This document shows positions 1 through 64,000 of a DNA stretch of 64,000 bases, piece by piece. The translations under genes were made by a program, and so were the position numbers. The notes under the pieces are model-generated. The model did no database searches. It was not told the DNA's origin and saw only the letters and a list, made by a program, of their open reading frames with translations. The stretch lies in NCBI GenBank assembly GCA_004431415.1, contig QPMI01000010.1:434001-498000 (forward strand), written 5' to 3'. Positions within the stretch are counted from its first letter, which is position 1. Every line of letters begins with the position of its first letter. This DNA comes from Cyanophora paradoxa CCMP329. Its lineage: Eukaryota > Plantae > Glaucophyta.

Positions 1-3000
1 CAGCGCGCAGGGGTATCGAGAAGTGGAATCTGATGGAGGGGGGCGTGCGGTGAGACTCGAGGAGAGGGGCGCAGGCGGAAGGCTCGGGGGGGTACTGGGG
101 CGCGCCGCGAGCCCTTGTCGGGCCAGCTCTCCACGCCGATGGAGCCCCCGAGCTCGTTGATGATCGCCGCTGAAAGCGCCAGGCCCAGCCCTGCACCGGC
201 CGGCCCCCGACAGAGGCGCAGCAGGCCTCGAGCTTAGGGCGGGAGGGGTGCCCGCGCCGGTGCCGCCGAAGCGGCGGGTGATGGTGGCGTCGGCCTGCGC
301 GAAGGGGCGGAAGAGCTTCTTGACGTTCTCCGGAGAGATCCCTGTGCCCCCGGGCCCCGGCCGCCGGTTCAAGCGGGTTCGAATGAGGGCCCGGGCCGGG
401 GCGAGGCGAGGGAGGGTACCGATGCCCTCGTCGGTGACGACGAACTCTAGCCACTCGCGATCGAACGCGTACCCCTCCCGGGAGGCCGGGGCGGGGAACG
501 CGCGCCCCGGGCGAGGGGGCGCGTATGGCTCGGGCGTGTCGAGCCTCAAGGCGAAGCGCCGCGGCGAGACGGATCCGGAGGCGTCCGCTGAATCAGCGTC
601 GGACTCGACCGGGGGCGACGCGGAGCGGCCTCGGCCTAAGGCCAAAGCCGAAGCCGAGGTGAGTGAGCCGCCGCGGCGGCCGAGGCGCCGGCGCGAGCGA
701 GCGGGGCGGGGGGGCGGACCGAAAGCCGCCTCGCGACGGCGGGGCCAGGGCGGAGCCGGCGACTCGGCGCGGACGTCGACGCGGGACCGGTGGCTCGGCT
801 CTCCCGGGCCCGCTCCCGAGCCCGGCTCCTGATCCGGATCTAGGCCCAGGGGACCAGAGGCCACGCGGGGGCCGGAGAGGATCCGGCGGAAGGAGGAGAA
901 GGCGCGCGGGCGGAGGCCTAGGGGCGCCGACGGGGGGCGGGATCCGGACCCGAACCCGTACCCGGCATCGGGGCGGCCGCGGGGCGCGGGGGGACCGTTC
1001 CTCCCGGACCCATTCCCCCGCAGGCGGACCTCGACGAAGACCGTTCCCCCGCGCTTGCTGAACTTGATCGCGTTCGAGGCGAGGTTGATCTGCGCGCCGC
1101 GCGCGCGCGCGGATCATCGGACCGACGGCCGCGTTCAAGCAGCGGCCTTTGAGCCTTAGCTCCAGGCAGCAGCTCTGACGGCCGCTGGCGCAGCTCTAGG
1201 CCTCTCGGCCCCTAGGCTAAGCTCCAAGCAGCTCTGACGGCCGCTGCAGCTGGGCGGGGCGGGGGCGGGGCTAAGCTCCAAGCAGCTAAGCTCCAAGCTG
1301 GGCGCAGCGCACCAGGACCTGGCGGAGGCGCACGGGGTCGCCCAGGACGCGCGCCGGCACCTCCGGCGACAGCCTCGTCAGCAGCTCCACGCCTGCCGGC
1401 GCGCGCGCTCTCAGCTGAGCTCGGCTGAGCATCGGGGCCTCTGGGCGCTGGCGGACCCTGCTGCTGGGCGGCCATGACGAGGAGGTCGGCCGAGTCCTCG
1501 AGGCAGCGCCGCAGCTCGAACTCGGTCTCCTCCAGCACCAGCTTGCCCGACTGCACCTTCTCCCAGTCCAGGATGTTGCTCACGATCTCGACCAGCGACT
1601 CGCCGGCCTTGGCGATCAGCTCCGCGAACTCGCGCTGCTCCGCAGTGAGTCCCGTGTCCCGCAGCAGCGCCGCGCAGCCGACGATGCCCTGCGAGGGATT
1701 AGGGCCGGAGAACAGGGGCGGGTTGAGGCGGCGCGGACGTTGAGCGGGGTACGGATCTCGTGGCTCATGTTGCGGACGAACTCGGAGCGGAGTCCGTTAA
1801 GGCTACGGGCCTCCTGGTAGTGGTGCGCGAGCCCCAGCACGATCGAGTCGTAGAAGATCGATTCGATCTCCGCCAGCTCCTTCAGCTGCAGGGCCCGAAG
1901 GCGGGCCAGGACCCGCAGCCACGCCCGGCGCAGCGCGCGCAGGACCCGCCGCAGAACCGGGCAGCGCCGCCCGTCGCAGTCCTCTGCGCGGCCGCGGGAC
2001 GGGCCGAAGGGGTGCGGGGGGCGCCGGCCCGGGCCCCGGCTGCCGCCCGCGCCCGAACGGACAGAGTCCCCGGGGCCGGAACCCAGATCCGCGTGCCTAA
2101 GCTTCTCCATCTGCGGACGAAGCGATTCGACGCCGTACGCCCAGAACGGGGGTACCAGTACGTCTTCACGCACGCGGGCGGAGAGGCGCGAGAGACGGCG
2201 GGTGACGTTGTGAGAGACGGCCACGCCCGCGAAGGCGCCGACAAGCTGCGCGGGGTACGGCGTTCGGCCGAAGGACGGGGGGGGGGCGTTGGCGGCCGGG
2301 GTACAGGCGCACGGTCACGGCGACGGCGATCGCGGCGGACGCTGCGAAGGCCCACGCCGACCGCGGCGTGAAGGAGCCCTGGCGGGGGGTACGGTTACAG
2401 GAGGCGGAAGGGAGGGTGAGAAAATGGCCGGGAGGGGGGTACGCTACGCACGCGGGGCACAGCCGTGCAGACGACCTGCGCGGTAGCGACGCAGGTGAGC
2501 GAGGCCGAGACGGCGCGAGGGGAAGGGGCGTACCCAGTCGAGGTCAAGGTCGGACAAGTCGGCGGCCTGGATCAGCAGCCCCTCGCCAAGCCAGCGGCGC
2601 GAGCCGAGTGCGTTCAGCGTCGCCTGGGGTACGCGATTAGCCAGGCGGGGGTGGGGTCGGTGGGGGGAGGGGGCGGGTGGGTCGCACCTGCCCGGGTACG
2701 CTGGCGAAGGAGCCGTACTGCGCGAGCAGGCGCGCGGCGGCGTCGCGGATGGCGGGATCCACCAGGGGATCGTCCGGCGCCAGCCGCCGGTCCGGCGTGT
2801 AGCGTCCGTCGATATCCGCCCCCCGCGAGAGCGCTGAGGCGAAGGCTTCAGGACGGGCGGTGCGAGAGGAGGGGGGGGGTACATAGAGCAACGCACATTC
2901 GCGCGCGAGGGAGGGCCCCCGGGAGGCGGCGACGAGGAGGCCCGTGCCGCGCTCGACGATGAACGACACGGCCCCTTGCTCCGAGTGCGCCATCTGCGAG

Positions 3001-4586
3001 CGGGAGGGGGTACAGAAATTCAGGGTTCCGGGGGTATGTGTACCGATTCCGGGGCCCGGGGGTACGTACCGATTTCAGGAAGAACTCAAGGCCCTCCAGG
3101 AGGAACGTGGAAGCCTGCGGATCGGGGTACCCCGACTCCATCAGCCGGATCAAGAAAGGCGCCGGGGTACGAGGGCGCGCGCCATGACGCCGAGCTTCTC
3201 CCCCCTGGAGTTGACCAGGGGCTGACAGGCCGAGATGCCGAAGTCGTTCGACGTGAGGAAGTCTGAGGGAGGCGCCTGAGAGGTCAGAACACGTCCCGCA
3301 CCCTTCCTAAACGGGCAAGTAGGGGGACGAAGGGGGGGGGGCGAAGCGCACAGGGGGTACTCCAGCCGAAGGAGTCGACGCCGGGGCCCCACCAGGGGCG
3401 GACCATCGGGTCGAAGTTCTGCGTCACCGCGATAGGGGGACCTGGGCGGTGTCTCAGGTGAGTCCAGAGAAGCGGGTGGCTGCGGAGTCCCCTCCAGCCG
3501 TCCGACAGTCCCAGAGCGTTCGGCGCCCCCAACCCCGTGGCCAGGGAGGGAAAGGGGAACAGGCGGGGCGGAGCCCACCGTAGGGTACGCCGTTCATGTC
3601 CGCGTCATACCTGCCCCAAGTGCCCCGGGGGTAAGCTAAAGCGCGCGCCGCGGCGCCGGGGGGGTACGGGCGTCGCACCAGTGCAGGTTGGTGCCCGTGC
3701 GCTCGTCCACCACGATGAATTTCCTGCGGAGCGTTGCCTCAGGCGCCCGGGGAGGGGGGCGAGTTTTAGGGGAAGAGGGGGGGGGGAGGGGGGGGGTAAG
3801 AGAAAGGGCGCGCCAGTCCCCGTAGTTGAACGTCCGGGGCCCGACGCCGCTGTGGCGGTATACGCGAGTGTACCCCACGAATCTGCTCCCCGGTCCAGAA
3901 TGGGTTCACAGACGGGTCGAAGCTGGGACGGCGGAGGCGGGGCTGCGGCCGCACCGCCCGTCGTGCGTGCCGATCCAGAAACTGGAAAGGGCATTCGAGG
4001 GCAGCAGCGGTTCGAAGCTCTTGAGCCTCTCCCAGATGAGGGCTGCCGCGTCTGCGAGCGGGAGGGCGGGCGGGCGGGCGCGGGGGCGCGGGCGCGTGAG
4101 CGGCCCGACGAAGATCTACAGTCCGCGATATCGATTTGATCCGGATCCAATTAAAGGGCGGACCCTCCCGCAGGTCGTCGAGCCGTCTGTGGTCCTCCCT
4201 GAACTCCACGTCGGCAAAGACGTTCACTGGAAGCGGTGCGGGACGCGGCGTGCGCGCGCGTGCGTGAGCTGGATCCGTGAGCGCCGATGCTCGCGCGGCC
4301 GGAGCGAGCGCACTGAATTTGGCAGTGCGGACGATGCCGGCGTCCACCTCGTCGCGGACGCGCTTCACCGCGTCGCGCTGCTGTAGGTCCAGCACGTCGT
4401 CCACCGTCCACTGCGAGAAGACCGTCCCCACCGCCCACACCGCCGCCTGCCGCGCGCCCGCACGCGCGTCATGTCATCTCTCGAAGTTCGCGTGCGCGCG
4501 CCTCAGGGCAACGACGAACAGACCGTCGTGACCAGCAGGAGCACGACGAAGGGCACCGTGAGGGCGACCGCGATGCGGATCTTCAT
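1..4586 (-). CDS. Multi-exon membrane sensor histidine kinase (HisKA + HATPase_c); 3' end runs off the window
   Basis: Spliced exons give an N-terminal TM segment (MKIRIAVALTVPFVVLLVTT), H-box RSEFVRNMSHEIRTPLN|GIVG (~1690-1790), NILDWEKVQSGKL, N-box INLASNAIKF (~1060-1090), G1 VTDEGIG (~420-440), F-box LFRPFAQADATITRRFG and G2 GLGLALS (~170-190). Confidence 0.88.
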
Positions 4587-5344
4587 GGCTCTCCTTGCCG
4601 CTGGGCCGCCGCGCGCTGCAGGCCAGGCAGCTCAGGCGCTGGCGGTCCGCTGGCGATGATCGAGCAGGCGCTTCTGATGGTCGAGCAGACGTGCCCGGCC
4701 CGAGCGCATATGCGCTTGAGCTTCAACTCACAATTGCAACTGCTCTCTGCGACTCATGATCGGCTGCGCGTACAAGTGCTGCAGCGCAATCTTCAGCTGC
4801 GGATATCGATGAAGTGTTAAGCGTCAAGGGTCCCCGCAGTGCGGCTGGTCATGATGATGTGCTCAGTTGCAGAGCTAGCGCTAGCTTCTGCGCAGGCGTA
4901 TGCACGTCACACGCAGCACGAGCATGCTCAACGCGGCGTTACGTACTGTCTACACATGTGCAGCGACTCCCGGCGAGGATGTGCTCCCGCACTGCTGCGC
5001 TGACGGAGGCATGCTGCTCCGAGTGCACGCGTAACGTTAACGTGACGGCGACTGTGCTGATGAGACTCCAGTGACTCCAACTCCAACTCCGTCGACGAAC
5101 ATTCATGCCATTGTTGTCCCGCTGCGCTCGTTCGCACGTGACCAACTTGGCAAAGTTGGCACTCGCCGAGTCGAGCTCCGGATCCCCGGTCGAGCTGGCG
5201 CGGATCACGGAGCTGCGGTAGTGCGCAGCCTGGCATGCGCACTGCAGCTGGCTGGCTGCGCAATGCCGCAAAGGGCGGCGAGTGCTTACGCAACTCAGCT
5301 CAAGACATCCAAGCAGAACCTCGGATCCGTGTTTCATTTCAACC

Positions 5345-5416
5345 GTCGCTGTAGTATAGCGGTCAGTATACCTGCCTGTCACGCAGGTGACCCGGGTTCA
5401 ATTCCCGGCAGTGGCG
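5345..5416 (+). tRNA. trnD-GUC: tRNA-Asp (GUC)
   Basis: 72-nt cloverleaf: acceptor GTCGCTG/CAGTGGC, anticodon arm CCTGC-CT GTC AC-GCAGG, T-loop GTTCAATTC, followed by a TTTT Pol III terminator. Confidence 0.95.
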
Positions 5417-7459
5417 CTTTTGCCCTCGCCTTACCCCCGGTGCCTGTACCCGGGCGCACTCGCCCGTACCCTCTTTTTCGAAAAGAGGCGCCATTCCACC
5501 CGAACTCCCCCGGGTACGTCACCAGCTACCCGCCCAGCTCCAGCGCTCGTACAGCTGCGGCGCCTGGAGCGCTCGGCACCATCGGCCCCTGCGGTGCACC
5601 GGCTTCATACGCAACTCGGGCTTTCACCTCGACCATTCTGCTACTCTGAGCGGTACGCCATCGTCACCGTTCTCCTTCGCGGTTGCGCATTCAGCTTACA
5701 ATCTTCCCGATCCCTAGATGGCCTTCCTTTTCGAATTCTTCTGGACGCTGCTTTTCGTCTGGGGCAGCACGAGACAGCACTTGCCACGCCTCGGTAGAGA
5801 GCACGCTACACCTATTATGGAACTTGACTTCTTCGTTGGCAAGATGATGCAGTCTGCGGAGAGGGCCGGCAAAATGCGGAACACATTGCCCCACCTCCAG
5901 GCCGCCATCGAGGAGATTCAAGCGGCCAACATGATCCCTGTCGTCTTGTGCATAGTACAGAGTACAGATGTGTATCATAGTACAGATAGCGAATTTTACA
6001 GCTGCATGTGACTACGTGTAAATAAGCATGATAGTTAATTTCTACAATTACAACACTAGCCGATCATGACGACTTGACTGAAGACGCGGGCGCCTCGCCT
6101 CGCCTTGTCGTACATGTTCTCTGTCGACGCCCTCCTTGCTCACGGTTAACGTTCGCCCCGTTGCATGGAGCCTAGGACAATGCGAGCTTTCCGAGCTGAC
6201 CGGAGGGATCTGCGGCGGCGACGCAGGATCGTCAGAAGAACTCAGCGTACGAGCACGTGCACAGGAGCTCGAGATAGGAAACGATGCTTGCTCGGGCAGG
6301 CTCACCCGACTCGAGGATCAGTACATGCCTCGTGTCGCAGCCAACGAGCTGGTAGCCCGAAGGGAACGCGGGCGACGGGAGGGCCAGGAGCAGGCTGCAC
6401 GCGCGCGGGTCACGGGGGCAGATCATCGGACGAAGATCTAGAAATAAGATCTAGAAGAGAACGGCTCACCGGTAGACGTAGCAGTTTCCGTCCTCCGGGC
6501 TGACCCGGTTGATGTAGCCTGTCACGCGCCCATCGGCGGGGACGACGAGGTGGCCGCCCATGCCGCTCTGCTCCGTCACGCCCGCGCACGGAGTCGTGCT
6601 GAGGAGCTCTGGGTCGGACGCACGGGCCTCCTCTGCGCAGCCATTGCATGCACCATGAGATCGAGCTCGAGAGATCCATGGCCAGAGAACACGAGAGAAC
6701 GAACCAATTGACTTCGGGGCGCCGGCGCGCGCGAGGATGTTGCTCGTGCGCTGCGCGAGGACGACCATGTTGCCGGGCAACGACTGTCCAGGCTGGATGG
6801 CCTTGACCTGCGAGGAGAACTCAGCGCCGCGCCAGCGCGCGCAGAGCTAGCGCTACCGCCGAGCGCTAGCTATAGCGCACCGTGAAGCGGAACTGATTGT
6901 TCAGATGCTGGCTCAGGATGACCGTGCTGATATGATGAGCGTCCGCGTAGTCGAACGTCGCTTTCGCCGAACACCAGGCGGTGAACGCGACGGTCGGGTT
7001 GGCGCCCTCTCGCGGCACCCGCACTCTGTCGAGAAGAGCATCGCGAGGCTTTACGGGAGTTGTGTGCGCATTGATGAGCTCTGCCGGGCTGTAGCTGTTC
7101 TCCTTGGTGAGCACGAGCAACGTCCAGTCAAACGTGAACAACTCCATGCCCGTCCGCGGGAGGAAGAAGGCTTTAATGTCTTGCCGTTCAATGCCGCGAG
7201 GAAGTTGCGCGCTCCCTTGCCGCCCAATGCAAATGCGACGGATTCGAATGGCCGAAGCGAATGCTCGCGCGTCGCGGTCCGGCGCGTGCCGAGCTCTCCA
7301 AACGTTGCAGTTGGCTGGAACGAGCAGCCGGGCGATCCGCTGGCGTGCCGGGTGCGCTGGGGCCGAATTCGAAGCGCCGCAGTCAGCTGAGGTTTGACAG
7401 AGCCGGGTACGGGCGAGTGCGCCCGGGTACAGGCACCGGGGGTAAGGCGAGGGCAAAAG

Positions 7460-7531
7460 CGCCACTGCCGGGAATTGAACCCGGGTCACCTGCGTGACAG
7501 GCAGGTATACTGACCGCTATACTACAGCGAC
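7460..7531 (-). tRNA. trnD-GUC: tRNA-Asp (GUC), identical second copy
   Basis: Exact reverse complement of 5345-5416. Confidence 0.95.
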
Positions 7532-7816
7532 GGGTGAGAAATAGATGTCGTTTAAGGGTTCCGCTTTGAATTTTGGCACTTTCGTGGAGGACTCGGTCTA
7601 AGAGCCGGCGGGGCCGCAAGTCCGGAGACTAGGCTAGGAGCTCCTTGTGACCGGGTCCTGGAGTCGGGCGGCACAGCAGCAGCACGCGGCATCTATCGGA
7701 CAAGCCGCTGAGCGTTGTTGTCGACAGCGCCCGCTTGGTAGGACCACGCGCGGAGGCGCCGGCGGCCCGCGGGCGTGGCGTTGGCCGGCCGTGGGAGTGA
7801 CAGCAGCTCTGCGAAG

Positions 7817-9075
7817 ATGGCAGAACAACAGGATGGAGAAGAGTATGTAGAACTTTCGATGGCAGAGACGCCCGTGGAGGGCGGCAGCTCAGACCCAGGC
7901 ACCTCTGGGGATCCGGAGGCGAGCGGCGAAGCCATCGACGAGCAGGAGGAGGAAGCGCCCGATGCCGAGCTGCACGTTGTCACGGTGTGGAGGAGCCCTT
8001 CCCCTGCCTGCGAAGTTTGCGTGGCGCTCATCTCTCGCAGGCCTTCGAGCGCCCGTTCGTGGAGATGGGTCCGATCCTTCCGCCGCGTCCGATGTGGATG
8101 CTGGACGACGACATCATGCGTAGCCAGCTCGGCATCTCGAAGGCGCGGGCGGAGACTATGCAGAAGTGCCCAATCTTCGGCGGGCCGGAGGCCCCGAGCG
8201 TGACACTCCCGTTCCGTGTGCAAATCTTCAGCGACGAGGACAACTTCAAGCACCTGGATTTGCTGCGGGCGAAGAATCTGTGGGGCAGGCTCCCGAAGGC
8301 CGAGCAGGAGCTGCTCGACCAGGAGGCCGAGCGGCTGACCCAAGACGGCCTGTACTGGGGCGTCTCGGGGCAGCGCCCCGGCCACACGCACGCCGACGAT
8401 CTCCTCAAGCTCGTGCGCGGCGCCGCCCGCCCGCGGGCGCCACGCCGCCGTTGCCGCAGCCGGTAACGCTCGCGCCCTGCAGATGGCCCCCGCGCGGAGC
8501 TTCCTCGTGACGACCGTCCTGCGCGGGGAGCCGAAGGCGAAGGTGATGGACATCGAGTGAGTTCCCCCCGCGCATCGCCGCCGCCCCCGCTGCCGCCGCC
8601 GCCGCCAGCCGACCTGACGCCCCGCGCAGGCAGAAGACGGCCTCGGAGGCGCCGCAGGAGATGCGCTACGGGCTGCAGGTCCTCCCCAGCATCGTGGAGA
8701 ACCACCTGAAGGGCCTCGCCCCCAAAGCCTTCTCGGGCATCGCGGACGCGGTGGCGCGCCATGTCCCCTGCCCTCTGATCCGATCCGATTCGATCCGCGG
8801 AGCTCGCTGTTCTGACGAGGGACGCGCAGAGGCTAAAGCTGGGCCCGCTGACTGGCTTCAAGACGATTCCGATCGTCCAGGCGGAGGAGCAGGCGGCCAG
8901 CGAGGGGGCGGAGGCGGAGGAGCAGCAGGCCAGCGGCGCGCAGGAGCCGGCCGCGGCAGCCGAGGTGGACGGGGGGTACGTGGAGGCCGACGAGGGGTAC
9001 GAGGCCGACCTCCTGGCGGAGGGGGGCGAGTGGGGCGCCCTGGCCGACATCGCCGGCTCTTCCGGCGACCTGTAA
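7817..9075 (+). CDS. Hypothetical multi-exon protein with acidic N- and C-termini
   Basis: ATG at 7817 (MAEQQDGEEYVELS...), introns ending in CAG linking coding-like exons (AFERPFVEMGP..., LKLGPLTGFKTIPIVQ...), stop TAA at 9073-9075. Confidence 0.6.
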
Positions 9076-9473
9076 GCTCGGGCTCGGGCTTGGGCCCTCG
9101 GCCAAAACCGTGGGGCACCTTTCTTCAGTCTCCGCCGCGCTTTCACATATCGCTTAGCCCAGAACCGAATTTGTGGCTTCATTAAAAAAACATTTGCGAG
9201 TACCAGTCGACGTATGTAATTACAATGTAACGTAATCGAGTGCACAGCTCCGTGCGAACTCATCGAAGTCGGGCCAGCGCTCGTGTTCGGGTCAGGGGCG
9301 CACGCCCAGGAGAATCTGCGGAGATGCCACGAGGAAAAAAGTTCGATTCCAGAGAGCCGAACTGCATGCGCATACAAACTACTAGTACTACTGCAAGGCC
9401 GGGCGGCCCGGGGCCCGGGCGGGCGAGGGGTTACACGTGTAGCACTGCATGCCGGCCCCCCCCCCCCCCCCCC

Positions 9474-11872
9474 CTACATCAGGTTGCAGGCCTCGAGGCG
9501 CTTGATGGCGCGGTAGACGACGCAGCGGTCGGCCCGCTTCAGGACGCACGCCAGCACATCCGCGAACCTGCCCGGCCCGGCCCTAAGCGGAGGAGGGGGG
9601 AGGAGGTGGCGGAGGGGCGGAGGGAGCGGAGGGGGGTACCGGCCGTTCATATCGGGGTCGTCGTCCTGCGAGTCGTACGTGTAGTTCGCCACGCCGAAGA
9701 CCTGCAGGCGGTGAGCACAGAGGAGGAGAGAGGCGGGCCGGGGCGGAGGGGGAGGCGCACGGGGCACTTGCAAGCCTCGTAGACGCCGTTGATCGCGCGC
9801 TTCACCTGAGGCGCGCGGGTCGAACGCGGAAGAGGGGGGGGAAGGGGCCGGGGGGTACCGTGGCGTGGTCGAGCTTGTCGATCTTCGTGACGACGACGAC
9901 GGGGCGCTTGCCCATGAGGCCCTCCAGGGCGGCAACGAGGGGTACGAGGCGCTGGTGCTCCTCCGCCTCCGCGTCCCAGAAGATGATGGCGCCTGGGGGT
10001 TACGGTGATTTCGGGAAGGGGCGGGAGGATCGCAGAGACGGGTACCCTGCAGCTTGACGTAGCGACGGCCCTTGAGCTCCAAAGGGTCCTCGATGAACTT
10101 GGACTTGCAGGCCTGTATGTAGTGGGGACCAGGAGTCAAGGTGCGGCCGAGGAAAGGAGGCGGAAGGGGGGGGGGGGGGGGGGGAGGGGGGGGGGGAAGG
10201 GGAAAACAACGCGCCTGGTTCCTCCTGTGCATGTCCTCGACCTCAATGAGGACGGAGCGAACCCAGTCGTCTCCCATGTTCAGCATGCCTGCGGCGAAAG
10301 TTCAGCATGTTCAGCAGGCCGGGGCGCGTGTGGGCGGGGGAGCGGAGAGAGGCGTACCCGGGAAATCGACGAGTGCGAAGTAGGGGTTGACCTCCGCGAC
10401 GTCACGCTTCCGCGTGAAGGACTCGTCGCTGGGGCCTGGGTACGGCGTTCGAGACGAGGGGAGGGGCGGAGGGAGGAGGGGCGGGGCGGGGGCGCGCCCT
10501 GGCGGTAGAACTGCGTGAAGGGCAGGTTCTGCCAGATGTGCAGCGCCGACTCGATGAAGGAGGACTTGCCGAAGCCGCGGCGCCCGAACATGCCGATGTT
10601 GACGCGGTTCGGGAACGAGATGCGCTGCTTGTCCTTCGGCTCCATGGTGACGCCGGGGTAGTACAGCTTCACCTGCGCGAGGAGCTGAGAAAAGAGAGAA
10701 AAAGAAGAGGAGAGGAGTGCGGGCCTTGTCGAAGCGGGTGAGGCGGCGCCACTTCTGCGTCTCGGTAAACTTGTTCCACACGGCGTCCGGCCACGTGATC
10801 TTGACGCCCGGCGGGATCACCTCCGGCTCCATGTCCTCAGGCGGCAGCATGATCGTGCCTGCGCCAGGAGTAAGCCGCCGCTGAGGGCGGGCGAAGCAGC
10901 GGGCGCCGTCGGACCTTCCAGGTCGACTGTGGGCGGGCGTGCGGGCGAACGCGCGGGAGGCGGGAGTGAGCGGAGGAGGAAGAAGGGGGGAAGGAAGGAA
11001 AAGAAACGGGACGCACCCTTGGCGCCCAGGCGCTGCTTGGCGGGCTTGCCGTAGTCGTTGCTCGGGAGGTCGTACTCGCCCTGGTACCCTTCGGCCTGCG
11101 ACGGCGTCCGCACGATGCCGTTGAACTGCTGCGAGTTGGCCATGTTGAGCATGTTGAGCGCCTCCATCTGGCGCCGCACGGGATCGTCCGCGCCGTCGTC
11201 CTGCTGCTGCTGCTGCTGCTGCTGCTGCCCGTATCCCGCGTCGGAGCCGCCGCCGCCCGCGCCGTACTGGCCGCCGCTCTGGTCATTGTAGTTTGTGGCG
11301 CCATGGCCTCCGTAGGGCGAGGGACCCGACGGCGTGCTGTTGTACGGCGCGCCGCCGCCGTACTGGTTGTACGGAGTGGAGTTGCCGGACCCTTGGCCGT
11401 ACTGGGGAGGCGAGGGGCCTCCGCTGCGGCCGCCGCGAGAGTCGCCGTACGGTGCGGGGGACGGGTTCCCGCTGTGAGCGGCGCTGTTGCCGCCGCTGGA
11501 GTTCTGACCACTCCAGCCGCCCTGGCTGCTCTCCTGCTGGCCGTACGCGCCTGCGCCGTAGGGATCGTAGGACGGACGGCCAGATGTAGTGCCCTGTATC
11601 AACACGTTGGCCTGTGCTGCAGGCGGCGGGCCGGGCGGCGGCGGAGGCTTCGCCCGTTGCCCCGGCGGAGCGCCCGCGGCGGTCGGTCTGGGTGCTATAT
11701 CGATGCCACTGCGCCGCAAGAGAGTCAGAGGAAGCGCTTGGGCGCGGCAGCACGCGCCAGGTCATCGCCGGAGGACGGCGCGGGCGTCAGCTAGGCGCCT
11801 AGATTTAGGCGCGGTTCACCGGTAGGCATCCTCATCGGTCGGCTGATAGCCGCCGTACTTGTAGTGGGCCAT
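9474..11872 (-). CDS. P-loop NTPase/GTPase-like protein (IFI44-like) with a long Gly/Gln/Ser/Tyr low-complexity N-terminus
   Basis: Exons give Walker A NIGMFGRRGFGKSSFIES (~10550-10605), LVDFPG, PVVVVTKID (G4-like) and VFGVANYT; polyQ tract near 11205-11228. The IFI44 assignment is inferred from motif order. Confidence 0.65.
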
Positions 11873-11937
11873 CGCTGCACGAACGCGGCCAAGGGAAACA
11901 CGTTGTGCGAGGGGTACACGACAGTCGAAAAGACACC

Positions 11938-14900
11938 ATGGCTGCTCCACGCCCCGAGCGCGTGCGCGAGCTTGCTGTTCCTTTTCGCGTCGACGCGGAC
12001 GGCTCTGGCATCGCGGAGATCGTCGCCAGGATCCCCGAGGTGCGCGATCCGGGCGCGCTGTCGTCGGGCGCTCAACACCTTGCTGCAGAGAGCGCGCATT
12101 GTGCTGATTGGTGGTGCGCCGACGTACGCGCGTCGCGGGACGAGTTCTGAGCGCGCGTTGCAATTGCATGCGCAGAGGCGAGCCACGGGACCGAGGAGTT
12201 CTACGCTGTGAGGGTGCTCGTTTCCGCTTTCCTTTGCGTGTCATTCTCTCGCCATTCTTCCCGCTTTACGCGCGATGGCGCCACACGCGGATGCATACGG
12301 GGCCGACCCGCGCGCTGGCGCCGACGTCAACACGCGCACCCCGGCCGCAGGCGGAGATCACCAAGCGCCTGATCGTCGAGCGGAACTTCAATGCCGTGGC
12401 CGCGGAGGCGGACTACCCCGTCCGCACGCGCCCGCTCTTCGAATTCGAATTCGAAATCCGCACTGCAGATGTACATGTACATGTGGCGCGGGGCCCGCTG
12501 ACGCCCTTCGAGCAGGACGCGGCGAGGGCGAACCGCTACGCACAGGGAGTCGGGCGCGACAAGAACGCGGAGAAGGCGCTGCGGGACTTCAAGCGGTTCC
12601 CGACCTGGTAATTATAAGCCATGTGCGCAGCTCGACGCCGGGACTGGACGAGTGAGGGATCGCCGGGCAGGATGTGGCGGAACAACGTCGTTGCGAACTT
12701 CCTCGTGCGCTCTACTTATAGATCATCGATCCGCGCGGGCCCGACTGACCCGGCCCGGCCCCAGGAGTGGCTCCGGGCGCACAACGCGGCGCGGGCGGAG
12801 GGGCGCGAGCCGGCCCGCTTCGTCGGCATGGACCTCTACTCGATGCTTGCCAGGCTAGCCAGCCAGCCCGGTCCCGGCCGGTCCCGGCCTCGCTTCGAAG
12901 TTCAAACTAGTACTTGAATGATCGACCCGCCGCTGACACTCGAAATTTGATCCAGCGCTGAGGCCGTCATCCAGTACCTGGCGAGGGGTACGCCTCCGAA
13001 TTCGATCTCCTCCTCCCCCTCCCGGGGGGAACGGCTGTCGCGTACTTATTTCCCTCCTCGAAGTGGACCCGGAGGCCGCGGAGGAGGCCAAGGACTAGCG
13101 CGCCGTACCCCCGCCGCCCTCTACAGCTACCTCCACGACGCTTACCCTCCCTACCCCCCCCCTCCCCCACCCCTACCCCCAGTTACGCGTGCTTCGAGGG
13201 TCACGAGAGCCCCCAGGTTCGCGCCCGCTCGCAAACCTGTCTATGCCCCCTTCTCAGCCTAGAACGGGCCCGTACCCGCGTCCGCGCTGCCTGGCCTAAA
13301 CTCTCCGTGCGCAGACCTATGGGAAGCTTGCGCGGCTCGGGGCTACCCCTTCCTGCGAGAGCGAGGGTACGCGCGCTCACGAGCCTCTTCTCCCCGCCCC
13401 CCCCCCCCCCCCCCCCCCGCCCGCCCCCCTCCCGGTTCGACTTCGGCGCAGTGGTCGCAGCCCTTGTGGACCTGCAGCGCCGCGGCCGGCGGCTCGTCGC
13501 CACCGCCTCCGGTTCGGATCCCGCGCGCCCCCGGGCCCCGCCCCTAACTTCACCTGAGCCCGGTTCCCCCCCCCCCCGGCCCCGTCCCCGCAGAGCGCGA
13601 GGGTGGCCGTCGCCTCGCGGAGGACGCCCTTTTCGTGCGCAGCGTTCCCGTATCCCCCCGCCCCCGCCGCGCTCCCGTACCCGCCGAACCTCCGCAGGAC
13701 GCGGAGATGAACGCGGAGCTTGTGAAGGACGCGGAGGAGTACTACAGGGCCCAGTTCGGGTCCGGCCGGCTCCCTTTCAAGTCAAGTAGCCTTCTCGAAG
13801 GCGTTGGGCTTAAGCTTTCGGCAGCGGTCGCGCGGAGAGCTGGAACCGGCGTGACACGTGCGCGGGCCTCTCGAACCGGAGATCCCGTCCCCCCCCCCTC
13901 TCTTAGCCCCTACCCCTCCCCGTCCCTTCGTTCGCAGGCACATGCGGGCGGCGGTGCTGCGGCTGGACGAGTTCCTCTCGAAGCGGACGGCGGCCGCGGG
14001 GCACGCCCCCCGCATCGTCCTCTGGGCCCACAACTCCCACCTCGGCGGTCCGTCCGTGCAAGTTTCTTACATATCATATCTTAGATCATGATCCGCTCTT
14101 CGTTTGCAGACGCCCGGTACACCGAATCTCGGATCCGAGGCTCGCCCCGCGCTCAGCCCTCACCTGACATCGGCCCGCCGCCCCTTGGTCTTCCCGTCTG
14201 AATTGGGCGGGCGGGCGGGCGGGCGCGCAGGGAAGCTGAACGTCGGCCAGCTGATGCGGGAGGCCTACGGCGAGGAGGACGTCTGCGTGATCGGTCCGCT
14301 TAGATCTGATCTGATCGGATCGGATCGGATCTGAGACTGATGTGGGGCAGGCTTCACGACCTACACTGGGACCGTCATGGCCGCCCGTGCGATCTGCGGC
14401 GGCCAACTCCCCTCGCCGCCCCGCCGCCCCCTTCGACCCCGTACCCCTCGCCCGCAGCCGAGTGGGGCGAACCGGGGCGCGTCTACAAGGCAAGAGACCC
14501 AGTACCCCTCTTACTCTCCCTCCCGCCCCCTGAGTCCAGCCCACGCAGGTCCGCCCAGCGATGAAGGAGAGCTGGGAATCGTTCCTCCACGGCGTCTCCT
14601 CCGTCGGCGTGGCGCGCCGTACCCCTCGCCATCTTCCCCCACTTTCCCTCGCCTCTGAAATATAGAGCAGGGCGGCTCCCCCGACTTCCTCATGGACTTT
14701 CGGTGCGGCTGTACCCCCTGCCCCCCCCCCCCCCCGGCCTTTTCAAGGTTTTGAGCGGGAGGCAGGGGGGTACCGGAGCTGGCGCGGGAGCTGGACTGGG
14801 GGGCCGCGGGCGGGCCCTCCTCCCCCTCTTCCTCCTCCTCCGCCTCCTCGTCGCGCCACCGGGGCGGGGGGTACCCCCGCGCCCACTCCGAGGGGGAGGA

Positions 14901-15350
14901 GCCCCGGAACCCCATCGAGAAGCTCGAGCGCTTCATCGGTCTACCCCCCTTCCCCCCTCTACCCCCTCTACCCCCTAAGCGCGCGGGCAGGGGTGATCTA
15001 CCGGCCCACGACGGAGCGCTGGTCGCACATGTCGTCCGCCCGCCTCGCCCGCCAGGCCCGCCCCGCCCCGCCCGCCCCCGCCCTGCCCCTAGGCCTACCC
15101 CGGGCCCCCCTCGGCCCTGGGCGCCCGCCCCTTGGCTACCCCCGCCCGCCCGCCCCTAGGCCTAGGCCTACCCCCGGCCCTGCGCGCCCGCCCCTTGTCT
15201 GCCCCTTACGGATCCTAGGCCCCACCCCCCGCCCCGCCCCGCCCGCCCCGCCCCGCGCTGCTGTTCGCTCTGATTGGGGCGCGCGCGCAGTTCGACCTCT
15301 GCGTCCACATCGACGAGACGGGCGCCCTGCGGCCCCTCGACCCCCTCTGA
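11938..15350 (+). CDS. Erythromycin esterase (EreA/EreB-like) family protein, many short introns
   Basis: IVLIG|EASHGTEEFY, AEITKRLIVERNFNAVAAEADYP, RFPTW|MWRN, FVGMDLYS, DAEEYYRA, IVLWAHNSHLG, LNVGQLMRE, ERFIG|VIYRPTTERWSH, QFDLCVHIDETGALRPL. Confidence 0.9.
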
Positions 15351-15635
15351 GGATCGCCGCGGAAGGAGAAGTCGAAACAAGAGGAGGCCGCAGTACACGC
15401 CACGGTGCAAGCGGGGACCCCTGCATGTAAATAGACGTCGACACCCCCGGCCCAGAGCAAGATCGAGCTCTCTCGGTCAATGCGCATGTAATCAACGGAC
15501 CAGACGCGTGCCGGCCGCGCCTGGCATCTACGCGCCGCGGCGCATGTGAAGTGAGAGATCTAGAGCCCTTATTTACAGCTTCAAAAAGGAGGGCGGGAAA
15601 GGAGCGGATGGATCCGAATCAGGCTGTAGCTCTAG

Positions 15636-16900
15636 CTAGAAGTGGCCGATGTGGGACGAGTTCATGAGGACGTGCGCCCGCTGCTCCATCGGCTTCGAGA
15701 GGGACCGCCGCGCGAGGGACACGCCCCCCAGCGTCAGCCTCGGGACCTGCGGGGGGGGGGAGTCGGCGGGGGGTACGTGGGGGTTAGGGGGGTACGTATA
15801 CGTACATCCATGTCGCGGATGTTTTGGAGGGACATCGCCTCCAGGGAGCGCGCCTGGCTCCATATCAGCTCCTCCACGTCGCGCTCCTGCGCCGAAAGGG
15901 CCGGTCAGGGGAGGGGTACGGGAAGCGTTTTCGTTCGTGGAGGGGGGTACGGAGAACGTGCCTGGGCGCTCCTGCGCTCGTCGATGCGCTGCTGGAGGCG
16001 GGCGCGCGCGGACTCTTCGGCGCCGTCCTCGACGCTGGCGCCCCGCCGGCCGGCCGCCTCCGCCGCCGCCGCTTCCCGCGCCTTGCGCCGCGCCTCGCGC
16101 GCCGCCGCCTGGACCCTTGCCAGCGCTCGGTCCGTGCTCGCCTGCAGAAGAAAGGTCAGCCTCCCGCGTAGCCTCTCGGGCGGCCCTGGACCAAAGAGCA
16201 CAGCGCGCCCTGATCTCGGGCTCCGGTTCGGACTCGTAGAACTTGAACGCAGCGCGGGCGCTCCGCGGCGTCGCTTTCGTGCGCTGCTTCATAAAGTAGT
16301 AATAGTGATCTACTGTGTCTAGCGGCAGCGGCGGCACCGCCCCGCGCTTCGGCAGCGGCGGCAGCTGCGTCGCCTCGGGCGGCCCCTCCTGCCGCGCGGG
16401 CGCCGGCGTGAGGCGAGGCGAGGCGGATATCTAGAGCGAAGAGAGAGCACGCGTCTCTACTCACCGCATCGCGAGGCGGCGGCGCGGGCGCCGACGGAGC
16501 CGGTGCCAGCGAGACGGACGAGGTTGGCTTTGATGGCGGTCGGGGGGACCGGCTGGAGTTGGCGGGGCTTTTTGATGGCGGCCGCGACTGCGGACCGTCT
16601 CGCGGTCAGCGGTAACCGCTGTAACGGGCCCCCGAGCTGGCGGCCAGACCGGGGAGCGGCGGCACAGCGGGTGGTGCTACCTAAGGGCGGAGCTAGCGAT
16701 CGCACCCTGGATTCGGCAGGATCTATCACTTTCCACCGCCCGTCGGGCCCCTCCTTGAACTTCAGGTTCGCGTAGTCGCGCTCTGCGGCGGATCCTCAGA
16801 AACGAGCGCCGGCCTTAGCTATGAGCGCACCTCCATCTCGCGGAGGCATCCCGGGCCGAAAAAGTCGCTGTGGGGAAAGATGGGCTCCGTATCGCGTACC
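15636..16900 (-). CDS. Hypothetical multi-exon coiled-coil protein (5' end uncertain)
   Basis: Coding-like exons (ARVQAAAREARRKARE..., ERDVEELIWSQARSLEAMSLQNIRDM, VPRLTLGGVSLARRSLSKPMEQRAHVLMNSSHIGHF*) separated by intron-like spacers. Confidence 0.45.
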
Positions 16901-17480
16901 CGTCCTGTCACGACAGCCTTCGACAGGCTTCGACAGCCATCGGCACTAGCGAGCAAGCGTGACCCCGCGTTACACGTCGGCCTCAGCGCATTCGCGTTGG
17001 CGTAGCTAAAACAGGAAGCTCGAGAAGCGCACACGCCTGAGCCAAGCAGGTTGAGCTTACAGCTAATGCCTGGGCTGGAGGCGCCCGGCCCTTCGTCCGG
17101 GGAGGGAGGCGCGCACGCGAGCGGCGTAGCATCCAATACGGGCGAATCGATGAGGCAGCAACGGCCACGCAGCGCCTCGCCGGATGTGAAGGTCAAAGAG
17201 TCGAAAGTTGTCCCCACGCCGCTCTCTGCGTCCCCCGCAGTGATCTATAGAGCGCCAGGTGAGCATACGCGGCTCATGTGATGCTTATGCGTTTAGAAGG
17301 ATCGGGGGGGCCGCGCGCATGCTTCAGCTAGAGCTCGAGCGAAGCGCGCGCTACACATGTACATGGCCGCACGTGAAGTTCGGGGCGCGCGCTGCCGCCT
17401 AACCAGAGCGACCCTCGGAGCGCATTTCTATAAAGAATTCATTCGATGCTGCCTTGCTGACGCGCGCGTCCGAACGGCAG

Positions 17481-20400
17481 ATGGCGCCCGGGTGCAATTA
17501 GCAGTCGACGAAATGGATCGGGATCTGGAGGCGAGCATAAACAGGCATCCCGACCCGAGCCACCATCCCAGCAAGCGCGACGTGTCTTCGATCGTCAGGA
17601 GAGGAGCCGATCGCCTCGAGCAGGCGGGCGTGAACCCGGGCCGATGCACCGTCACGCTCCGTACGCGGCCGCGACGCCGAGCCCCTCGTCCCGCCCCCGC
17701 CGCCGCTTTTGATCCGCGGCTGCGCCGCGCAGAGAACGTGAGCTGCTCGGTAAACATCGTCGACGAGAAGCGCGCGGAGGAGAAGGGCGGGATCTTCTCG
17801 CGCGCGAAGAAGGTGGAGCGTAAGATCCTGGACGGCGTCACGTGCTCCTTCCCGGTGCGCCCGGACTCCGACCCCCGCATCAAATTTGCCTGCTTCTATG
17901 AATTTGAATTTGAATTTCCCGCCCTCGCGCAGCCCGGAAGCCTCACCGTAGTCATCGGGAGCCGCGCCTCCGGGAAGACAACCATGCTCAAGCTCGTGCG
18001 CGGCCGTGAAATCGTACCCCCCTAACGCCGCGCCGGCTCACCGGCTCCCGGCTTCCCCGCAGCTCTCGGGGCGGCTGAGCTCCGAGATCCACGTCTCGGG
18101 CGATTTCCTCATCGACGGGCACAAGCCGGGGCCCTTGCTCGCCACCCGCCGGGCGGGGTACGTCGACGCAGAGGACGTGCGCAGTAACCCCCCTCCCCCA
18201 CCCCGCCTCTTCGCTCTGCCCACTCTCTGCGCAGGTCCACTTCGGTACCCCTCTCCGCCTTCGCCCCGCCTCCGCCCTTCCACTCTTGAACCCCGTACCC
18301 CCGCAGCCTACCTCACGGTCGAGGAGACCGTTCGCTTCGCCGCGCGCTGCCGCCTCCCCCGCGCTGCCTCCAACGAGGCAGTCGATGACGCGGTACCCCC
18401 TCCACTCCCCTCGAATCTCCGTACCCCCGGTCCGCGGTTTTTCTTACCCGCGCGCCCCAGGTCAAGAACGTGCTCGAGCTGCTGGCATTGAGCCACGTCG
18501 CTGGGAATCTGGTGGGGAACAGCCAGATGGGCGGGATCTCGGGCGGCCAGCGCCGGGTCCGCGCCGTCCCGTACCCCCCCCCTCCCCTGGGTTTTGAACG
18601 ACGCTGCCTCCGCAGCGCGTGACGATCGCCCTCGAGATGGTCGCCCACCCACAGCTCCTCATCGTGCGCGATTCACGTACCCCCGGCGCCTTCCTCCACT
18701 CAGCTTCGCTCGCCTCTCAGATGGACGAGCCCTCGACGGGCCTCGACGCCCCCATGACCCTCGACGTGCGCCCTGTACCCCCTCCCTTCCCCGCCCCCGT
18801 GCTCCCGTGTTTCCCGGTTCACCCGTACCCCCCGCCCAGATCGTGACGGCGTGCCGGGAGTATGCGCGGCGGGGCCGGACCGTCGTGATGAGCCTGCTGC
18901 AGCCCAGGTACGGCCCCCGCCCCCCGTCCTTTTGGGAAGCTTATTTCTAACGCCGTACCCCACCACTCCAGCGAGGAGGCCTTCATGATGTTCGACAACG
19001 CCGTACTCCTCTCCGCCGGCCGCGTCGTCTACTGCGGTGCGCGCGCGCGCGCGTACCACCACCCAACTCCACCCCCCGGCCCTGATCGCCCCGCCCCGCC
19101 TCGCGTTGCCTTTGGCAGGCCCCGTGTCGCAGCTGGACGCATACGTGCGGGCCCTCGGCTACCGCCGCCCCGACTACATCACCGTGCGCCCTCGAGCTCG
19201 GGCCCCCCCGTTCACGCCCCGTCCTCGGCCCTGGCCCCCGGCCCTGGCTTTTTCTTAGACCTTACTCTAGCCTAAGAGGGTCTGGCTAAGAGCGGCTCTC
19301 CTCGAGCCTTCTTCTACTCTCTAGAGCGGCCGTCCAAGCTCCAGCCACTCACGCCCCTCGCCCCCCCCCCCACCTGATCTGATCCGACCCGATCTGACCC
19401 GACTTCCTCCCCCCCCCTCAGGTGCCCGACTTCGTGAACAACGTCCTCGAGCCCGAGTCGGCCTCCCTCCACGACGACTGCCTGCCCCCGGGGGGCATCC
19501 TCTCCAAGCCCCGCCTCATCGCCGCCTACCAAGCATCCCCGCTCCGCCCCGTGCGTCCTTCTTAAGCCCCTCTTAAGCTGTGTCCTTCTTGGTCTCTCTG
19601 CTCTCCACCCGGTTGCCGTGCGCTGAGTTGCGTCTCGGGGGTCCGGTCCGCAGAAGGTGGAGGACGAGACGCAGCGGGCCCGCGCCGAGGGCGCCGCCTC
19701 CCCCCACACCGACGTGCGCACGCGCCCTCCGCGCCCCGCCCCGCCCTGCCCCGGCCTTCTACGCGCTGGCACTCCTTCTATGTTAATCTTAGCGCGCGCC
19801 CCGCCCCCCGCCCCGCCCCTGTCTCACTGGTAGTATGTGCACGCAGCACCACGCGGCGTACGCGCAGGGCGTGCTCTTCACCCTCTGGCTCTGCCTCCTC
19901 CGCGAGGTCTCCCTCCGCCGCCGCAACAAGCAGCAGTTCAAGGCCAGGCGCGCCCGCGAGCGAGCGCTGCCCGCCCCACCCCTCCCCCTTGAAGAAGAAC
20001 ATAGGATAGAAAGAAGGCCCCCTCTCCTCCGCCCCTCACCCCTCCCCCCACTCCTCACCACCCCTCCTCCTCCCCCGCAGGATCATCCAGTCGCTGGCGA
20101 CGGGCTTCATCTCGGGGACCCTTTTCCTGAACCTGCCGCACACATTCAACGGCGCCGTCCTCCGCATCGCCATCGTGCGCCCCGCCCCGGCCCCCCGCGC
20201 TTGACTCGGCTCGGCTCGGCTCGCCTTGTAAGAGCCGTTCTAGTCTCTCTTATCTGATCTAATCTAGTAATCGCCATCGTGCGCCCGGCCCCCGCCCCGC
20301 TTGACTCTTAAGCTTAGGCGACCGAGTCTGGCCCAGCCTAGTCTTGTCTAATTATAAGCCACACCTAAGCCACTTAGGCTATCTCTCAACGGCGCCGCCC

Positions 20401-20957
20401 TCCGCATCGCCATCGTGCGCCCCGCCCCGCCCTACCACCGCCGCCGATCTTATCTTCTCCAGTCCAGTCTATTCTAGTCTAATCTAATCTAGTCCAGTCT
20501 AGTCCTAGTCTAGTCTAGTCTAGTTCTAGTTCGGCCGTCCTCCGCATCGCCATCGTGCGCCCCCACGCTTGGCCAGGCTTAGCTCGGCTTGAGTCAATCC
20601 TTATCTGATCTAGCCTAGTTCGCTCTAGCTTTAGTCCAGTCTAGTCTCTTTGGGGCCCTCGGCTGACTGACCCCCGCCCCTGCCCCCGCCCGCAGATCTT
20701 CATGTGGGGCAGCACCATGATGTACGCCCCCCGCCCGCCCCTGCCCTCCCCTTTCTTTTCTCTCCCATTTCTCACCCGCTCGCTCCCCCAGGTTCCAGCC
20801 GCCGGGCTTCATCCCCCGCTTCTTCGAGGAACGAAAGATGTTCTACATCGAGAACAAGTCCGGCTACTACGGCGCCTTCGCGGTCCGGCCCCGCCCCCGC
20901 CTCCTCTTAGGAAAACGACCTCGTCTGACCTATCTATCTATCTGACCTCGCGCCCCG

Positions 20958-20990
<33 letters not shown>

Positions 20991-23900
20991 CAGTACACGG
21001 TGGCGCGGGCGGCGGTGGACTCGCCCCTCGTCCTCCTCGACCTCCTCTGCATGACCTCCATCTGTCCGCACGCGCCTTCGCCCCCGACCCCGCCCCGCCC
21101 CGCCCAGATCCGCATCTAGCTGTAGATCCAGATCCAGATCCATCCATCTGTCCGCATGCACCCCGCCCCCGCCCCCCGCACCGCCCCCGCCAGATACAGA
21201 GCACCGCTCTATCCCCGCCACCAGATACAGAGCACCGCCAGCTGCGGCCAGACCCCGTTCCCGTCTCACGCCCCGCCACGCCCGCAGCGTACTGGCCGGC
21301 GGGCTTCACGGCGGCGGACAACGGGGGGCGCTACGTGACGATGGTCTTCGTCATGTGGCTCATCTACTTCGCTTCCTACGGGTGCACCCGGCCCAGCTCG
21401 TAGCTAGCTAGCTCGGCTCGGCTTGGCTTAGAGCAGCTCGGCTAGCTCCAGTTGCAACCCGCTCCGCCCCACCCGCGGCTCCACCGTGCACCCCGACCCA
21501 CTAGCTAGCGCCTCTAGCCCTCGCCATCGCGCCGCCCCGCCGCCCCAGCTCCATATGCACCTAGATCTGACGACGCCCCCCCTCCACCTCGCCTCGCCCC
21601 GCGTCCTCGGCTCCATACACGTCTGACGGGGCACCCCCTCGGGGGCGGCAGGTGGTGCCAGATGATCGTGGCGCTCTCGAAGAACGAGTCCCAGGGCGCA
21701 GTCATCGTCCCCGGTCCGGCCCCGCCCCGCGCTCCGATCTAAAGTTCTATTTAATACAATCTAATCTAATCTTATCTACAAGTTAACCTAATCTGAAATT
21801 TCGATCTTGCGTCGCCCCCGGCCCGCCCCGCCCCGCACGCCCCGCCCCGTTCCGGATGCCCCGCCTCGCACTGCCCCGCACGCCCCGCCCGTCCTCCTCA
21901 CCGGACGCGTTTGCAGGCTCGCTCTCGCTCATCCTGGTCTTTTGCGGCTTCCTCGTACCCAGGGACCTCATCCCCCAGGTGAATATAAGCTCAAGCTTGA
22001 GACTCGTAGACCCCTCTGATCTCGCGCCCCGCGCCCGGCGATCGCAGCCCTGGATTTGGATGGCGCGCCGCCCCGGGGCCCTCCCCCGTCCCCCCCGCGC
22101 CCCTTCCCTCGCCCCTGACCCCGGATCTCGCCCCGCCCTCCCCCCGCAGTACTACCTCTCCTTCCTCGTGTACCCCATCGAGGCACGTTCCCCGCCCCCC
22201 TACCCTCCCCCATCCTCCCCCTCCCCTCCTCCACCCCCGCTGCCTCAGGCGCTGGCGCTGCCCAGCCCCGCCCCACCCCTCCCTCCCCCGCCCCTCTGCC
22301 CTCTCTGACCCGCCTCAGGCGCTGGCGATCAACGAGCTGAAGGACCTGACGCTGGAGGGCGGCCTCCCCGGATCCGCCGCCCTCGACTTCGTGCGCCCCG
22401 CTCCTCCTCCTTCTTCTTCTTCTTTTAGAGATCTATGTTTAGATCTAGCGGGAGATTCGTACGCGTAGAAGAATATAGAAGATCTAGAGGCGCCCGTCTC
22501 CTTGGCCGGCTATAAGAAAACCGCGGGAGAAAAGGTCGGAGAGGGGCCTCGCTCTCGTTCCCCCCTGGAAAGCTTCCTCGGCTCACCGGTACCCCCCGAC
22601 CTCGGCCTCGGCCTCCGCGCGCGCAGTTCACGCTGCGGTCGGAGCCCGAGTGGGTGTGGCGCGACATCGCCATCCTCGTCCTCTTCATGCTCGCCTTCGG
22701 CGCCGCCGCCCTCGCCGCCTGGTCCTATGTGCGTCCAGCTTGTTGTTGGGGCCCAGCTCCTTACTATTATTAGAAGGAGAGCGTTAGAAGGAGGGGTCCT
22801 GCGTGCGTGCGTGCCCCCATTCGAAGGAGAACGTTAGATCTAGTATGCCCCCCCCCCCCCCCCCCCCCCCCTCCTGCCTGCAGCCGATCATGATCTGGGG
22901 CGCCCGCTACAATTAGAAGGAGAAGAACGTTAGGGTCCAGCTGTAGCTGATCGGGGGCGGGGGCGGGGCCTGCAGGTGCGGGTGGAGGAGGAGGTGCAGC
23001 CGCGCTTCGAGGACCTCGAGGGGGAGGAGGGGGAGGGCAAGGAGGGCGCCGCCCCCAAGTGCGGCCCGAGAGATAGAAGTAAAGGAAGAAAGGATGGGCG
23101 CGGGCTGACCGTCCGCGCGCAGCGTGTCAGTCGAGCTGGGCGCGCAGGCCCATCAGCACCGCCACGCCGAGGCGCGCCGAATCAAAGCCGGCCGCGTTTC
23201 GCCGGCTCAGCCGGCCCCGCGCGCGCGCAGGTGCTCATGACGTGGCGCGACCTCGGGTACTCCATCAAGGTCCGCTATGCCTCAGCAAGGGGGTGCGCCC
23301 TGTTCTGAGCGCGCGGCGCGCGCGGACTGCGCAGGACAAGCAAATCCTGACGGGGGTGACGGCCTACTGCAAGAGCGGCATGCTCATGGCCCTCATGGGG
23401 CCCTCCGGCGCCGTGCGCCGCCCTCGAACTCCTCGCCCGTTGTTAGCCCCCGCTGACGGGGCGCGCCCGGCCCGCAGGGGAAGACGACGGTGCATGGGGG
23501 CGGCCGCGGTGCTTTGGTCTGCGCCCCGGTCACTCACGCCGCCCCGCGCGCGCGCAGCTCCTGGACGTGCTGGCCGGGCGGAAGGAGCAGGGCAAGGTCA
23601 CGGGCGCGCCCGCACGCGTTCCCCTCCAGCTTCTACCGCCTCCTCTGACCTGCTCGAGTGCAGGCGACATCCAGATCAACGGGCGGCCGCGGGACCAGTT
23701 CTTCCACCGCCTCGCCGGCTACGTCGAGCAGTTCGACCTCCTCATCCCCGAGCAGGTCCGCCCGAATTGCAGCAAACGGTCCGAACCGCACTAAGCGACG
23801 CCTCAGACGGTGCGGGAGGCGATCGTCTTCTCGGCGCTGCTGCGGCTGCCCTCCTCAATGCCCAAGGAGGAGAAGATCCGCGTCGTGCGCCCCCGGCCCC

Positions 23901-26900
23901 GGCCCCTCTCCCCCGCCCCGCCCAACCGAACGCCGACGAGGCTGCCCAAGCCTAGCATCCCCGGAAACTTAAACCTATAGCTTAAGCCTTCCCTTCCCGG
24001 GGTAACCTGACGAAAGGCCACAAAAACCCCCCTCTCTCCCGCCCAACCGAACGCCGACGAGGCTGCCCGAGGAGCTTAAACCTATAGCTCAAGCCTTCCC
24101 GCCCGCCCCCGGCCCGTGCCCGCCCAACCTGACGAAAGCCCACAAGGGCCCCTCCGCCCCCGCCCTCCGCCCCCCGCTCCCTCACGCCGGGGCGCGCGTC
24201 GCGCAGGCGGAGGACGTGATCGACGAGCTCGACCTGCGCCCCCACGTCGACCTCCTCCTCGGGTGCGGGAGGGATCCCGAGGCGCCGGGGCAGATTCTAA
24301 GGTCTCTTATAAGGGGTCTATATAGATTCTAGAGGTGCTCTTGTAGATTTCTAAGGTTCTCTTATCTCTATTTTCTAGACCTGCGGCCCGACGTCGGCCT
24401 CCTCCTCGGGTGCCCCCGCCCGGCCCGGCCCGCCGCGGACTTAGATTCTAGGGATCTCTTAAGAGGGCCCCGGTTAGATTTCTAAGGGTCTCTTATTACC
24501 TGCGCCCCCACGTCCACCTCCTCCTCGGGTGCGGGTCCCGGAGGCGCCGGGGCAGACAGATAGATAGGGACGGGGTCGTCAGGGTCGCTGATGGCTGATG
24601 GCCGCGGGCGGCAGGGCGGCGCACATGCCGGAGCTGCGGAAGCGCGTGTCGATCGGCATCGAGCTCGTCGCCCGCCCCGCCATCCTCTTCCTTGGTGAGC
24701 CCAAGCCCCGACTCCAGCTCCAACATGAGCCGAAGAGCCGCCCCTCCTCACCCCCTCGCCCCGCCCCCCTCACGTGCTCGCCGGCCTCAGACGAGCCGAC
24801 GTCGGGGCTGGACGCCGTCTCTGCGCTGCACATCATGCACGCCGTCCGCAAGCTCGCCCGCGCCGGCCAGGCCGTCATATGGTGCGTGCACTTGGCAGCA
24901 GAGCCGGAAGCAACGAGGGCAGCGCCGGAAATAGCGAAGGGCATAGCGGGGCAGGCCGCCGTCTGGTGCCATAAATAGCGCCATAAATAGCGAGGGCGAT
25001 GTTAGAGGAGCCAGCCAGAAGGGCTAGAGCCTGGCTGTCTTCTGGTGCCCTCGCGTTTAGACGCCGGCGCGCGCGCGACAACTGCCGGTCGCGGCGCCCG
25101 CACGATTCTGACCTCGGATGGCCGGGGCGCAGCACGGTGCACCAGCCGTCGGCGAAGCTCTTCGAGGTCTTCGACTGGCTCCTCCTCCTCCGCACCGGCG
25201 GCGAGGTGCGCCGCTGCGGCGGGGCAGATCGAGATGGAGGATAGACGGGTAGAGAGAGCGATGGGACGGCCTCTGGGCCCAGGCCCGCCGCGGTTCTCTA
25301 GAGTGCAGGCCGCGCGGCGCCGCCTGAGAGGGCCGGGGCGGCCTAGGCCTGCCGCGGTTCCCTAGAGTGCCGCAGTGCAGGATGGCGGGCCGGGAGGGCC
25401 GCGGGGCCGCCGGCAGCCGACGCGGGGCGCAGGCGGCGTACTTCGGCCCGCTGGGGCGCGACTCGGCCGACGTCCTCCGCCAGTTCGACGAGCTCGGTGC
25501 GTGCGGCCCCGCCCGGCCCCTGGGTCCCTCAAAGTTTCCGGCCCGGCCCGGCCTGCGCCCCTGGGCCCCTGGGTCCCTCGAAGCTTCCGACCCGTCCGGG
25601 CGCGGGGGAAGGGGGAAGTGGGGAGGGGCTACGGGCCCAGTCCTAGCCAGAACACGCCCGCTCGGTAGGGGAGGGGGGGGAGGAGGCCTCGGGGCCCGGT
25701 GCTGGCCAGGCCTATGAGCTCGAAGCTTAAGCATAGACTCGGCCCCCTTCGCCCTCGCCCTCGCCCTCGCTTGTGTGTTTTGTTTGTTTTCTCGGAGTCT
25801 GACGGGCGTCCCCTCTGGCGCGCGCGCAGGCTACCCGTGCCCCCCGGGGCGCAACCCCGCCGACTTCGTGCGCCCCCTCCCCCTCCCCCCCCCCTTCCCC
25901 CCCCCCCCCCCCCCCCCCCCCGCGCCATGTCCGAGCCTCGGGGCCCCGCCTCCGCAGGTGCTGGAGGTCTGCGGCGGCAAGTACCCCAACACCCGCGTCG
26001 CCGGCGAGGTGCGCCCGCGGGCGGCACTCGGGATCCCGGAGGGCAGTCTAGGCTGGGATCTAGGCCCTCAGTGCTCTAGATCTGGTGGGAGAAGGGGCGA
26101 GGCCCCCCGTCCCCTGTGAGGGAGCGTTCGAGGGCCGGGCTCACGGCTCCGCTCGCACGCAGGTGGACGTGGCGGCGCTGTGGCGCTCGTGCCCGCGGCA
26201 CGCCGCCGCGCAGGCCGAGCAGGCCGCCCTCGAGCAGGGCGGTGCGCCGGCGCCTTCCCCTCCTCCCCCCGCCGCCTCTTCCCTGAGGCTCGGCTGAAAC
26301 TAATGCCTGCCCTCCTGCCCTCCTCCCGTCTCTCCTCCCCTCCTTTTCCGGCCTGTCTGACATGGCGGCGGCAGGGGCGCCCCAGGGCGAGGTCTTCAAG
26401 TCGCGCTACGCCGAGGGATTCCAGGCCCAGGCGAGCGAGCGAGCGAGCGAGCGAGCGCTTCGAACTCTAATCATAAACCGAGCGGTCAAATCATAAGGCT
26501 CCTGCGTGTTGCGTGTTGTTAGATTGTGTGTTGTTAGGCTAACGTTAACTATAAACCGAGATGGATTAGATTAGATTATATTCGAGTGACCTGACGCTTC
26601 TGTGTGTTTTATGTTCCCAGGTGCGGCGGTGTCTGGACCGGAACGCGCGGGCGACGCTGCGGCGGCCGGCCGTCCTCCAGGCCATCGTCGCACGGTGCGG
26701 CGCCGCCCGAGTCTCATTCCCTCTTTGGCGCGGGCCCCTCTCTCGCGCCGGCCGCCGCGGCAGCGCCTCCGCCCCCTCCCCCTCCGCCCCCATCTTGTCC
26801 TCTCTTTAGCGCGGGCCCCTCTCTCACCCCCGTCCTTCCTTCCTCCCCAGCGCCCTCCTCCTCGCCTTCGTCGGCGGCAGCATGTACTACAACAACCGGC

Positions 26901-29502
26901 AGAACAACCTCGGTGCGCCCTTCCAAATCCCTCCATGGCCAAGCCCTCCCGATCTTACGCCCCTCGCCCGCCCCTCAGCGGCGGGGCGGATGCGGACGGC
27001 GGCCGCCTTCTACGGCATCTTCGCCTTCGGTGCGCCCCGCCTCTCCGCTCCGGTCTTGAAGAAGATCTAGATAAGACGAGATACCAGTCTGGCATTCTCG
27101 TCTAGATCTAGGGTCGCTCCCGGTCTAGTCTTTCTAGCCCGGCCCCCGCCCGCCCCCGCGCCTCGCGCCTAACTACCGCCCGCCCCCCCGCCCGCCCCTA
27201 CAGGGATGGGCAGCTCGTCGTCGATCGTGCCGAAGGTCTTCGAGCGGACCATCATGTACCGGGAGGCAACCCAGGGCGCGCCCCCTCCCCGCCCCGCCGA
27301 GCTCTAGCGCTCTCAGTCGTTTGATAACCCCCGGGTCTCTGCTCTGCGCTCTGCCGAGCAGGGGCGTACCACCCGACGGCGGCTTTCCTCGCCTGGTCCA
27401 CCGTCGAGTTCGTCTGCCAGGCACGCCCCCCGGCCCCGAGCGAGCCCTAGCACCCGCTCAAGCCAGCTCGAGGCTCTAGTAGCCACTCCGATTCTCTATA
27501 GCCACGCACGTGCATTAGTCTGACCGCTCCCCCCCCCTCCCCTTTAGGTTGCGGAGACGATGCTCTTCGACGTCGTCTTCTACTTCTTCGCCGGCCTCAC
27601 CGTCATCGACAACGGTGCGCAGCCCTCGGCGTCGCCCGCCCGCCACCGCCCCCGCCGGCGGCCGCCCCTCGGTGTTAGCGGCTTGGCGAAGCTAGCGGCT
27701 TAGGGATGTAGCATACCCCCCTCACACTGCTGCCATGGCCCCGCCCCCCCGCCCCTCGGTGTTAGCGGCCTGGCCTGGTGGTGTCACCCGTGGTGGTGTT
27801 ACCAGTGGCTCAGAGCCGTGGCTTCTCCCCCAGCCCACAGCCCCAGCTTTACGAGGGCTTTACGACGCCCCGCCCGCCCGCCGCCATCACACACTCCGCG
27901 CCCCCCCCCCCCCCCCCCGCCCCCCCCTGACCTCCCCCCCCCCCCCCCCCCAGGGATGCGGTTCCTGTACTACGTGATCGCGACGCTCTGCTTCTCGGCA
28001 ATGATGTACTCCTTCAATGAGCTCTTCTCCCTCGTCCGCACCGCCCCCGCACCGGCCCCCGCATCGGCGCCTCTAAATCTGACGCGCGCGCCGCGCCTCC
28101 GCCTCTGCCTTTGCAGCTGCTGCCGACGGCCGAGCTGGCGCACCAGGCCGCCGTCGCCGCCATCGGGCCCATGTGCGCGCCGCGCCATCGATATCGCGTT
28201 CGGACCCTAGACTGGTTGCTTTGAGGCTGTGATCTAGATCTAGAGATCTAGATCTAGAGCTCGAGAGGCCAGGGCGCTTGCGCCCAAAGCCTCTCCCCTC
28301 CTCTCCTTTCCTCTCCTCTCCGGGCGCCTCTGGATCTGAGACCCTCGCGCCCCTGGCAGGGCGCTCTTCGCGGGGTTCATCGTGCCGGAGCCCTCCATCC
28401 CCCGCTACTGGATCTGGCTGGTCCGCCCCCGCCCCCTCCCTCCCCCTACCCCTACCCCCTACCCCCTCCTTCGCTAGTCCGCCCCTCGGGGGCTCTGCCC
28501 GGGGCCACCTCCGACCCCTGGACCCCGGGGGCCCTGCCCGCGCCCGCCCGCCCGCCCGCTCCCCGGGGGACCGCCTCCACCCCATATTTGGTCGGGCCGC
28601 ACCCTCTGCTCTGCCCGTCGTGCCCTCCCGTCCCCCCACCCTAGCCGCGCGGGCCTTCCCCGGATCCCACTTTGAGCTACCACGCTTCCTACACCCCAAC
28701 CCCCCCCCCCCCCCCCCCCACACACACACACCTGATCGGCGTACCCCGCAGCACTACCTCTCCTTCCTGAAGTACCCCCTGGAGTCTCTCTCCGTGAACG
28801 AGCTCGCCGGGCTCCCCATCACCTGTACCCCCAAGTGAGTGAGCGGCGGGGCGGGCGCGGGCCGGCTTTGTCGAGCCTGGATCAGATCTGATCTGATTTC
28901 GATCCGAGTCGCCCTGGCTGTAGCTAGATTCCTGAAGCCTAGATCCGACGCCGATCGGAGCCTAGCTATAGATCCTCTGCTCCGACCCGTCGAACCGCGG
29001 GTCGACGTCTGACTCCGCCCCCGCAGCGAGTCGCCGGCGTGCATACAGCAGTACGGCTCGATCTCCATCACCGGCGACGCGGTCCGCCCCCGCAACAAAT
29101 CTCAGAACTCTGCCTGCAAATCGCCCAGCCGAATTCGAAGTCTGAAGCTTAAGGCGCCCCCGGGCGCGCGCGCAGCTGTCGAGCTCGTACGGGTTCAGCT
29201 TCGACTGGCGCTGGCGCGACGTCGGCATCATGCTCGGCTTCTTCGCTTTCCTCAAGGTGATTATATATAAAAACGAGGCGCGGGCCGGGCCGGGTCGTGT
29301 CGGGTCGGATCCCTGCGGAGGGAGGCCGAGGGCCTTGATTAAATAATAACGAGGCGCGGGCCGGACCGCGGCCGGCCAAGGGCCTTGAAAAGAGAAGAGA
29401 CGGGTTTCCGCATTCGAATTATATGTGTGTATTGGGCTCACGGTCGCGCGCCAGGTCATGTCGGCCATTGTGGTGACGAAGGTCCGCCACGCGCGCAAGT
29501 GA
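17481..29502 (+). CDS. Full-size ABCG/PDR-type ABC transporter (NBD-TMD-NBD-TMD), several dozen short exons; start approximate
   Basis: NBD1 [30 protein letters not shown]; NBD2 LMGPSGA|GKTT|[28 protein letters not shown]|[14 protein letters not shown]; TMD motifs FYIE/MYRE, WIWM|[15 protein letters not shown]; stop TGA at 29500-29502. Confidence 0.93.
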
Positions 29503-30453
29503 GGCCGCGCGCGCGCGTGGTTTCTGGATCCGGATCGCGGCGGGCTTCGCGTTATTTATCATTTCAGTGCTGTGTATACGTAGGTAGCTATGGCAGATGC
29601 GACGTTTCTTATCTCTTGCAAGTGCAGTCTCTAGATTTCTTGTCGTAGTTTGAATTTATGTCAGATTCGCTGAAACGATCCCGTTGAACCGGAATAGAAT
29701 TCAAATATAACGCAATATATATTTCAATTGCGATTGCACCTCACTAACTCACCAAAACTCGTACTCGATGTCGATAATACTCGCACATGAAATTTGGGCC
29801 CCCCGCCCTCTCTCTTCCCCGCCCCCCGGCTCCGGAGCCCCCACCCCCCCCCCCCCCCCCCACCCCCCCCACCCCCCACCCCCACCCCCACACACACACA
29901 CGCCACCCGGTCCCCGCCTTCCCCCCTTCCCCGGCGCCCCGGCCCCGGCACTTGGCTTCGGCCATCCTCCGCTTCGAATTCCAAATTCGGCCGTCCGGGA
30001 TCCCCATATATATGTCCTGCCAAAATCACTGCCAGGGCCAGCCTCGCTCATTTTAACGCTCTTCGAATTTCCGCTGCCACGCAACACGCTCTTCCGGATC
30101 CGCAATTACGCGCGAGCTTTATCAGTTTGTGAGCCGTGTGCGTGGCCAGGCCATGCCTAGGCCTCCTGCGGCTAGCGCTGCAGCAGCTCATGATCACGAT
30201 CACCGGCACTAGCAACACGGCAAATTCGAAAAGCTCGCAGCTGGATGACTCGCGATCGGATCGCGCGCGAGATGACCTGATCATGACCCGTCCTTTTCTG
30301 GCATCATATACGTGCATGTATCATAGTATACGTACCTGCTGACAGCTCGGAGCTCGAGGCGCCCGCGGCCGGTAACCGGTACCGTGATAATCGATATCGG
30401 ATCCGGCATATATCATCAAAGTTTATTTTGAAGCGAACCGGTGAAGGTCATGA

Positions 30454-33400
30454 TCACGCGCGGCGCGCGACGAGCAGAGAGGCGAGAAGCCCGGCAACGG
30501 GGCCCAGAATATTCATTGCGCCGAATTCGATCGACGCCGCGGTCGACAGGGCCGAGGAGCCGCCGGCGGCGGCGGTGTAGGCGCCGAGCTTGAGGGTGCG
30601 GGCGGCCACGGTCGCCTGCACGGCGTCGGCGAGCGCCTTGCCCGTCGCGTAGGCGCCGCCGCCGCCGAACGAGGCGGCGACGAGGAGGCCGCTGCCGGTG
30701 CAGGAGATGCCGGCGATGGCGACCTGCGAGCGCGAGACGGGGCCCTTGAGCGCGTTGACGGCGACGTACAGCGCCCCCTCGACCTGTCGACGTCGTTGTG
30801 AAGAGTAAAGCGTTAATGAAGAAGGTCAGAGTATACGTAAATTAATGCAGCTGTTGTGGATAATTCGCAGCCGCGCCAAATTAAAGGCGCACGTCAAGAA
30901 GGCCGGAGGGGAGGGAGGCCATGTACGACTCGCACTGGGCTTGGGTCGCCTCGAAGCGGATGGAGAGCGCCGCGGGGGTCGCCTGCACGGCCGCCGCCGC
31001 CGCGACGGGCGGCGTGTACGTGAACGTGCCCGGCGCGTACACCTTGACAACCGGGTCCGCGACGCCCGAGGCCTTCGCGCCGTTGACCTGCAGCGGAGAT
31101 TCAAATTCTAAATCATTATCAGAGCGATTGAAACTAAATTTAAGTCTATATTGTGCTCACGGTGACTTGGCCGGCGTTGACGGCCGTCTTGAGCGCCGTG
31201 AAGAGGGCGGAGGAGCCGACGGAGCCGGTCGTGCCGCCGGCGGTGATCTGGTCCCGCACGACGACGCCAAAGGCGCCCGTCGTGGCCAGAAGGCGGCGGG
31301 CGGCCTTGCGCCTGGGCACACAAATGAGAAAAGCATGCGGGAAATTTTGTATACGTAGAGTGTGACTGAGAAATTACACATAGGGATACCCCTGATCCAA
31401 GCCCTCCGGCCTTCGGCCTACAGGCTTGGATCAGGGGTATCCCTATGTGTGCGCGTTTCAGGTACTAGGGTAGTAAGCATTTATTTCAGGTCTTAGGGTA
31501 TTAATCATGTCTTTTTGGCACCAGTATGTTGGCCGCCTCTGGGGTATTGAACACATGAGTTTGGCATCAGCAGGGTGAATGGGGTGAACGGGTTGTTTGT
31601 ATATTTTCTTAGGAAAAATGCCTTCTCACGGGAATTTATACAAACAACCCGTTCACCCCGTTCACCCCGTTCACCCCGTTCACCCAGTTCACCCCGTTCA
31701 CCCTTACACCCTTTACACCCTTTACACCCTTTACACCCTTTACAATCTTAACAATCTTAACAATCCTTAACAACCTTTACAGATGTCTCATCCTGCCCTC
31801 CTCCTTGATCTCGTGGAAATTGCTGGAGCTTCATAGGTCTCCTTTGAATTCGAGAAATCTCTATACCACCTTACTGCCTCTGCTCCCCTGCTAATCTCTC
31901 TGTTCCCGCCACCCTCAATCTCTCCAACTCTCTCCCTTGTTTCTTCTTCTTCCCTGCTCTGTCCTCCAATAATGGTTTATCTGGCACGTTTGGCGCCCTC
32001 TCAATCCCCTCTCTGGCCAAAAGTCGCTCTGTTCTGGCCTCTTTCTTTGCCTCTTCAATGACATTTATTGATGGCGCCTCCAAGAACTCCACGGTTTCCA
32101 CTTTCTGTAATTCGTAGTGGGCATAAAGTCGATCTATTAGTTTGCCAGAAATGTCCCTTAGTTTAAATTTGAACCCCTCCACTCCTTCTATTGTGAATAT
32201 TTCGCGGCTCCAATTATTCCCTTGTTTGGCAAATGGGCTCTTCTCTATTTTAGTTCTCACGTGGCTCCCTGCTGGATAGTCTTTTAGATATTCAATTGAC
32301 TTCATGAATTTCTCGTTTTCTTTTCCGAGTATTAGAGGAACATGTACCTCTGTGGTCTCTGCTGGTTTCATCCCCGTTGCTGAGTGGATGGTATTATTGT
32401 AGTTGTAGGCAAAATCTTGGAGCTTGTCGAAAAACTTTACAGTATTATTCGCTATACAATACGAGTTAATTAGCTTCTTTATTGTGCGATTAAAGGCTTC
32501 TATTCGGCCTTGGCTATTGTGATCTCCAACCTGCGAAACTTGGTGCTCAATCATCTGGGTTTCTAAATGGTCTTTAAATACCTTGTTCAGGAATTCGCTC
32601 CCAGCATCACTTTGTATCTTCACAATTGGACGAGGGACTTGTTGCTCAAGCTCCTTAAACGCGTTCAATGTGCTTTCTGCTGTCTTTCCCCTCATTGGAA
32701 TAATAAAGCCCAGTCTGGTGGTGTTTTCTACAGCTGTGAGGAACGTGTTGTAGCCTTGATTCTGTTTGCTGTATGAGGGAAAGAAGACTAAATCAATAGC
32801 GAATGTATCGAGTGGCTGTCTTATGGGGATATAGGCAGTCTTCTTGGCTGATGGGAGGGGTTTATTTATTTGGTTGATTTCTTGGGCATCATAGAATCTA
32901 CGGATTGTCTTTCTTGGCACATCTGGAAGCTCTTTGGCCAATGAAGCAAGGCCTTTAAATCCTACCTTGGTGTCATAGAATGTCCTTGCTAAGGGATCCA
33001 AGTGGGGCACAGCAATTGCTGTTGGGATGTCTGCTGGAACTAATGCTTTGAGGTCACTCTTTTTCTGAATGCGACCCCCTCTCTCCTCTTGAGGGATTGG
33101 GATTGGCAATATACTCACATCGTACTCTGTTTGTCTGCGTGTGATCTTTGATGACATCTATATTGGGATTAGAAAGCAATCTTTGACATCTTCACATTGA
33201 AGGTCTCATTTTCAAGCTTCTTTTGGACAGTCATTTCGATTTGCTTGGGTTTTTGGTGGAGCACATGGTCTTTATAATCTTGGAAAGACAGATCTGTTTG
33301 AATGGTCTCCTTACAAACACCTGCCAGCTTTTTTATTTCCTCATCATCTGTTTTAATGCTGTAGCATTTCGGCCTTACCCCAGCATATTCAATAATGGTT

Positions 33401-36400
33401 CTGCCCTCAAACTCATCTTTGAACTTGCCAAGCTCTGTGGGGTGGGTGTCAATGTCTTGTAGGTCTTTTGCTATAGTTTTCGAATTTATTTGAAGGCAAA
33501 GCGAATCTGTATCAGTAAAAAGCAGTTTACAGTCTGGCCATTTCCGCTTGATGGTGTTATAATAATAATCAAATAGCCGCAGCTTGGCAAGATCTAAAAC
33601 AACTGCCCCAATTGCTATGGGCTTATCTAACTTGACATTTTTCTGTAGCATTTCGAAGGCTACTGCTGAATCGCTTAGTCTTGTTTCTGCTTTGAGTAGG
33701 GGCGATCTGGCGTATTTCATAAATTGCTTTTCGTTGGTGGCAATCTTGACATTAGACCTTCCTCTCACTTTCTCAATGGTTTTGCCAAAAAGGCTATTGT
33801 TCATGATCTTAAAGAAGTCCTTTTCGGGTTTGGAAGGGGCTGCTTTGCGGTTTTGGGCATTGGATTCGACGTAAGGCTTCATAAAGGCAGCCTGAGTAAA
33901 TGTTAGCACCCTGTGGATTTTGGTGACCTTTAAGCCTTGCGCTACCATGAATTGGAGCAAAGGTTTCGACACCACATAATTACAAATGTCTTCGCAGGCT
34001 GCTTGTAGTCCATCCTCTGCTCTCTTGATAACAAGAGGCAGTTCTTTGTGGAGTTGATGGAGGTGCTGGGGATAATGGATGTCAACTTCTAAGATGGCCC
34101 CCTCTGCTGATGACAGGTCGTAATTTGAGGGTTCTGGGTGCCATTGGAAATTCGAGAGGGGTAGCTTTTGGGATAGGGCATATCCATATAGGTTATTGGC
34201 ATCCAAATATATAATGTGGCTGTCCCTTTCCTTTTTGGCATATTTATGATTCATAATCGAAAGGCCTCCCCTGATCATGCCTTCAACCATGTTGTACATA
34301 TCAAGGTTGGAAAGAAGCTCGATTTTAGGCTTGGTAATAGATAGCATGCTGTCCCACGAAAGCCCTGGACTTGAGACATAGTGGGCAGCATCCATCCCAA
34401 AAGTTTTGTGTGATTTCTGGCGGAAAAGCTGGAACTTTTCCATTAATCCTTCCACGTTCTGGACGCCATAATCAATAAAGTTTTTGATGTCAATGAATTT
34501 AAAGCAACCCCAAGTGATCGACATGTAGTTGTCAAACGATTTTGCGAGGACTTCCACCCTTTTTTCGGGATTTAAGGCGACTGCCTTGAATATCTGCGTT
34601 CCAGATAGGGACAGATCATTGGTCACTATGGGAATCTTGGTGAGATTGCTGGTGCGTCTGTGGAGATTACATTTGCGACAGGCTGAGCCTACAAAATCGC
34701 CTGTTTGATGGTCATGATCCCTCACTTTATAGTTGTCTTGGGAAAACGTACCCTCACAGATGTAGCAGGTTTTAGCAAGGTAATGGGTACGTTTCTGCTC
34801 TTTGGTCAGTGACATTGGGATGTTGGTAAATAGGGCTTTGAATAGCTCTGGGGCTGTGCTGTCGAGGGTACTCAGGAGCTCAAAGATGTTGGAGTGGGTT
34901 TTAGTGAGTACTACTCTATTATTATGAAGAGCTGTCAGTGAGATTGATTTGATCTTGAACATACCAGAAATATCTGTTTCATAATCGAAATAGCAATAGG
35001 CAATCACGGGGAGGAATACAGTCTTTGAGAGATGTTTAAGACCAAATTCAATGAATGTGGGTTGTTTTGGGGTCTCTCCAGCACTTGTCTTCCAATCCAC
35101 ACAACGTTTGCTTTGAATGTGGGATTGAAGCTTCTCCTCAGTCTTGAAGTGGTTGGAACAGGTTTTACAGAAATGGAGTCGCTGCTTATCATTTTTAGCT
35201 AAGACTCTGGACATGCTGAATATTGTGGTATAATGACTGTTACCATTTTCGTCTGTAATTAGCAGCAGATCCACTTGGTGTTTCCTGTTCCTTGAGGAGC
35301 TGTTGTGGAGTAGATTAATTTCTTCTGTAGAGTTAGAGGGGTCGTAAATATTAACAGAGATTGCTGGATTGAGATTTTCAAAGAGATCAATAGTATCAGC
35401 ATCCGCCTTCACAGGAAACTCAATGCCCTCGAAATTTAGTTCTTTTTTGAACCACCTCCTGTATTGGGAAGTCTCATTGCGCTTGTGGCTATTTACTTCG
35501 TCCTTGTGAATATAGCTCAGGATGGAGTATTCAAAGCACCTATTGTCCTTGTTATTAACATTGACAATGGCGCGTTTATTCTTCAGCCACTCAGGCAATG
35601 GAATAAATGCTCCTCCTGAGATTGGCTTAAAGGAGAGAACAATGACCCTGAGGGCTTGGATGCTATCTAATCTGTAGCTATCTGTGACATTAATTTGCGA
35701 CTGGCATTCCTTGGCAAGTTTAGCTGTCTCTTTTGTGAGGATTCGAGATCTTGTCATGATAGCATAGGTGCTGTAAATGTGCTTGGTAATAAAATCTCTC
35801 GAATTATTGGCCTTAGAAAAGCGACAGACAAATGTAAAGCGAGTTTTAATCGACATTTGTGAATTGATGGCATCTTGGAGCCTTGTGTGGAGTTCCTCAG
35901 AGTAGGTGTCTATAAACTCTTGAGTGGTCAGGATCTGGTGCTGAGCTCTGATTGTGAAATCGATGTATTTATTGTTCAGAGCGCGATGTTCATTAATTAG
36001 AGCTGTGTAGTCTTCACCTCTAACCTGTGTGGTCGTGGTCTGTTCGACTTGAATGTGGCCAAGGCGATCAGTCTCATCAAGGGCGTCAATTTTCCCTAAT
36101 AGCTCTCGATTGAGAGCTTGAAGCCCCTTGAGCTTCTTGTTGGTTTGGCTTATGTATGATTCATATTCGCTTTCACTGATGGAGTGGTTCGCAAGGAGGA
36201 AGGCCAGATTCCCGAGAATCTTGTCCTGAAGCTCCTTAATTTGGTAGTGGCTGGGGCGGGGCATGGTTGTGGGGTTGTACTTATATATAGGTACGAAAAT
36301 AATCTTTAAATGCTGCGTAGAATTTGGAAGATTAATTTGTGTGTCTATTGTAGACGAAAAATGGAAACCTTTGATCAGGATTTGGTTGAAACCAAGTTTG

Positions 36401-39400
36401 ACGACGTGGACTCCATGAAATATTTCTACGTTCCACTTGGAGGGGCCAAAGGAAGGGGCCAGTATATGATATGTGATATCGAAGATGCTCCTACAATGAT
36501 GAGATATAACTGGTGTTTGGATGGGGATGGTTATGCTAAGACAAGTGTAAGGCGAGATGAAGGGAAATGGTTGGTATTGTATGCTCATCGATTGATAATG
36601 ACAAATGAACTGAAAGAAGGGTTGGTTGTCGACCATGTGAGCAGAGATAAATTGGACAACAGGAAGTGTAATCTGAGGGTATGCTATCCTTTTGAGAATA
36701 ATAGGAATAGGAGTAAAAGCAGCAATACAAGCAGTCAATATAAAGGTGTTTCTTTCAAGAAACGAGAGGGTAAATGGTGTGCTCAGATTACAATTAATGA
36801 CAAAAGGCTCTCTTTGGGGTATTACAAAAATGAAGCCTTAGCCGCTCATGCCTACAATCAGGCGGCAATTGAACACTATGGAGACTTTGCCGCTCTCAAT
36901 GAGATTAAGCCCGAGGCACAAAATACCGAATAGAATCAGCATTTAAAGAATAAAATCTTACCTATAGTGTAGAGGAACAAGAATTAAAATGGCATACCAT
37001 GCGGCATCTCAAATTGCCTATGTGACTCGTCGCCGTGCTCAAGATCCTGCTTTCCGTGAGAGAATGAAGCTTAATAGTCTGAGGAGCAGATACTACAAAG
37101 GTGACCCCCTTCCCTGTGTGAGGTACCTCTTTGATGAAAGGAGGTGCCTTGTTGGCAGACCAAGGACAGTGGTGTATTGAGGGGGTCGCGAAAAATTGAT
37201 TGTTTTATTTAATGATTCTATAAACTACTTAAGGACAAGGGTGTCAATAGAATCATCAAATTATTTTCTCACCCTATTATAGAATGGCTCCCTCATTCAG
37301 CTCAATCAACCCCAATGGCAACACCTTCATTCTCACTGAGCGCATCCACAGAGGTAACCTCAAATGGGTGGTGGAGAACTTTGATAATCTCCAGTTTCGC
37401 CCTGAAACTGACAAGACCCAAATGAGAGCCATCATCCAGAAATTACTTTCTATCGTCGATCATGAGGGCTACCACACCTGTAAATATAAGCAGGTGAAGC
37501 ACAACACTGGTAGGTACTTTGTGGATGGAAAAACCCCCAGCCTTCAAAGCATCTGTAGGGAAATTCGCCACACCATTTCCAAGGACTACTACTATGACAT
37601 TGACATTGTGAACTGCCACCCTGTCCTGCTTGTTCAGTATTGTGAGAAACATTCAATTGCCACTCCTCAGCTGAACAAATATGTTCAGAGCAGGGATGAA
37701 ATTCTTGATGATCTCTGTGAGGTCACCCAGAAATCCAAGGCTGATGTCAAGCGCAGCATTCTGGCAGTCATCAATGGTGGGCAAGGGGCTGACCTCTCTA
37801 GCCTACTTATCAATCACAAGTACTTCAGTGATCTCAAAGAGGAAATGGCCAAAGTCCATCAATTCATTGGTGGGATTGAGAAGCAGCGCTTCTATGCTAT
37901 TGCTAAGCGCAAGAAAGAAAGCAATGTACTTGGTTCCACCATGAATATGGTACTATGTGACCTTGAGAATCAGGTGTTAATGGCTGCTTGTGAGTACTTC
38001 AGTGCTCTTAAGCTCCATGTGGATGTCTTGGTCTTTGATGGATGTATGATCAGGAAAGACCCCAAAGTATTGAGTGCTTTGGAAGAGGTTAGTGATTATG
38101 TGGAGGGGAAAACTGGCTACAGGGTGACTTTTGTGGAAAAACCTATGACCAGTGGGTTTGATGTACCTGAATGTCAAGCTTCCCTTTCCAACATTGATTA
38201 CAAGACTGCTCCAATTCCTACCAACTGTGATTACATGGAGATCAAGCCCTACATGGATGCCAGACTTGCTCACATTATGAAGCCTGGGTTTGTCTTGTCT
38301 TGGAATGATCATACCAAGAAGTATGACACAACCAGCTTCAAAAGCTTGGCTGAGGATGTATACCCTCACATTCAGTACACAGAGTTTGACCTAATGTCTA
38401 TGAAGATGGAGCCTCATAACTTCATCAAAAAGTGGGCGAAAGATGAGACTGCCACAAGGTATGATTACTTGGACTTCCTCCCACCTCCTGTAAAATCTGC
38501 TTCCACCACTGCCAAGGTGTTTAATGCCTATGCTGGTATGAAAGGTGAGCTTATGGATGTGAGTGAAATGGATATTCCTCCTGATGTAACTGAGGAAGAT
38601 GTTAGCCCATTCCTTGACCACATGATGATTCTCAGTGGTGAAGATGCTTCTACATTCAATTACATACTGAAGTACTTTGCCCACATTATTCAGAGACCTG
38701 GGGAGTTGAATGGGATTTCAATCATCTTCAAGGGAAAGCAAGGAGTGGGGAAGAACATCATATTGGATTGGTTTCAAAATGAAATACTGGGTGGGGACTT
38801 GGCTTTCAGCACAGCCAACCCACTGAAGGACTTATTTGGAAACTTTGCCCACCAGCGAAAGCACAAACTACTTATCACTGTGAATGAGGCAAGTGGCAAA
38901 GACACCTTCACAAACAGTGATGCCCTCAAGGACATGATCACTGCTGAGAAAATTGTAATTGAGGCTAAGTATGTCAATTCTCATGAGGTGAGGAATTTCG
39001 CCAGGATCATATTTACTACCAACAACACCCTACCAATCAAAGTGGAGGCTGGAGATAGAAGGTTTGTGATTGTGGAGGTGAGTGACAAGAAAAAGGGTGA
39101 CATGAAATATTTCAAGGCACTGGGTAATTGGCTGAAGGAGCCAAGAAACCAGCACATGGTATTCCTCTACTTGAAAAACAAGGTGGATGTCACAGACGTG
39201 AACTGGTATGCTGACAGGCCAATGACCAACAGCTACTACCTTGCCCAACAAGCAAGTGTTCCTGTCACTGCCTTGTTCACCAAGGATTTGGTAGACACCC
39301 AAAAGATTACCAAGGATACACCAAGGACTGAGAACAGGCAACAGGTGTGGGAGTGGTTCCAGCAGTTCATTACAATTAATAAATTCAAGAATGAATTCAG

Positions 39401-42400
39401 CTCAAGGAAGTTCTACATTGAGATGGCTGGACTGGAATATGTGAGGCCTACCAAGTATTGTGGAAGGGAGTGTTATGTCTTCAAGTGGGATGAGATGATG
39501 GCTTACTTCAAGAGCTGTGGGCTGTTGGTGGAGTTTTTGGAAGAGGAGGAGGATTAGGGGGGGCTCATGATAGGTTTTTGGGGGGGGTTCAAGACGTCTG
39601 GGGGACCTTCTGGGGGACCTTCATTTTTTACTTTCTGGTTGTTTTATGACCAGAAATGGTAATAATGTATACACATAGGGGGGTTAGGGGACCTAGGGGG
39701 GGATATATAACTCCTATAGCCTCCAACTCTTTTTCATTTTTAAGCAACAAGCCAGAAATATATAGAGTTGTGAGAGAATACCCCCCTACCCACCCAACAA
39801 CCCCCTAATCCCCCCTAGCCCCCACCTTCCAGACTGAGAATGGTAACCTAAACAACAAGACGTCAGTTGGCAGAACCCCCCCCTAACTTCCCCTTGAGTC
39901 CCCTAACCCCCCCAAATCTACCCCACTTGCTTGTAGGCCACCAGCACTTAAGGACATCTTCATATAGCATGGTGAAGAGCCCAAGCCCCCAAGTGCCCAC
40001 CAAAAATTGATTCTTGACACCCCCAACCCCCCAAACAGTCTTACATAAGCCCACCAGTACCACCATGGACTCAGATAGCAGCTATGATGACATCCCCCTT
40101 GAGGACATGGTTGAACTGTGGGAGGCAGTCAGGCAGCAGTATTATGATGAGTATAGGAAGTCCCCCCAAGACATCAACCCCCAGACCTGTAAAGAATTGC
40201 GCAGATTGATGAAGGCATATGAGAACATCATATGTGATAACTATGGCATGGAGGGGTATGCCCTACTCCACAAAGCAAATTTTAGCTGGAGAAAGTCATG
40301 AAAATTGTAAGTACCCCATCTCAAAATCTCCGATTCATCCCTTGAAAATATCACCGTTGGATTCCTCGTAAAAAGTAGATATTTATAGACCCCAATATCA
40401 TAGCCCTAAGATGATCTGGTGACGAGCTACGAATATTTTCAGGTTCGCATATACCATATATATATACCATAATGATATATGTATATGATATATCATAATG
40501 TCACATGACATATATATATATCATAGCTTTTCGGACTCGCCGCGTCATGGCGATCACGGCGCTATAGGTTTTACCGAAACTTGTTTTTTTTTATATATAT
40601 AATATACATATATGAGCCGGCCTACCGTTGACCAGTATACGTAGTCACGCCAGCCAGCCTACCGTAGACCAGTAGGCACGCCAGCCAGCCTACCGTAGAC
40701 CAGTAGGCACGCCAGCCAGCCTACCGTAGACCAGTAGGCACGCCAGCCAGCCTACCGTAGACCAGTAGGCACGCCAGCCAGCCTACCGTAGACCAGTAGG
40801 CACGCCAGCCGGCCTACCGTAGACCAGTAGGCAAGCCCGCCAGCCTACCAGAGAGCGGTAGGCGCTTATTTCCTTATAGAACTCTATAAGAACATTTATA
40901 TTCCATTTAATTGGAGCCACCTAAGAAGCTCATATAATTAAATCGTATAAGACCATATAAGATTTTGGATAAGATTTATATAATCTATTACACTTCTATG
41001 TGAGCGACAATAAGGAGTCTAATAAGGATGGGTTAAATGTGGCGACTCTTGAAAGATTTCTTATAAGAACCTTATAGAGATTGCGCGGCGCAATCTAGAA
41101 GTTGCGCACAGTATGGGCTGCGCAAGCCTGAGATTGCTCCTTGTATGGCCGCGCAACGCTGAGATTGCTCCTTGTATGGCCGCGCAACGCTGAGATTGCT
41201 CCTTGTATGGCCGCGCAACGCTGAGATTGCGCAGCTATTTCCTTATAGAGCTCTATAAGAATGTTTCTAAAACTTTCAATTAGAGCCACTTAAGGAACTT
41301 CAAACGCGAATATCTCGGCACCAGATTGGCCGTTTTGAGCGCTCTTTTTTTTCCTGTGAAGCTCTCATCACGCTCTACGCAGAGCCGCCCCTTTCGCATT
41401 TTTATGCTGCCTAAAAGTAGATTATTATGACAACTCCCATCCATACTCGCCTTGTAGAGGTCTCCTTTGAACTCTCATATTTGGCGCTGACGTCTCCAAG
41501 CTCAGAACTGAGTAACTCCATACATCGCCTCTCTATAGAACTGTACAACCTTGGTCATCGAATAGCCCCCCTGTCTCCACATATCAAAGCAGCTTTACAA
41601 AAAATATCAAACGACCTTCTAATGCTTGGAAACGAGATAAATACCCTCCCTGATGGCAGATAATGTGCTCAATGTAGACGGTTTCCTTGGTACTCATCCC
41701 AAGCGCTGCTTACAGCCTGAGCAAATTGCTCCCCTGTCACCTCTTCAATACTCTCCAAGCTTACCCTTTGCCCCTCAGTTGACCCTGTCCTCAGCACCAC
41801 ATCATAGGGAGACCCACTCCTGGATCCACTTGGGGAGGAAGATCCAATGCTGACGTCAATAGTAGTATCACAACAGCTACATTTATAATTGCTGGTCACA
41901 TGTATATGAAACATATCCAGCAATTGTTGGAGCCATTGCCACATCTTACAAGTAACAGGACAAAATAACTCAGTTGCTGCTCTCAGTGGTTAAAAAGTAT
42001 TTAGCCGGCCTCCCCATTGGCCTCACCACTTCTTTTTGTGCCCTTCGGCGATAATATGATGCCAAGGCTTGTTGTTTCTTAACCTCTCTATATGCTGGGT
42101 CTTCCCTGTATCTTTTTTGGTTTGCTAAAGCGCTCTTAATATAACTCTCACTTACAGGACTATCAACGGTGAACTCAACCAGACTGATGGTATCATCCAT
42201 TTATAATAGAAAAAACGTTTATTTTTTCTCAAAGCCAAACCCGTCGTTTATACACTGTGGGGGCTACGCCTTTGTCCACCTCTGCCTTTGTAGCACCTGG
42301 CTCAATAGTCCCCTTTTGGGTCTTTGTTTTCATTTCATCAACAGCTTGCTCATCGATTTGGGTCTCTTTCTTGGCAATAAACTGTTTATCTGGAATCCCA

Positions 42401-45400
42401 GTTATCCCCATTTTGAACACCTCCTTTCTAAGCATCTCCTTGAGTTTGGACCTCTCTCTCTTCTCAGTTACATACTGCTCCAAAGCACTTGACTTGGCTT
42501 CCAGATCTTTAAGCTTGGCAGTCATTTCGTCCCATTGAGCCTTGGGAACTCTATGAATATTCTGGGTGGGAGCAGTCTTGTATGTGACTTCACCCGCCAT
42601 AGACTGGATAACCTTGTCGGATTCTTTACTGAGACCCTCACCTTTGCGAGTGAGTGATAGATCTTGGAGCCCAAGACCTTTATCATCAGCAGCACCTATA
42701 ATTCGCCTGGCACCCTCACCCACAGCCTTCATTTTAGAAGCTTCAGGGGAGATGTTGAGCTGATCACTGGTGGACGTCTGTGGGGCTTTGTCATCAAAAG
42801 ATTCCTCATAGGCGGCATTAAGGGGATCCTCTTGCTGTTGTGAGGGCTTAACCTCATTCATTCCATTGAATTTAAGCGGGTCTGTGTTAATGGAGCCATT
42901 GTTACCACCACCTGAATACCCAACAGCCCCAGCAGGGATGCCTATTTTCCGTTTGGGGGGCATTGTGTCTTTATTAAAGTGAGAGATATTTTTATAGACC
43001 GCGTTTATATCGCATTAACTTACTACTATGAACTTGGCTTTTCACTTCTTTGCGCCCCTCTTCTTTCTCTGGTGGTTTAAGCTCATCTTCTTTCTTCTTT
43101 GGCTTCCTGTGGAACCGTGGAAATGGGAAATCTTTGACCAAATCCGCTTTATCTACGAAATATTTCACAGAATAATCTGCGGATGACCAAATTAGGAACT
43201 GGTAGGAATGTACGTACTCTTCAAACATTTTATAGAAAACATCTTTGTCCCGCATTATATTGTATTCTTCCTCAATGGCTTCAAGCTCCTTTCTATTGGC
43301 AGCGCTGAGGAACATAGCATAATCTGAGTTGACGCGAATGGTCGATGAGACTTTCCTTAGCTTTTGTGTGATACAGATAATAGATATTTTCGAATGTCTA
43401 CCACGACTGTAAAGACTTCCGATTATTTTATCTCGGGTCAAATCTACTATTTCGTTGTCAATAAGGTCGTCCAAAACAACACATAATTGGTTAACAGGTT
43501 CCCCTTTTTCTATTTTCTCTTGCCTTTCATCCAGCAATTTAGCAATGTAAGGGGCGTCCCATTTCCCCAATTGTAATGTGGCCACCTTATCCCAGAAATG
43601 ATTAAAGCTTGTTCCACTCACCACCAAAACGACATCAATCTTTTTGGCATCATGAAGCTGCTTGAGCCAGTACTTTACAGCCTCTGATTTACCAGTAGCA
43701 GATTTGCCAATTGCCAAAACGCGGAAAGGGGGATTTATCATCTCACCAGCATTAAATTCGTCCAAGTCGCCCATGCTTCCTTCTATAAAGAACCAGATAA
43801 AAATAATACGATGTGACTGAATATGGTTTATAGATTGATTCGCCTCAAGCCGTCCTTGTCCACAATAATGAAACTATGCATGAGAGCGCGAACATTGACA
43901 TCAATTGCCTTGTCAGTGGGCATGTAGAGAGTGAGGAATGAAGATGAAGAATTGGTCAGGTCAACATAGCCAGACTGGGCAACATTGCGAATAGCCTTCT
44001 CACCATCAAGACAGAATGGCAGCCCTGAAAGAACATAGCGATCAGCAACCTTATCCATGTTAGAGCATTTGAAGACATCAGCAATCAGCTCAGCACCCTT
44101 GAGCAGTGGAATGGGCTCAGTGGCATAGAGACGTTGACCATTAATTTCCACAGTGAAAGTAATATCTTTGGAGTTGGAGTAGGTCTTAAGTACACTGTGG
44201 GAACCATTAGCTTTGTCAACATTAGCGTTATCACGAACTGAAACAAGCAGAGCATAAACGAGACCTGATATTTGGGAGAGGTTAACTCGATTGGGTTGGG
44301 CAAGACCCTTGGCTTTCATATCACTGACATCCACAAATCCAATATCCAGAGCAGGGATAGCCATGCCAGTTGTCTTTACCTTCTCAATAACAGTAGCGAA
44401 AAGCTCATCAGACACATTAACAGCATACATATAAAGGCGAGGAGAAGTAATTTTAATTTCAACGTTTGGCGCACCAAGATTGAAAGTGGTGATGTTTTGG
44501 CCAACATGTGCCAGCACAGATTCAGCAGGTGCGACGCCAAGCCCATCATCCTTGTCCCCATCAATGGCTGTGTCCCCAGCCTTAGGAAGAGTACGACCAC
44601 CATAAGAAGTCTCAACATAACCCTTCCCTACATCCTTGAACCAAACAGTTACTACCATTTCACCAGACAGAGCACCAAGAGGTAGGTAGTGGTTTAGCCA
44701 AGGCACAGGAATTTCAACAAAGAATGAGCCACCAAGTCGGTTGGTTCCATGGGCGGGGATGCCGTGAAGCATGCCCATTGATCGCTTCTTTTTGGCAAGC
44801 TGATCCTCACTATAATAGACAAGAGGGAAATGAGCAAGGAAATCAGAAGGGATATGGTAGGTGTATGACCCATAGGTAATTTCAAGTCGCTGAACCAAAG
44901 CACCAACTGGGCGAGTATACCCATTTCGAACAAGATCAGCATCACCAAAAGTGATAGCTGGAAGGTCGAAGGCAAGTTCGAGTTTGCCACAGAAATTGTA
45001 GCGAGGGAGTTTGAATGAAATGCGATTTCCAACACTATTTTCAAAAGTATTGCTCGGGTTCACAACAACAAGAACGGGCTTCGACTTGGATTCAAGACCA
45101 AGCATTAGGGAGTTATCCAGAAAGAAGGCCTTGGCCTCCTCTGGGGTTGTTAGGGCTTCTTTCAACGAAAGGCGCTGGAGGGTCGACGTAATATCCATGA
45201 TTTTCTCTTTTATTATACTGTAACATAAAAAAATTACGAATGAACCTTGTGTTTACCCAAAACTCGCAATGATTGGATATGTTGGATGACTTTGTGACAT
45301 CCGCATCTTAAAGTATTCATAGACAGGGTCGCCTGCTGGCTCCTCCCCATATCGAATTTCAAATGTGAGGTGGACAGGTTGACCCTCAAAATCGATTGGT

Positions 45401-48400
45401 TCGTTTATAGCATTTACTATATCCACAGAGAATGTAGACAAACCCATTTTTTTGTTATAGTACTTGTAAAGTGGGTGAGATTCTGTTGAATTGTAAACCA
45501 CATGCTCACCGTAGTCCTTGTCAGGAACTACTATTTTATGGAAGTAACCAGTCAGGAGACCATCCCCACACTGAACCAGATCACCCAACTCTTTTACTCT
45601 GACAAATAAAACACTGTCCCTGGTCTTTTCAGGCTCAAACGAAGATATAATACCATTCACCCGTTCACCAGTAAAGATGCCATCAGTAAGAGCATTATAA
45701 ACCTGTGATTGGATTGGGGAATTTCCATATCTTCCGGGATCAAGACCAAGCAATCGGGCAGCGCTCAGTAACTTTTGGATCGTTTTCTGGTTTGGATTTC
45801 CAGCAACAGAGAAGGCTAGATAGAAAGGTTTCTCTGAGTGGAATATAATTCGTTTTAGTGACTCATCCCATTTACAGCGAATAGATGGTTCCGGCTCTCT
45901 ATCATCGAATTTCGCATTAATTACATTTACCAATTGCTGGTGGCTTTGAATGGGTTTTTTGCGGCTTATTATTAATTGCTTCCAAGGTTCAAAGCCGGCC
46001 GCTGGTCGAGTAGTTGGAATGCCATCAATGCCAGCACCATCGAATTCTTCACTCCAAAAAATGCTGAATGAATTATCAATTGTAATATCCCCTGGTTGCG
46101 TTTCACCACTCACCATAGGGATACTATTATAAAATTCGGCCGAGACCAGCCTGACAGCCCTCACATTCTCATATATGTTTGGAAGTCGAGCTATAAAGCT
46201 TGAAGTAGGACCGTCACCAGAGATTGTATTAAAAGAGCTCACCTCAATGTAGTCCACGGGCATTCTCCTTTTATCTATATTCATATATTAAAATGAACCG
46301 GCTTGTCAATGTTGATAGCAGGGATCGCAGCCAAGGTGAAACCGAAAACTCTTACAGGGTTGCCCTCACAACACCAGTAGAGAGACCTCGAGAGTGTAGG
46401 GTTATTTACGCAGAAATTCCAAACAGCATTTACAATAGTGTGGGAACAGATCATTTAATAGTGGAATTCACCTATCAGGATAGTTCTGTCACTGAAACAG
46501 TAACTTACAACATTTCCCCCCTGCCAACCGGTTATATCAATCAGGGACATTTTGGGGTCACCCAACCATACAACTATGGATTGAACTATGTGTTCTATGA
46601 GGAAACTATAGCAGGAAAAACAGTTGCTTTCGAATTCAAATTATTTTACAATCCAACCACTTATAAAGTGGAGTTCTACAGTAACAGATTTTTCCGTATA
46701 AGAGCAAGCAATAAGCGTATTGGTAAGCTTCTGGGGTTAAGCTCAACTGAGTTCCAGTCTTCATTTATGGATGACAATTCGCCCTCTCAATCTCCATATC
46801 GCCCTGAGAATTTTCTAAAGTATGATGGCAAACCTATCACACTCAATCACCCCTTGTGGGGAACTACCTTTTCGGGATCCAGACTTTCATCCACACCTCT
46901 TAGATATGTTTATTACAGCAATAAGATGGCAGACATGAACGCTGAGCAGTACCTTTATTTACATGTCAAAGAACTTGCTCCCTTTGCCAGCAGACATAAT
47001 ATAGTCCCAAAATCACAGCCACAAAACCAAGGCGCCATACTGAGACTCCAATTAAGCAAGGATATAGGAGGCTATGTTTACTATAATGGTGAACATGGGG
47101 AGTTTATTCGAATTAATGACCGACATCTGGTGGTGAGAGAACTAACAGTTGAGTTCAAAGACTACTTTGGTGACATCATTGACATGAATGGAATTGACAA
47201 TTCTTTTCAGCTCGAGTTTATCGAATAAACGCACCTGTAAAATCGACTCTCATTGTGGGAGCATTCACATAGACAAGGGGATAAATGCGAACATATTTGA
47301 TTCTCAAAGAGAACCCTACGTAGAAAGCATCCTTGATGGTGAGAGGGTAACCATTTAATAAAGCTATATCGCCGGAATTATTAGCATTGTTTATATTCTC
47401 ACAAACAAATGTTTTGTTCTGCCCTTCTGCTCGAATAAAAGACCAGTTGATCCCATTAGTTGATGTAGCCACATTGAAAGTCTTTATAAAAGCATTGGTG
47501 TCCCCTGACCCATAGGCAACCACTGAAGAGAGTTCAAAAGTGTATGGGAAAGCAACTTGAAGGTACTCAGTGGGGGTCTCCCATATCTGCTCTGGAGCAA
47601 ATGCCCCAGCTTCCCAGCCAAATGATGAAGGTCGAGCCATGTGGGGCTCTTTACCTATCACAGAGGAGGAGGCAGTAAAAGCATCATCAGCAAGTTTGTA
47701 CCAATTAGCATCCAAAGGTGGTGACAGGGTGAGAGTGGAAGAGATATAAGCTTTTGATGGGTTCTTTAATTCATAGTTTGCTACCAGCAAATCGCAAAGC
47801 TTATTAATCATGGTGTTGTTTGCTGCTATGTATGTCTCAGTGAACGAAAGCATGTCGGGGATTTTAGAGGTATCATCAAGGGACTTGACTATGTGATTTG
47901 GAAGAGGAACAGATAGCCTATAGTACCTCCCATAATCCTGATCGTAGTTGTAAGGCAGCAACTCCTCCATCTTGTCAAGAGCTGACAGCTCACTTGCTGC
48001 CATGAGCATGTTAATCAATGGGCTTCCATCTGTTGAGGCAATCCATGAGAGAATGCCCAACTGTTCACAGTCTCATAACCATAGCCGAAATAATCAGACT
48101 CTAAATATGGGTCTACCTCACCACAAGAGATGCTTATAACTATAATGTCATCATCATCACTGTAAATCTTCCTCGCATGGCTATAGCCACACACACTTGG
48201 GTTATTGTTTCCTGAAATAGCACCATCAATAAGGCAAGCAGTTACCCCTCGATTAAAATCAACTATACTCACAGGAGAAAAGTAGGTGGGAGCAGCAGAG
48301 GTAGCCCTTGCTGCTATTTTACAGGGCAGAAAGTTATAGTTGTTATCATTTGTGATAAATATAGGTTTCATGTACTGAGTATCAAACGAAGTAATCACAA

Positions 48401-57400: not shown

Positions 57401-60053
57401 ATGGTTTAAGGGTTGGTGGAATTATTGGAGCGCCTTTATTAGTAAATGATCAACCCAATCCAGATGATGTGAATACAAGAATCAGGACATATGTCCCGGG
57501 AATGAATGAGCCTTACATTATCAAAATCAACACAATCATTATCAACCTCACCGTCGGCAACGCCGACTGCAAGAACTCGTGCGCGACAATTTTGCATTCC
57601 TGATTTAATGTGAATTTCACACATAGGGATACCCCTGATCCAAGCCTGTAGAAATCACTATAGATATACTGAGACGTTGCCTGCTGATATTTACGCATTA
57701 TGTAGAAGAACAGATGGAGCAAGACCCCGTATTACTGTCCAAGTAGTCCCAGTAGATAATTTCGGACTTGCTTTCCATTCACTGCCACTTCTTGACACAC
57801 AAGATGACCAATATATTATAAGAGCTACCCAGCAAGGGGCTTACACAGTGATTATGTATGCTGAAAGGAATGATGAAATTGCCAGAGGAAATAGATTTGG
57901 TCAATATCTAACCACAAATTTATACAATCCCATTGGAGGAAGTGATCCTTTGCCTTAAATCTCCAGCAATCGTATTGTTTTTTCTATTCTATTGGTAATC
58001 AAAATGCTTGCCAAAGGTTACCATGTGATGCTTGATTTCCAATTCAGCCAACCAATTAGAGACCATGTGGAGCTCTCTAAATGGCTCATGAATGTCAGTG
58101 AAGACATCATCAAGAAATATGGAATACAGGTTGTCCACAAACATGCTGAGATTTTTGATGGCACTAAATCACCCCCTGGATTCGCTCAGGTATTATTATT
58201 GGATGAAAGCCATTGCTCTGCTCATTGCTACAGTGATCAAGGCATGTTGGCAATAGATATATTCAGCTGTGGAAAACAGGCAGAAAGGAATACAAGTTTA
58301 ATTGCTTTTGAGCTGGAGGAGGAGATAAACAAATATGCTATTGGTTTTGGGGCAGTGATCAAAAAGAGATTACACCACGAGAAGAGGAGGTTTGAGGTTT
58401 AAGAGAGGGTGTTGAGGGTGTTGAGAGTGTTGAGGGTTATATGTAAAAATTCCCGTGACAGAGAATTTTCCTAAGAAAGTTTACAAACAACCCTCAACAC
58501 CCTCAACACCCTCAACACCCCCTGCTGGTGCCGAAAAGACATATTTAATACCCTAAGACCTAAAATAGATGCTTACTACCCTAGTGCTTAAAACGCGCAC
58601 ACATAGGGATACCCCTGATCCAAGCCTGTAGGCCGAAGGCCGGAGGGCTTGGATCAGGGGTATCCCTATGTGTGAAATTCACATTAAATCAGGAATGCAA
58701 AATTGTCGCGCACGAGTTCTTGCAGTCGGCGTTGCCGACGGTGATCATCGAGTCGTCGAACTTGTCCTTGTCGGAGCGGCCGTTGTTGAGCGTGTCAAGG
58801 AGGCTCTTGCGCTCCTTGTTCGGGTTGAACGAGTGCTTCCAATCTTTGCACTGCGCATGCCAAATTAAATTTGAAGACTTCAGCCTCTCACGGTTCGGCG
58901 GTCTCATTTTAGTTTATTTAAAAACGAGCATGAGTGTTCTAAATTAAATTTGATTCGACCGTAATAGTGATCATCATCATCATCGGATGTAATAAAATAT
59001 TCTATCAAGACGCATACCTTGCTCTCGGTGTCGAAGCTCGTGGAGACGGTGGTGGACTGCTCGGTCACGTTCGACTGCACGGCCACCGAAGACTGCGGGC
59101 CGCTGACGCCGGCCGACATCGCCGAGTCCGGCGTGGCGGCAGCGGCGGTCGCGTTCGAGTTCGAGTTCGACGCCGGAGCGGCCGCGGGGGTCGGCGTCGG
59201 CGCCGCGGCGGCCGCGGCCGCGGGGCTCGGCGTGGCGCCTGCTGACGTCGACGATGTCGAATTCGAAGTCGAGGGCGGCGCCGAGCTCGAGGGAGAGGGC
59301 GTCGGCGAAGGCGTCGAGGCACTGGCTGCTGCGGCCTGCGGAGTCGGAGTCGCAGCCGCGGCTTCCGGGACAGCGCTCGGGCTCGGAGATGCGCTCGGGC
59401 TGGGGCTCGGCGAGGCGCTCGGGCTGGGGCTCGGAGATGCGCTGGGGCTTGGGCTGGGGGTGGGACTGGGCGAAGGCGTAGACGTCGGCCCGGCGGGCAG
59501 AATGAAATTGCTCGTATTCTTCCCCGTGTTAGCGCCGTTTGATGCAATAGTGGTGCCAGTTACATCCCGGTAGGCCGTCGACACGCAGCTGATGTTGAAT
59601 TCCTGCGTGTAAGGCCCAGATATGTTCTGCGCATGCGTCCCAAAATAACGTTAGAATAGCCAGTCCTGTATACGTACGTATACATCGTGTACGTAGGGAT
59701 CTTCTCACCACAGTTGTGGTCGTGCTTCCGATTTGGATACACGAACCCGTCTGAGCCACGACGACGAGGCCGGAGTCGTATGGCCCTGCAGGATCTTTGA
59801 CCCCCGTCGGGCTGGAAACGCTGCAGACAGTCTTCACGCTGCAGGCTTTGGATTCCGGGTTGGTGTTGTCAGCCCCCTGCCACGAGACCGTGAGAACGAT
59901 GGCGCTGTATGTCAGGGCCGTCGCCGTCTGGCTCACTGCGTACGCCAAGCGATGATGATCATGAGCTCGCGAATTCGGAGCTCGCATAATATATAAGCTT
60001 GAGGCCTTGAGAAAGAGTGTGCGGGCGGTGGCCAACGCACCTGTCGTGCCCAT
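30454..60053 (-). CDS. Host Ser/Pro/Thr/Ala-rich putative cell-surface (possibly GPI-anchored) protein; one intron (31312-58713) carries the viral element
   Basis: Exons at approx. 60053-60041, 59935-59710, 59620-59018, 58851-58714, 31311-31161, 31087-30893 and 30783-30454. The checked joins are in frame (...ADCKNS|RKAARRLLATTG..., GLLD|VEGALY). (SP)n stalk, RRLL motif, hydrophobic C-terminus GAMNILGPVAGLLASLLVARRA*. Confidence 0.75.
31376..31450. repeat. Left terminal inverted repeat, itself a hairpin (28-bp perfect stem, 19-nt asymmetric loop)
   Basis: ACACATAGGGATACCCCTGATCCAAGCC - CTCCGGCCTTCGGCCTACA - GGCTTGGATCAGGGGTATCCCTATGTGT. Confidence 0.97.
31581..31780. repeat. Left subterminal stem-loop (23-bp stem, 31581-31603/31637-31659) running into 9-10-bp tandem repeats (CCGTTCACC, CCTTTACAC, AATCTTAAC)
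   Basis: Read directly from the sequence. Confidence 0.85.
31871..33157 (-). CDS. Retroviral-type (rve, DDE) integrase of the Polinton/Maverick kind
   Basis: FAIDLVFF (D), IQSDAGSEF (D), SQGRIEAFNRTIK (E), YNNTIHSATGMKP; consistent with the 6-bp TSD. Confidence 0.95.
   Translation of the reverse strand: MSSKITRRQTEYDVSILPIPIPQEERGGRIQKKSDLKALVPADIPTAIAVPHLDPLARTFYDTKVGFKGLASLAKELPDVPRKTIRRFYDAQEINQINKPLPSAKKTAYIPIRQPLDTFAIDLVFFPSYSKQNQGYNTFLTAVENTTRLGFIIPMRGKTAESTLNAFKELEQQVPRPIVKIQSDAGSEFLNKVFKDHLETQMIEHQVSQVGDHNSQGRIEAFNRTIKKLINSYCIANNTVKFFDKLQDFAYNYNNTIHSATGMKPAETTEVHVPLILGKENEKFMKSIEYLKDYPAGSHVRTKIEKSPFAKQGNNWSREIFTIEGVEGFKFKLRDISGKLIDRLYAHYELQKVETVEFLEAPSINVIEEAKKEARTERLLAREGIERAPNVPDKPLLEDRAGKKKKQGRELERLRVAGTERLAGEQRQ
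33169..36264 (-). CDS. polB: Protein-primed family B DNA polymerase (~1031 aa, probable start MPRPSHY at 36264) with C2H2 finger and endonuclease-VII-like Zn insert
   Basis: Motif A YLDANNLYGYA, motif B KIMNNSLFGK, motif C FTDTDS, RPKCYS, KLAGV; N-terminal NKDNRCFEYSIL; FCKTCSNHFKTEEKLQSH; CYIC...RDHDHQTG...ACRKCN. Confidence 0.95.
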   Translation of the reverse strand: MPRPSHYQIKELQDKILGNLAFLLANHSISESEYESYISQTNKKLKGLQALNRELLGKIDALDETDRLGHIQVEQTTTTQVRGEDYTALINEHRALNNKYIDFTIRAQHQILTTQEFIDTYSEELHTRLQDAINSQMSIKTRFTFVCRFSKANNSRDFITKHIYSTYAIMTRSRILTKETAKLAKECQSQINVTDSYRLDSIQALRVIVLSFKPISGGAFIPLPEWLKNKRAIVNVNNKDNRCFEYSILSYIHKDEVNSHKRNETSQYRRWFKKELNFEGIEFPVKADADTIDLFENLNPAISVNIYDPSNSTEEINLLHNSSSRNRKHQVDLLLITDENGNSHYTTIFSMSRVLAKNDKQRLHFCKTCSNHFKTEEKLQSHIQSKRCVDWKTSAGETPKQPTFIEFGLKHLSKTVFLPVIAYCYFDYETDISGMFKIKSISLTALHNNRVVLTKTHSNIFELLSTLDSTAPELFKALFTNIPMSLTKEQKRTHYLAKTCYICEGTFSQDNYKVRDHDHQTGDFVGSACRKCNLHRRTSNLTKIPIVTNDLSLSGTQIFKAVALNPEKRVEVLAKSFDNYMSITWGCFKFIDIKNFIDYGVQNVEGLMEKFQLFRQKSHKTFGMDAAHYVSSPGLSWDSMLSITKPKIELLSNLDMYNMVEGMIRGGLSIMNHKYAKKERDSHIIYLDANNLYGYALSQKLPLSNFQWHPEPSNYDLSSAEGAILEVDIHYPQHLHQLHKELPLVIKRAEDGLQAACEDICNYVVSKPLLQFMVAQGLKVTKIHRVLTFTQAAFMKPYVESNAQNRKAAPSKPEKDFFKIMNNSLFGKTIEKVRGRSNVKIATNEKQFMKYARSPLLKAETRLSDSAVAFEMLQKNVKLDKPIAIGAVVLDLAKLRLFDYYYNTIKRKWPDCKLLFTDTDSLCLQINSKTIAKDLQDIDTHPTELGKFKDEFEGRTIIEYAGVRPKCYSIKTDDEEIKKLAGVCKETIQTDLSFQDYKDHVLHQKPKQIEMTVQKKLENETFNVKMSKIAF
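36361..36933 (+). CDS. HNH-AP2 homing endonuclease
   Basis: AHRLIM...VVDHVSRDKLDNRKCNLR...ENNRN (HNH) followed by SQYKGVSF...KWCAQI...LGYY...AAHAYNQAAIEHYGDFAALN (AP2). Confidence 0.93.
   Translation: METFDQDLVETKFDDVDSMKYFYVPLGGAKGRGQYMICDIEDAPTMMRYNWCLDGDGYAKTSVRRDEGKWLVLYAHRLIMTNELKEGLVVDHVSRDKLDNRKCNLRVCYPFENNRNRSKSSNTSSQYKGVSFKKREGKWCAQITINDKRLSLGYYKNEALAAHAYNQAAIEHYGDFAALNEIKPEAQNTE
36989..37180 (+). CDS. Small basic protein (63 aa), probable DNA binder; paralog of 41970-42200
   Basis: ATG in A-rich context; DPAFRE...SRYY...GRPR resembles DPAYRE...ASYY...GRPAK. Confidence 0.6.
   Translation: MAYHAASQIAYVTRRRAQDPAFRERMKLNSLRSRYYKGDPLPCVRYLFDERRCLVGRPRTVVY
37192..37199 (+). promoter_or_regulatory. 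AAAATTGA octamer (mimivirus-type early promoter motif) upstream of the primase-helicase
   Basis: Exact motif in the intergenic region, ~85 bp before ATG 37284. Confidence 0.55.
37284..39557 (+). CDS. Primase-helicase: PolA-like primase-polymerase (TVpol) fused to D5-like superfamily-3 helicase
   Basis: N-terminal YDIDIVNCHP / KRSILAVINGG / VLVFDGCMI (PolA motifs A/B/C-like); C-terminal Walker A GKQGVGKN, Walker B LITVNEA, motif C IIFTTNN, DRRF. Confidence 0.88.
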   Translation: MAPSFSSINPNGNTFILTERIHRGNLKWVVENFDNLQFRPETDKTQMRAIIQKLLSIVDHEGYHTCKYKQVKHNTGRYFVDGKTPSLQSICREIRHTISKDYYYDIDIVNCHPVLLVQYCEKHSIATPQLNKYVQSRDEILDDLCEVTQKSKADVKRSILAVINGGQGADLSSLLINHKYFSDLKEEMAKVHQFIGGIEKQRFYAIAKRKKESNVLGSTMNMVLCDLENQVLMAACEYFSALKLHVDVLVFDGCMIRKDPKVLSALEEVSDYVEGKTGYRVTFVEKPMTSGFDVPECQASLSNIDYKTAPIPTNCDYMEIKPYMDARLAHIMKPGFVLSWNDHTKKYDTTSFKSLAEDVYPHIQYTEFDLMSMKMEPHNFIKKWAKDETATRYDYLDFLPPPVKSASTTAKVFNAYAGMKGELMDVSEMDIPPDVTEEDVSPFLDHMMILSGEDASTFNYILKYFAHIIQRPGELNGISIIFKGKQGVGKNIILDWFQNEILGGDLAFSTANPLKDLFGNFAHQRKHKLLITVNEASGKDTFTNSDALKDMITAEKIVIEAKYVNSHEVRNFARIIFTTNNTLPIKVEAGDRRFVIVEVSDKKKGDMKYFKALGNWLKEPRNQHMVFLYLKNKVDVTDVNWYADRPMTNSYYLAQQASVPVTALFTKDLVDTQKITKDTPRTENRQQVWEWFQQFITINKFKNEFSSRKFYIEMAGLEYVRPTKYCGRECYVFKWDEMMAYFKSCGLLVEFLEEEED
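40003..40010 (+). promoter_or_regulatory. Second AAAATTGA octamer, upstream of small ORF 40065-40301
   Basis: Exact motif ~55 bp before an ATG in CACCATGG context. Confidence 0.5.
40065..40301 (+). CDS. Hypothetical viral protein (78 aa)
   Basis: ATG in good context, codon style like the upstream helicase, helical acidic/aromatic sequence MDSDSSYDDIPLEDMVELWEAV... Confidence 0.6.
   Translation: MDSDSSYDDIPLEDMVELWEAVRQQYYDEYRKSPQDINPQTCKELRRLMKAYENIICDNYGMEGYALLHKANFSWRKS
40649..40865. repeat. Tandem array A: 7 x 31 bp (GCCAGCCAGCCTACCGTAGACCAGTAGGCAC), each unit with a GCCTAC/GTAGGC stem
   Basis: Five perfect units, two diverged units, plus a partial unit at ~40616. Confidence 0.95.
41128..41230. 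repeat. Tandem array B: 3.3 x 31 bp (CTGAGATTGCTCCTTGTATGGCCGCGCAACG)
   Basis: Three perfect units and a partial unit. Confidence 0.95.
41427..41663 (+). CDS. Hypothetical helical protein (78 aa)
   Basis: ATG ORF with an internal helical repeat (SFELSYL / SIELYNL / SNDLLML); abuts the convergent ORF. Confidence 0.45.
   Translation: MTTPIHTRLVEVSFELSYLALTSPSSELSNSIHRLSIELYNLGHRIAPLSPHIKAALQKISNDLLMLGNEINTLPDGR
41669..41944 (-). CDS. Hypothetical viral protein (91 aa) with CSCC motif
   Basis: ATG ORF at the end of the minus-strand structural block, short AT-rich spacer upstream. Confidence 0.55.
   Translation of the reverse strand: MWQWLQQLLDMFHIHVTSNYKCSCCDTTIDVSIGSSSPSGSRSGSPYDVVLRTGSTEGQRVSLESIEEVTGEQFAQAVSSAWDEYQGNRLH
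41970..42200 (-). CDS. Small basic protein (76 aa) with GRP (AT-hook-like) motif
   Basis: Lys/Arg-rich; similar to 36989-37180. Confidence 0.65.
   Translation of the reverse strand: MDDTISLVEFTVDSPVSESYIKSALANQKRYREDPAYREVKKQQALASYYRRRAQKEVVRPMGRPAKYFLTTESSN
42229..42963 (-). CDS. Hypothetical protein (244 aa), coiled-coil, N-terminal PPKRK (NLS-like); possible virion core protein
   Basis: Long ATG ORF co-oriented directly downstream of the ATPase. Confidence 0.75.
   Translation of the reverse strand: MPPKRKIGIPAGAVGYSGGGNNGSINTDPLKFNGMNEVKPSQQQEDPLNAAYEESFDDKAPQTSTSDQLNISPEASKMKAVGEGARRIIGAADDKGLGLQDLSLTRKGEGLSKESDKVIQSMAGEVTYKTAPTQNIHRVPKAQWDEMTAKLKDLEAKSSALEQYVTEKRERSKLKEMLRKEVFKMGITGIPDKQFIAKKETQIDEQAVDEMKTKTQKGTIEPGATKAEVDKGVAPTVYKRRVWL
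42992..43774 (-). CDS. A32-like (FtsK/HerA) genome packaging ATPase
   Basis: PFRVLAIGKSATGKS (Walker A), LCVVLDDL (Walker B), RGRHSKISIICITQ, IRVNSDY. Confidence 0.95.
   Translation of the reverse strand: MGDLDEFNAGEMINPPFRVLAIGKSATGKSEAVKYWLKQLHDAKKIDVVLVVSGTSFNHFWDKVATLQLGKWDAPYIAKLLDERQEKIEKGEPVNQLCVVLDDLIDNEIVDLTRDKIIGSLYSRGRHSKISIICITQKLRKVSSTIRVNSDYAMFLSAANRKELEAIEEEYNIMRDKDVFYKMFEEYVHSYQFLIWSSADYSVKYFVDKADLVKDFPFPRFHRKPKKKEDELKPPEKEEGRKEVKSQVHSSKLMRYKRGL
43828..45198 (-). CDS. Double jelly-roll major capsid protein (456 aa)
   Basis: Size, beta-rich pattern, motifs GNRISFKLPR...LAFDLPA, LVQRLEITYG, IPVPW...LPLGAL, VEINGQRL, SGYVDL; lies between ATPase and penton. Confidence 0.85.
   Translation of the reverse strand: MDITSTLQRLSLKEALTTPEEAKAFFLDNSLMLGLESKSKPVLVVVNPSNTFENSVGNRISFKLPRYNFCGKLELAFDLPAITFGDADLVRNGYTRPVGALVQRLEITYGSYTYHIPSDFLAHFPLVYYSEDQLAKKKRSMGMLHGIPAHGTNRLGGSFFVEIPVPWLNHYLPLGALSGEMVVTVWFKDVGKGYVETSYGGRTLPKAGDTAIDGDKDDGLGVAPAESVLAHVGQNITTFNLGAPNVEIKITSPRLYMYAVNVSDELFATVIEKVKTTGMAIPALDIGFVDVSDMKAKGLAQPNRVNLSQISGLVYALLVSVRDNANVDKANGSHSVLKTYSNSKDITFTVEINGQRLYATEPIPLLKGAELIADVFKCSNMDKVADRYVLSGLPFCLDGEKAIRNVAQSGYVDLTNSSSSFLTLYMPTDKAIDVNVRALMHSFIIVDKDGLRRINL
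45253..46284 (-). CDS. Minor capsid protein (penton) 1
   Basis: IEVSS...SSFIARLPNIYENVRAVRLVSAEFYNS N-terminus; LFVRVKEL; LSTFSVDIVNAINEPIDFEG..VHLTFEI C-terminus. Confidence 0.82.
   Translation of the reverse strand: MNIDKRRMPVDYIEVSSFNTISGDGPTSSFIARLPNIYENVRAVRLVSAEFYNSIPMVSGETQPGDITIDNSFSIFWSEEFDGAGIDGIPTTRPAAGFEPWKQLIISRKKPIQSHQQLVNVINAKFDDREPEPSIRCKWDESLKRIIFHSEKPFYLAFSVAGNPNQKTIQKLLSAARLLGLDPGRYGNSPIQSQVYNALTDGIFTGERVNGIISSFEPEKTRDSVLFVRVKELGDLVQCGDGLLTGYFHKIVVPDKDYGEHVVYNSTESHPLYKYYNKKMGLSTFSVDIVNAINEPIDFEGQPVHLTFEIRYGEEPAGDPVYEYFKMRMSQSHPTYPIIASFG
46293..47228 (+). CDS. Minor capsid protein (penton) 2
   Basis: VNVDSRDR...SYRVAL...VIYAEIPNS N-terminus; YLYLHVKEL; LTVEFKDYFGDIIDMNGIDNSFQLEF C-terminus. 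Confidence 0.85.
   Translation: MNRLVNVDSRDRSQGETENSYRVALTTPVERPRECRVIYAEIPNSIYNSVGTDHLIVEFTYQDSSVTETVTYNISPLPTGYINQGHFGVTQPYNYGLNYVFYEETIAGKTVAFEFKLFYNPTTYKVEFYSNRFFRIRASNKRIGKLLGLSSTEFQSSFMDDNSPSQSPYRPENFLKYDGKPITLNHPLWGTTFSGSRLSSTPLRYVYYSNKMADMNAEQYLYLHVKELAPFASRHNIVPKSQPQNQGAILRLQLSKDIGGYVYYNGEHGEFIRINDRHLVVRELTVEFKDYFGDIIDMNGIDNSFQLEFIE
47218..48773 (-). CDS. Patatin-like phospholipase fused to F5/8 type C (discoidin) domain, split by a 1-nt frameshift near 48056-48058 (~518 aa if repaired)
   Basis: LSGGGARG, GTSTG, ARATSAAPTYF, IDGA. The patatin C-terminal part (WGILSW...PLINMLM, YYRL, LDDTS) continues in the second frame, then AFTASS...EYLQVAF...STNGINW...KYVRIYP...MRVDFTG. Confidence 0.85.
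48817..56141 (+). CDS. Giant fibre/adhesin-like protein (ORFs 48817-52395 + 52392-56141; ~2441 aa if one gene) with four LamG/ConA-like modules, HxH repeats, 13/26-aa shaft repeats and a phage-fibre-type C-terminal domain
   Basis: Four YLP(L/K/I)(T/S)GGTIT motifs, each preceding a module that ends like E...(F/Y)(N/T)RAL...E....R.YL..KYG. The second module straddles the ORF junction. C-terminus F..KPPV...IHWTAYG. Confidence 0.75.
53118..53740 (+). repeat. Coding tandem repeats: ~6 x 39 bp (PLTSSNVVQEWIA) then ~5 x 78 bp (PKADTETVNSQIALLTSSNTVQGWLI)
   Basis: Visible at both DNA and protein level. Confidence 0.9.
56181..57026 (+). CDS. Putative fibre-associated structural protein (281 aa), paralog A
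   Basis: Intact ORF; shares GLESTE, RVKELRADKNSGVVKTTQLLVTNANF and GYRNDE with the next gene. Confidence 0.75.
   Translation: MGEYNRVQLPVYALGSPAIHFRQHEVSDEIRGLESTERANSGNAFDKNSMIRVKELRADKNSGVVKTTQLLVTNANFQSANGQPDAYGVDIKAFEFDNTRAAAVIRSGGAIIGGGCRVSGMLGSSAAFNDFPDTLPEHADNPQRIRMFLPCGDSPYAFGIIRANVNTQNATQPQGIAGPWKLANQLLPKAIYSMCRSQNGGLEGYTFFVQAVGHGGRGWITRNPATQPNSFDFWASEVGGYDILIFGYRNDEAAWAVANCINPDSQVSNFYNEPFPNDPIP
57046..57958 (+). pseudogene. Paralog B, interrupted by a ~104-bp insertion at 57548-57651
   Basis: The 5' ORF matches the N-half of paralog A. After the insertion, LPADIYALCR...TVQVV...YAERNDE...DPLP matches the C-half of paralog A in a shifted frame. Confidence 0.85.
57548..57651 (-). repeat. 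Inverted copy of the right virus-host junction (71 bp host flank 58674-58744 + 28-bp terminal arm + TGTAG)
   Basis: 57548-57646 is the exact reverse complement of 58646-58744. Confidence 0.95.
58004..58402 (+). CDS. speD: S-adenosylmethionine decarboxylase proenzyme family (short prokaryotic-type, pyruvoyl-dependent), 132 aa
   Basis: GYHVMLDF, F...PPGFAQVLLLDESHCSAHCY (E|SH self-cleavage site), AIDIFSCG. Confidence 0.88.
   Translation: MLAKGYHVMLDFQFSQPIRDHVELSKWLMNVSEDIIKKYGIQVVHKHAEIFDGTKSPPGFAQVLLLDESHCSAHCYSDQGMLAIDIFSCGKQAERNTSLIAFELEEEINKYAIGFGAVIKKRLHHEKRRFEV
58407..58520. repeat. Right subterminal stem-loop (41-bp stem built from GAGGGTGTT 9-mers, 3 mismatches)
   Basis: 58407-58447 is complementary to 58480-58520; the loop matches the left subterminal loop. 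Confidence 0.85.
58599..58673. repeat. Right terminal inverted repeat/hairpin
   Basis: Exact reverse complement of 31376-31450. Imperfect TIR similarity continues inward (31451-~31525 vs ~58524-58598), then patchily to ~31660/58407. Confidence 0.97.
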
Positions 60054-62527
60054 CGATCGGTATGCTGGATCTCGAAGAGAAAGTGTATGGGACTAGTACT
60101 AGTACGTATACTGCCAGCGCGGCGCGGCCCCGCCGGCAGCTACAGCTATATATATATATAGCTACTACGCAGCTAGCAGCCCTAGCCTAGTAGCTGTGCT
60201 AGCGCTACTGCCGCAGCAGTACCGCGGACCGGTAGCCTGCGGCGGTATCAGTGATACTGGCCCAGTGCAGTGGTATCCGGGATAATCCGGCTGCAGCCTG
60301 CCAGGCTGGCAGCTAGCTGTCTGCAAGCTTATAGCTTACTAGGTTTAAGACTGCATGCGCATGCGCATGCGCATGCGCAGCTGGAGAGCGCGCGAGCGTG
60401 ACGTCCGACGGTCATGACTTGGCCCGCGGCCATGGCCCATATGCATGGTGCGACACTCGGCAACGTTAACGTTAACACTGCGAGTCTGCGACTCCGGCCG
60501 CCGCGCGCGGCGCCGGCGCCCGAATCCGTACGGGTACGGTAGTACTACCGTAGTAGATCTAGAAGAAGTTGTTTGAGAAGTTCAACGGTTATTTTTAAGG
60601 GCTAGGCCATGCGCCGCCGACTCGGCGCCGAGCCTAGCACAGCACGCCGGTCCCATAGGGGCCGCGCCGGCGGCTGCATATTATACAGCAAATATATGCA
60701 GTTAACCGTATATACCCAAATATATAATTCTTTTACTCAAGACTTGCGTGACCTCACGCTCTTGGTGATTGGCCAGGCGCACGTGTGCCTCACGTGTGCC
60801 GCCCAGCAGCACTACCCCCCGCCTACGTTCGCCCAAACTTTCCGCCCGGCTAGCTCGCTCCGCTCGCTCCAGCGCTCGGCCTGCGCGCGCTCCGCGTGCT
60901 CGGGAAGCATGTGCGACGCTCTCGCTTGCTTGCCGCCGCCCGCCGCAGACAAACGCTCCTCGAAGGCGATCCTGCGGCGCGCGTCTTCCGTCAACGCTCT
61001 CCCCGTGCTTTAGATGTGTGTACCAAGCTCTAGACGGGCCGGGGCGCCAGGCCTGCCGCTGGATCGGTCCCGGTTGTTCGAATCGCGGTTTCCGCCCATC
61101 CGGCGCGGTTTCGCCGCCCCGACGCCGCTCGTCTTGTTGGGTGCGTTTCCCCGCCCTTGTGCATGCATTAGAACGCTGTTGCATGCCCAGGAAGAGTGCC
61201 GCCATCGCGAAAGACAGGTCGAGGTGCCTTGGACACGGGCCACGCGGGCGAGCGCTACATCGAAGGGGGGGCCGGGAGAGCGGTGCCAGAAGCTAGAAAA
61301 CATGCCTACGAACGCCTCGGAATGGCTCTGCGTGTGATCCCCGCCCAGGGCCGCCGCCGAGGTGAAGAACCGCACCTGAGTGGTGGCGGTGGTCCATCAG
61401 GCGGCGGCGAAATGGTCGCAGAAGAGAACGGAAAGGAAGTATAGCACCTGTACATCATGAAACGACGATGCGCAGCCGGCGAGCCAGCCCCCCGTCGTCA
61501 GGCGGTCGAGGACTCCGTGGTGCTGCGCACGCGGCGGGAGTGTGTGTCAGAACCACACGAACGATTCTCCTGCCGCGCACGCACGAGCTTCAATAGCTTG
61601 AAACGCATCAGATAGACCTCCTGTGGCATGCCCTGCACCCACACTTAGTGTGACTCCACCATGGCGGGAGTCAACTTATGGCGGGTTGCGAGGGCGCTCA
61701 AAAGCCGCACCTATCTGTTCATTAGAACCTTCTGAGCGTGCGCGGCATGTCCGGAGGCGCCACCTGCTGAATGCGCATCACAGCCTCTGCAGGAGCTGCG
61801 TAGTGCAAATCGCGCGGGTCAGCCCTGGGTGCTGGGGCATGGCGAATGTAAGCATTAAGCATGTATAGGAACCTGTAATGGAGCTACCATCGCTCGGCGA
61901 AATCGCTCGTGTGGATAACGGGATGGCCAGGCGCTGGCCTTTTCGCTCCTTTCGCTCCGTCAAGGCATCTTTCTGGATGCGCTGAGAGCTACGCCGATGC
62001 GCTTCGCGGCTCTCGCTGCTCAGGCTGCTCGCTGCCACGCACGAGGTCGCGGGTACGGTACGCTTCGTGCGCAGTGCCAAGCTCGAACGAAGGCTCGCCG
62101 TACCCACAAAGTTGAGTTGGAATTTGCGTACTACGGCGAGTCGAGTCAAAGAGTCCGAGTCTAAAACTCGAGCGATTTGCTGATTGGTCAAAAACGACTC
62201 GGAATTACTCAATCCACCGGCGCAGGTCCTGTTGGACCGGCGTGCTGTGGCTAGCTATAGCTAGGCTGCTAGGGCCGCTATAGCTAGGCCTGCGCCGCTG
62301 CGCGGCCTGCAGGCTGCATGCGCAGGCCCGCAGGGCCGCAGTGCCGGCGGCGCCGCGGCAGGCTGGCAGAGGCTGCGGCCCTGCGCGGCTGCGCGCGCGG
62401 CCTGCGCCTGCAGCCCGGCGGCCTGCAGGCTGCAGCCTGGCGCCGGCAGGTTGCAGCCTGCAGCTGCAAATAAACTTAGCCTGCCGCAGTGCAAGCTCAA
62501 CTTAGCTGCTGCTCAAGGCTGAAGCTA

Positions 62528-62788
62528 CTAGTACTACTGTAGGAATGCTTTTTTAGCCGATGTTTTAAATTGCCGTATATTGCCGAGAGGCCGAATTCGG
62601 CAGTTTTAAGCCACGGCAATTCTAAGGGGTAGCTATAGGGCTAATCGGCAACTTTTGTATGGCGCGGCATTGGCGCCATATAGAGCGGAAATCTGGATTC
62701 GGCAATTTATCGCCACGGCAATTCCGGTTTTGGTCGAATTCGGCAATTTAACTACGCGGCAATTTAAGCAATCCTACAGTAGTACTAG
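62528..62788. mobile_element. MITE-like element (~260 bp) with 23-bp terminal inverted repeats and many internal CGGCAATT-like motifs
   Basis: CTAGTACTACTGTAGGAATGCTT (62528-62550) vs AAGCAATCCTACAGTAGTACTAG (62766-62788), 1 mismatch; non-coding interior. Confidence 0.6.
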
Positions 62789-62951
62789 GCTAGGCACTGC
62801 GGAATCCGGATCCCGCCGGAGCCGGAATTCGGAATCCGGATTCCGGATCCGCAATGACCTAACGGGCCAGTAGTAACGGCTTGCGAAACAAAAACGAAGC
62901 GACACAGGGGGCGAGAAAGAAAAAAAAGCGGAATCCAGTTGGCGAAAAGAA

Positions 62952-63024
62952 CGATCCCGGCGGGACTTGAACCCGCAATCTCTAGCTCCGGAGGCTAGCG
63001 CCTTATCCATTTGGCCACAGGACC
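62952..63024 (-). tRNA. trnR-CCG: tRNA-Arg (CCG)
   Basis: GGTCCTGTGGCCAAATGGATAAGGCGCTAGCCTCCGGAGCTAGAGATTGCGGGTTCAAGTCCCGCCGGGATCG; anticodon arm CTAGC-CT CCG GA-GCTAG; downstream T-runs. Confidence 0.93.
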
Positions 63025-64000
63025 GATGAAAGGGCTCGTCGACCTGGTCTGCTGGATGGTTCAATGTGCGCTGAGGGTCGGGGGGTTCTTGTGTGCCGGG
63101 GGTACTTCGGGCTGGTCAGCGAAGGCGCTCACACCACATCACATCGATATCACCGATCCGGCGGCGCGCAGCGACGGGGCATTGCGCGGCCAGCATCTAG
63201 CAGCGGCCCCTCTAGATCTAGATCTAGAATTAGATCTCGCCCCGCGGGCGCTCGCTCGCGGTAAGCTAGCTGATCGAAGCTTAAGCTGCGTGTCAGCCAC
63301 GGCCTCGCATCGACTAGACGCTGCCGCCGATGCCGATATCGATGCCCTGGGGTGCTTTGGCCGGCTGCCGCGCGCCCTCGCGCGCCCCGGGCTGACGCGG
63401 CGAGGGCGCGCACTGCCGCAGTGCGCGTTCAGGTACGGCAACAGCGGCGCCGACACTACAGGCGGGCGGGCGCCAGCGTGCGGCGTGGGGCAAAGCGCTG
63501 TGCGTGCTCGAGGACGGTCCACGTGTACATGCACAGGCGCTCGTTCCCTTCCGCTCCACCGCTCTGCGCCTCCGCACGGGGCGGCGCCTCCAGCCTCGTC
63601 AGCCTCCTATAGCTAGCGCTGCGGCCGCGTCCCCCAAGCCCGGGTCCGGCCTCGCCGGTGCCCCGCGCGGCCGAGCTGCGCATGCGGGCGCGGCCTGCGC
63701 CGGCGAGCTGCACCCGCACCAGCCGCCGGCCCGCAGCTCCGTCGAAGGGAGGGGCCGGGCGGCCGGCGGCGCCGGCGGCGCCAGTGGCGCCGGCCTCGCG
63801 GCGGGCGGTCGGCCGCGCCCCGCGCCCCATGCATATGCCGAGCGCGAGCTCCAGCGCATCGAGAAGGTCCGCCCGCGGCCCGCCGGCTCCTTCCCACGTC
63901 CCGCCGCTCACGCCGCTCACGCATGGGCGCAGGAGGCGCTCTGGGCCTACTCCAAGGACCTGAAGGAGGGCGTGGAAACCGGGGCGCCCGACGCCGCGCG

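Follow-up and report, generated by a model that had tools for sequence, protein, structure and literature searches.

The element described here bears on the question how small DNA viruses that were integrated by an rve integrase exit from the chromosome and how their replication starts. Terminal palindromes adjoining the target-site duplication (TSD) are described for virophages and for Polinton-like viruses (PLVs) of subtype 4 in Halocafeteria seosinensis. In its consulted sections, the respective preprint (bioRxiv 10.64898/2026.07.28.741278) links these palindromes to an rve integrase and to replicases other than pPolB, reports some elements with two replicases as well as PLVs without a protease, and proposes a hairpin-priming model, accidental annealing being offered as an alternative. 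Group 2 Maverick-Polintons share with the locus described here an rve integrase, a 6-bp TSD, a lipase and a pPolB with the layout TP-vOTU-Exo(EndoVII)-palm. In mavirus (Virophaviricetes), an rve integrase, an exonuclease-reduced pPolB and an SF3 helicase occur together as in our locus, and according to the published sections at hand mavirus replicates with an exonuclease-less pPolB and SF3. Furthermore, the Nucleocytoviricota-related PLVs (Zora/VC102, VC134, VC218 and Zephyr) resemble it with a size of 20–30 kb and an NCLDV-like major capsid protein (MCP); in the main text describing them (bioRxiv 10.64898/2026.06.19.733378), rve is common in VC102 and VC218, and TVpol or pPolB occurs together with a lipase in Zephyr. 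Finally, elements of Cyanophora paradoxa itself, listed in PMC10120064 and PMC12220804, share the MCP family and the gene profile of their group with the element; in the parts consulted, these sources do not name them as a group and describe neither their termini nor how they replicate, and TVpol-S3H is rare.

The window (64,000 nucleotides of a C. paradoxa CCMP329 contig, to which all coordinates refer) contains an integrated element of 27,298 bp (31376–58673), which is almost certainly a Polinton-like virus. It is bordered by a perfect 6-bp TSD, GAAATT, at 31370–31375 and 58674–58679, and rve integrases produce TSDs of 5–6 bp. The GC content is 42% in the element and 68% and 62% in the flanks; the ORFs of the element are free of introns, and coding sequence makes up approximately 89% of it. 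A size in the range of 14–40 kb, TIRs, an integrase and a TSD, which are among the features of Polinton-like viruses in the broad sense, are all present. A reading made beforehand from the letters of the window (hereafter the sequence-only reading) had proposed an integrated PLV with a perfect TSD, and both proposals are borne out by the TSD, the tips, the step in GC content, the MCP, the A32 ATPase and the integrase. The insertion probably sits within a short host intron on the minus strand (GT-AG, 31312–58713 including the element). If the element is taken out, a GT-AG stretch of about 98 nt remains between two GC-rich exons, which by eye are joined in a continuous frame.

It is very improbable that the locus is an assembly artefact, in which a viral contig was fused to host DNA and the palindromes stem from fold-back long reads. 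Small indel errors do occur in the window, for example a 2-nt difference in the host flank at 59174 in four of four runs, and would be in line with such an origin. Against it, the TSD restores a plausible intron, and 20 of 24 runs in the list (from 19 studies and with a single species label) contain at least half of the words of 54000–60000. No RNA run was among those listed with this stretch, which has no bearing on expression. In addition, the right-junction sequence was present in short-read contigs of all four runs, where a contig of 99–101 nt covers 58647–58745/7 with 0 differences. This contig comprises 27 nt of the TIR, the TSD and host flank, which is below our bridging rule of 31 nt, and it fits two places. 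Its ends coincide with a 99-nt inverted duplication, and its depth (168, 37.5 and 80 in the runs X1, X9 and X16) was about 1.5–3 times that of nearby host contigs (67–88, 24 and 26–35, respectively). Because it ends at the duplication and its depth is raised, we read the contig as support for both the right junction and the duplication.

Contigs of sister elements, which are 90–99% alike, showed depths far above those of the host flanks (more than 1000 in X1), contig depth not being taken as copy number. The element belongs to a multicopy family. Among the contigs listed, an empty allele was not found. The sister contigs of four of four runs have 35 other letters at the position where the window has 57549–57650. 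This stretch of 102 nt (minus strand), which replaces these 35 nt, repeats the right junction in inverted orientation, with host flank, TSD and terminal arm, and disrupts the second gene of a paralogous pair. Since it includes host DNA, the insertion post-dates the integration. It is arranged as host flank, TSD and arm, followed by the start of the loop in the opposite orientation. This order suggests a repair event in which the template was switched within the palindrome. The integration had been regarded as recent because of the perfect TSD and tips; both are confirmed, and at least one rearrangement has been acquired since.

Two one-base frameshifts were detected in the element. In the fibre gene (near 52369), the other form was present at full depth in four of four runs, and this frameshift is probably an assembly error. 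In the patatin-discoidin gene (near 48055), the other form was found in contigs of two of the four runs. Both may be errors of the assembly, since the host flank likewise shows a 2-nt difference in four of four runs. The ORFs are free of introns, as described earlier, but the description of the element as complete and mostly intact goes too far in view of the inserted junction copy and the two frameshifts. A further correction concerns the reduced pPolB discussed below.

The MCP, penton and A32 proteins build and fill the capsid. An A32 packaging ATPase is encoded at 42992–43774 (minus strand; PF04665, E 8e-11, above the cut-off). The adjoining gene (43828–45198, minus strand) encodes a double jelly-roll MCP of 456 aa, as indicated by Foldseek, by Atlas (score 0.98, low recognition) and by the related protein P0001. 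Foldseek matched it to NCLDV MCPs with E values of 1e-14 to 1e-16, and the first virophage MCP followed at rank 48, well behind these; the model has low confidence (pLDDT 55), and such matches are not diagnostic of placement. Mriya48, HUH and VLTF genes were not recognised in the element, a point of difference from the Nucleocytoviricota-related PLVs. Two ORFs at 45253–46284 (minus strand) and 46293–47228 (plus strand) are probable penton proteins (minor capsid proteins), judging from their position and from motifs which we take to be penton motifs. They share 24% identity in a forced global alignment, and neither gave a significant match in BLAST, Pfam, PHROG or PDB. The two pentons named earlier are therefore backed by position and motifs and not by these searches.

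The patatin phospholipase is fused to an F5/8 (discoidin) domain (47218–48773, minus strand; Pfam) and is followed by the gene of a giant fibre-like protein (48817–56141, plus strand), which consists of LamG-like (weak Pfam match) and repeat modules. Both are presumably entry proteins. Downstream lie an ORF of 281 aa without family (56181–57026, plus strand; Atlas lead 0.83) and its paralogue with 47% identity (57046–57960, plus strand), which is the gene broken by the templated insertion. The last gene (58004–58402, plus strand) codes for a prokaryotic-type S-adenosylmethionine decarboxylase with an ESH motif (PF02675, E 1e-11; PDB 1vr7, E 4e-5). Three small ORFs and an ORF of 244 aa without cysteine (41427–42963) showed no family match. 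Of the genes named in the sequence-only reading, TVpol-SF3, ATPase, capsid, lipase and the polyamine enzyme, here the decarboxylase, were recovered by Pfam or by folds.

A protease of the adenain/Ulp1 type was not found by family in the 22 main ORFs or in 122 further frames of at least 55 aa, and a motif scan gave two matches, both in non-gene frames. A very remote protease is possible among the family-less ORFs. The earlier statement that the element has no recognisable protease is correct for the adenain/Ulp1 type, and has to be qualified for the vOTU domain of pPolB, which has Cys and His. In this respect the element differs from mavirus, as its maturation protease was not found, and also from the group 2 Maverick-Polintons, whose MCPs moreover gave no detected sequence match. 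Of the features of Polintoviricetes, pPolB (with a degenerate exonuclease) and rve are present, and the adenain/Ulp1 protease was not detected.

Relatives of the MCP are sparse. A word search gave a single match, P0001, which is a Cyanophora paradoxa record with 58% identity, and a profile search gave 7 matches in 1.84 billion representatives, of which 1 was spurious and none was named Polinton. P0004 was dropped as an MCP relative, being a low-complexity false positive. The exact MCP sequence is missing from the protein collection searched. For the MCP, the integrase, the ATPase and the proteins P0009 and P0007, no related locus was found in viral contigs, nor was one found for the MCP in prokaryotic genomes; a metagenome scan revealed one weak locus of 1.4 kb. 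The 58 TVpol-related viral loci included none with the integrase or the pPolB of the element, one that matched the HNH gene and two with weak matches to A32. Taken by themselves, these relatives would make a Cyanophora the likely host.

Published tables hold more. The sequence of P0001 is a row of Table S2 of Bellas 2023 (PMC10120064), where it has an HHpred call as double jelly-roll MCP, and it stands beside a closer Cyanophora MCP, of whose first 50 residues 44 match by eye. Table S4 of the same source lists 366 Cyanophora MCP hits, which fall into two unnamed clusters (272 and 94) outside the named groups. For 156 glaucophyte elements, Table S6 of PMC12220804 gives rve in 85, lipase in 89, AdoMet_dc in 66, PF03175 in 49, HNH in 40 and TVpol-S3H in 6, and neither a tyrosine recombinase nor a protease in any; these are counts per group and not co-occurrences per element. 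The consulted text of PMC12220804 notes discoidin-patatin fusions; of the 156, its PLV MCP profiles pick up no more than 2. Adinto-like proteins in Cyanophora contigs are mentioned in PMC8502044 (sections consulted), and the available text of Barth et al. treats multi-replicase genomes and cites one contig of the Cyanophora assembly. The words "Cyanophora", "glauco" and "hairpin" are absent from the main text of Bellas and Sommaruga 2026 (bioRxiv 10.64898/2026.06.19.733378). None of the main texts searched joins the SAM decarboxylase with polintons, as the supplementary Table S6 (PMC12220804) does. In the literature covered, the glaucophyte clade, its ends and this state of pPolB are undescribed; figures and preprint supplements may still show them. 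The lineage is thus catalogued in published tables, unnamed in the main texts consulted and sparse in databases. Its gene set is for the most part the usual one of the glaucophyte host group, for which the gene list alone is ordinary. Of the proposal of an undescribed lineage with an unusual gene set, the lack of a name and the scarcity in databases remain, whereas the nearest MCPs and the gene profile had already been reported, as had terminal palindromes and double replicases in two preprints of 2026. What was not found in print, in the parts of the sources consulted, is, besides a name for the lineage, a group-2 pPolB that has lost proofreading and stands next to an intact TVpol-helicase in a genome with hairpin ends.

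The two ends of the element agree in all of their first 83 nt, and over 149 nt they are 95% alike. The first 75 nt of each end (31376–31450 on the left, 58599–58673 on the right) form a 28-19-28 palindrome with arms of 28 nt and a loop of 19 nt. The ends had been described as 75-bp TIRs; they are indeed identical, and the 75 nt represent the hairpin itself, which forms the outermost part of an imperfect TIR of greater length (to 31524 on the left, from 58525 on the right). The loop holds an inner stem of 4 bp and a triloop, which reads GAA on the strand that has its 3' end at the terminus. The terminal hairpin has a predicted fold of -38 kcal/mol (z -11.2), and 0 of 200 shuffles were as good, which confirms the hairpin ends of the sequence-only reading. 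In the Halocafeteria type, palindromes with at least 20 nt per arm lie at the TIR tip beside the TSD and occur together with rve and a non-pPolB replicase; in the element, arms of 28 nt were found at both ends, and rve and TVpol-SF3 are present. It differs from that type, as far as the preprint sections go, by its host, by the length of the palindromes (52 nt in the example there) and by a pPolB, which is still present and lacks proofreading.

The identity of left and right is limited to the tips, and the ends diverge inward of them. G-rich/C-rich stem-loops with 9-bp repeats are located subterminally on the left (31573–31667) and right (58404–58523); their shape is kept, and the letters of the repeats differ. 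High-depth contigs carry the left-end letters, and therefore the difference between left and right is probably a family trait. In a sister variant of the hairpin (loose end at 58626; runs X1, X2 and X9, i.e. three of four), the loop is shorter and both sides of one inner-stem pair are changed, while the GAA triloop is kept; this covariation comprises one pair in one variant. Flip/flop variants of the ends were not present among the contigs listed. It is likely that the terminal tips act as folded DNA.

The palindromes might also have another meaning. If the element replicated like mavirus, pPolB would prime from a terminal protein, SF3 would compensate for the lost exonuclease, and the palindromes would be signals for the integrase or for packaging, or by-products of fold-back copying. 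We consider this unlikely. The accidental annealing discussed as an alternative in the Halocafeteria preprint (bioRxiv 10.64898/2026.07.28.741278, consulted sections) speaks for it; the homogenisation of the TIRs, which ends at 83 nt, and the compensatory change in the inner stem of the hairpin speak against it.

The rve (DDE) integrase (428 aa, 31871–33157, minus strand) matched PF00665 with an E value of 1e-5 (26.2 bits, under the cut-off of 32.6) and PHROG transposases down to E 1e-12, and its D, D and E motif stretches can be read. It is followed by the pPolB gene (33169–36264, minus strand; the start is inferred, and the longest ORF reaches 36636). The protein contains TP, vOTU and zinc finger domains, an exonuclease remnant with an EndoVII insert, which Pfam recognises, and the palm, a TP-vOTU-Exo-palm layout as given in the consulted part of PMC11071308. 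Its homologues are of the group-2 type with EndoVII, and those of group 2 Maverick-Polintons and beta-type adintoviruses are about 33–39% identical in the best local segment. The model (pLDDT 60) matched phi29 polymerase (Z 9.5, rmsd 18.4, 354 aligned), residues 97–214 the PolIV little-finger fold (Z 8.3, rmsd 2.6, 98 aligned) and residues 223–353 OTU domains (Z 6.2–7.0). The combination of rve integrase and pPolB claimed beforehand is hence supported by PF00665 (below the cut-off), PHROG, the fold of pPolB and its homologues.

In comparison to 120 homologues, pPolB has retained the polymerase motifs A, B and C, the Cys and His of vOTU and the EndoVII motif. ExoII, present in 120 of 120, is missing, ExoI is a variant failing the pattern, and the spacing across ExoIII is 35 aa, compared to at least 125 aa in the 78 measurable homologues. 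A C-terminal motif, which occurs in 102 of the 120, was found here in none of the three frames. There are several separate deletions, and that all of them preserve the frame suggests from the sequence that they are old. A fusion of pPolB with the integrase or a frameshifted tail was rejected, as the missing motif is in no frame, and so was a loss of TPR2, as the protein still has the region that follows motif B. The retained TP-like, vOTU and palm domains and polymerase motifs, together with the in-frame nature of the deletions, would agree with a replication like that of mavirus, and in the available text of Barth et al. pPolB and DDE integrases usually travel together. The loss of the C-terminal motif argues against it.

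A second replicase distinguishes the element from the group 2 Maverick-Polintons, as do the short, imperfect TIRs with palindromic tips and the lost exonuclease motifs. It is a TVpol (PolA-like)-SF3 helicase of 757 aa (37284–39557, plus strand; PF19263, E 7e-20), whose helicase part matches 6k9c; in mavirus, by comparison, the helicase is not fused to TVpol. The SF3 motifs are intact, and what we take to be the PolA-like motifs A, B and C are conserved across 11 aligned sequences. Between the two polymerases lies a gene for an HNH-AP2 homing-type endonuclease (36310–36933, plus strand; PF13392 and PF00847 at or above the cut-off), which was absent from the earlier gene list of the element. Directly behind TVpol, a G-rich/C-rich inverted repeat (39558–39912) is a candidate replication origin. 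It holds at 39671–39680 an exact copy of a 10-nt terminal motif, in addition to five copies in TIR-derived sequence; chance alone would give 0.04 in the window. Such a repeat behind TVpol was found downstream at 6 of 42 scorable loci and upstream at 0 of 42, a weak signal, in which near-duplicates are included and 16 of 58 loci were skipped for short flanks. Further downstream, 40641–41230 is non-coding and contains two tandem arrays of a 31-bp unit (7.2 and 3.8 copies); a motif from this region had 0 matches in viral contigs.

This arrangement could also have originated from a recent composite, in which one module with integrase and pPolB and another with TVpol were joined by recombination or homing, so that having two replicases would be a transient condition of this subfamily. 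The modules are adjacent and divergent with the HNH gene between them, behind TVpol come the repeat-rich non-coding stretch and the 10-nt copy of the terminal motif, TVpol-S3H is rare among the glaucophyte elements (6 of 156, PMC12220804, Table S6), and comparable cases are described in the text of Barth et al. at hand. The GC content, however, is uniform along the element, and neither an internal TSD nor a second pair of TIRs was found when both were looked for within it. A composite origin is thus rather doubtful, and it is partly compatible with a replacement of pPolB by hairpin priming.

We favour, with a probability of roughly 60%, that the element is a multicopy PLV with palindromic tips and two polymerases, in which TVpol-SF3 likely primes from the hairpins and the proofreading-less pPolB is likely being displaced. 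Priming by fold-back is favoured because the tips alone are homogenised, the inner stem is kept by a double change, and erosion is seen in pPolB and not in TVpol. Each 3' end would fold back into a 28-bp stem with the GAA triloop as cap and so offer a primer. The SF3 helicase would unwind the DNA, TVpol would extend from the folded end, resolution of these ends would fall to the EndoVII domain or the HNH nuclease, and the integrase would then insert the opened duplex ends. The chances that the TVpol-helicase is the main replicase are about even. A replacement of replicases looks to be in progress; that a helicase is gained where the exonuclease is lost is a trend known from the sources consulted. 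Against this reading, the frame of pPolB is open, and the retained polymerase motifs, TP-like domain and vOTU Cys/His are as expected of a working protein-primed enzyme. Further points against it are that mavirus replicates with an exonuclease-less pPolB and SF3, that none of the 58 TVpol-related loci has the integrase or the pPolB of the element, and that free genomes, RNA and virions were not observed.

A more extensive version is hardly probable. According to it, an unnamed glaucophyte lineage, possibly of small relatives of giant viruses, is switching from protein-primed to hairpin-primed replication with the TVpol-helicase as replicase; the shrunken pPolB would serve mainly as carrier of EndoVII, which would cut the cruciform tips like poxvirus resolvases and free the provirus. 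If such a switch took place, it would show a step on the way from protein-primed genomes to genomes with hairpin ends such as poxviruses have. What deserves follow-up is the erosion of pPolB next to a TVpol-helicase that is intact, in a genome with such ends. The multicopy family, the adjacent polymerases and the hairpin variation among sisters make the hairpin model directly testable, in an alga that is likely culturable and has at least 20 public DNA runs.

Some further observations were made beside these. One of the 120 pPolB homologues, P0010 (1644 aa, group 2, cluster of 20 sequences), carries at 776–1069 a TVpol-like domain with 31% identity to the TVpol of the window over 302 aa (E 5e-38), inserted in the exonuclease region at the site of the deletion in the pPolB of the window. 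It may be related to the PolB fusion reported in the consulted part of PMC12721341. G-rich/C-rich palindromes were also seen in TVpol-bearing viral contigs (L016:8–78, L057:12418–12465 and L058:3137–3184), that of L016 lying at the start of the fetched stretch and not at a contig end.

In the right host flank, loose ends occur at 58707–8, and a skip of 161 nt was observed in X9 and X16. The host gene at 58746–59016 seems to be multicopy, as contig depth was raised in some runs. Finally, two inverted tRNA-Asp genes at 5339–7537 of the window (133-nt arms, 99%) bracket 1.9 kb, in which an unexplained open frame of 216 codons is located.

Follow-up and report, generated by a model that had tools for sequence, protein, structure and literature searches.

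Two copies of one 75-nt palindrome form the very tips of a 27.3-kb Polinton-like virus integrated in the Cyanophora paradoxa genome, and we tentatively read them as a combined replication and integration end signal of this element. The window analyzed was the whole 64-kb stretch of DNA (64,000 nt), in which the element stands out as a low-GC island (0.38-0.47 versus 0.58-0.76 in the flanks), with 42% GC in a host of ~68% GC. Its end regions comprise the following features, none of which has a strand.

31370 to 31375: left target-site duplication, GAAATT, by direct reading
31376 to 31450: left terminal 75-nt palindrome, 28-bp stem and 19-nt loop, plus-strand loop CTCC-GGCC-TTC-GGCC-TACA
31376 to 31524: left terminal inverted repeat (TIR), 149 nt, first 83 nt identical to the right end
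31573 to 31667: left subterminal imperfect palindrome, 9-nt units (CCCGTTCAC) and an AT-rich core, z -8.6
58404 to 58523: right subterminal imperfect palindrome, different 9-nt units (ACCCTCAAC) and the same core as the left, z -11.6
58525 to 58673: right TIR, by inverted-repeat search and reading
58599 to 58673: right terminal 75-nt palindrome, plus-strand loop TGTA-GGCC-GAA-GGCC-GGAG
58674 to 58679: right target-site duplication, GAAATT, by direct reading

Read directly, 31376-31450 (ACACATAGGGATACCCCTGATCCAAGCC / CTCCGGCCTTCGGCCTACA / GGCTTGGATCAGGGGTATCCCTATGTGT) and 58599-58673 are exact reverse complements. This reading bore out the initial annotation of the ends: each is a perfect 28/28-bp stem around a 19-nt loop, the inner loop forms a GGCC-N3-GGCC mini-hairpin that reads GGCC-TTC-GGCC or, on the complementary strand, GGCC-GAA-GGCC, and the element terminates in 5'-ACACA...TGTGT-3'. 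The very stable folding that had been claimed also held, with the 75-mers folding as single-stranded DNA at -37.3 and -38.0 kcal/mol where shuffled sequences average about -10 (z = -11.9 and -11.2), and with equally good folds in 0 of 200 shuffles. The GGCC mini-hairpin was part of the minimum-energy structure on both strands, and the GGCC-GAA-GGCC form sits at both ends on the strand that ends 3' at the terminus. Two reports describe d(GNA) triloops closed by C:G as unusually stable (PMC13037366, PMC3201870).

All four terminal arms are identical at 28/28 positions. When the window was searched for the 28-nt arm at up to 3 mismatches, 5 copies were found, all of them exact (expected 0; 0/100 shuffles). 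Perfect stems of at least 14 bp with loops of up to 30 nt were confined to the two terminal sites in a scan of the whole 64 kb, and a search for inverted repeats with arms of at least 11 nt and spacing of up to 40 nt found nothing comparable to the terminal hairpins elsewhere in the element. The palindromes make up the outer half of the TIRs and directly abut the 6-bp direct repeat GAAATT on both sides. Taken together, these data support the 75-mers as the genuine tips of an integrated Polinton-like element and exclude chance palindromes. Because the full duplex palindrome adjoins the target duplication, the integrating DNA presumably had open ends, with a 3'-OH after TGTGT, rather than closed hairpins.

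The two TIRs are 95% identical. All 8 mismatches fall at offsets 84-141, within the inner 66 nt, and the outer 83 nt are free of differences. At the inner rate, ~10 differences would be expected in the outer 83 nt, and by our arithmetic the chance of observing 0 is ~2e-5. This distribution points to sequence constraint on the outer 83 nt; their identity could stem from selection for protein binding alone or from a young palindrome. The subterminal palindromes have kept their fold at each end while their 9-nt units differ between the ends, which suggests that self-complementarity itself is maintained near the termini.

The gene content of the element was assessed by a Pfam scan of 16 ORFs, with 6 further small or partial ORFs scanned separately. 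The main genes and domains are as follows.

31871 to 33157, minus strand: rve-type integrase, 428 aa, Pfam rve E 9.9e-6, 26.2 bits (below the 32.6 cut-off)
33169 to 36636, minus strand: Polinton-type protein-primed polymerase (pPolB), full-length ORF, motifs YLDANNLYG, NSLFGK and TDTDS
34663 to 34812, minus strand: Endonuclease VII-like insert (HNH, beta-beta-alpha-metal) in the polymerase, CxxC..DHDH..CxxCN, Pfam Endonuclease_7 E 3.1e-5
36310 to 36933, plus strand: HNH-AP2 endonuclease-like ORF, 207 aa, Pfam HNH_3 8.2e-7 and AP2 4.5e-8
37284 to 39557, plus strand: D5-like superfamily-3 helicase, 757 aa, Pfam DUF5906 7e-20 and VapE-like 3e-8
42992 to 43774, minus strand: A32-type packaging ATPase, Pfam Pox_A32 8e-11
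43828 to 45198, minus strand: candidate major capsid protein, 456 aa, beside the ATPase, atlas lead with a score of 0.98
57046 to 57958, plus strand: conserved gene, function not assigned, broken by a scar (frame 1 to 57546, frame 2 from 57653)
58004 to 58402, plus strand: S-adenosylmethionine decarboxylase (AdoMetDC)-like ORF, last gene before the right end, Pfam AdoMet_dc 1e-11

The integrase is the first gene inside the left end. Its Pfam score lies below the cut-off, but it matched a PHROG transposase (E 1.2e-12), its relatives carry PF00665, and all 4 sequences of an alignment share its D122, D184 and E220. The polymerase was recognized by its three motifs, identified by eye, and by its relatives: it has 15,739 of them, and Pfam DNA_pol_B_2 was matched by 5 of the 25 relatives aligned (best 3e-29). 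The window's own copy fell below detection by this family, and a profile search against the PDB returned no match. The Endonuclease_7 match of the polymerase insert scored 24.2 bits against a cut-off of 23.6; the insert was found in 17 of 25 polymerase relatives and also gave a weak match to Hpy99I. The D5-like protein is probably a primase-helicase, since the atlas lead for its N-terminal half is to clusters with D5_N in 36-38% of members. The ORF at 43828-45198 probably encodes the major capsid protein, judging from its place beside the ATPase and from atlas clusters with Capsid_N or Capsid_NCLDV in 12-18% of members; it had no Pfam match, and its structure model was unusable (pLDDT 33). In addition to one broken gene, the provirus has a 2-kb stretch (39558-41668) devoid of ATG ORFs of at least 100 aa, and is thus partly decayed.

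Classical Polintons have 5'-AG...CT-3' termini and a 6-bp target-site duplication, and their capsid module comprises a double jelly-roll capsid protein, a packaging ATPase and a maturation protease. The Cyanophora element resembles Polintons/Mavericks in its pPolB, rve integrase, A32-type ATPase, probable capsid gene, TIRs and 6-bp duplication. It differs in its ACACA...TGTGT ends, in its 27.3-kb length, in TIRs of only 149 nt, in its palindromic ends, and in that Pfam detected no maturation protease family among the 16 ORFs.

How the ends might work can be outlined from the sequence of this single element. The free viral DNA would be a linear duplex with open ends. The rve integrase would act on its 3'-OH after ...TGTGT, and its 5'-ACACA reiteration would allow terminal-protein priming, with slide-back, by the pPolB that the element encodes. 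During replication, the 3' end of the displaced strand would snap back locally into the 28-bp hairpin, stabilized by the C(GAA)G mini-hairpin, and this would either rebuild a double-stranded end for new priming or allow the 3'-OH to prime the complementary strand. Copying from arm to arm would keep all four arms identical. In the chromosome, such an end would be prone to strand switching or cruciform cutting, which may have left the one scar described below. The initial annotation had proposed fold-back priming or hairpin resolution as well as, or instead of, protein priming; replacement of protein priming is unlikely because a full-length Polinton-type pPolB ORF with polymerase motifs is present. 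The position of pPolB, the integrase and the D5-like helicase near the left end supports the combined replication and integration reading, whereas the partial decay of the provirus, with its broken gene and ORF-poor stretch, weakens it.

Several known replicons share parts of this arrangement. Parvoviruses have terminal hairpins and replicate by a rolling-hairpin mechanism that uses an HUH Rep nickase. Like theirs, the Cyanophora ends have a terminal palindrome with an asymmetric center and a duplex extended form, and by computed fold both palindromes can fold with a paired, extendable 3'-OH, such that flip and flop forms would be expected. Unlike parvoviruses, the element has a double-stranded 27-kb genome and a pPolB, and no HUH Rep/NS1 nickase was found among the Pfam matches of the 16 plus 6 ORFs, several of which match no family. 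Poxviruses, ASFV and chloroviruses have closed hairpin telomeres. Features in common with them are a hairpin that is not fully paired and whose loop could lie in either of two orientations, a D5-like helicase in the genome, and a duplex palindrome that could be a resolution substrate. The Cyanophora ends differ in the open ends implied here, in a perfect stem lacking extrahelical bases, and in that the Pfam scan of the 16 ORFs found no RuvC-like or telomere resolvase.

A precedent for combining protein priming with folded ends comes from Streptomyces telomeres, described as terminal-protein-capped, with fold-back palindromes and G:A-closed triloops (PMC4513846). The likeness lies in the pairing of terminal-protein priming with 3'-strand hairpins whose G:A-sheared triloops are the protein's landing site, and, judged from sequence, the two Cyanophora ends, whose 3'-ending strands each carry a C(GAA)G loop, would form 3'-strand fold-backs with a purine-sheared triloop of this type. 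The Streptomyces system is bacterial, patches its ends by Tap/Tpg after internal initiation, has several packed palindromes and uses another kind of polymerase; none of the Pfam matches of the element points to Tap/Tpg-type proteins.

Endogenous virophages as well as Polinton-like viruses (PLVs) of Halocafeteria seosinensis provide a second precedent. A preprint describes terminal palindromes next to target-site duplications in these elements, with a hairpin-priming model, and terminal palindromes in several unrelated endogenous virus lineages (bioRxiv 10.64898/2026.07.28.741278). The Cyanophora element is alike in its palindrome within the TIR adjoining the duplication and in its broad virus group, and the preprint raises the same hairpin-priming idea and the same alternative of an accident. 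The example given there is 52 nt long, whereas the Cyanophora palindrome has 75 nt and an inner mini-hairpin. The palindrome-bearing elements described there are mostly non-pPolB, while the Cyanophora element has pPolB plus a D5-like helicase and a much more GC-rich host; the preprint mentions the pairing of pPolB with a D5-like helicase for some virophages. Thus, Streptomyces telomeres and endogenous virophages/PLVs lend the combined replication and integration reading precedents, but the preprint also weakens it because it links terminal palindromes preferentially to elements without pPolB, an association from which the Cyanophora element departs.

A simpler explanation is that the palindrome is only a protein-binding site, consisting of a pair of inverted 28-bp sites that a dimeric integrase or a terminal-protein/polymerase complex would bind, with no need for fold-back. 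The arms lie exactly where the rve integrase must bind, its gene is the first one inside the left end, and the two ends agree throughout their outer 83 nt. Moreover, to our knowledge, pPolB replicons such as adenovirus and phi29 generally need no terminal palindrome or hairpin. However, half-sites usually tolerate some mismatch, while the arms here match at 28/28 positions at both ends; the 4-bp mini-hairpin with its GAA triloop has no obvious role in duplex binding; and the second palindrome nearby keeps its fold while its sequence changes. On balance, we consider binding alone rather unlikely.

A conserved gene ~1 kb inside the right end is interrupted by a repair scar, which contains a fifth copy of the arm.

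57548 to 57651, plus strand: repair scar, composed of inverted host flank, arm and flipped loop start

Positions 57548-57618 repeat 71 nt of the right host flank in inverted orientation, and 57619-57646 are the 28-nt arm, followed by TGTAG, the start of the loop in flipped orientation; the matching inverted repeat spans 99 nt at 100% identity. Homologues of 278 and 274 aa cover both halves of the broken gene, from which ~14 codons are missing. The scar does not look like a fold-back assembly chimera, being a 104-nt insert with normal flanking sequence that replaced ~14 codons. An origin by the integrase, through auto-integration or duplicative inversion, was rejected because the arm-host junction copies an existing junction and the new joins lie off the element tips. 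The combination of inverted host flank, arm and flipped loop start indicates that a strand switch occurred inside the palindrome at least once. With respect to the flip/flop loops suggested initially, the scar does carry the loop in the opposite orientation beside the same host flank, but a polymerase strand switch explains this equally well, and at both true ends the loop has the same orientation relative to the outside. Because host repair can account for the scar with no viral function, the scar also weakens the combined replication and integration reading.

The scar also bears on the idea that the free genome has covalently closed hairpin telomeres, with a cruciform at the provirus-host junction being cut by a junction-resolving nuclease to give a hairpin-capped viral genome and hairpin-capped host ends. 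If the right-end cruciform were resolved, the host-side hairpin would contain a strand with exactly the sequence of the scar. No microhomology can be seen at either join of the scar, as would fit a captured DNA fragment. The pPolB bears the predicted Endonuclease VII-like domain, and a D5-like helicase is present, as in the hairpin-ended poxviruses. However, the whole palindrome adjoins the target duplication in the integrated copy, which argues for open ends at integration, and a closed hairpin would offer the rve integrase no 3'-OH. The nuclease-like insert is also common in the polymerase family, most of whose fetched relatives have no terminal palindrome; no candidate resolvase emerged from the Pfam scan of the 16 ORFs; and a polymerase strand switch could yield the same scar. 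We therefore regard closed telomeres as improbable. A variant with little chance of being right is that the element carries its own excision site at each provirus-host junction, where the duplex palindrome would form a cruciform that the polymerase's Endonuclease VII-like domain cuts, that the hairpin-capped genome so released replicates by a hybrid of hairpin and protein priming, and that host-side hairpin DNA captured during one such event makes up the scar at 57548-57651.

Searches for similar ends elsewhere were negative. IMG/VR contained 0 matches to the exact 28-nt arm and 0 to a degenerate pattern of the palindrome core. The capsid candidate had no relatives in IMG/VR; its relatives were a single protein, 58% identical, in the EukProt Cyanophora paradoxa record and, in metagenomes, one 1.36-kb contig too short for use. 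Taken over the polymerase, integrase and capsid proteins, identity to the nearest sister elements is 50-58%. A metagenome scan with a two-sequence pPolB alignment found no relatives, while IMG/VR yielded 30 pPolB loci at 27-43% identity, mostly incomplete, as well as 2 loci related to the integrase. The 30 pPolB loci were scanned for perfect stems of at least 13 bp, and each locus was also folded at its two 90-nt ends. Nothing resembling the terminal palindrome turned up across these 30 pPolB and 2 integrase loci, which are distant and mostly incomplete; the expectation that relatives would conserve the palindrome thus found no support among them. Folds with z < -4 occurred at 3 of the 60 pPolB-locus ends. 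The one in L003 was rejected since it is not a contig end, the one in L019 is low-complexity and dropped to z -1.8 on 120 nt, and the one in L011 is a 16-nt palindrome directly repeated as a pair close to a contig start. A 69-nt palindrome in L014 was set aside as internal, between convergent ORFs, and the sole hairpins in the integrase loci are AT-rich and intergenic, in a giant-virus contig. Inverted repeats were searched in 7 of the 30 pPolB loci, all whole contigs, with 4 other whole-contig loci left out. Among these 7, L022 (41% identity) alone had TIRs at both contig ends, and its ends do not fold (z 0.1 and 0.3), which weakens the combined replication and integration reading.

The palindrome is thus no general feature of the pPolB family, as might be expected if it were a functionless by-product of one-off snap-back synthesis or a repair accident that spread to the other end through the TIRs and was tolerated. 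Accidental annealing is the alternative named in the preprint (bioRxiv 10.64898/2026.07.28.741278), and the scar shows that repair at this very locus can copy palindrome-containing DNA. Yet the ends are perfectly preserved next to TIR sequence with 8 differences in 66 nt, the structure within the loop and the retained fold of the second palindrome argue for selection, and the same preprint places terminal palindromes in several unrelated endogenous virus lineages. Together, these points make a by-product quite improbable.

The integrase and AdoMetDC-like genes are each transcribed toward their nearest terminus, and the right subterminal palindrome begins 2 nt past the AdoMetDC stop codon, so the hairpins could also be transcript 3'-end or terminator signals for these two outward-facing genes. 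Hairpin-defined mRNA ends are known in giant viruses. Such a role is nevertheless very improbable for the 75-mer, which lies at the very tip against the target duplication, ~200 nt beyond the subterminal palindrome that would fit the role better, and other genes of the element lack comparable downstream hairpins. Finally, the 75-mer has two integrase-type ends in inverted orientation and had been proposed as a unit that could move alone, but that it is an independent foldback unit present at both ends by chance can hardly be right, given that no solo copy was found in the 64-kb window, that both copies lie within longer TIRs exactly at the element-host boundary with one shared target duplication, and that two independent insertions at the two tips would be very unlikely.

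Terminal palindromes in related endogenous viruses were already reported in 2026, and the structure described here is therefore real but not unprecedented. The scar adds a rare sequence-level record of strand switching by such an end in vivo, and the element offers short, defined test substrates in its 28-bp arm, 75-mer and 6-bp target. If the combined replication and integration reading is correct, the presence of a pPolB together with perfect terminal hairpins would imply that this virus group can combine protein priming with fold-back ends, as is known from Streptomyces telomeres, and the idea that terminal palindromes mark only non-pPolB replicons would weaken.

The element occupies a 27.3-kb island (31376-58673) with a GC content of 0.38-0.47, set in GC-rich, eukaryote-like host DNA (0.58-0.76 per kb in the window), and is bounded by two pairs of repeats:

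31376-31524 and 58525-58673, terminal inverted repeats (TIRs) of 149 nt, 95% identity
31370-31375 and 58674-58679, 6-bp direct repeat GAAATT flanking the island (target-site duplication, TSD)

The outermost 75 nt of each TIR form a palindrome with a perfect 28-bp stem around a 19-nt loop (CTCC-GGCC-TTC-GGCC-TACA, with its reverse complement at the opposite end), and the element termini read 5'-ACACA...TGTGT-3'. As single-stranded DNA, the palindrome folds at -37 to -38 kcal/mol compared with ~-10 kcal/mol for shuffled sequences (z ~-11 to -12), a value reached by 0 of 200 shuffles, and the inner GGCC/GGCC mini-hairpin was predicted on both strands in the fold computation. The 28-nt stem half, or arm, is present in five copies in the window, all exact, where none would be expected, and apart from the two terminal palindromes, a perfect stem of ≥14 bp enclosing ≤30 nt is found nowhere in the 64 kb. 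These results bear out the 75-nt terminal hairpin described in the initial annotation, and its significance has good support.

The insertion site (31280-31375 and 58674-58720) is a ~100-nt AT-rich stretch between GC-rich, coding-like minus-strand segments, and possible GT...CAG boundaries suggest that the element inserted into a host intron. The host DNA also carries two tRNA-Asp(GTC) genes, at 5345-5417 (+) and 7459-7531 (-), within a 133-nt inverted repeat whose copies are 99% identical and 1.9 kb apart, as well as a tRNA-Arg(CCG) gene at 62951-63025.

Genes of the element were called from Pfam, PHROG and homology searches:

31871-33157 (-), rve-type (retrovirus-like) integrase; Pfam E 9.9e-6, score under the gathering cut-off; PHROG transposase 1.2e-12
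33169-36636 (-), protein-primed family-B polymerase (pPolB) ORF, 1155 aa; family-B motifs YLDANNLYG, NSLFGK and TDTDS by eye
34663-34812 (-), Endonuclease VII-like HNH insert in the polymerase (CxxC..DHDH..CxxCN)
48015-48773 (-), patatin-like protein (phospholipase); Pfam
58004-58402 (+), AdoMet-decarboxylase-like (S-adenosylmethionine decarboxylase) ORF; Pfam
HNH-AP2 ORF; Pfam
D5-like superfamily-3 helicase; DUF5906, 7e-20
A32-type ATPase; 8e-11
Capsid protein candidate, 456 aa; an atlas lead as its sole support, no Pfam match, structure model pLDDT 33

The pPolB ORF has 15,739 relatives at E ≤1e-3. Pfam DNA_pol_B_2 was matched by 5 of 25 aligned relatives (best 3e-29), the element's own protein fell below the Pfam polymerase model threshold, and a PDB profile search with it returned no match; the Endonuclease VII-like insert is common to 17 of the 25. 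The 456-aa ORF is probably the capsid protein, and its single homologue in 5.8 billion clusters, 58% identical, carries the EukProt label Cyanophora paradoxa, a hint that the host may be an alga of glaucophyte type. Judged from its sequence, the element is a Polinton-like integrated virus predicted to encode a pPolB together with a D5-like helicase. The AdoMet-decarboxylase-like and patatin-like genes are unusual cargo for such a virus. A 1249-aa ORF at 52392-56141 (+), which contains tandem repeats of 39 nt and 78 nt in frame (53128-53737) and matches Laminin_G_3 weakly, may encode a fibre or adhesin-like virion protein. The ~2 kb at 39558-41668 hold only short ORFs (longest 95 aa), together with AT-rich DNA resembling microsatellites and 31-nt tandem arrays at 40641-40863 (7.2 copies) and 41111-41230 (3.8 copies); this stretch may have decayed or may serve in regulation.

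The two ends are identical across their first 83 nt and differ at 8 positions in the following 66 nt; an 83-nt stretch diverging at the inner rate would carry ~10 differences, and by our arithmetic the chance of finding zero is ~2e-5. All four terminal arms are mutually identical, and at both ends the GGCC-GAA-GGCC version of the loop sits on the strand ending 3' at the terminus. C:G-closed d(GNA) triloops are unusually stable (PMC13037366, PMC3201870). A second, imperfect palindrome lies ~120 nt further inward at each end:

31573-31667, left subterminal palindrome, z -8.6
58404-58523, right subterminal palindrome, z -11.6

The arms consist of 9-nt units in tandem, CCCGTTCAC at one end and ACCCTCAAC at the other, around a shared AT-rich core, so that the sequence has changed while the fold has been kept. 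No comparable hairpins were found in the rest of the element. The subterminal palindromes might serve the D5-like helicase as an origin of the iteron type, or mark transcript 3' ends.

The fifth arm lies in an insert that interrupts an ORF near the right end:

57548-57651, 104-nt scar: a 71-nt flank copy, then the 28-nt arm, then TGTAG

When reverse-complemented, the flank copy matches the right host flank (58674-58744) exactly. The ORF runs in frame 1 until 57546 and in frame 2 from 57653, and two homologues (278 and 274 aa) cover both halves, with ~14 codons missing at the break in the window. Together, the break, the missing codons and the flank-arm insert indicate that a deletion was filled in with sequence copied from the neighboring right junction. 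Read inward from the host, the real right junction is flank, arm, CTCCGG..., whereas the scar is flank, arm, TGTAG, the other loop orientation; this one copy thus differs in the feature that the initial annotation proposed to score against the host flank. A 4-5-nt chance match for the scar's loop start (~1 in 256 to 1 in 1024) is unlikely. A polymerase that copied flank and arm and then switched strands inside the palindrome would give exactly the scar strand, as would an extruded cruciform cut at its base to leave a hairpin-capped host end that was captured after opening at a point 5 nt inside the loop. Visible microhomology is absent at both joins, which mildly favors fragment capture. Under either origin, at least one strand switch would have taken place at the palindrome, with a residual chance that the scar is an assembly error. 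An integrase-made scar was ruled out because its arm-flank junction duplicates the existing one and neither new join falls at an element tip. The scar also creates a perfect 99-nt inverted repeat (57548-57646 and 58646-58744, 999 nt apart) that encloses the AdoMet-decarboxylase-like gene along with the greater part of the right terminus. With 100% identity between its copies, the repeat probably arose recently, and recombination across it could invert the 1-kb segment in between.

Neither the 28-nt arm nor a degenerate palindrome-core pattern was present in IMG/VR, searches for capsid relatives in IMG/VR and metagenomes yielded nothing useful, and one metagenome scan contained no polymerase relatives. 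No comparable terminal palindrome was found in 30 IMG/VR loci with polymerases 27-43% identical or in 2 with integrases 29-30% identical. Of the 30 polymerase loci, 7 were screened for inverted repeats, and the only one with TIRs at both contig ends (L022) has ends that do not fold. Judged from these distant relatives, the palindrome thus does not characterize the polymerase family as a whole, a comparison covering lineages other than the element's own. A 5.6-kb IMG/VR contig (L011, polymerase 34% identical) opens with a perfect 16-nt palindrome present as two direct repeats; positions 1-120, a contig start and candidate genome end, fold with z -7.8.

Because the full duplex palindrome directly abuts the TSD, the integrating DNA would have had open ends with a 3'-OH after ...TGTGT, the kind of end that an rve integrase requires. 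Given the full-length pPolB ORF, terminal-protein priming on a reiterated 3'-TGTGT template would be the default expectation. We tentatively favor, at somewhat short of an even chance, a reading in which the palindromic ends fold back on such a pPolB-primed, open-ended genome: the displaced 3' end would snap back locally and either restore a duplex terminus or act as primer for the complementary strand, and perfect arms would be maintained by copying from one arm to the other. Among working systems that have a terminal protein, the nearest parallel is the Streptomyces telomere, where the 3' strand folds into palindromes with G:A-sheared triloops bound by the priming machinery (PMC4513846). That the palindrome is solely a protein-binding site is somewhat unlikely. 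Closed hairpin telomeres with cruciform resolution are improbable, and the open ends read from the palindrome-TSD junction argue that the form that integrated was not a closed hairpin. We give little credence to a tolerated accident, and less still to an RNA 3'-end signal; an independent foldback mini-transposon, the 75-mer moving alone, is scarcely credible.

A July 2026 preprint on Halocafeteria seosinensis describes terminal palindromes within TIRs, adjoining TSDs, in four virophage subtypes and one polinton-like virus subtype, and proposes that hairpins prime replication, while naming accidental annealing as the other possibility (bioRxiv 10.64898/2026.07.28.741278). Neither "hairpin" nor "palindrom" occurs in the main text of the 2021 paper on Cafeteria EMALEs (PMC8547959). 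In titles and abstracts and in PMC11296320, we found neither a description of this element nor palindromic ends on a pPolB-encoding Polinton. The fold-back interpretation is plausible and partly anticipated in print. New are the occurrence of perfect terminal hairpins together with a pPolB, the GAA mini-hairpin inside the loop of the 3'-ending strands, the additional palindrome that conserves its structure, and the scar with its flipped loop.

Follow-up and report, generated by a model that had tools for sequence, protein, structure and literature searches.

A Polinton/Maverick-type provirus in a small intron of a Ser/Pro-rich family gene of Cyanophora paradoxa likely inactivates this gene copy

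A 27.3-kb provirus, flanked by a 6-bp target-site duplication, was located in intron 4 of a gene from a small paralogous family of Ser/Pro-rich proteins in a window of 64,000 nucleotides from Cyanophora paradoxa CCMP329 (contig QPMI01000010.1), and it likely inactivates this copy of the gene (probability roughly 0.6). The consequence for the gene is the part that we infer, and we rank a disruption that is tolerated through paralogs as more likely than efficient splicing across the element.

The host gene is read on the minus strand. The exon upstream of the element ends in ...GACTGCAAGAACTC; GTGCGC comes next and places the donor G at 58713, and the intron ends in ...TGTGCCCAG at 31312 and is followed by GCGCAAGGCC. 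Both boundaries are as first described in the sequence-only reading. The two copies of the 6-bp duplication are identical. Removal of the element and one copy rebuilds a pre-insertion intron of 34 + 6 + 58 = 98 nt with 40.8% GC and joins the exons in frame as ...GNADCKNSRKAARRLLATTG..., which recovers the 98-bp AT-rich target intron that had been proposed. The donor GTGCGC (58713) and the acceptor CCCAG (31312) are intact, with the element 40 nt and 64 nt away, respectively. The other introns in the gene are 73-167 nt long and the available part of PMC6704402 gives a mean intron length of 86 bp for the host, in line with the earlier statement that host introns are about 100 bp. With the 25,831 genes, 9.2 introns per gene and 99.94 Mb given there, we calculate that roughly one insertion site in five would fall in an intron by chance. 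The features of the locus are listed in Table 1.

Table 1. Host gene, insertion site and element features, in window positions.
Feature	Position	Strand	Description
Exon 1	60041..60053	-	ATG + 10 nt; sequence-based model
Exon 2	59709..59935	-	N-terminal hydrophobic region; sequence-based model
Exon 3	59018..59626	-	Low-complexity, Ser/Pro/Ala/Thr-rich; P0002 residues 42-146 and P0001 residues 3-78 align
Exon 4	58714..58850	-	Final exon ahead of the element; ends ...AAGAACTC, then donor GTGCGC
Present intron 4	31312..58713	-	27,402 nt = old 98-nt intron + element + one target-site duplication
Exon 5	31161..31311	-	First exon past the element
Exon 6	30893..31087	-	P0002 residues 243-307, 94% identity
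Exon 7	30454..30783	-	Stop codon and hydrophobic C-terminal tail
Target-site duplication, left copy	31370..31375	.	GAAATT on plus strand
Target-site duplication, right copy	58674..58679	.	GAAATT on plus strand
Provirus, Polinton/Maverick-type	31376..58673	.	27,298 bp; 42% GC vs ~67% GC in host
Left terminal inverted repeat	31376..31524	.	Palindromic tip 31376-31450: 28-nt arm, 19-nt loop, 28-nt arm
Right terminal inverted repeat	58525..58673	.	Same palindromic tip at 58599-58673
DDE (rve-type) integrase	31871..33157	-	428 aa; host-gene sense
Probable protein-primed DNA polymerase with endonuclease VII insert	33169..36738	-	1189-aa ORF; host-gene sense
Primase-helicase (DUF5906/VapE-like)	37284..39557	+	DUF5906 E=7.1e-20; antisense to host gene
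A32-type packaging ATPase	42992..43774	-	Pox_A32 42.3 bits, over 22.8 cut-off; host-gene sense
Major capsid protein candidate	43828..45198	-	456 aa; host-gene sense
Two giant ORFs	48817..56141	+	1192 + 1257 aa; tail-fibre-like, lectin-like stretches; antisense to host gene
Inverted copy of right junction	57548..57651	.	1 kb within element; 99 nt, 100% complementary

A seven-exon model of the host gene leaves a 553-aa frame open, and all six of its introns are GT-AG. Exon 1 is the weakest and least certain part of the model, and the N-terminus is without paralog support. Exon 4 was matched at 93-100% identity by four of four candidate proteins, and exon 5 was matched by P0002 (94%), P0003 (90%) and P0008 (100% over 58% of the query). 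The C-terminal part of the model is identical to P0002 at 239 of 268 residues. Exons 5-7 (676 nt) are without a stop or frameshift; intact splice sites and undamaged downstream exons are what would be expected if the insertion were recent or the gene still working. The 'surface protein' label given to the gene is inferred from composition (hydrophobic N-terminus, Ser/Pro-rich stretch and hydrophobic C-terminal tail), and no Pfam family was found in the protein.

The upstream exon was found in four proteins, two of which (P0002 and P0003) run straight into the downstream exon sequence. By tblastn, P0002 is collinear with the locus over 59470-59018, 58877-58713, 31322-31155, 31087-30893 and 30780-30472. 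The locus has variants of its own, among them the Ser codon divided by the exon junction; P0002 has Ala and Thr nearby. Judged by this paralog collinearity and the open 553-aa frame, the exons flanking the element are a single gene, as had been assumed. The public annotation of the same contig carries two partial models (g133 and g132; proteins P0001 and P0008), according to which the flanks would be two separate genes and their in-frame join a coincidence. However, P0001 ends in the intron (...NSCATILHS) and P0008 begins at an ATG in the intron remainder; these ends are therefore ad hoc, having been read from intron sequence, and P0002 and P0003 hold both parts contiguously and collinearly across the element. 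We regard two separate genes as highly improbable. Since the model numbers are consecutive, no gene was called in the intervening 27 kb.

The terminal inverted repeats of the element are 149 nt long and 95% identical, with the first 83 nt identical. Polintons/Mavericks are characterised by terminal inverted repeats, a 6-bp target-site duplication, an rve-type integrase, an A32/FtsK-type ATPase, a protein-primed DNA polymerase (pPolB) and a capsid gene. The element shares the repeats, the 6-bp duplication, the integrase and the ATPase and has a probable pPolB and capsid gene, and going by these sequence features it is a Polinton/Maverick-type provirus. It departs from the type in that pPolB and the major capsid protein (MCP) are without family-model confirmation, that no maturation cysteine protease or penton protein was recognised among the element ORFs, and that it has an extra primase-helicase, a patatin-like lipase, an AdoMet-decarboxylase-like ORF and two fibre-like ORFs of >1100 aa. 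An F5/8 type C ORF is also present.

Of the gene identities put forward earlier, the integrase and the A32 ATPase are supported by family models, whereas pPolB and MCP are language-model look-alikes and are offered as leads only. The integrase ORF matched Pfam rve at E=9.9e-6 (26.2 bits, under the 32.6 cut-off), a PHROG transposase at 1.2e-12 and an IS481-type transposase model at 6.2e-21, again under its cut-off; the predicted fold family is clear, though the scores stay below curated cut-offs. In the 1189-aa ORF, Endonuclease_7 was detected at 24.2 bits, over its 23.6 cut-off, and Pfam DNA_pol_B_2 was not matched even at E<=10. The same ORF scored 0.97 in Atlas to clusters where DNA_pol_B_2 is present in 27-40% of members, frequently alongside Endonuclease_7. 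The capsid candidate had an Atlas score of 0.98 to viral clusters, with Capsid_N/Capsid_NCLDV in 12-18% of members, which is a lead only. Just two true relatives of the candidate were found among 1.84 billion representatives and none in IMG/VR; a profile search gained no further members, no PDB sequence matched, and the AlphaFold model (three sequences) was unusable, with a mean pLDDT of 35.8. PDB sequence searches with four element ORFs gave nothing or noise only, and the ORFs at 42229-42963 and 45253-46284, adjoining the capsid and ATPase genes, had no family or PDB matches. Exact matches to the repeat tip numbered zero in both viral_contigs and metagenome_contigs.

Polinton-like viruses (PLVs) have been catalogued in glaucophytes and in C. 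paradoxa (PMC12220804). In the available part of that paper, the PLVs with discoidin (F5/8 type C) domains are mainly from Rhizaria (n=23) and Glaucocystophyceae (n=11), and phage-tail-like fibre proteins are reported too; the element resembles these PLVs in its F5/8 type C and fibre-like ORFs. The name of our contig was not found in the catalogue's supplement rows, and the available text says nothing on insertions in host introns (PMC12220804).

The element family is multi-copy, with depths of ~350-3000 compared to ~30-100 for host DNA. A copy might accordingly have been threaded wrongly into this locus, making its placement an assembly chimera, and the unusual inverted copy of the junction (57548-57651) could be a sign of misassembly. 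On the other hand, the 6-bp duplication is perfect, and the flanks rejoin exactly to one intron and one frame. In addition, the left host/element junction (31375/31376) is crossed at single-copy depth by contigs from two short-read DNA runs, X1 and X2, which may derive from the culture used for the assembly. The bridging contig of X2 (133 letters, depth 70.5) spans 31271-31400 with no other letters, its neighbours having depths of 76.9-91.3, and that of X1 (150 letters) has a depth of 20.4, with neighbours at 16.6-21.5. A chimera seems highly improbable. No empty-site contig or loose end was seen in X1 or X2, no loose end at 31375 was present among the eight of nine listed, and no contig bridging the right junction was present among the contig rows listed. 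A paralog-like contig has just the first 7 intron letters in common with the locus. A joint in X1 that leaves out 161 nt at 58854-59016 was considered as a splice signal and rejected, as it lacks GT-AG ends on the strand of the gene and introns are retained in other X1 contigs; it is probably a paralog. The host genome is described as probably haploid in the available part of PMC6704402, and a fixed insertion in such a genome suits a tolerated, spliced insertion and a dispensable gene equally.

We propose that the element's own DDE integrase made a staggered cut at the AT-rich site. Transcripts from the host promoter would then mostly terminate or be mis-spliced within 27.4 kb of foreign DNA, and correct splicing over the element would have at best a low efficiency. 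Loss of the gene copy may be tolerated because paralogs exist (P0002, P0003 and P0004). The sense strand of the element contains 20 AATAAA, 20 ATTAAA, 39 donor-like and 50 acceptor-like motifs. Host transcription had been described as reading in sense the strand of the MCP, ATPase, pPolB and integrase genes. These four ORFs are on the minus strand, but the larger ORF share is on the plus strand: the listed element ORFs amount to 10.4 kb on the minus strand (sense) and 13.3 kb on the plus strand (antisense; the primase-helicase, the two fibre-like giants and others). Because of this ORF layout, a read-through transcript would be antisense over its opening ~10 kb.

Alternatively, the whole provirus may be spliced out as one 27.4-kb intron, so that the normal protein is made and the provirus is 'hidden' in the pre-mRNA. 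The intact GT donor and AG acceptor, which are of the same type as those of the gene's other introns, the restored frame, the undamaged downstream exons and the apparently fixed insertion at single-copy depth would all fit with this. The GC content of the element is moreover within the range of host introns (31-54%), and since it is AT-rich like them, splicing machinery guided by GC contrast might treat the element as an intron. Against this, such an intron would be ~300 times the usual length given above, the sense poly(A)-like and splice-like motifs in the element are many, and the donor is part of a perfect inverted repeat of 99 nt. The public gene models also halt at the element on either side, although this is a weak argument because 27-kb introns are seldom called by gene finders. 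Overall, we consider removal of the provirus by splicing unlikely, if far from negligible. In vertebrates, sense copies of intronic endogenous retroviruses tend to bring about premature polyadenylation or aberrant splicing, and selection acts against them. The present provirus is likewise within an intron, but it differs from these retroviruses in that it is a DNA virus-like element, has genes on both strands and lies in a host with tiny introns. A literature search for intronic polinton splicing gave retrovirus papers only, among the 12 of 197 matches listed.

The inverted copy of the right junction comprises the exon's last 31 nt, the donor, 34 nt of intron, the target-site duplication and the repeat tip, and it splits a viral ORF into 57046-57603 and 57677-57958. 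The two 99-nt arms are at 57548-57646 and 58646-58744. X1 contigs from other copies of the element have different letters between 57548 and 57651. A read-through RNA would have the donor paired within a perfect duplex of 99 bp, with a computed energy of -202 kcal/mol. It is conceivable, though we think it very doubtful, that the provirus-bearing intron is a built-in hairpin trigger and that the locus works like a transposon trap rather than being a simple knock-out. In that case the host-promoter transcript would fold the exon 4 end, the donor and the repeat tip onto the inverted copy, and would at the same time be antisense to ~10 kb of viral genes. Double-stranded RNA formed in this way could feed small-RNA silencing of the multi-copy virus family via the common repeat tip, and the silencing could extend to the paralogous host gene family.

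Insertion into a host gene has a parallel in the endogenous mavirus-like elements (EMALEs) of Cafeteria burkhardae, for which 15 integration sites in predicted host genes, 13 exonic and 2 intronic, were reported together with the suggestion that the insertions may disrupt genes (Hackl et al. 2021, eLife, PMC8547959). Like the EMALEs, our element is AT-rich and virus-like, falls in the ~20-30 kb range, has terminal inverted repeats and a short target-site duplication, and is integrated in a protist genome rich in GC (PMC8547959). It differs in host and in element family; GAAATT does not occur among the 33 target-site duplications listed for EMALEs, none of the elements in the list matches ours in length, and EMALE duplications are mostly 3-5 bp compared to 6 bp here (PMC8547959). 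Splicing across an element is not addressed in the available part of that paper (PMC8547959).

Virus-like elements in protist host genes and introns are already documented, and the present case is an added instance rather than a new principle. It shows cleanly, and to the exact base, a large DNA provirus within an intron of ~100 nt in an alga whose genome is gene-dense and probably haploid. The insertion has also corrupted the annotation, in which one gene became two partial models with a 27-kb provirus lacking gene models between them. If the provirus were in fact spliced out, the locus would inform how far intron-definition splicing can stretch and how proviruses may persist free of cost.

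Protein comparisons place the host exons left and right of the integrated element in one predicted minus-strand gene, as the sequence-only reading had supposed. The upstream exon (45 aa) as query found four proteins among four candidates. Two of them, the paralogous proteins P0002 (415 aa) and P0003 (295 aa), are contiguous through the junction, running from ...ADCKN(A/S) or ...ADCKSS directly into RKA(T/A)RRLLATTGAFGVVVRDQ..., the downstream exon. The third, P0001 (131 aa, 100% identical), is a model of the locus itself that runs past the donor into the intron and then meets a stop, and the fourth, P0004, a short and unusual model, stops ahead of the junction and is uninformative on flank linkage. 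With the downstream exon as query, 233 candidates yielded P0002, P0003 and P0008, the last of which (208 aa) models the 3' half of this locus and takes its start ATG from within the intron remainder. The model numbers of P0001 and P0008 are consecutive and the contig name is the same; the annotation thus cut one gene in two, with no model in the 27 kb between. The public annotation gives the gene as two partial models, 30454-31335 (P0008) and 58690-60053 (P0001, the 5' half). By tblastn, P0002 aligned collinearly in five exon blocks, which lie on either side of the element. A seven-exon model yields a 553-aa open frame with GT-AG at six of six introns, and its C-terminal part is identical to P0002 at 239/268 and to P0003 at 201/274 positions.

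Both ends of the predicted host protein, the N-terminus and the C-tail, are hydrophobic, and a long Ser/Pro/Ala/Thr stretch lies between them. Since a Pfam search of this protein found no family, we call it a putative surface protein on the basis of composition. A tRNA-Arg(CCG) lies ~2.9 kb upstream of the gene (62951-63025, minus strand), and long poly-G or GGGGT-like tracts (minus strand) occupy the downstream host DNA at 27890-27960, 28690-28740 and 29830-29900. Two tRNA-Asp(GTC) genes, 5345-5417 (plus) and 7459-7531 (minus), stand 2 kb apart in opposite orientation.

On the minus strand, the upstream exon ends in ...AAGAACTC, and the intron opens with GTGCGC (donor G, 58713) and closes with ...TGTGCCCAG at 31312 ahead of exon sequence GCGCAAGGCC, an exact match to the splice sites read earlier from the sequence. 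Taking out the element and one target-site duplication leaves an intron of 34 + 6 + 58 = 98 nt at 40.8% GC and joins the exons as ...GNADCKNSRKAARRLLATTG, in frame, so that the earlier description of an AT-rich 98-nt intron with both splice sites intact could be rebuilt. Intron 4 now measures 27,402 nt compared to 73-167 nt for the other introns of the gene. At 58707, a contig of runs X2 and X10 matches exon 4 and the initial 7 letters of the intron, then diverges. It is probably a paralog with an intron at the same position, consistent with a conserved exon-intron boundary.

Coordinates of the element, its target-site duplication and the exons of the host gene model
Feature	Position	Strand	Remark
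Element	31376-58673		27,298 bp; discrete low-GC block
Target-site duplication GAAATT	31370-31375 and 58674-58679		6 bp, perfect
Host gene exon 1	60053-60041	minus	our own call, without paralog support
Host gene exon 2	59935-59709	minus	our own call, without paralog support
Host gene exon 3	59626-59018	minus	seven-exon model
Host gene exon 4	58850-58714	minus	seven-exon model
Host gene exon 5	31311-31161	minus	seven-exon model
Host gene exon 6	31087-30893	minus	seven-exon model
Host gene exon 7	30783-30454	minus	seven-exon model

GC by position is ~67% in the window (66.8% for host DNA) outside the block at 31.4-58.7 kb, where it is ~42%. The terminal inverted repeats of the element are 149 nt long and 95% identical, with the first 83 nt identical, and each tip is a palindrome, with 28-nt arms around a 19-nt loop. 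Just inside them, G-rich short-repeat arrays at 58404-58523 and 31573-31667, with GGGTGTTGA-like units at one element end and GGGTGAAYG-like units at the other, build small inverted repeats flanking a ~22-nt spacer; these arrays may be origin or promoter elements.

The left host/element junction was crossed by a Logan contig of the DNA run X2 (133 letters, 31271-31400, 0 differences) at a depth of 70.5, with neighbours at 76.9-91.3, and by a 150-letter contig of a second DNA run, X1, at 20.4 (neighbours 16.6-21.5). Eight of the nine loose ends in X1 and X2 were listed, and none of these lay at 31375, the empty-site position, or at 31311, the spliced-form position. The pattern is as expected if practically every genome copy in the cultures behind X1 and X2 carries the insertion. 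Since these cultures and that of the assembly may be one and the same, the junction support does not count as independent proof. No contig among those listed bridged the right junction. The element family is multi-copy (depth ~350-3000 versus ~30-100 for host DNA), and in the right-hand kilobase other copies diverge from this one by ~2.5-4% (7 of 222 letters, 10 of 397 and 6 of 156-161). In X1, X2 and X10, contigs extending to 57960 run on into subterminal-repeat-like letters in place of the AdoMet-decarboxylase-like ORF at 57992-58402, suggesting that this ORF is accessory and missing from some family copies.

One kilobase inside the element, 57548-57646 is a 100% inverted copy of 58646-58744 (99 nt). 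The copied piece takes in the terminal 31 nt of exon 4, the donor and 34 nt of intron, and goes on through the target-site duplication into the repeat tip. Because it contains host sequence, it would have originated after integration. X1 contigs of other copies have ~35 different letters between 57548 and 57651, suggesting that a short viral stretch gave way to ~102 nt derived from the junction nearby. The inverted copy may be an assembly artefact; in form it resembles a templated repair insertion, in which copying of the ~102 nt would have switched strands within the terminal palindrome. From the length difference, frame arithmetic suggests that ORFs 57046-57603 and 57677-57958 form a single ~281-aa gene in intact copies, split here; the last 17 residues of ORF 57046-57603 are host-derived in the present copy. 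In a read-through RNA, the two junction copies are predicted to pair perfectly over 99 bp (-202 kcal/mol), with the donor inside the duplex.

The predicted gene content fits a Polinton/Maverick-type element, with the polymerase and capsid genes as leads. In sense to the host gene, the minus strand carries a DDE/rve-type integrase (Pfam rve E=9.9e-6 and IS481-type model 6.2e-21, both below cut-off; PHROG transposase 1.2e-12), an A32-type ATPase above cut-off, a 456-aa capsid candidate (43828-45198) and a 1189-aa ORF that includes an endonuclease VII domain. The 1189-aa ORF had embedding-based look-alikes in DNA_pol_B_2 + Endonuclease_7 clusters (score 0.97) and no match in a Pfam DNA_pol_B_2 search. 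The capsid candidate scored 0.98 against viral clusters with NCLDV-type capsid domains in a minority of their members; its family is very small, as only two of 1.84 billion cluster representatives are true relatives (59% identity, same proteome source; 37%, a Logan contig). Besides its endonuclease VII domain, this probable polymerase ORF (the 1189-aa ORF, 33169-36738) has a C2H2 zinc finger, and its 5' end is overlapped on the opposite strand by an HNH-AP2 ORF (36310-36933); these are predicted homing-endonuclease-like passengers of the replication module. Besides the HNH-AP2 ORF, the plus strand encodes a primase-helicase, two fibre-like ORFs of >1100 aa and small ORFs, one AdoMet-decarboxylase-like. 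Unlike the remaining element, 39560-42230 (~2.7 kb) is without an ORF of at least 100 aa on either strand and may represent non-coding DNA or the remains of decayed genes. The sequence-only reading, in which host transcription runs in sense to the capsid, ATPase, polymerase and integrase genes, stands for these four ORFs and not for the element as a whole, as the 17 ORFs listed amount to 10,380 nt in sense versus 13,284 nt antisense. A read-through transcript from the host gene would be antisense over the initial ~10 kb.

We consider it probable (roughly 0.6) that this gene copy is disrupted and that its loss is tolerated through paralogs. This is favoured by the length of intron 4 relative to the gene's other introns, by the poly(A)- and splice-like motifs on the element's sense strand (20 AATAAA, 20 ATTAAA, 39 donor-like and 50 acceptor-like), and by the public models stopping at the element on both sides. 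The undamaged splice sites and downstream exons, the intron-like composition of the element and the apparent fixation of the insertion would all suit efficient splicing across the whole element, which we regard as unlikely.

The C. paradoxa genome is described as 67.6% GC and more likely haploid, with introns averaging 86 bp at 9.2 per gene in Augustus/BRAKER1 models on 'tig' contigs (PMC6704402). By our arithmetic on these figures introns make up ~1/5 of the genome, so that an intronic landing is in itself unsurprising. The target is unusually AT-rich: within the 64-kb window, only 1.25% of 98-nt host windows are as AT-rich and 4.8% do not exceed 50% GC. A single insertion does not suffice to establish a preference. 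Virus-like elements were known in protist genes before, introns included, as in Cafeteria, where 15 integration sites within genes, 2 of these intronic, are reported (PMC8547959), and Polinton-like viruses of C. paradoxa have been catalogued already (PMC12220804). The present locus is another instance and not a surprising one, resolved here to the exact base and useful for testing.

Follow-up and report, generated by a model that had tools for sequence, protein, structure and literature searches.

Integrases of the rve type, as considered here, join free 3′ ends. A gene resembling them lies in an integrated virus-like element that was recognised in the window (the whole stretch of 64,000 nt analysed here) by composition and by script, together with its TIR and genes. 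The 27-kb element was inserted in a GC-rich host gene and has a GC content of 0.42 versus 0.62-0.68 in the surrounding host DNA. Its TIR spans 149 nt (95% when both ends were compared), and its target duplication, read from the sequence, comprises 6 bp of the GAATT type.

31376..58673, no strand: integrated virus-like element (polinton-like/virophage-like), 27,298 bp
31370..31375, no strand: target-site duplication GAAATT, left copy
58674..58679, no strand: target-site duplication GAAATT, right copy
31871-33157, (-): rve-like integrase
33169-36738, (-): pPolB-like open reading frame with Endonuclease VII
37284-39557: primase/helicase-like gene
42992-43774, (-): A32-type ATPase
43828-45198, (-): capsid-like gene
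57992..58402, (+): AdoMet-decarboxylase-like gene (Pfam AdoMet_dc, 1.1e-11)
31376..31450, no strand: left terminal palindrome, 28-nt arm, 19-nt loop (CTCCGGCCTTCGGCCTACA), 28-nt arm; arms 100%
58599..58673, no strand: right terminal palindrome, 28-nt arm, 19-nt loop (TGTAGGCCGAAGGCCGGAG), 28-nt arm

Each end of the element is a 75-nt hairpin palindrome, with a DNA fold of -37.8 kcal/mol (z -11.6) on the left and -40.3 kcal/mol (z -12.0; equally good in 0 of 200 shuffles) on the right. The 28-nt arm occurs five times in the window versus zero expected from shuffles, which excludes chance; four occurrences belong to the two terminal palindromes and one is extra.

Near the right end lie two paralogous genes, the second of which is interrupted by a backward copy of the right host junction.

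56181..57026, (+): paralog A, 281 aa, intact
57046..57547, (+): paralog B, N-terminal part, 61% identical to homologue P0002
57548..57651, (+): patch, inverted copy of the right host junction inside paralog B; 102 bases plus the shared T57548 and G57651
57652..57958, (+): paralog B, C-terminal part, 47% identical to P0002, no longer sharing the frame of the N-terminal part
58646..58744, (+): source of the copy, namely right palindrome outer arm, target duplication, then host sequence (34 nt of intron and the last 31 nt of an exon)

An inverted-repeat search paired 57548-57646 with 58646-58744, 999 nt apart, and a script confirmed 100% complementarity over all 99 nt; the AdoMet-decarboxylase-like gene lies in this spacer, between patch and right end. 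As the initial annotation had described, the copy consists of 71 nt of host flank (57548-57618) and the 28-nt terminal arm (57619-57646). The flank comprises the final 31 nt of the host exon (57548-57578, minus strand), 34 nt of intron starting GTGCGCG (57579-57612) and the reversed target duplication AATTTC (57613-57618); the host gene at the source is on the minus strand, with a reading frame at 58689..58913. After the arm, the patch continues with TGTAG(AAATC), whereas CTCCG(GCCTT) would be expected from a plain inversion. TGTAG (57647-57651) represents the first loop letters as oriented from the other arm; the right hairpin has its left arm followed by TGTAG(GCCGA), and 57618-57651 matches 31418-31451 in reverse complement (34 nt, 100%).

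Public runs were compared by their Logan contigs, not raw reads. Sibling copies with an uninterrupted paralog B were present in all four runs, and P0002 is likewise uninterrupted at the patch site, which supports the disabling of paralog B here. In the siblings, 35 in-frame bases stand in place of the 102 of the window (joint 57548->57651), so the event replaced sequence and broke the frame: about 35 native bases were supplanted, with a net gain of 67 nt. The proposed truncation does occur, as the N-terminal frame enters the patch and meets a stop codon at 57601-57603, giving a product of 185 aa with an 18-aa foreign tail, but this replacement goes beyond it. T57548 and G57651 are the sole bases common to patch and native gene, and either could be native.

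That paralog B is a structural gene, as had been suggested, is plausible from the relatives of paralog A, four among 1.84 billion representatives, of which two have a C1q domain; there, a C1q head is fused to the same N-terminal domain.

The 38-nt exon/donor part of the copy is common to host paralogs, whose contigs part from it at 57584/57585 (58707/58708 at the source). In the runs, a locus-specific contig of 99 nt is formed by the intron part, the target duplication and the arm, a result that supports the earlier claim that the copy postdates integration here. We lean towards a patch made by template switching after integration, with an additional change of strand within the arms of the palindrome. 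DNA copying would jump between strands at the hairpin-shaped end of the element and leave the backward junction copy as a scar. A template switch at the palindrome, already considered initially, is the most economical origin.

An assembly artefact appears unlikely, and the public runs give the patch indirect support: a diagnostic 31-mer of the patch was found in contigs of three runs, and the 99-nt junction contig has about twice the depth of its comparators. A standing population of flip/flop termini is disfavoured, as the internal side supplies 91-94% of the arm-to-TGTAG depth in two runs. The internal-side 31-mer accounts for 1200 of 1312.5 contig depth in run X2 and 950 of 1008.7 in run X6, and the one odd 31-mer (70 and 60, respectively) completes the account of this depth. 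The related suggestion that the patch records a flip/flop terminus is not supported, the loop orientation being identical at both termini. The check on simple microhomology, raised initially, speaks against it, because siblings read ...CCTTTGG ahead of G57651, with TTGG in place of TGTA, so only the last G of TGTAG can be native.

The arm of the patch is indeed a third integrase-type end as sequence, but no function follows, since rve-type enzymes join 3′ ends that are free, whereas this arm lies within duplex DNA beside copied host flank. The patch is a mutation of a known kind in an unusual and interesting location.

The element, a virus-like insertion, occupies 31376–58673 (27,298 bp) and is set off from its surroundings by composition, with 42% GC within DNA of 62–68% GC. 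An inverted-repeat search returned terminal inverted repeats (TIRs) of 149 nt that are 95% alike, and the insertion is flanked by a target duplication, the direct repeat GAAATT of 6 bp (31370–31375 and 58674–58679). Each tip is a palindrome of 75 nt made up of a 28-nt arm, a 19-nt loop and a second 28-nt arm. Folded as single-stranded DNA, the tips reached −37.8 (left) and −40.3 kcal/mol (right), with a z of about −12, and none of 200 shuffles folded as well. The loop is asymmetric and reads TGTAGGCCGAAGGCCGGAG at the right end and the reverse complement of TGTAGGCCGAAGGCCGGAG at the left end, so that the two ends are oriented alike with respect to the element. The insertion lies within a predicted intron of a minus-strand host gene, 34 nt behind a GTGCGCG donor. 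The features needed in the following are listed by position.

Features of the element and its surroundings
5339–5471 and 7405–7537: inverted repeat of 133 nt in host DNA, 99% complementary, spacer 1933 nt; looks like the ends of a TIR transposon of about 2.2 kb
31573–31667 and 58404–58523: second, subterminal inverted repeat at each end of the element, from arrays of 9-nt repeats
33169–36738: polymerase-like ORF of 1189 aa
36310–36933, opposite strand to the polymerase-like ORF: HNH-AP2 ORF, homing-endonuclease-like, overlapping the upstream part of that ORF
40610–40888 and 41116–41230: 31-nt tandem repeats, seven and three copies, in a part of the element that has no long ORFs
48015–48773: patatin-like phospholipase gene (8.1e-20)
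52368–56141: one of two fibre-like ORFs of about 1200 aa, with a weak concanavalin-like lectin match; its 39-nt and 78-nt in-frame repeats (53118–53737) encode a repeated 13-residue unit (…PLTSSNVVQEWIA…)
56181–57026: paralog A, the neighbouring relative of paralog B
57046–57958: paralog B, split by the patch
57548–57651: the patch, a backward copy of the right host junction
57992–58402: AdoMet-decarboxylase-like gene (1.1e-11)
58646–58744: right host junction of the element, source of the patch
58707–58835, minus strand: host exon beside the element

The predicted genes suggest an integrating virus of the polinton-like or virophage-like type. An rve-like integrase scored 26.2 bits with Pfam rve, under the cut-off of 32.6, and matched PHROG transposase families down to 1.2e-12. 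Pfam also returned a DUF5906/VapE-type helicase and a Pox_A32 ATPase (8.1e-11). For the 1189-aa ORF, a search for a polymerase in Pfam and PDB gave no match; an Endonuclease VII insert occupies residues 643–692, and feature-based matches at 0.97 lead to Atlas clusters in which 27–70% of the members carry DNA_pol_B_2. The candidate capsid ORF is a feature-based lead only (0.98), with Capsid_N in 12–18% of cluster members, and a PHROGs search of the capsid-module ORFs and the paralogs returned no match. The AdoMet-decarboxylase-like and patatin-like genes are unusual cargo for such an element. The arm sequence gave 0 matches in viral_contigs and metagenome_contigs.

The window stretch was detected in 20 rows of public runs (15 named studies and four rows without a named study), where the matching share of sampled words was about 0.5–0.58. 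The evidence from public runs, of which five are called X1, X2, X6, X12 and X17 here, consists of Logan contigs and not of raw reads, and the depth of a contig is not a copy number. The host exon beside the element is multi-copy in the runs. Summed contig depth over 58712–58835 is about 900–1000 in X1 vs about 50 further right, and two further contigs carry 57548–57585 with one altered letter and then diverge into other introns. The element occupies one member of a host gene family. Other copies of the element (siblings) are seen in the runs as well: a sibling family in X1, X6 and X12 has the same arm start with a different loop and an arm variant, ending loosely in AGAGGGCGAAGCCCGAGGGCTTGGATCTGG behind 58626, and although the letters differ, the plan of the stem-loop persists, with a 4-nt bubble, a short GC stem and a GAA tip. 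The subterminal arrays lie inside the element ends and outside the conserved 149-nt TIR; their unit is unlike between the ends, with arrays of CCCGTTCAC and CCTTTACAC on the left (31645–31763) and GGGTGTTGA/CCCTCAACA on the right.

Positions 57548–57646 of the patch are a perfect reverse complement of 58646–58744 (99 nt, 100%). The copied tract opens with the last 31 nt of the exon, runs through 34 nt of intron and the target duplication into the outer arm (28 nt), and stops exactly at the inner edge of the arm, at the boundary of arm and loop. A plain inversion would go on with CTCCG, whereas the patch continues with TGTAG, the sequence that follows the inner arm of the right palindrome (58627–58631). 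The initial annotation had described an inverted copy of the right host junction with opposite loop letters, and this description is accurate. In the window, the arm occurs five times, with no occurrence expected by chance. The patch joins gene B at …ATCAACC/TCACCG… on the left and at …GCCTGTAG/AAATC… on the right (the slash marks the joint), and one letter is shared at each joint (T57548 and G57651). The junction that served as source is itself unaltered in this molecule. The result is a new, perfect inverted repeat of 99 bp around 999 bp, and the internal arm, in left-end orientation, brackets 1,055 bp together with the true right end; this left-end-like orientation implies no function.

In paralog B, 35 nt went out and 102 nt came in (net +67 nt), which led to a frameshift and a stop at 57601–57603. 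The truncation that had been proposed for this gene is confirmed by the stop, but the patch also replaces 35 native nucleotides and is not a plain insertion. An uninterrupted paralog B does exist in siblings, as had been asked: a contig of 349 nt, about 92% alike and at depths of 184–513, links 57548 to 57651 via 35 other letters in all four runs compared (X1, X6, X17 and X12). Read by hand, the 35 letters stay in frame (…N L Q T A V L D V L E P L G N H…). Contigs of X17 with window-identical flanks (records 9–11 and 14–16; 0–1 other letters) enter native sequence on both sides, and their native stretch is again 35 nt, provided that the two loose ends overlap by their shared 7 letters. The native sequence before G57651 reads …CCTTTGG in X17. 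TGTA is therefore not native, and only T57548 and G57651 are possibly shared with the native gene. The idea that TGTAG might be native gene sequence, present as microhomology, was not borne out, since the sibling and X17 both read …CCTTTGG natively and only the final G could be shared.

A full HMMER search found an intact, uninterrupted homologue of 274 aa (P0002), to which the two pieces of paralog B are 61% and 47% identical, with 13 residues of P0002 left uncovered at the break. Paralog B is a pseudogene in this copy of the element, and paralog A is intact. The A/B family has four relatives among 1.84 billion representatives, and as two of these four fuse the shared N-terminal domain to a C1q head, a role of the A/B proteins as virion fibre or adhesin is plausible. 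Relatives of the N-terminal part of paralog B were not confirmed in metagenome_contigs and viral_contigs, and a word-based homologue search with paralog A gave no match. An exact look-up in a collection of 15 billion proteins returned neither paralog A nor the AdoMetDC ORF nor the chimeric ORF of 185 aa.

Whether the patch is present in the DNA was assessed in the public runs. Among the contigs listed in X1, X2, X6, X12 and X17, none bridges 57547/57548 or 57651/57652; this counts neither for nor against the patch, because contigs drop rare variants and single-copy variants of the window are absent at many other places too. The bins 57527–57537 and 57659–57680 had zero cover in X1, X6 and X2 at a likeness of at least 97%, again among the contigs listed, and the X17 bins beside the left joint were all explained by contigs running into native sequence. 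The 31-mer 57617–57647 (T, C, arm, T) occurs only once in the window and sets the patch apart from both normal arm contexts. It forms its own contig in X1, X2 and X6, at depths of 120, 70 and 60. Its origin might instead be a sibling in which a single base next to the arm has changed, or another sibling whose flank likewise ends in TTC and whose end is flop (flip and flop being the two orientations of the asymmetric hairpin loop). A locus-specific junction contig of 99 nt was deeper than other single-locus contigs (208.2 vs 106.2 in X1; 115.9 vs 58.5 and 67.7 in X2; 96.5 vs 47.5 in X6), with only 80.1 vs 62.1 in X17. Together, the unique 31-mer and the roughly twofold junction depth indirectly favour a real patch.

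These data bear on the possibility of an assembly or library artefact, that is a chimeric molecule or a polishing or gap-filling error at a multi-copy, hypervariable spot of gene B, which we regard as unlikely. Three points favour an artefact: the 35-nt stretch hit by the patch varies among many near-identical siblings, the exact proteins of the window are missing from the 15-billion-protein collection, and the outer limit of the copied tract (58744) lies 1–3 nt from the end of a locus-specific k=31 contig of 99–101 nt, a coincidence that is hard to explain biologically. An artefact is, however, at odds with the presence of the 31-mer as a contig in X1, X2 and X6 and with the doubled depth of the junction contig in the same runs. 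It is also at odds with joints that share a single nucleotide each, since no de Bruijn path could produce them unless there were reads containing them. Moreover, long reads, with small indels as consensus errors, are implied by the resolution of a 27-kb multi-copy element without N.

On balance, the patch is probably a template-switch copy made after integration, with an extra strand switch inside the hairpin arms. Starting from the observed replacement, with its perfect identity to the junction, the differing sibling sequence and the single shared letters at the joints, we infer the following order of steps. During break repair or stalled replication, DNA polymerase would have left gene B at 57547/57548. 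Synthesis would have resumed on the plus strand at 58744 and run leftward via the host flank and the outer arm to 58646, giving 57548–57646. The new 3' end, consisting of arm sequence, would then have crossed to the opposite strand and re-paired with the other arm there; this U-turn may have taken place anywhere within the 28/29-bp stem of the palindrome, and its exact position is not resolvable from sequence. Four to five loop letters (TGTA, G) would thereby have been copied in the opposite sense before the return to gene B at 57651/57652, with 35 native bases skipped.

The copied tract contains host DNA of this very site, which dates the event after integration; the initial annotation had placed it during or after integration. 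No difference between the patch and its source was found while the TIRs are only 95% alike, so the event would be recent. Given its hairpin fold (−40.3 kcal/mol, z −12), the terminal palindrome is a plausible fork obstacle and switch site, and the tract ends at the inner arm edge, which is where a palindrome-guided switch would fall. Joints of one nucleotide are the pattern of end joining or template switching and not of homologous recombination or an integrase. Several points weigh against the template-switch reading. Three switches are required, two of them on a single shared base, and the strand switch depends on four unambiguous letters (TGTA; about 1 in 256 by chance). In addition, the template lies 999–1197 nt from the patch (about 1.0–1.1 kb), farther than the short-range model has it (tens to hundreds of nucleotides), and the closeness of 58744 to the end of the k=31 contig counts against this reading too.

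Other candidate routes were tried and rejected. A guiding microhomology between native AGCCTTTGGG and arm/loop AGCCTGTAGG matches at 8/10 positions, but the actual joint is one base out of register. Snap-back synthesis on the resected strand itself and hairpin-capped breakage followed by replication fail as well, since under them the arm should be followed by CTCCG or CGGAG, or the element should have been lost.

It is improbable that the patch is a plain, single-template copy of a loop-inverted isomer. In such a scenario the right palindrome, of this copy or of a sister chromatid, would have been transiently turned to flop by cruciform isomerisation, recombination between the arms or hairpin-transfer replication, and the copy would end 4–5 nt into the loop. 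Two joints and one contiguous template of 103–104 nt would then suffice, the palindrome is very stable as a hairpin, and the 31-mer of T, C, arm and T in X1, X2 and X6 could derive from the flop end of another sibling. Terminal palindromes beside target duplications are described for endogenous virophages and PLVs of Halocafeteria seosinensis, and hairpin-primed replication is proposed for them in the accessible part of a preprint (10.64898/2026.07.28.741278).

Against a flop template stands the orientation of the ends. Both termini of the element agree, and replication of the family by hairpin transfer would be expected to leave sibling ends with the loop in either orientation. The contig leading from the arm to TGTAG has a depth of 1312.5 in X2 and 1008.7 in X6, which is explained by the interior-side 31-mer (1200 and 950) plus the one odd 31-mer (70 and 60), and it is unbroken by further flank-side entries in both runs. 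The sibling ends thus appear to be fixed in one loop orientation, like ordinary TIRs, a provisional result in that it comes from contigs and not from raw reads. Neither a terminal nickase of the HUH Rep type nor a telomere resolvase was found among the 16 ORFs of 130 aa or more scanned against Pfam, and making a flop isomer in the chromosome demands the same strand switch. The initial annotation had offered a template switch or a record of a flip/flop terminus as the origin; the former agrees with the arm-edge stop, TGTAG and the 1-nt joints, whereas the single orientation of the sibling ends speaks against the latter. A reading of the four loop letters as the relic of a flop isomer seems likewise improbable; under it, the terminal palindromes of this family would undergo extrusion and isomerisation in the chromosome, or would replicate by hairpin transfer. 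If this were true, however, the four letters would be the first sequence-level trace for the hairpin-primed replication proposed for virophages and PLVs with terminal palindromes.

Capture of a fragment is rather doubtful. A piece of about 100 nt, freed from the right junction, would have been ligated by end joining into a double-strand break in gene B, and the 1-base overlaps at both joints and the loss of 35 nt fit end joining. Such a fragment might stem from a cruciform opened by a junction resolvase, for which there are two ways of cutting: by geometry, one of them, with cuts in strands 1 and 3 of the extruded cruciform, would join the reverse complement of the flank, the arm and TGTAG on one strand. 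Evidence for such fragments was not found here, though, and more independent steps are needed than for templated synthesis. Since the junction on this molecule has lost nothing, a captured fragment would have to come from a sister copy. A flop-isomer template and fragment capture are not separable by sequence from the U-turn account.

Filler bases are common at end-joined junctions, and only four letters are at stake. It is nonetheless very unlikely that a plain inverted copy ended at the arm and was followed by four untemplated bases reading TGTA by accident, as the chance is about 1 in 256 and the copy halts precisely where the arm meets the loop. An integrase-made event, in which the element's right end was auto-integrated into its own sequence or joined to it by one-ended strand transfer, is scarcely credible: the element encodes an rve-like integrase and the internal arm has a left-end-like orientation, but the copied tract includes 71 nt of host DNA outside the arm, which contradicts this reading, the internal site lost 35 nt instead of gaining a target duplication, and the side of the arm on which the loop letters stand does not suit a free end. 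Retroviral-type auto-integration joins a bare end to an internal target with a duplication, and the patch has neither.

The patch adds another case, interestingly placed, to a known class of mutation. If it is real, it would be a clean natural case of a multi-step template switch with the switch point pinned by a viral terminal palindrome. Hairpin ends of integrated elements would then be strand-switch sites in the host chromosome that are able to inactivate genes of the element. An inversion or other instability could in turn be favoured by the new 99-bp inverted repeat with its 999-bp spacer. The sibling ends, apparently fixed in one loop orientation, argue against parvovirus-like hairpin transfer in this family and so have a bearing on the mode of replication of these elements and on the hairpin-primed model of the preprint.

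Related mechanisms are named microhomology-mediated fork-stalling/template-switching and break-induced replication, and a U-turn at inverted repeats has reportedly been seen in fission-yeast work on restarted forks. Template-switch mutations, as presented in the accessible text of PMC7954356, put a reverse-complement copy of a neighbouring tract in place of the original sequence, whereby perfect inverted repeats arise; the 1-4-3-2 point order is common and short range means tens to hundreds of nucleotides. The patch shares with them the reverse-complement replacement, the perfect inverted repeat, the 1-4-3-2 order and joints of 0–1 nt. It differs in that the template of the four-point model in that text is tens to hundreds of nucleotides away and that of the patch about 1.1 kb (PMC7954356). 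Furthermore, the copied fragment 2→3 of the model is colinear with one template, whereas the patch changes strand in the 28/29-bp stem; TGTA(G) instead of CTCCG after the arm means that an extra switch or a flop template is needed. U-turn restarts are described at short inverted repeats on stalled or restarted forks in the part of PMC4417113 that was available, and as proposed for the patch, a nascent 3' end with one arm re-anneals to the arm on the opposite strand and the spacer is read in the opposite sense. Unlike in these restarts, the presumed U-turn of the patch covers only 4–5 nt before a further switch, and no palindromic chromosome was formed.

Flip/flop terminal hairpins are found in parvoviruses and poxviruses, and flip-and-flop telomeres of poxviruses are cited among the references of PMC11296320. 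Like these viruses, the element has a terminal hairpin palindrome with an asymmetric loop, and at one place the loop is read the other way round. In contrast to these viral termini, the sibling ends appear fixed, a nickase or resolvase was not found in 16 ORFs, and the odd copy in the element carries host DNA and is thus not a viral terminus. A likeness in design is offered by the virophages and PLVs of Halocafeteria seosinensis, which, in the portion of the preprint at hand, are integrated, encode rve and have hairpin-forming TIR tips abutting the target duplication (10.64898/2026.07.28.741278). According to the same portion, and compared by description, the Halocafeteria palindromes prefer non-pPolB replication genes, whereas the element has a pPolB-like ORF, itself a lead only (10.64898/2026.07.28.741278). 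The EMALEs of Cafeteria burkhardae measure 5.5–21.5 kb, with TIRs of 0.2–2.3 kb and target duplications of mostly 3–5 bp in the accessible text of PMC8547959; compared by this description, the element lies outside, with 27.3 kb, a TIR of 149 nt and a target duplication of 6 bp. TIRs combined with a target duplication of 5–6 bp belong to the polinton, polinton-like virus and virophage type, and the element, with 149 nt and GAAATT, is built likewise.

Follow-up and report, generated by a model that had tools for sequence, protein, structure and literature searches.

An integrated virus-like element in the genome of Cyanophora paradoxa carries a small self-cleaving decarboxylase of the SpeD family, whose predicted reaction is the conversion of arginine to agmatine rather than the decarboxylation of S-adenosylmethionine (SAM). 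The gene and the putative processing site of its product are located as follows in the window, the whole 64-kb stretch of DNA that we analysed:

58004..58402, forward strand: SpeD-family pyruvoyl proenzyme, predicted arginine decarboxylase (SpeDA-like), from Pfam, AF2/Foldseek and tree placement
58205..58210, forward strand: predicted self-cleavage site, codons Glu68-Ser69, aligned to T. maritima Glu62-Ser63

The open reading frame (ORF) begins with the ATG at 58004, ends with the last base of its stop codon at 58402 and encodes 132 amino acids. The protein matches PF02675 (Pfam AdoMet_dc) with an E-value of 1e-11 and 45.6 bits, exceeding the Pfam cut-off of 25 bits. It contains the motifs LLDESHCSAH (residues 64-74) and DIFSCG (residues 85-90), and alignment with the S-adenosylmethionine decarboxylase (AdoMetDC) of T. 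maritima pairs Ser63, His68 and Cys83 of that enzyme with Ser69, His74 and Cys89 of the element protein, so that the residues for processing and for catalysis have all been retained. Judged from the sequence, Ser69 would become the pyruvoyl group after self-cleavage of the proenzyme, and the Glu68-Ser69 columns are invariant in all 18 aligned sequences. The AF2 model has a pLDDT of 95.4 and finds its best Foldseek matches in the PDB with 1vr7, 1tmi, 1tlu and 2iii (TM 0.68-0.79); the fold is predicted with high confidence to be class 1b AdoMetDC-like. Coordinates, Pfam match, ESH and DIFSCG motifs and fold all agree with the intact SpeD-family proenzyme described in the initial annotation.

Three observations bear on the substrate. 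Alignment with the T. maritima enzyme shows that the element protein is missing the proline of HTWPE, which is typical of true AdoMetDCs (Li et al. 2023). Its score against TIGR03330, the NCBI equivalog for AdoMetDC, is 50.0 bits, under the cut-off of 75.65 bits. In the phylogenetic tree, four phage SpeD proteins, including three assayed AdoMetDCs, branch apart (98/93) from the element protein, which is nested within a family with the signature "SPPGF…LDESH.SAHCY". Arginine decarboxylase activity has been shown for family members from Planctomycetota, Marine Group II archaea and stramenopiles (Li et al. 2023), in keeping with the earlier remark that some SpeD-family members use arginine. The tree places the element protein with the family whose assayed members decarboxylate arginine and not with the phage AdoMetDCs. 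Given the absent proline, the sub-cut-off score and the position in the tree, we do not favour a SAM decarboxylase, nor the associated proposal that the enzyme either makes decarboxylated SAM or dampens methylation by draining SAM.

The element has the following boundaries:

31376..58673: the 27,298-bp integrated element, virus-like and low in GC, from GC content, terminal inverted repeats (TIRs) and target-site duplication
31370..31375: target-site duplication GAAATT, 6 bp, left copy, read from the sequence
31376..31524: left TIR arm, the first 76 nt forming a palindrome, from repeat analysis
58525..58673: right TIR arm, with the 76-nt palindrome at its end, from repeat analysis
58674..58679: target-site duplication GAAATT, 6 bp, right copy, read from the sequence

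The two arms pair over 149 nt with 95% identity. GC content is 0.38-0.47 within the element, whereas it is 0.58-0.76 outside; the surroundings are GC-rich eukaryotic DNA and the element resembles an integrated algal-type virus. A small integrating virus had been proposed as the carrier of the gene, and its position inside a TIR-bounded, integrated virus-like element supports this. Further genes and gene candidates of the element are:

31871..33157, reverse strand: integrase candidate (rve core), Pfam rve E 9.9e-6, 26.2 bits, below the 32.6-bit cut-off
37284..39557, forward strand: D5/VapE-like primase-helicase, DUF5906 72.2 bits, VapE-like 33.8 bits
42992..43774, reverse strand: A32-type packaging ATPase, Pox_A32 42.3 bits, above the 22.8-bit cut-off
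43828..45198, reverse strand: major capsid protein candidate, 456 aa, from its nearest ESM Atlas clusters

The clusters nearest to the 456-aa ORF are viral and contain Capsid_N/Capsid_NCLDV (score 0.98), which we treat only as a lead to its identity as the major capsid protein. A domain scan of 27 element ORFs (17 plus 10 small ones) detected no spermidine synthase domain, and the element shows no SpeE partner for the decarboxylase, as had been noted.

The SpeD-family gene is, as initially annotated, the last one before the right TIR: its stop codon (58402) is followed by subterminal repeats (58404-58523) and then by the TIR arm. Its base composition matches that of the element, and other genomes of the same organism hold a diverged copy that differs mostly at synonymous sites. 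Two features lie upstream:

57549..57650: 102-nt insertion breaking ORF 57046-57958, from a repeat match and comparison with other contigs
57979..57987, forward strand: promoter-like motif TTTTTCTAT, 16 nt before the ATG of the SpeD-family gene

The motif occurs in four exact copies within the window, three of which are in sense orientation 5-20 nt upstream of ORF starts (o76, o281 and the SpeD-family gene). The insertion consists of right flank plus terminal hairpin arm, copied inverted (repeat of 99 nt, 100%). Contigs of three other runs have 35 different letters in its place and therefore an open frame of 281 codons.

The gene had been considered unusual for Polinton-like viruses (PLVs). 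We found no description of the arginine-decarboxylase-like SpeD family in PLVs in the literature, but this view is only half borne out: IMG/VR has the family on 20 contigs, including four that belong to a single small PLV-like lineage (L171/L002, L186, L172 and L001), and among its giant-virus MAG contigs many hold family members. The family is not unique to the C. paradoxa element. In the tree, the sister clade of the element protein is found on giant-virus contigs, and with its nearest relatives there, this already known enzyme family has a new host in the element.

The ORF at 58004–58402 scores 45.6 bits against the Pfam family AdoMet_dc (PF02675; gathering cut-off, 25), and sequence searches with its 132-residue product, the window protein, retrieve the S-adenosylmethionine decarboxylase (AdoMetDC) structures of T. 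maritima and A. aeolicus. The AF2 model of the window protein has a pLDDT of 95.4 and adopts the class 1b α/β sandwich; its nearest PDB neighbours in Foldseek are 1vr7, 1tlu and 2iii (E ~1e-7, TM 0.68–0.79). In the alignment with the T. maritima enzyme, the processing residue Ser63 and the catalytic residues His68 and Cys83 correspond to Ser69, His74 and Cys89. All three columns are invariant in an alignment of 18 sequences (A1), which has 24 invariant columns in total, including SPPGF, LDESH, AHCY and CG, and the homologs share the family signature SPPGF…LDESH.SAHCY…G…D.F.CG…RF. Because the AdoMetDC profile match, the fold and Ser69, His74 and Cys89 are all present, the window protein looks catalytically competent. 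Judged from its sequence, it would cleave itself at Glu68/Ser69, producing a 68-residue and a 64-residue chain. The gene is real and intact, and it is conserved. One homolog from the representative library, P0110, is 328 aa long and carries two tandem decarboxylase domains, each of which matches the family profile (E ~1e-40).

Class 1b AdoMetDCs (T. maritima, 1TLU/1VR7; A. aeolicus, 2III; TIGR03330) share with the window protein the fold, at the TM values quoted, a similar length and a Glu-Ser site accompanied by His and Cys. The window protein differs from them in the motif HTWPE, for which it has HCYSD: Trp-Pro-Glu of T. maritima is replaced by Tyr-Ser-Asp, and Pro71 aligns with Ser77, so that the AdoMetDC proline is absent. 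It also differs in its score against the AdoMetDC equivalog model TIGR03330, which at 50.0 bits lies below the cut-off of 75.65, and in standing apart from the phage AdoMetDCs in the tree. The assayed SpeD of phage S-PM2, run as a control, reaches 133.1 bits, and a Planctomycetota member of the family, P0059, lies narrowly above the cut-off with 76.9 bits. The proline of HTWPE is described as fully conserved in bona fide AdoMetDC and as not conserved in SpeDA, the AdoMetDC-derived pyruvoyl arginine decarboxylase (ADC) (Li et al. 2023, PMC10407285). Judged by its sequence, the assayed AdoMetDC of phage phiYS40 likewise lacks this proline, and its loss is therefore not decisive.

Phylogeny, one of the checks that the initial annotation had proposed, sets the family apart from phage SpeD and gives the window protein a sister clade on giant-virus contigs. 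The maximum-likelihood tree holds 87 rows out of 346 domain sequences; key rows were kept and the remainder was thinned at 62% identity. The whole family is split from four phage SpeD proteins with a support of 98/93. Three of these (S-PM2, P2559S and phiYS40) are reported as assayed AdoMetDCs (PMC9992855), and the fourth, S-SRM01, is an AdoMetDC by annotation only. A named Planctomycetota branch is basal, a Marine Group II group is the neighbour, and the window protein is nested between them. It forms a pair with P0001, a 66% identical protein from an 800-nt metagenome contig (100/99), and the pair is sister to an 11-row clade (96/91) whose members are 45–64% identical to the window protein and include the proteins of contigs L005, L006 and L009.

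These three contigs encode an NCLDV major capsid protein, D5 primase, Erv1/Alr, RNase III, thioredoxin and a GH46 enzyme, and are giant-virus DNA. Their GC content is unusually high (57–62%), and the GH46 protein encoded on L009 is chitosanase-like. Among matches in prokaryotic genomes, the best 80 of 365 all come from Poseidoniales-type archaeal MAGs (38–55% identity), and named Planctomycetota proteins are ~40–44% identical to the window protein. A gene for SpeY, a deoxyhypusine-synthase-like protein, lies within 1.5 kb of the homolog at 62 of 72 metagenome loci and 60 of 65 genome loci; for a SpeB-like gene, the corresponding counts are 8/72 and 17/65. SpeY is described as condensing agmatine that is supplied by arginine decarboxylase (PMC13625781).

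A single well-supported SpeDA clade has been reported that unites Gimesia maris (Planctomycetota), Solirubrobacter, Marine Group II/Poseidoniales archaea and the algae Nannochloropsis and Tribonema; the assayed members from Gimesia, MGII/Poseidoniales, Solirubrobacter, Nannochloropsis and Tribonema are all given as arginine-specific, and all three members tested for it (3/3) failed to complement an E. coli speD mutant (Li et al. 2023, PMC10407285). The window protein shares with this clade the fold, the processing residues, the signature SPPGF…LDESH.SAHCY…CG and the lack of the AdoMetDC proline, and its nearest cellular relatives are Poseidoniales homologs adjoining speY. It differs in being encoded by an integrated eukaryotic virus-like element, in having no speY or speB partner, in forming a clade of its own with giant-virus homologs, and in that its activity is a predicted one. 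The connection to ADC runs through named relatives from the same taxa: the assayed SpeDA, SpeDC and cellular SpeD proteins lie outside the tree, and the substrate assignment thus rests on these same-taxon relatives. We conclude that the window protein, an intact proenzyme of the class 1b AdoMetDC fold, is probably a self-cleaving pyruvoyl-dependent L-arginine decarboxylase of the SpeDA type, and that its product would be agmatine and not decarboxylated SAM (dcSAM). Arginine is the substrate predicted from relatives assayed by others.

A true AdoMetDC, which would supply the host's spermidine synthase with dcSAM or reduce the amount of SAM, is an unlikely alternative reading of the same protein. 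The Pfam AdoMet_dc fold and the catalytic triad would suit such an enzyme, the assayed class 1b homologs of giant viruses and phages include real AdoMetDCs (PMC9992855), and the phiYS40 AdoMetDC, too, does without the proline. Against these points stand the TIGR03330 score below the cut-off, the change from Trp-Pro-Glu to Tyr-Ser-Asp, the 98/93 split from the phage AdoMetDCs, the nesting of the window protein among relatives of enzymes reported as assayed ADCs (Li et al. 2023, PMC10407285) and the lack of SpeE in the element. A domain scan of the 27 element ORFs reveals no spermidine synthase (SpeE), as the initial annotation had noted, and its description of an intact AdoMetDC/SpeD-type proenzyme encoded by the last gene before the right terminal inverted repeat (TIR) stands on the PF02675 score, the fold and Ser69, His74 and Cys89. 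Its suggestion that the enzyme decarboxylates SAM, however, is not favoured by the equivalog score (50.0 versus 75.65 bits), the missing proline and the separation from the phage AdoMetDCs.

Slightly less likely still is a pyruvoyl enzyme that is active as a decarboxylase but whose substrate is something else, for example ornithine, lysine or a different amino acid. Several substrate changes are reported within the family (Li et al. 2023, PMC10407285), and a long branch separates the viral clade from the assayed enzymes; yet all ODC forms are described as a clade of their own, marked by four diagnostic residues (Li et al. 2023, PMC10407285), and the active-site stretch of the window protein is almost identical to that of its archaeal and planctomycete relatives in A1.

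The gene would be expressed together with the viral genes, and if the window protein is an arginine decarboxylase, enzymes of the host or of a helper virus would channel its agmatine into polyamine synthesis while the virus replicates. Agmatinase, agmatine deiminase, SpeY and HSS are not encoded in the element, and on the giant-virus contigs examined no agmatine-using or other polyamine gene lies in the ~10 kb around the homologs.

The element that carries the gene is visible as an island with a GC content of ~0.38–0.47 at roughly 31.4–58.9 kb in a window that otherwise ranges from 0.58 to 0.76. It ends in TIRs of 149 nt (31376–31524 and 58525–58673; 95% complementary), and the hexamer GAAATT stands directly outside both ends (31370–31375 and 58674–58679). 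We read this hexamer as a 6-bp target-site duplication (TSD); the element therefore spans 31376–58673 (27,298 bp) and arrived by integrase-type insertion. The outermost parts of the TIRs (31376–31451 and 58598–58673) are 76-nt palindromes with 28-nt arms and a loop of 19–20 nt, whose orientation is opposite between the two ends, so that hairpin-capable ends are flanked by the GAAATT duplication. Subterminal arrays of 9-nt repeats lie at 31573–31763 (CCCGTTCAC and CCCTTTACA types) and 58404–58523 (CCCTCAACA type), and each array forms a local inverted repeat. The following element features were assigned:

Element ORF: rve-like integrase (Pfam, 26.2 bits, under the 32.6-bit cut-off)
Element ORF: D5/VapE-like primase-helicase (DUF5906, 72 bits)
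Element ORF: A32-type packaging ATPase (Pox_A32, 42.3 bits; cut-off, 22.8)
Element ORF: patatin phospholipase (Pfam scan)
36310–36933, plus strand: HNH-AP2 endonuclease (Pfam scan)
48817–56141: two proteins of ~1,200 aa; both contain repeat units, and the second has a weak LamG-like domain
58004–58402, plus strand: SpeD-family ORF of 132 aa, followed by the right subterminal repeats and TIR with no further ORF

The HNH-AP2 ORF is bracketed by a 30-nt inverted repeat (36286–36315 and 36937–36966, 83%) and overlaps the start of a 1,189-aa ORF on the opposite strand, and for these two reasons it looks like an inserted homing-endonuclease cassette. The two adjacent ~1,200-aa proteins are probably fibre or attachment proteins. 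In the second of them, PLTSSNVVQEWIA-type units form direct repeats of 39 and 78 nt, and related units recur in both proteins; the second also has duplicated C-terminal halves. Tandem arrays of a 31-nt repeat (40610–40888 and 41116–41230) lie within ~2 kb (39.6–41.6 kb) that contain no ORF of 100 aa or more; this region may be an origin or a regulatory region.

A 456-aa ORF adjoining the ATPase is a candidate for the double jelly-roll major capsid protein. The ESM Atlas clusters closest to it are viral throughout and carry NCLDV-type capsid families with a score of 0.98, which we treat as a lead only. The protein has no Pfam match, its AF2 model, built from two sequences, has a pLDDT of 36.9, and it has one homolog (58% identical, from a eukaryote protein set) in 5.8 billion proteins and none in IMG/VR. 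Neither a protein-primed polymerase nor a protease was recognised in the element. Judged by its gene content, the element appears to be Polinton-like virus (PLV)-like, with a candidate capsid protein. Like PLVs and virophage-like elements (Preplasmiviricota), it has TIRs and a 6-bp TSD and encodes an rve-like integrase, a D5-like primase-helicase, an A32 ATPase and a candidate capsid-like protein, and it resembles them as a 27-kb element present at a far higher contig depth than its flank. It departs from them in the single homolog of its capsid candidate, in the lack of a recognised protein-primed polymerase or protease and in its 76-nt palindromic termini.

The decarboxylase gene has a GC content of 0.41 and a GC3 of 0.43, whereas GC3 is 0.27–0.54 in the other element genes and 0.69–0.79 in the flanking host ORFs. 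Its composition is the element's own, and a recent capture, whether from the host or from the GC-rich giant viruses, can therefore be discounted. Sixteen other element proteins have no tblastn match in the first 84 homolog loci.

Most of the region is contained in 19 DNA runs of one organism. In three of them (X1, X2 and X6), a 397-nt contig spanning 57999–58395 is 97.5% identical to the window and aligns gap-free, with 10 differences. The depth of this contig is 650–1,355, compared to 25–102 for the host flank contig; depth does not equal copy number, and the difference points to a multi-copy or episomal element family. The right flank (58675–58907) holds a minus-strand ORF of 72 aa (GC3 0.79), whose end lies 15 nt away from the element. 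Contig depth in X1 is high on this flank as well (407–1,377), and given this deep right flank the insertion site may itself be repeated DNA.

Nine of the 10 differences are listed, and six of these are synonymous, including all five in codons 54–66, the active-site stretch (pN/pS between copies ~0.12; binomial P 0.002). Differences between copies of the neighbouring ORFs likewise fall mostly in third positions. The motif TTTTTCTAT stands 16 nt 5′ of the decarboxylase ATG. It has four exact copies in the window, and in three cases an ORF begins 5–20 nt downstream in the same orientation; when up to one mismatch is allowed, the element holds 13 copies, and 6 of the 13 occupy such positions, again in sense. 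This distribution is no more than a hint that the decarboxylase gene may share its type of promoter with other element genes. Contigs from four runs presumed to be RNA do not cover the gene, which speaks neither for nor against its expression.

The copy in the window has been rearranged next to the decarboxylase gene. The ORFs at 56181–57026 and 57046–57958 are tandem paralogs of 281 aa with no family match, and the first is preceded by TTTTTCTAT. Inside the second, 102 nt are an inverted copy of the right host flank and the terminal hairpin arm and break the ORF; a perfect 99-nt inverted repeat connects 57548–57646 with 58646–58744. Contigs from three other runs have 35 other letters at the insertion site, which gives an open frame of 281 codons, the same length as the paralog. 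Since the inserted piece contains the flank of this very locus, the rearrangement post-dates integration. It leaves the decarboxylase gene untouched. The least probable reading is that the gene is carried along silently, or that it is a decaying or non-catalytic remnant within an endogenous element that is itself dead. This reading can draw on the broken neighbouring gene in the window copy, but sits poorly with the intact frame, the retention of every catalytic residue, the mostly synonymous divergence between copies, the base composition adapted to the element and the gene's own promoter-like motif.

A second scan of IMG/VR found family members on 20 contigs. At least 10 of these are giant-virus contigs by name or content, and four (L171/L002, L186, L172 and L001) belong to one small PLV-like lineage. 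Two contigs of this lineage (18.9 and 20.1 kb) are syntenic with 73–77% nucleotide identity; they encode a primase-helicase, the decarboxylase and an A32 ATPase, as well as a protein of 450 aa that has Preplasmiviricota capsid clusters among its Atlas neighbours. A family member is also present on L188, which looks like a phage, and on L003, a phage contig from the first IMG/VR scan. Phage records gave just five weak matches (25–34% identity) among 50,697. The viral homologs in IMG/VR form another subclade and are 34–40% identical to the window protein. Comparison of the window element with the small lineage gave a profile probability of 0.15 for the capsid candidates and weak pairwise BLASTP matches (capsid, E 0.002; ATPase, E 9e-6); by these two methods, no homology between the capsid candidates of the two small-virus lineages was demonstrable.

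In the initial annotation, the gene was considered untypical of PLVs. This stands with respect to the literature, in which we found no description of this family in PLVs or virophages, but is weakened by the small PLV-like lineage in IMG/VR that holds the family. The decarboxylase described in one PLV-related paper is a phosphatidylserine decarboxylase located on contigs with giant-virus hallmark genes, and the auxiliary genes listed in the main text of a 2026 preprint on 2,355 marine PLVs include no decarboxylase or polyamine gene. Polyamine genes reported from other viruses comprise class 1b AdoMetDC in Heterosigma akashiwo virus and Yellowstone Lake phycodnavirus 2, SpeDA in pelagiphage HTVC201P and a PLP-dependent ADC in chloroviruses (Li et al., PNAS 2023, PMC9992855). 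The window gene shares with these a virus-borne decarboxylase at the entry to polyamine synthesis and a prokaryote-type enzyme in a virus of eukaryotes, and differs in its carrier, a 27-kb integrating PLV-like element instead of a giant virus or phage. As the decarboxylase family recurs in viruses of eukaryotes, the window element represents a new carrier and not a new kind of enzyme.

Virus replication needs polyamines, and giant viruses and phages are known to carry polyamine enzymes of their own. With the nearest relatives of the window protein on giant-virus contigs and a second small PLV-like lineage carrying the family, this theme of viral polyamine genes is extended to Preplasmiviricota. 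Most likely, the decarboxylase gene encodes a SpeDA-type ADC, is borne by an integrated PLV-like element and has its closest kin in giant viruses. The database label "S-adenosylmethionine decarboxylase" is then probably wrong for this family in eukaryotic viruses. More tentatively, pyruvoyl ADC may be common to giant viruses and neighbouring small PLV-like viruses, and may here serve as an active auxiliary gene in a multi-copy family of endogenous PLVs, by which a 27-kb virus could reprogramme the arginine/agmatine metabolism of an algal-type host or of a co-infecting giant virus. If true, this would be the first metabolic enzyme of the polyamine pathway shown in Preplasmiviricota. The presence of this SpeD-ADC branch in a small integrating element also points to an exchange of genes between giant viruses and their small companion viruses.
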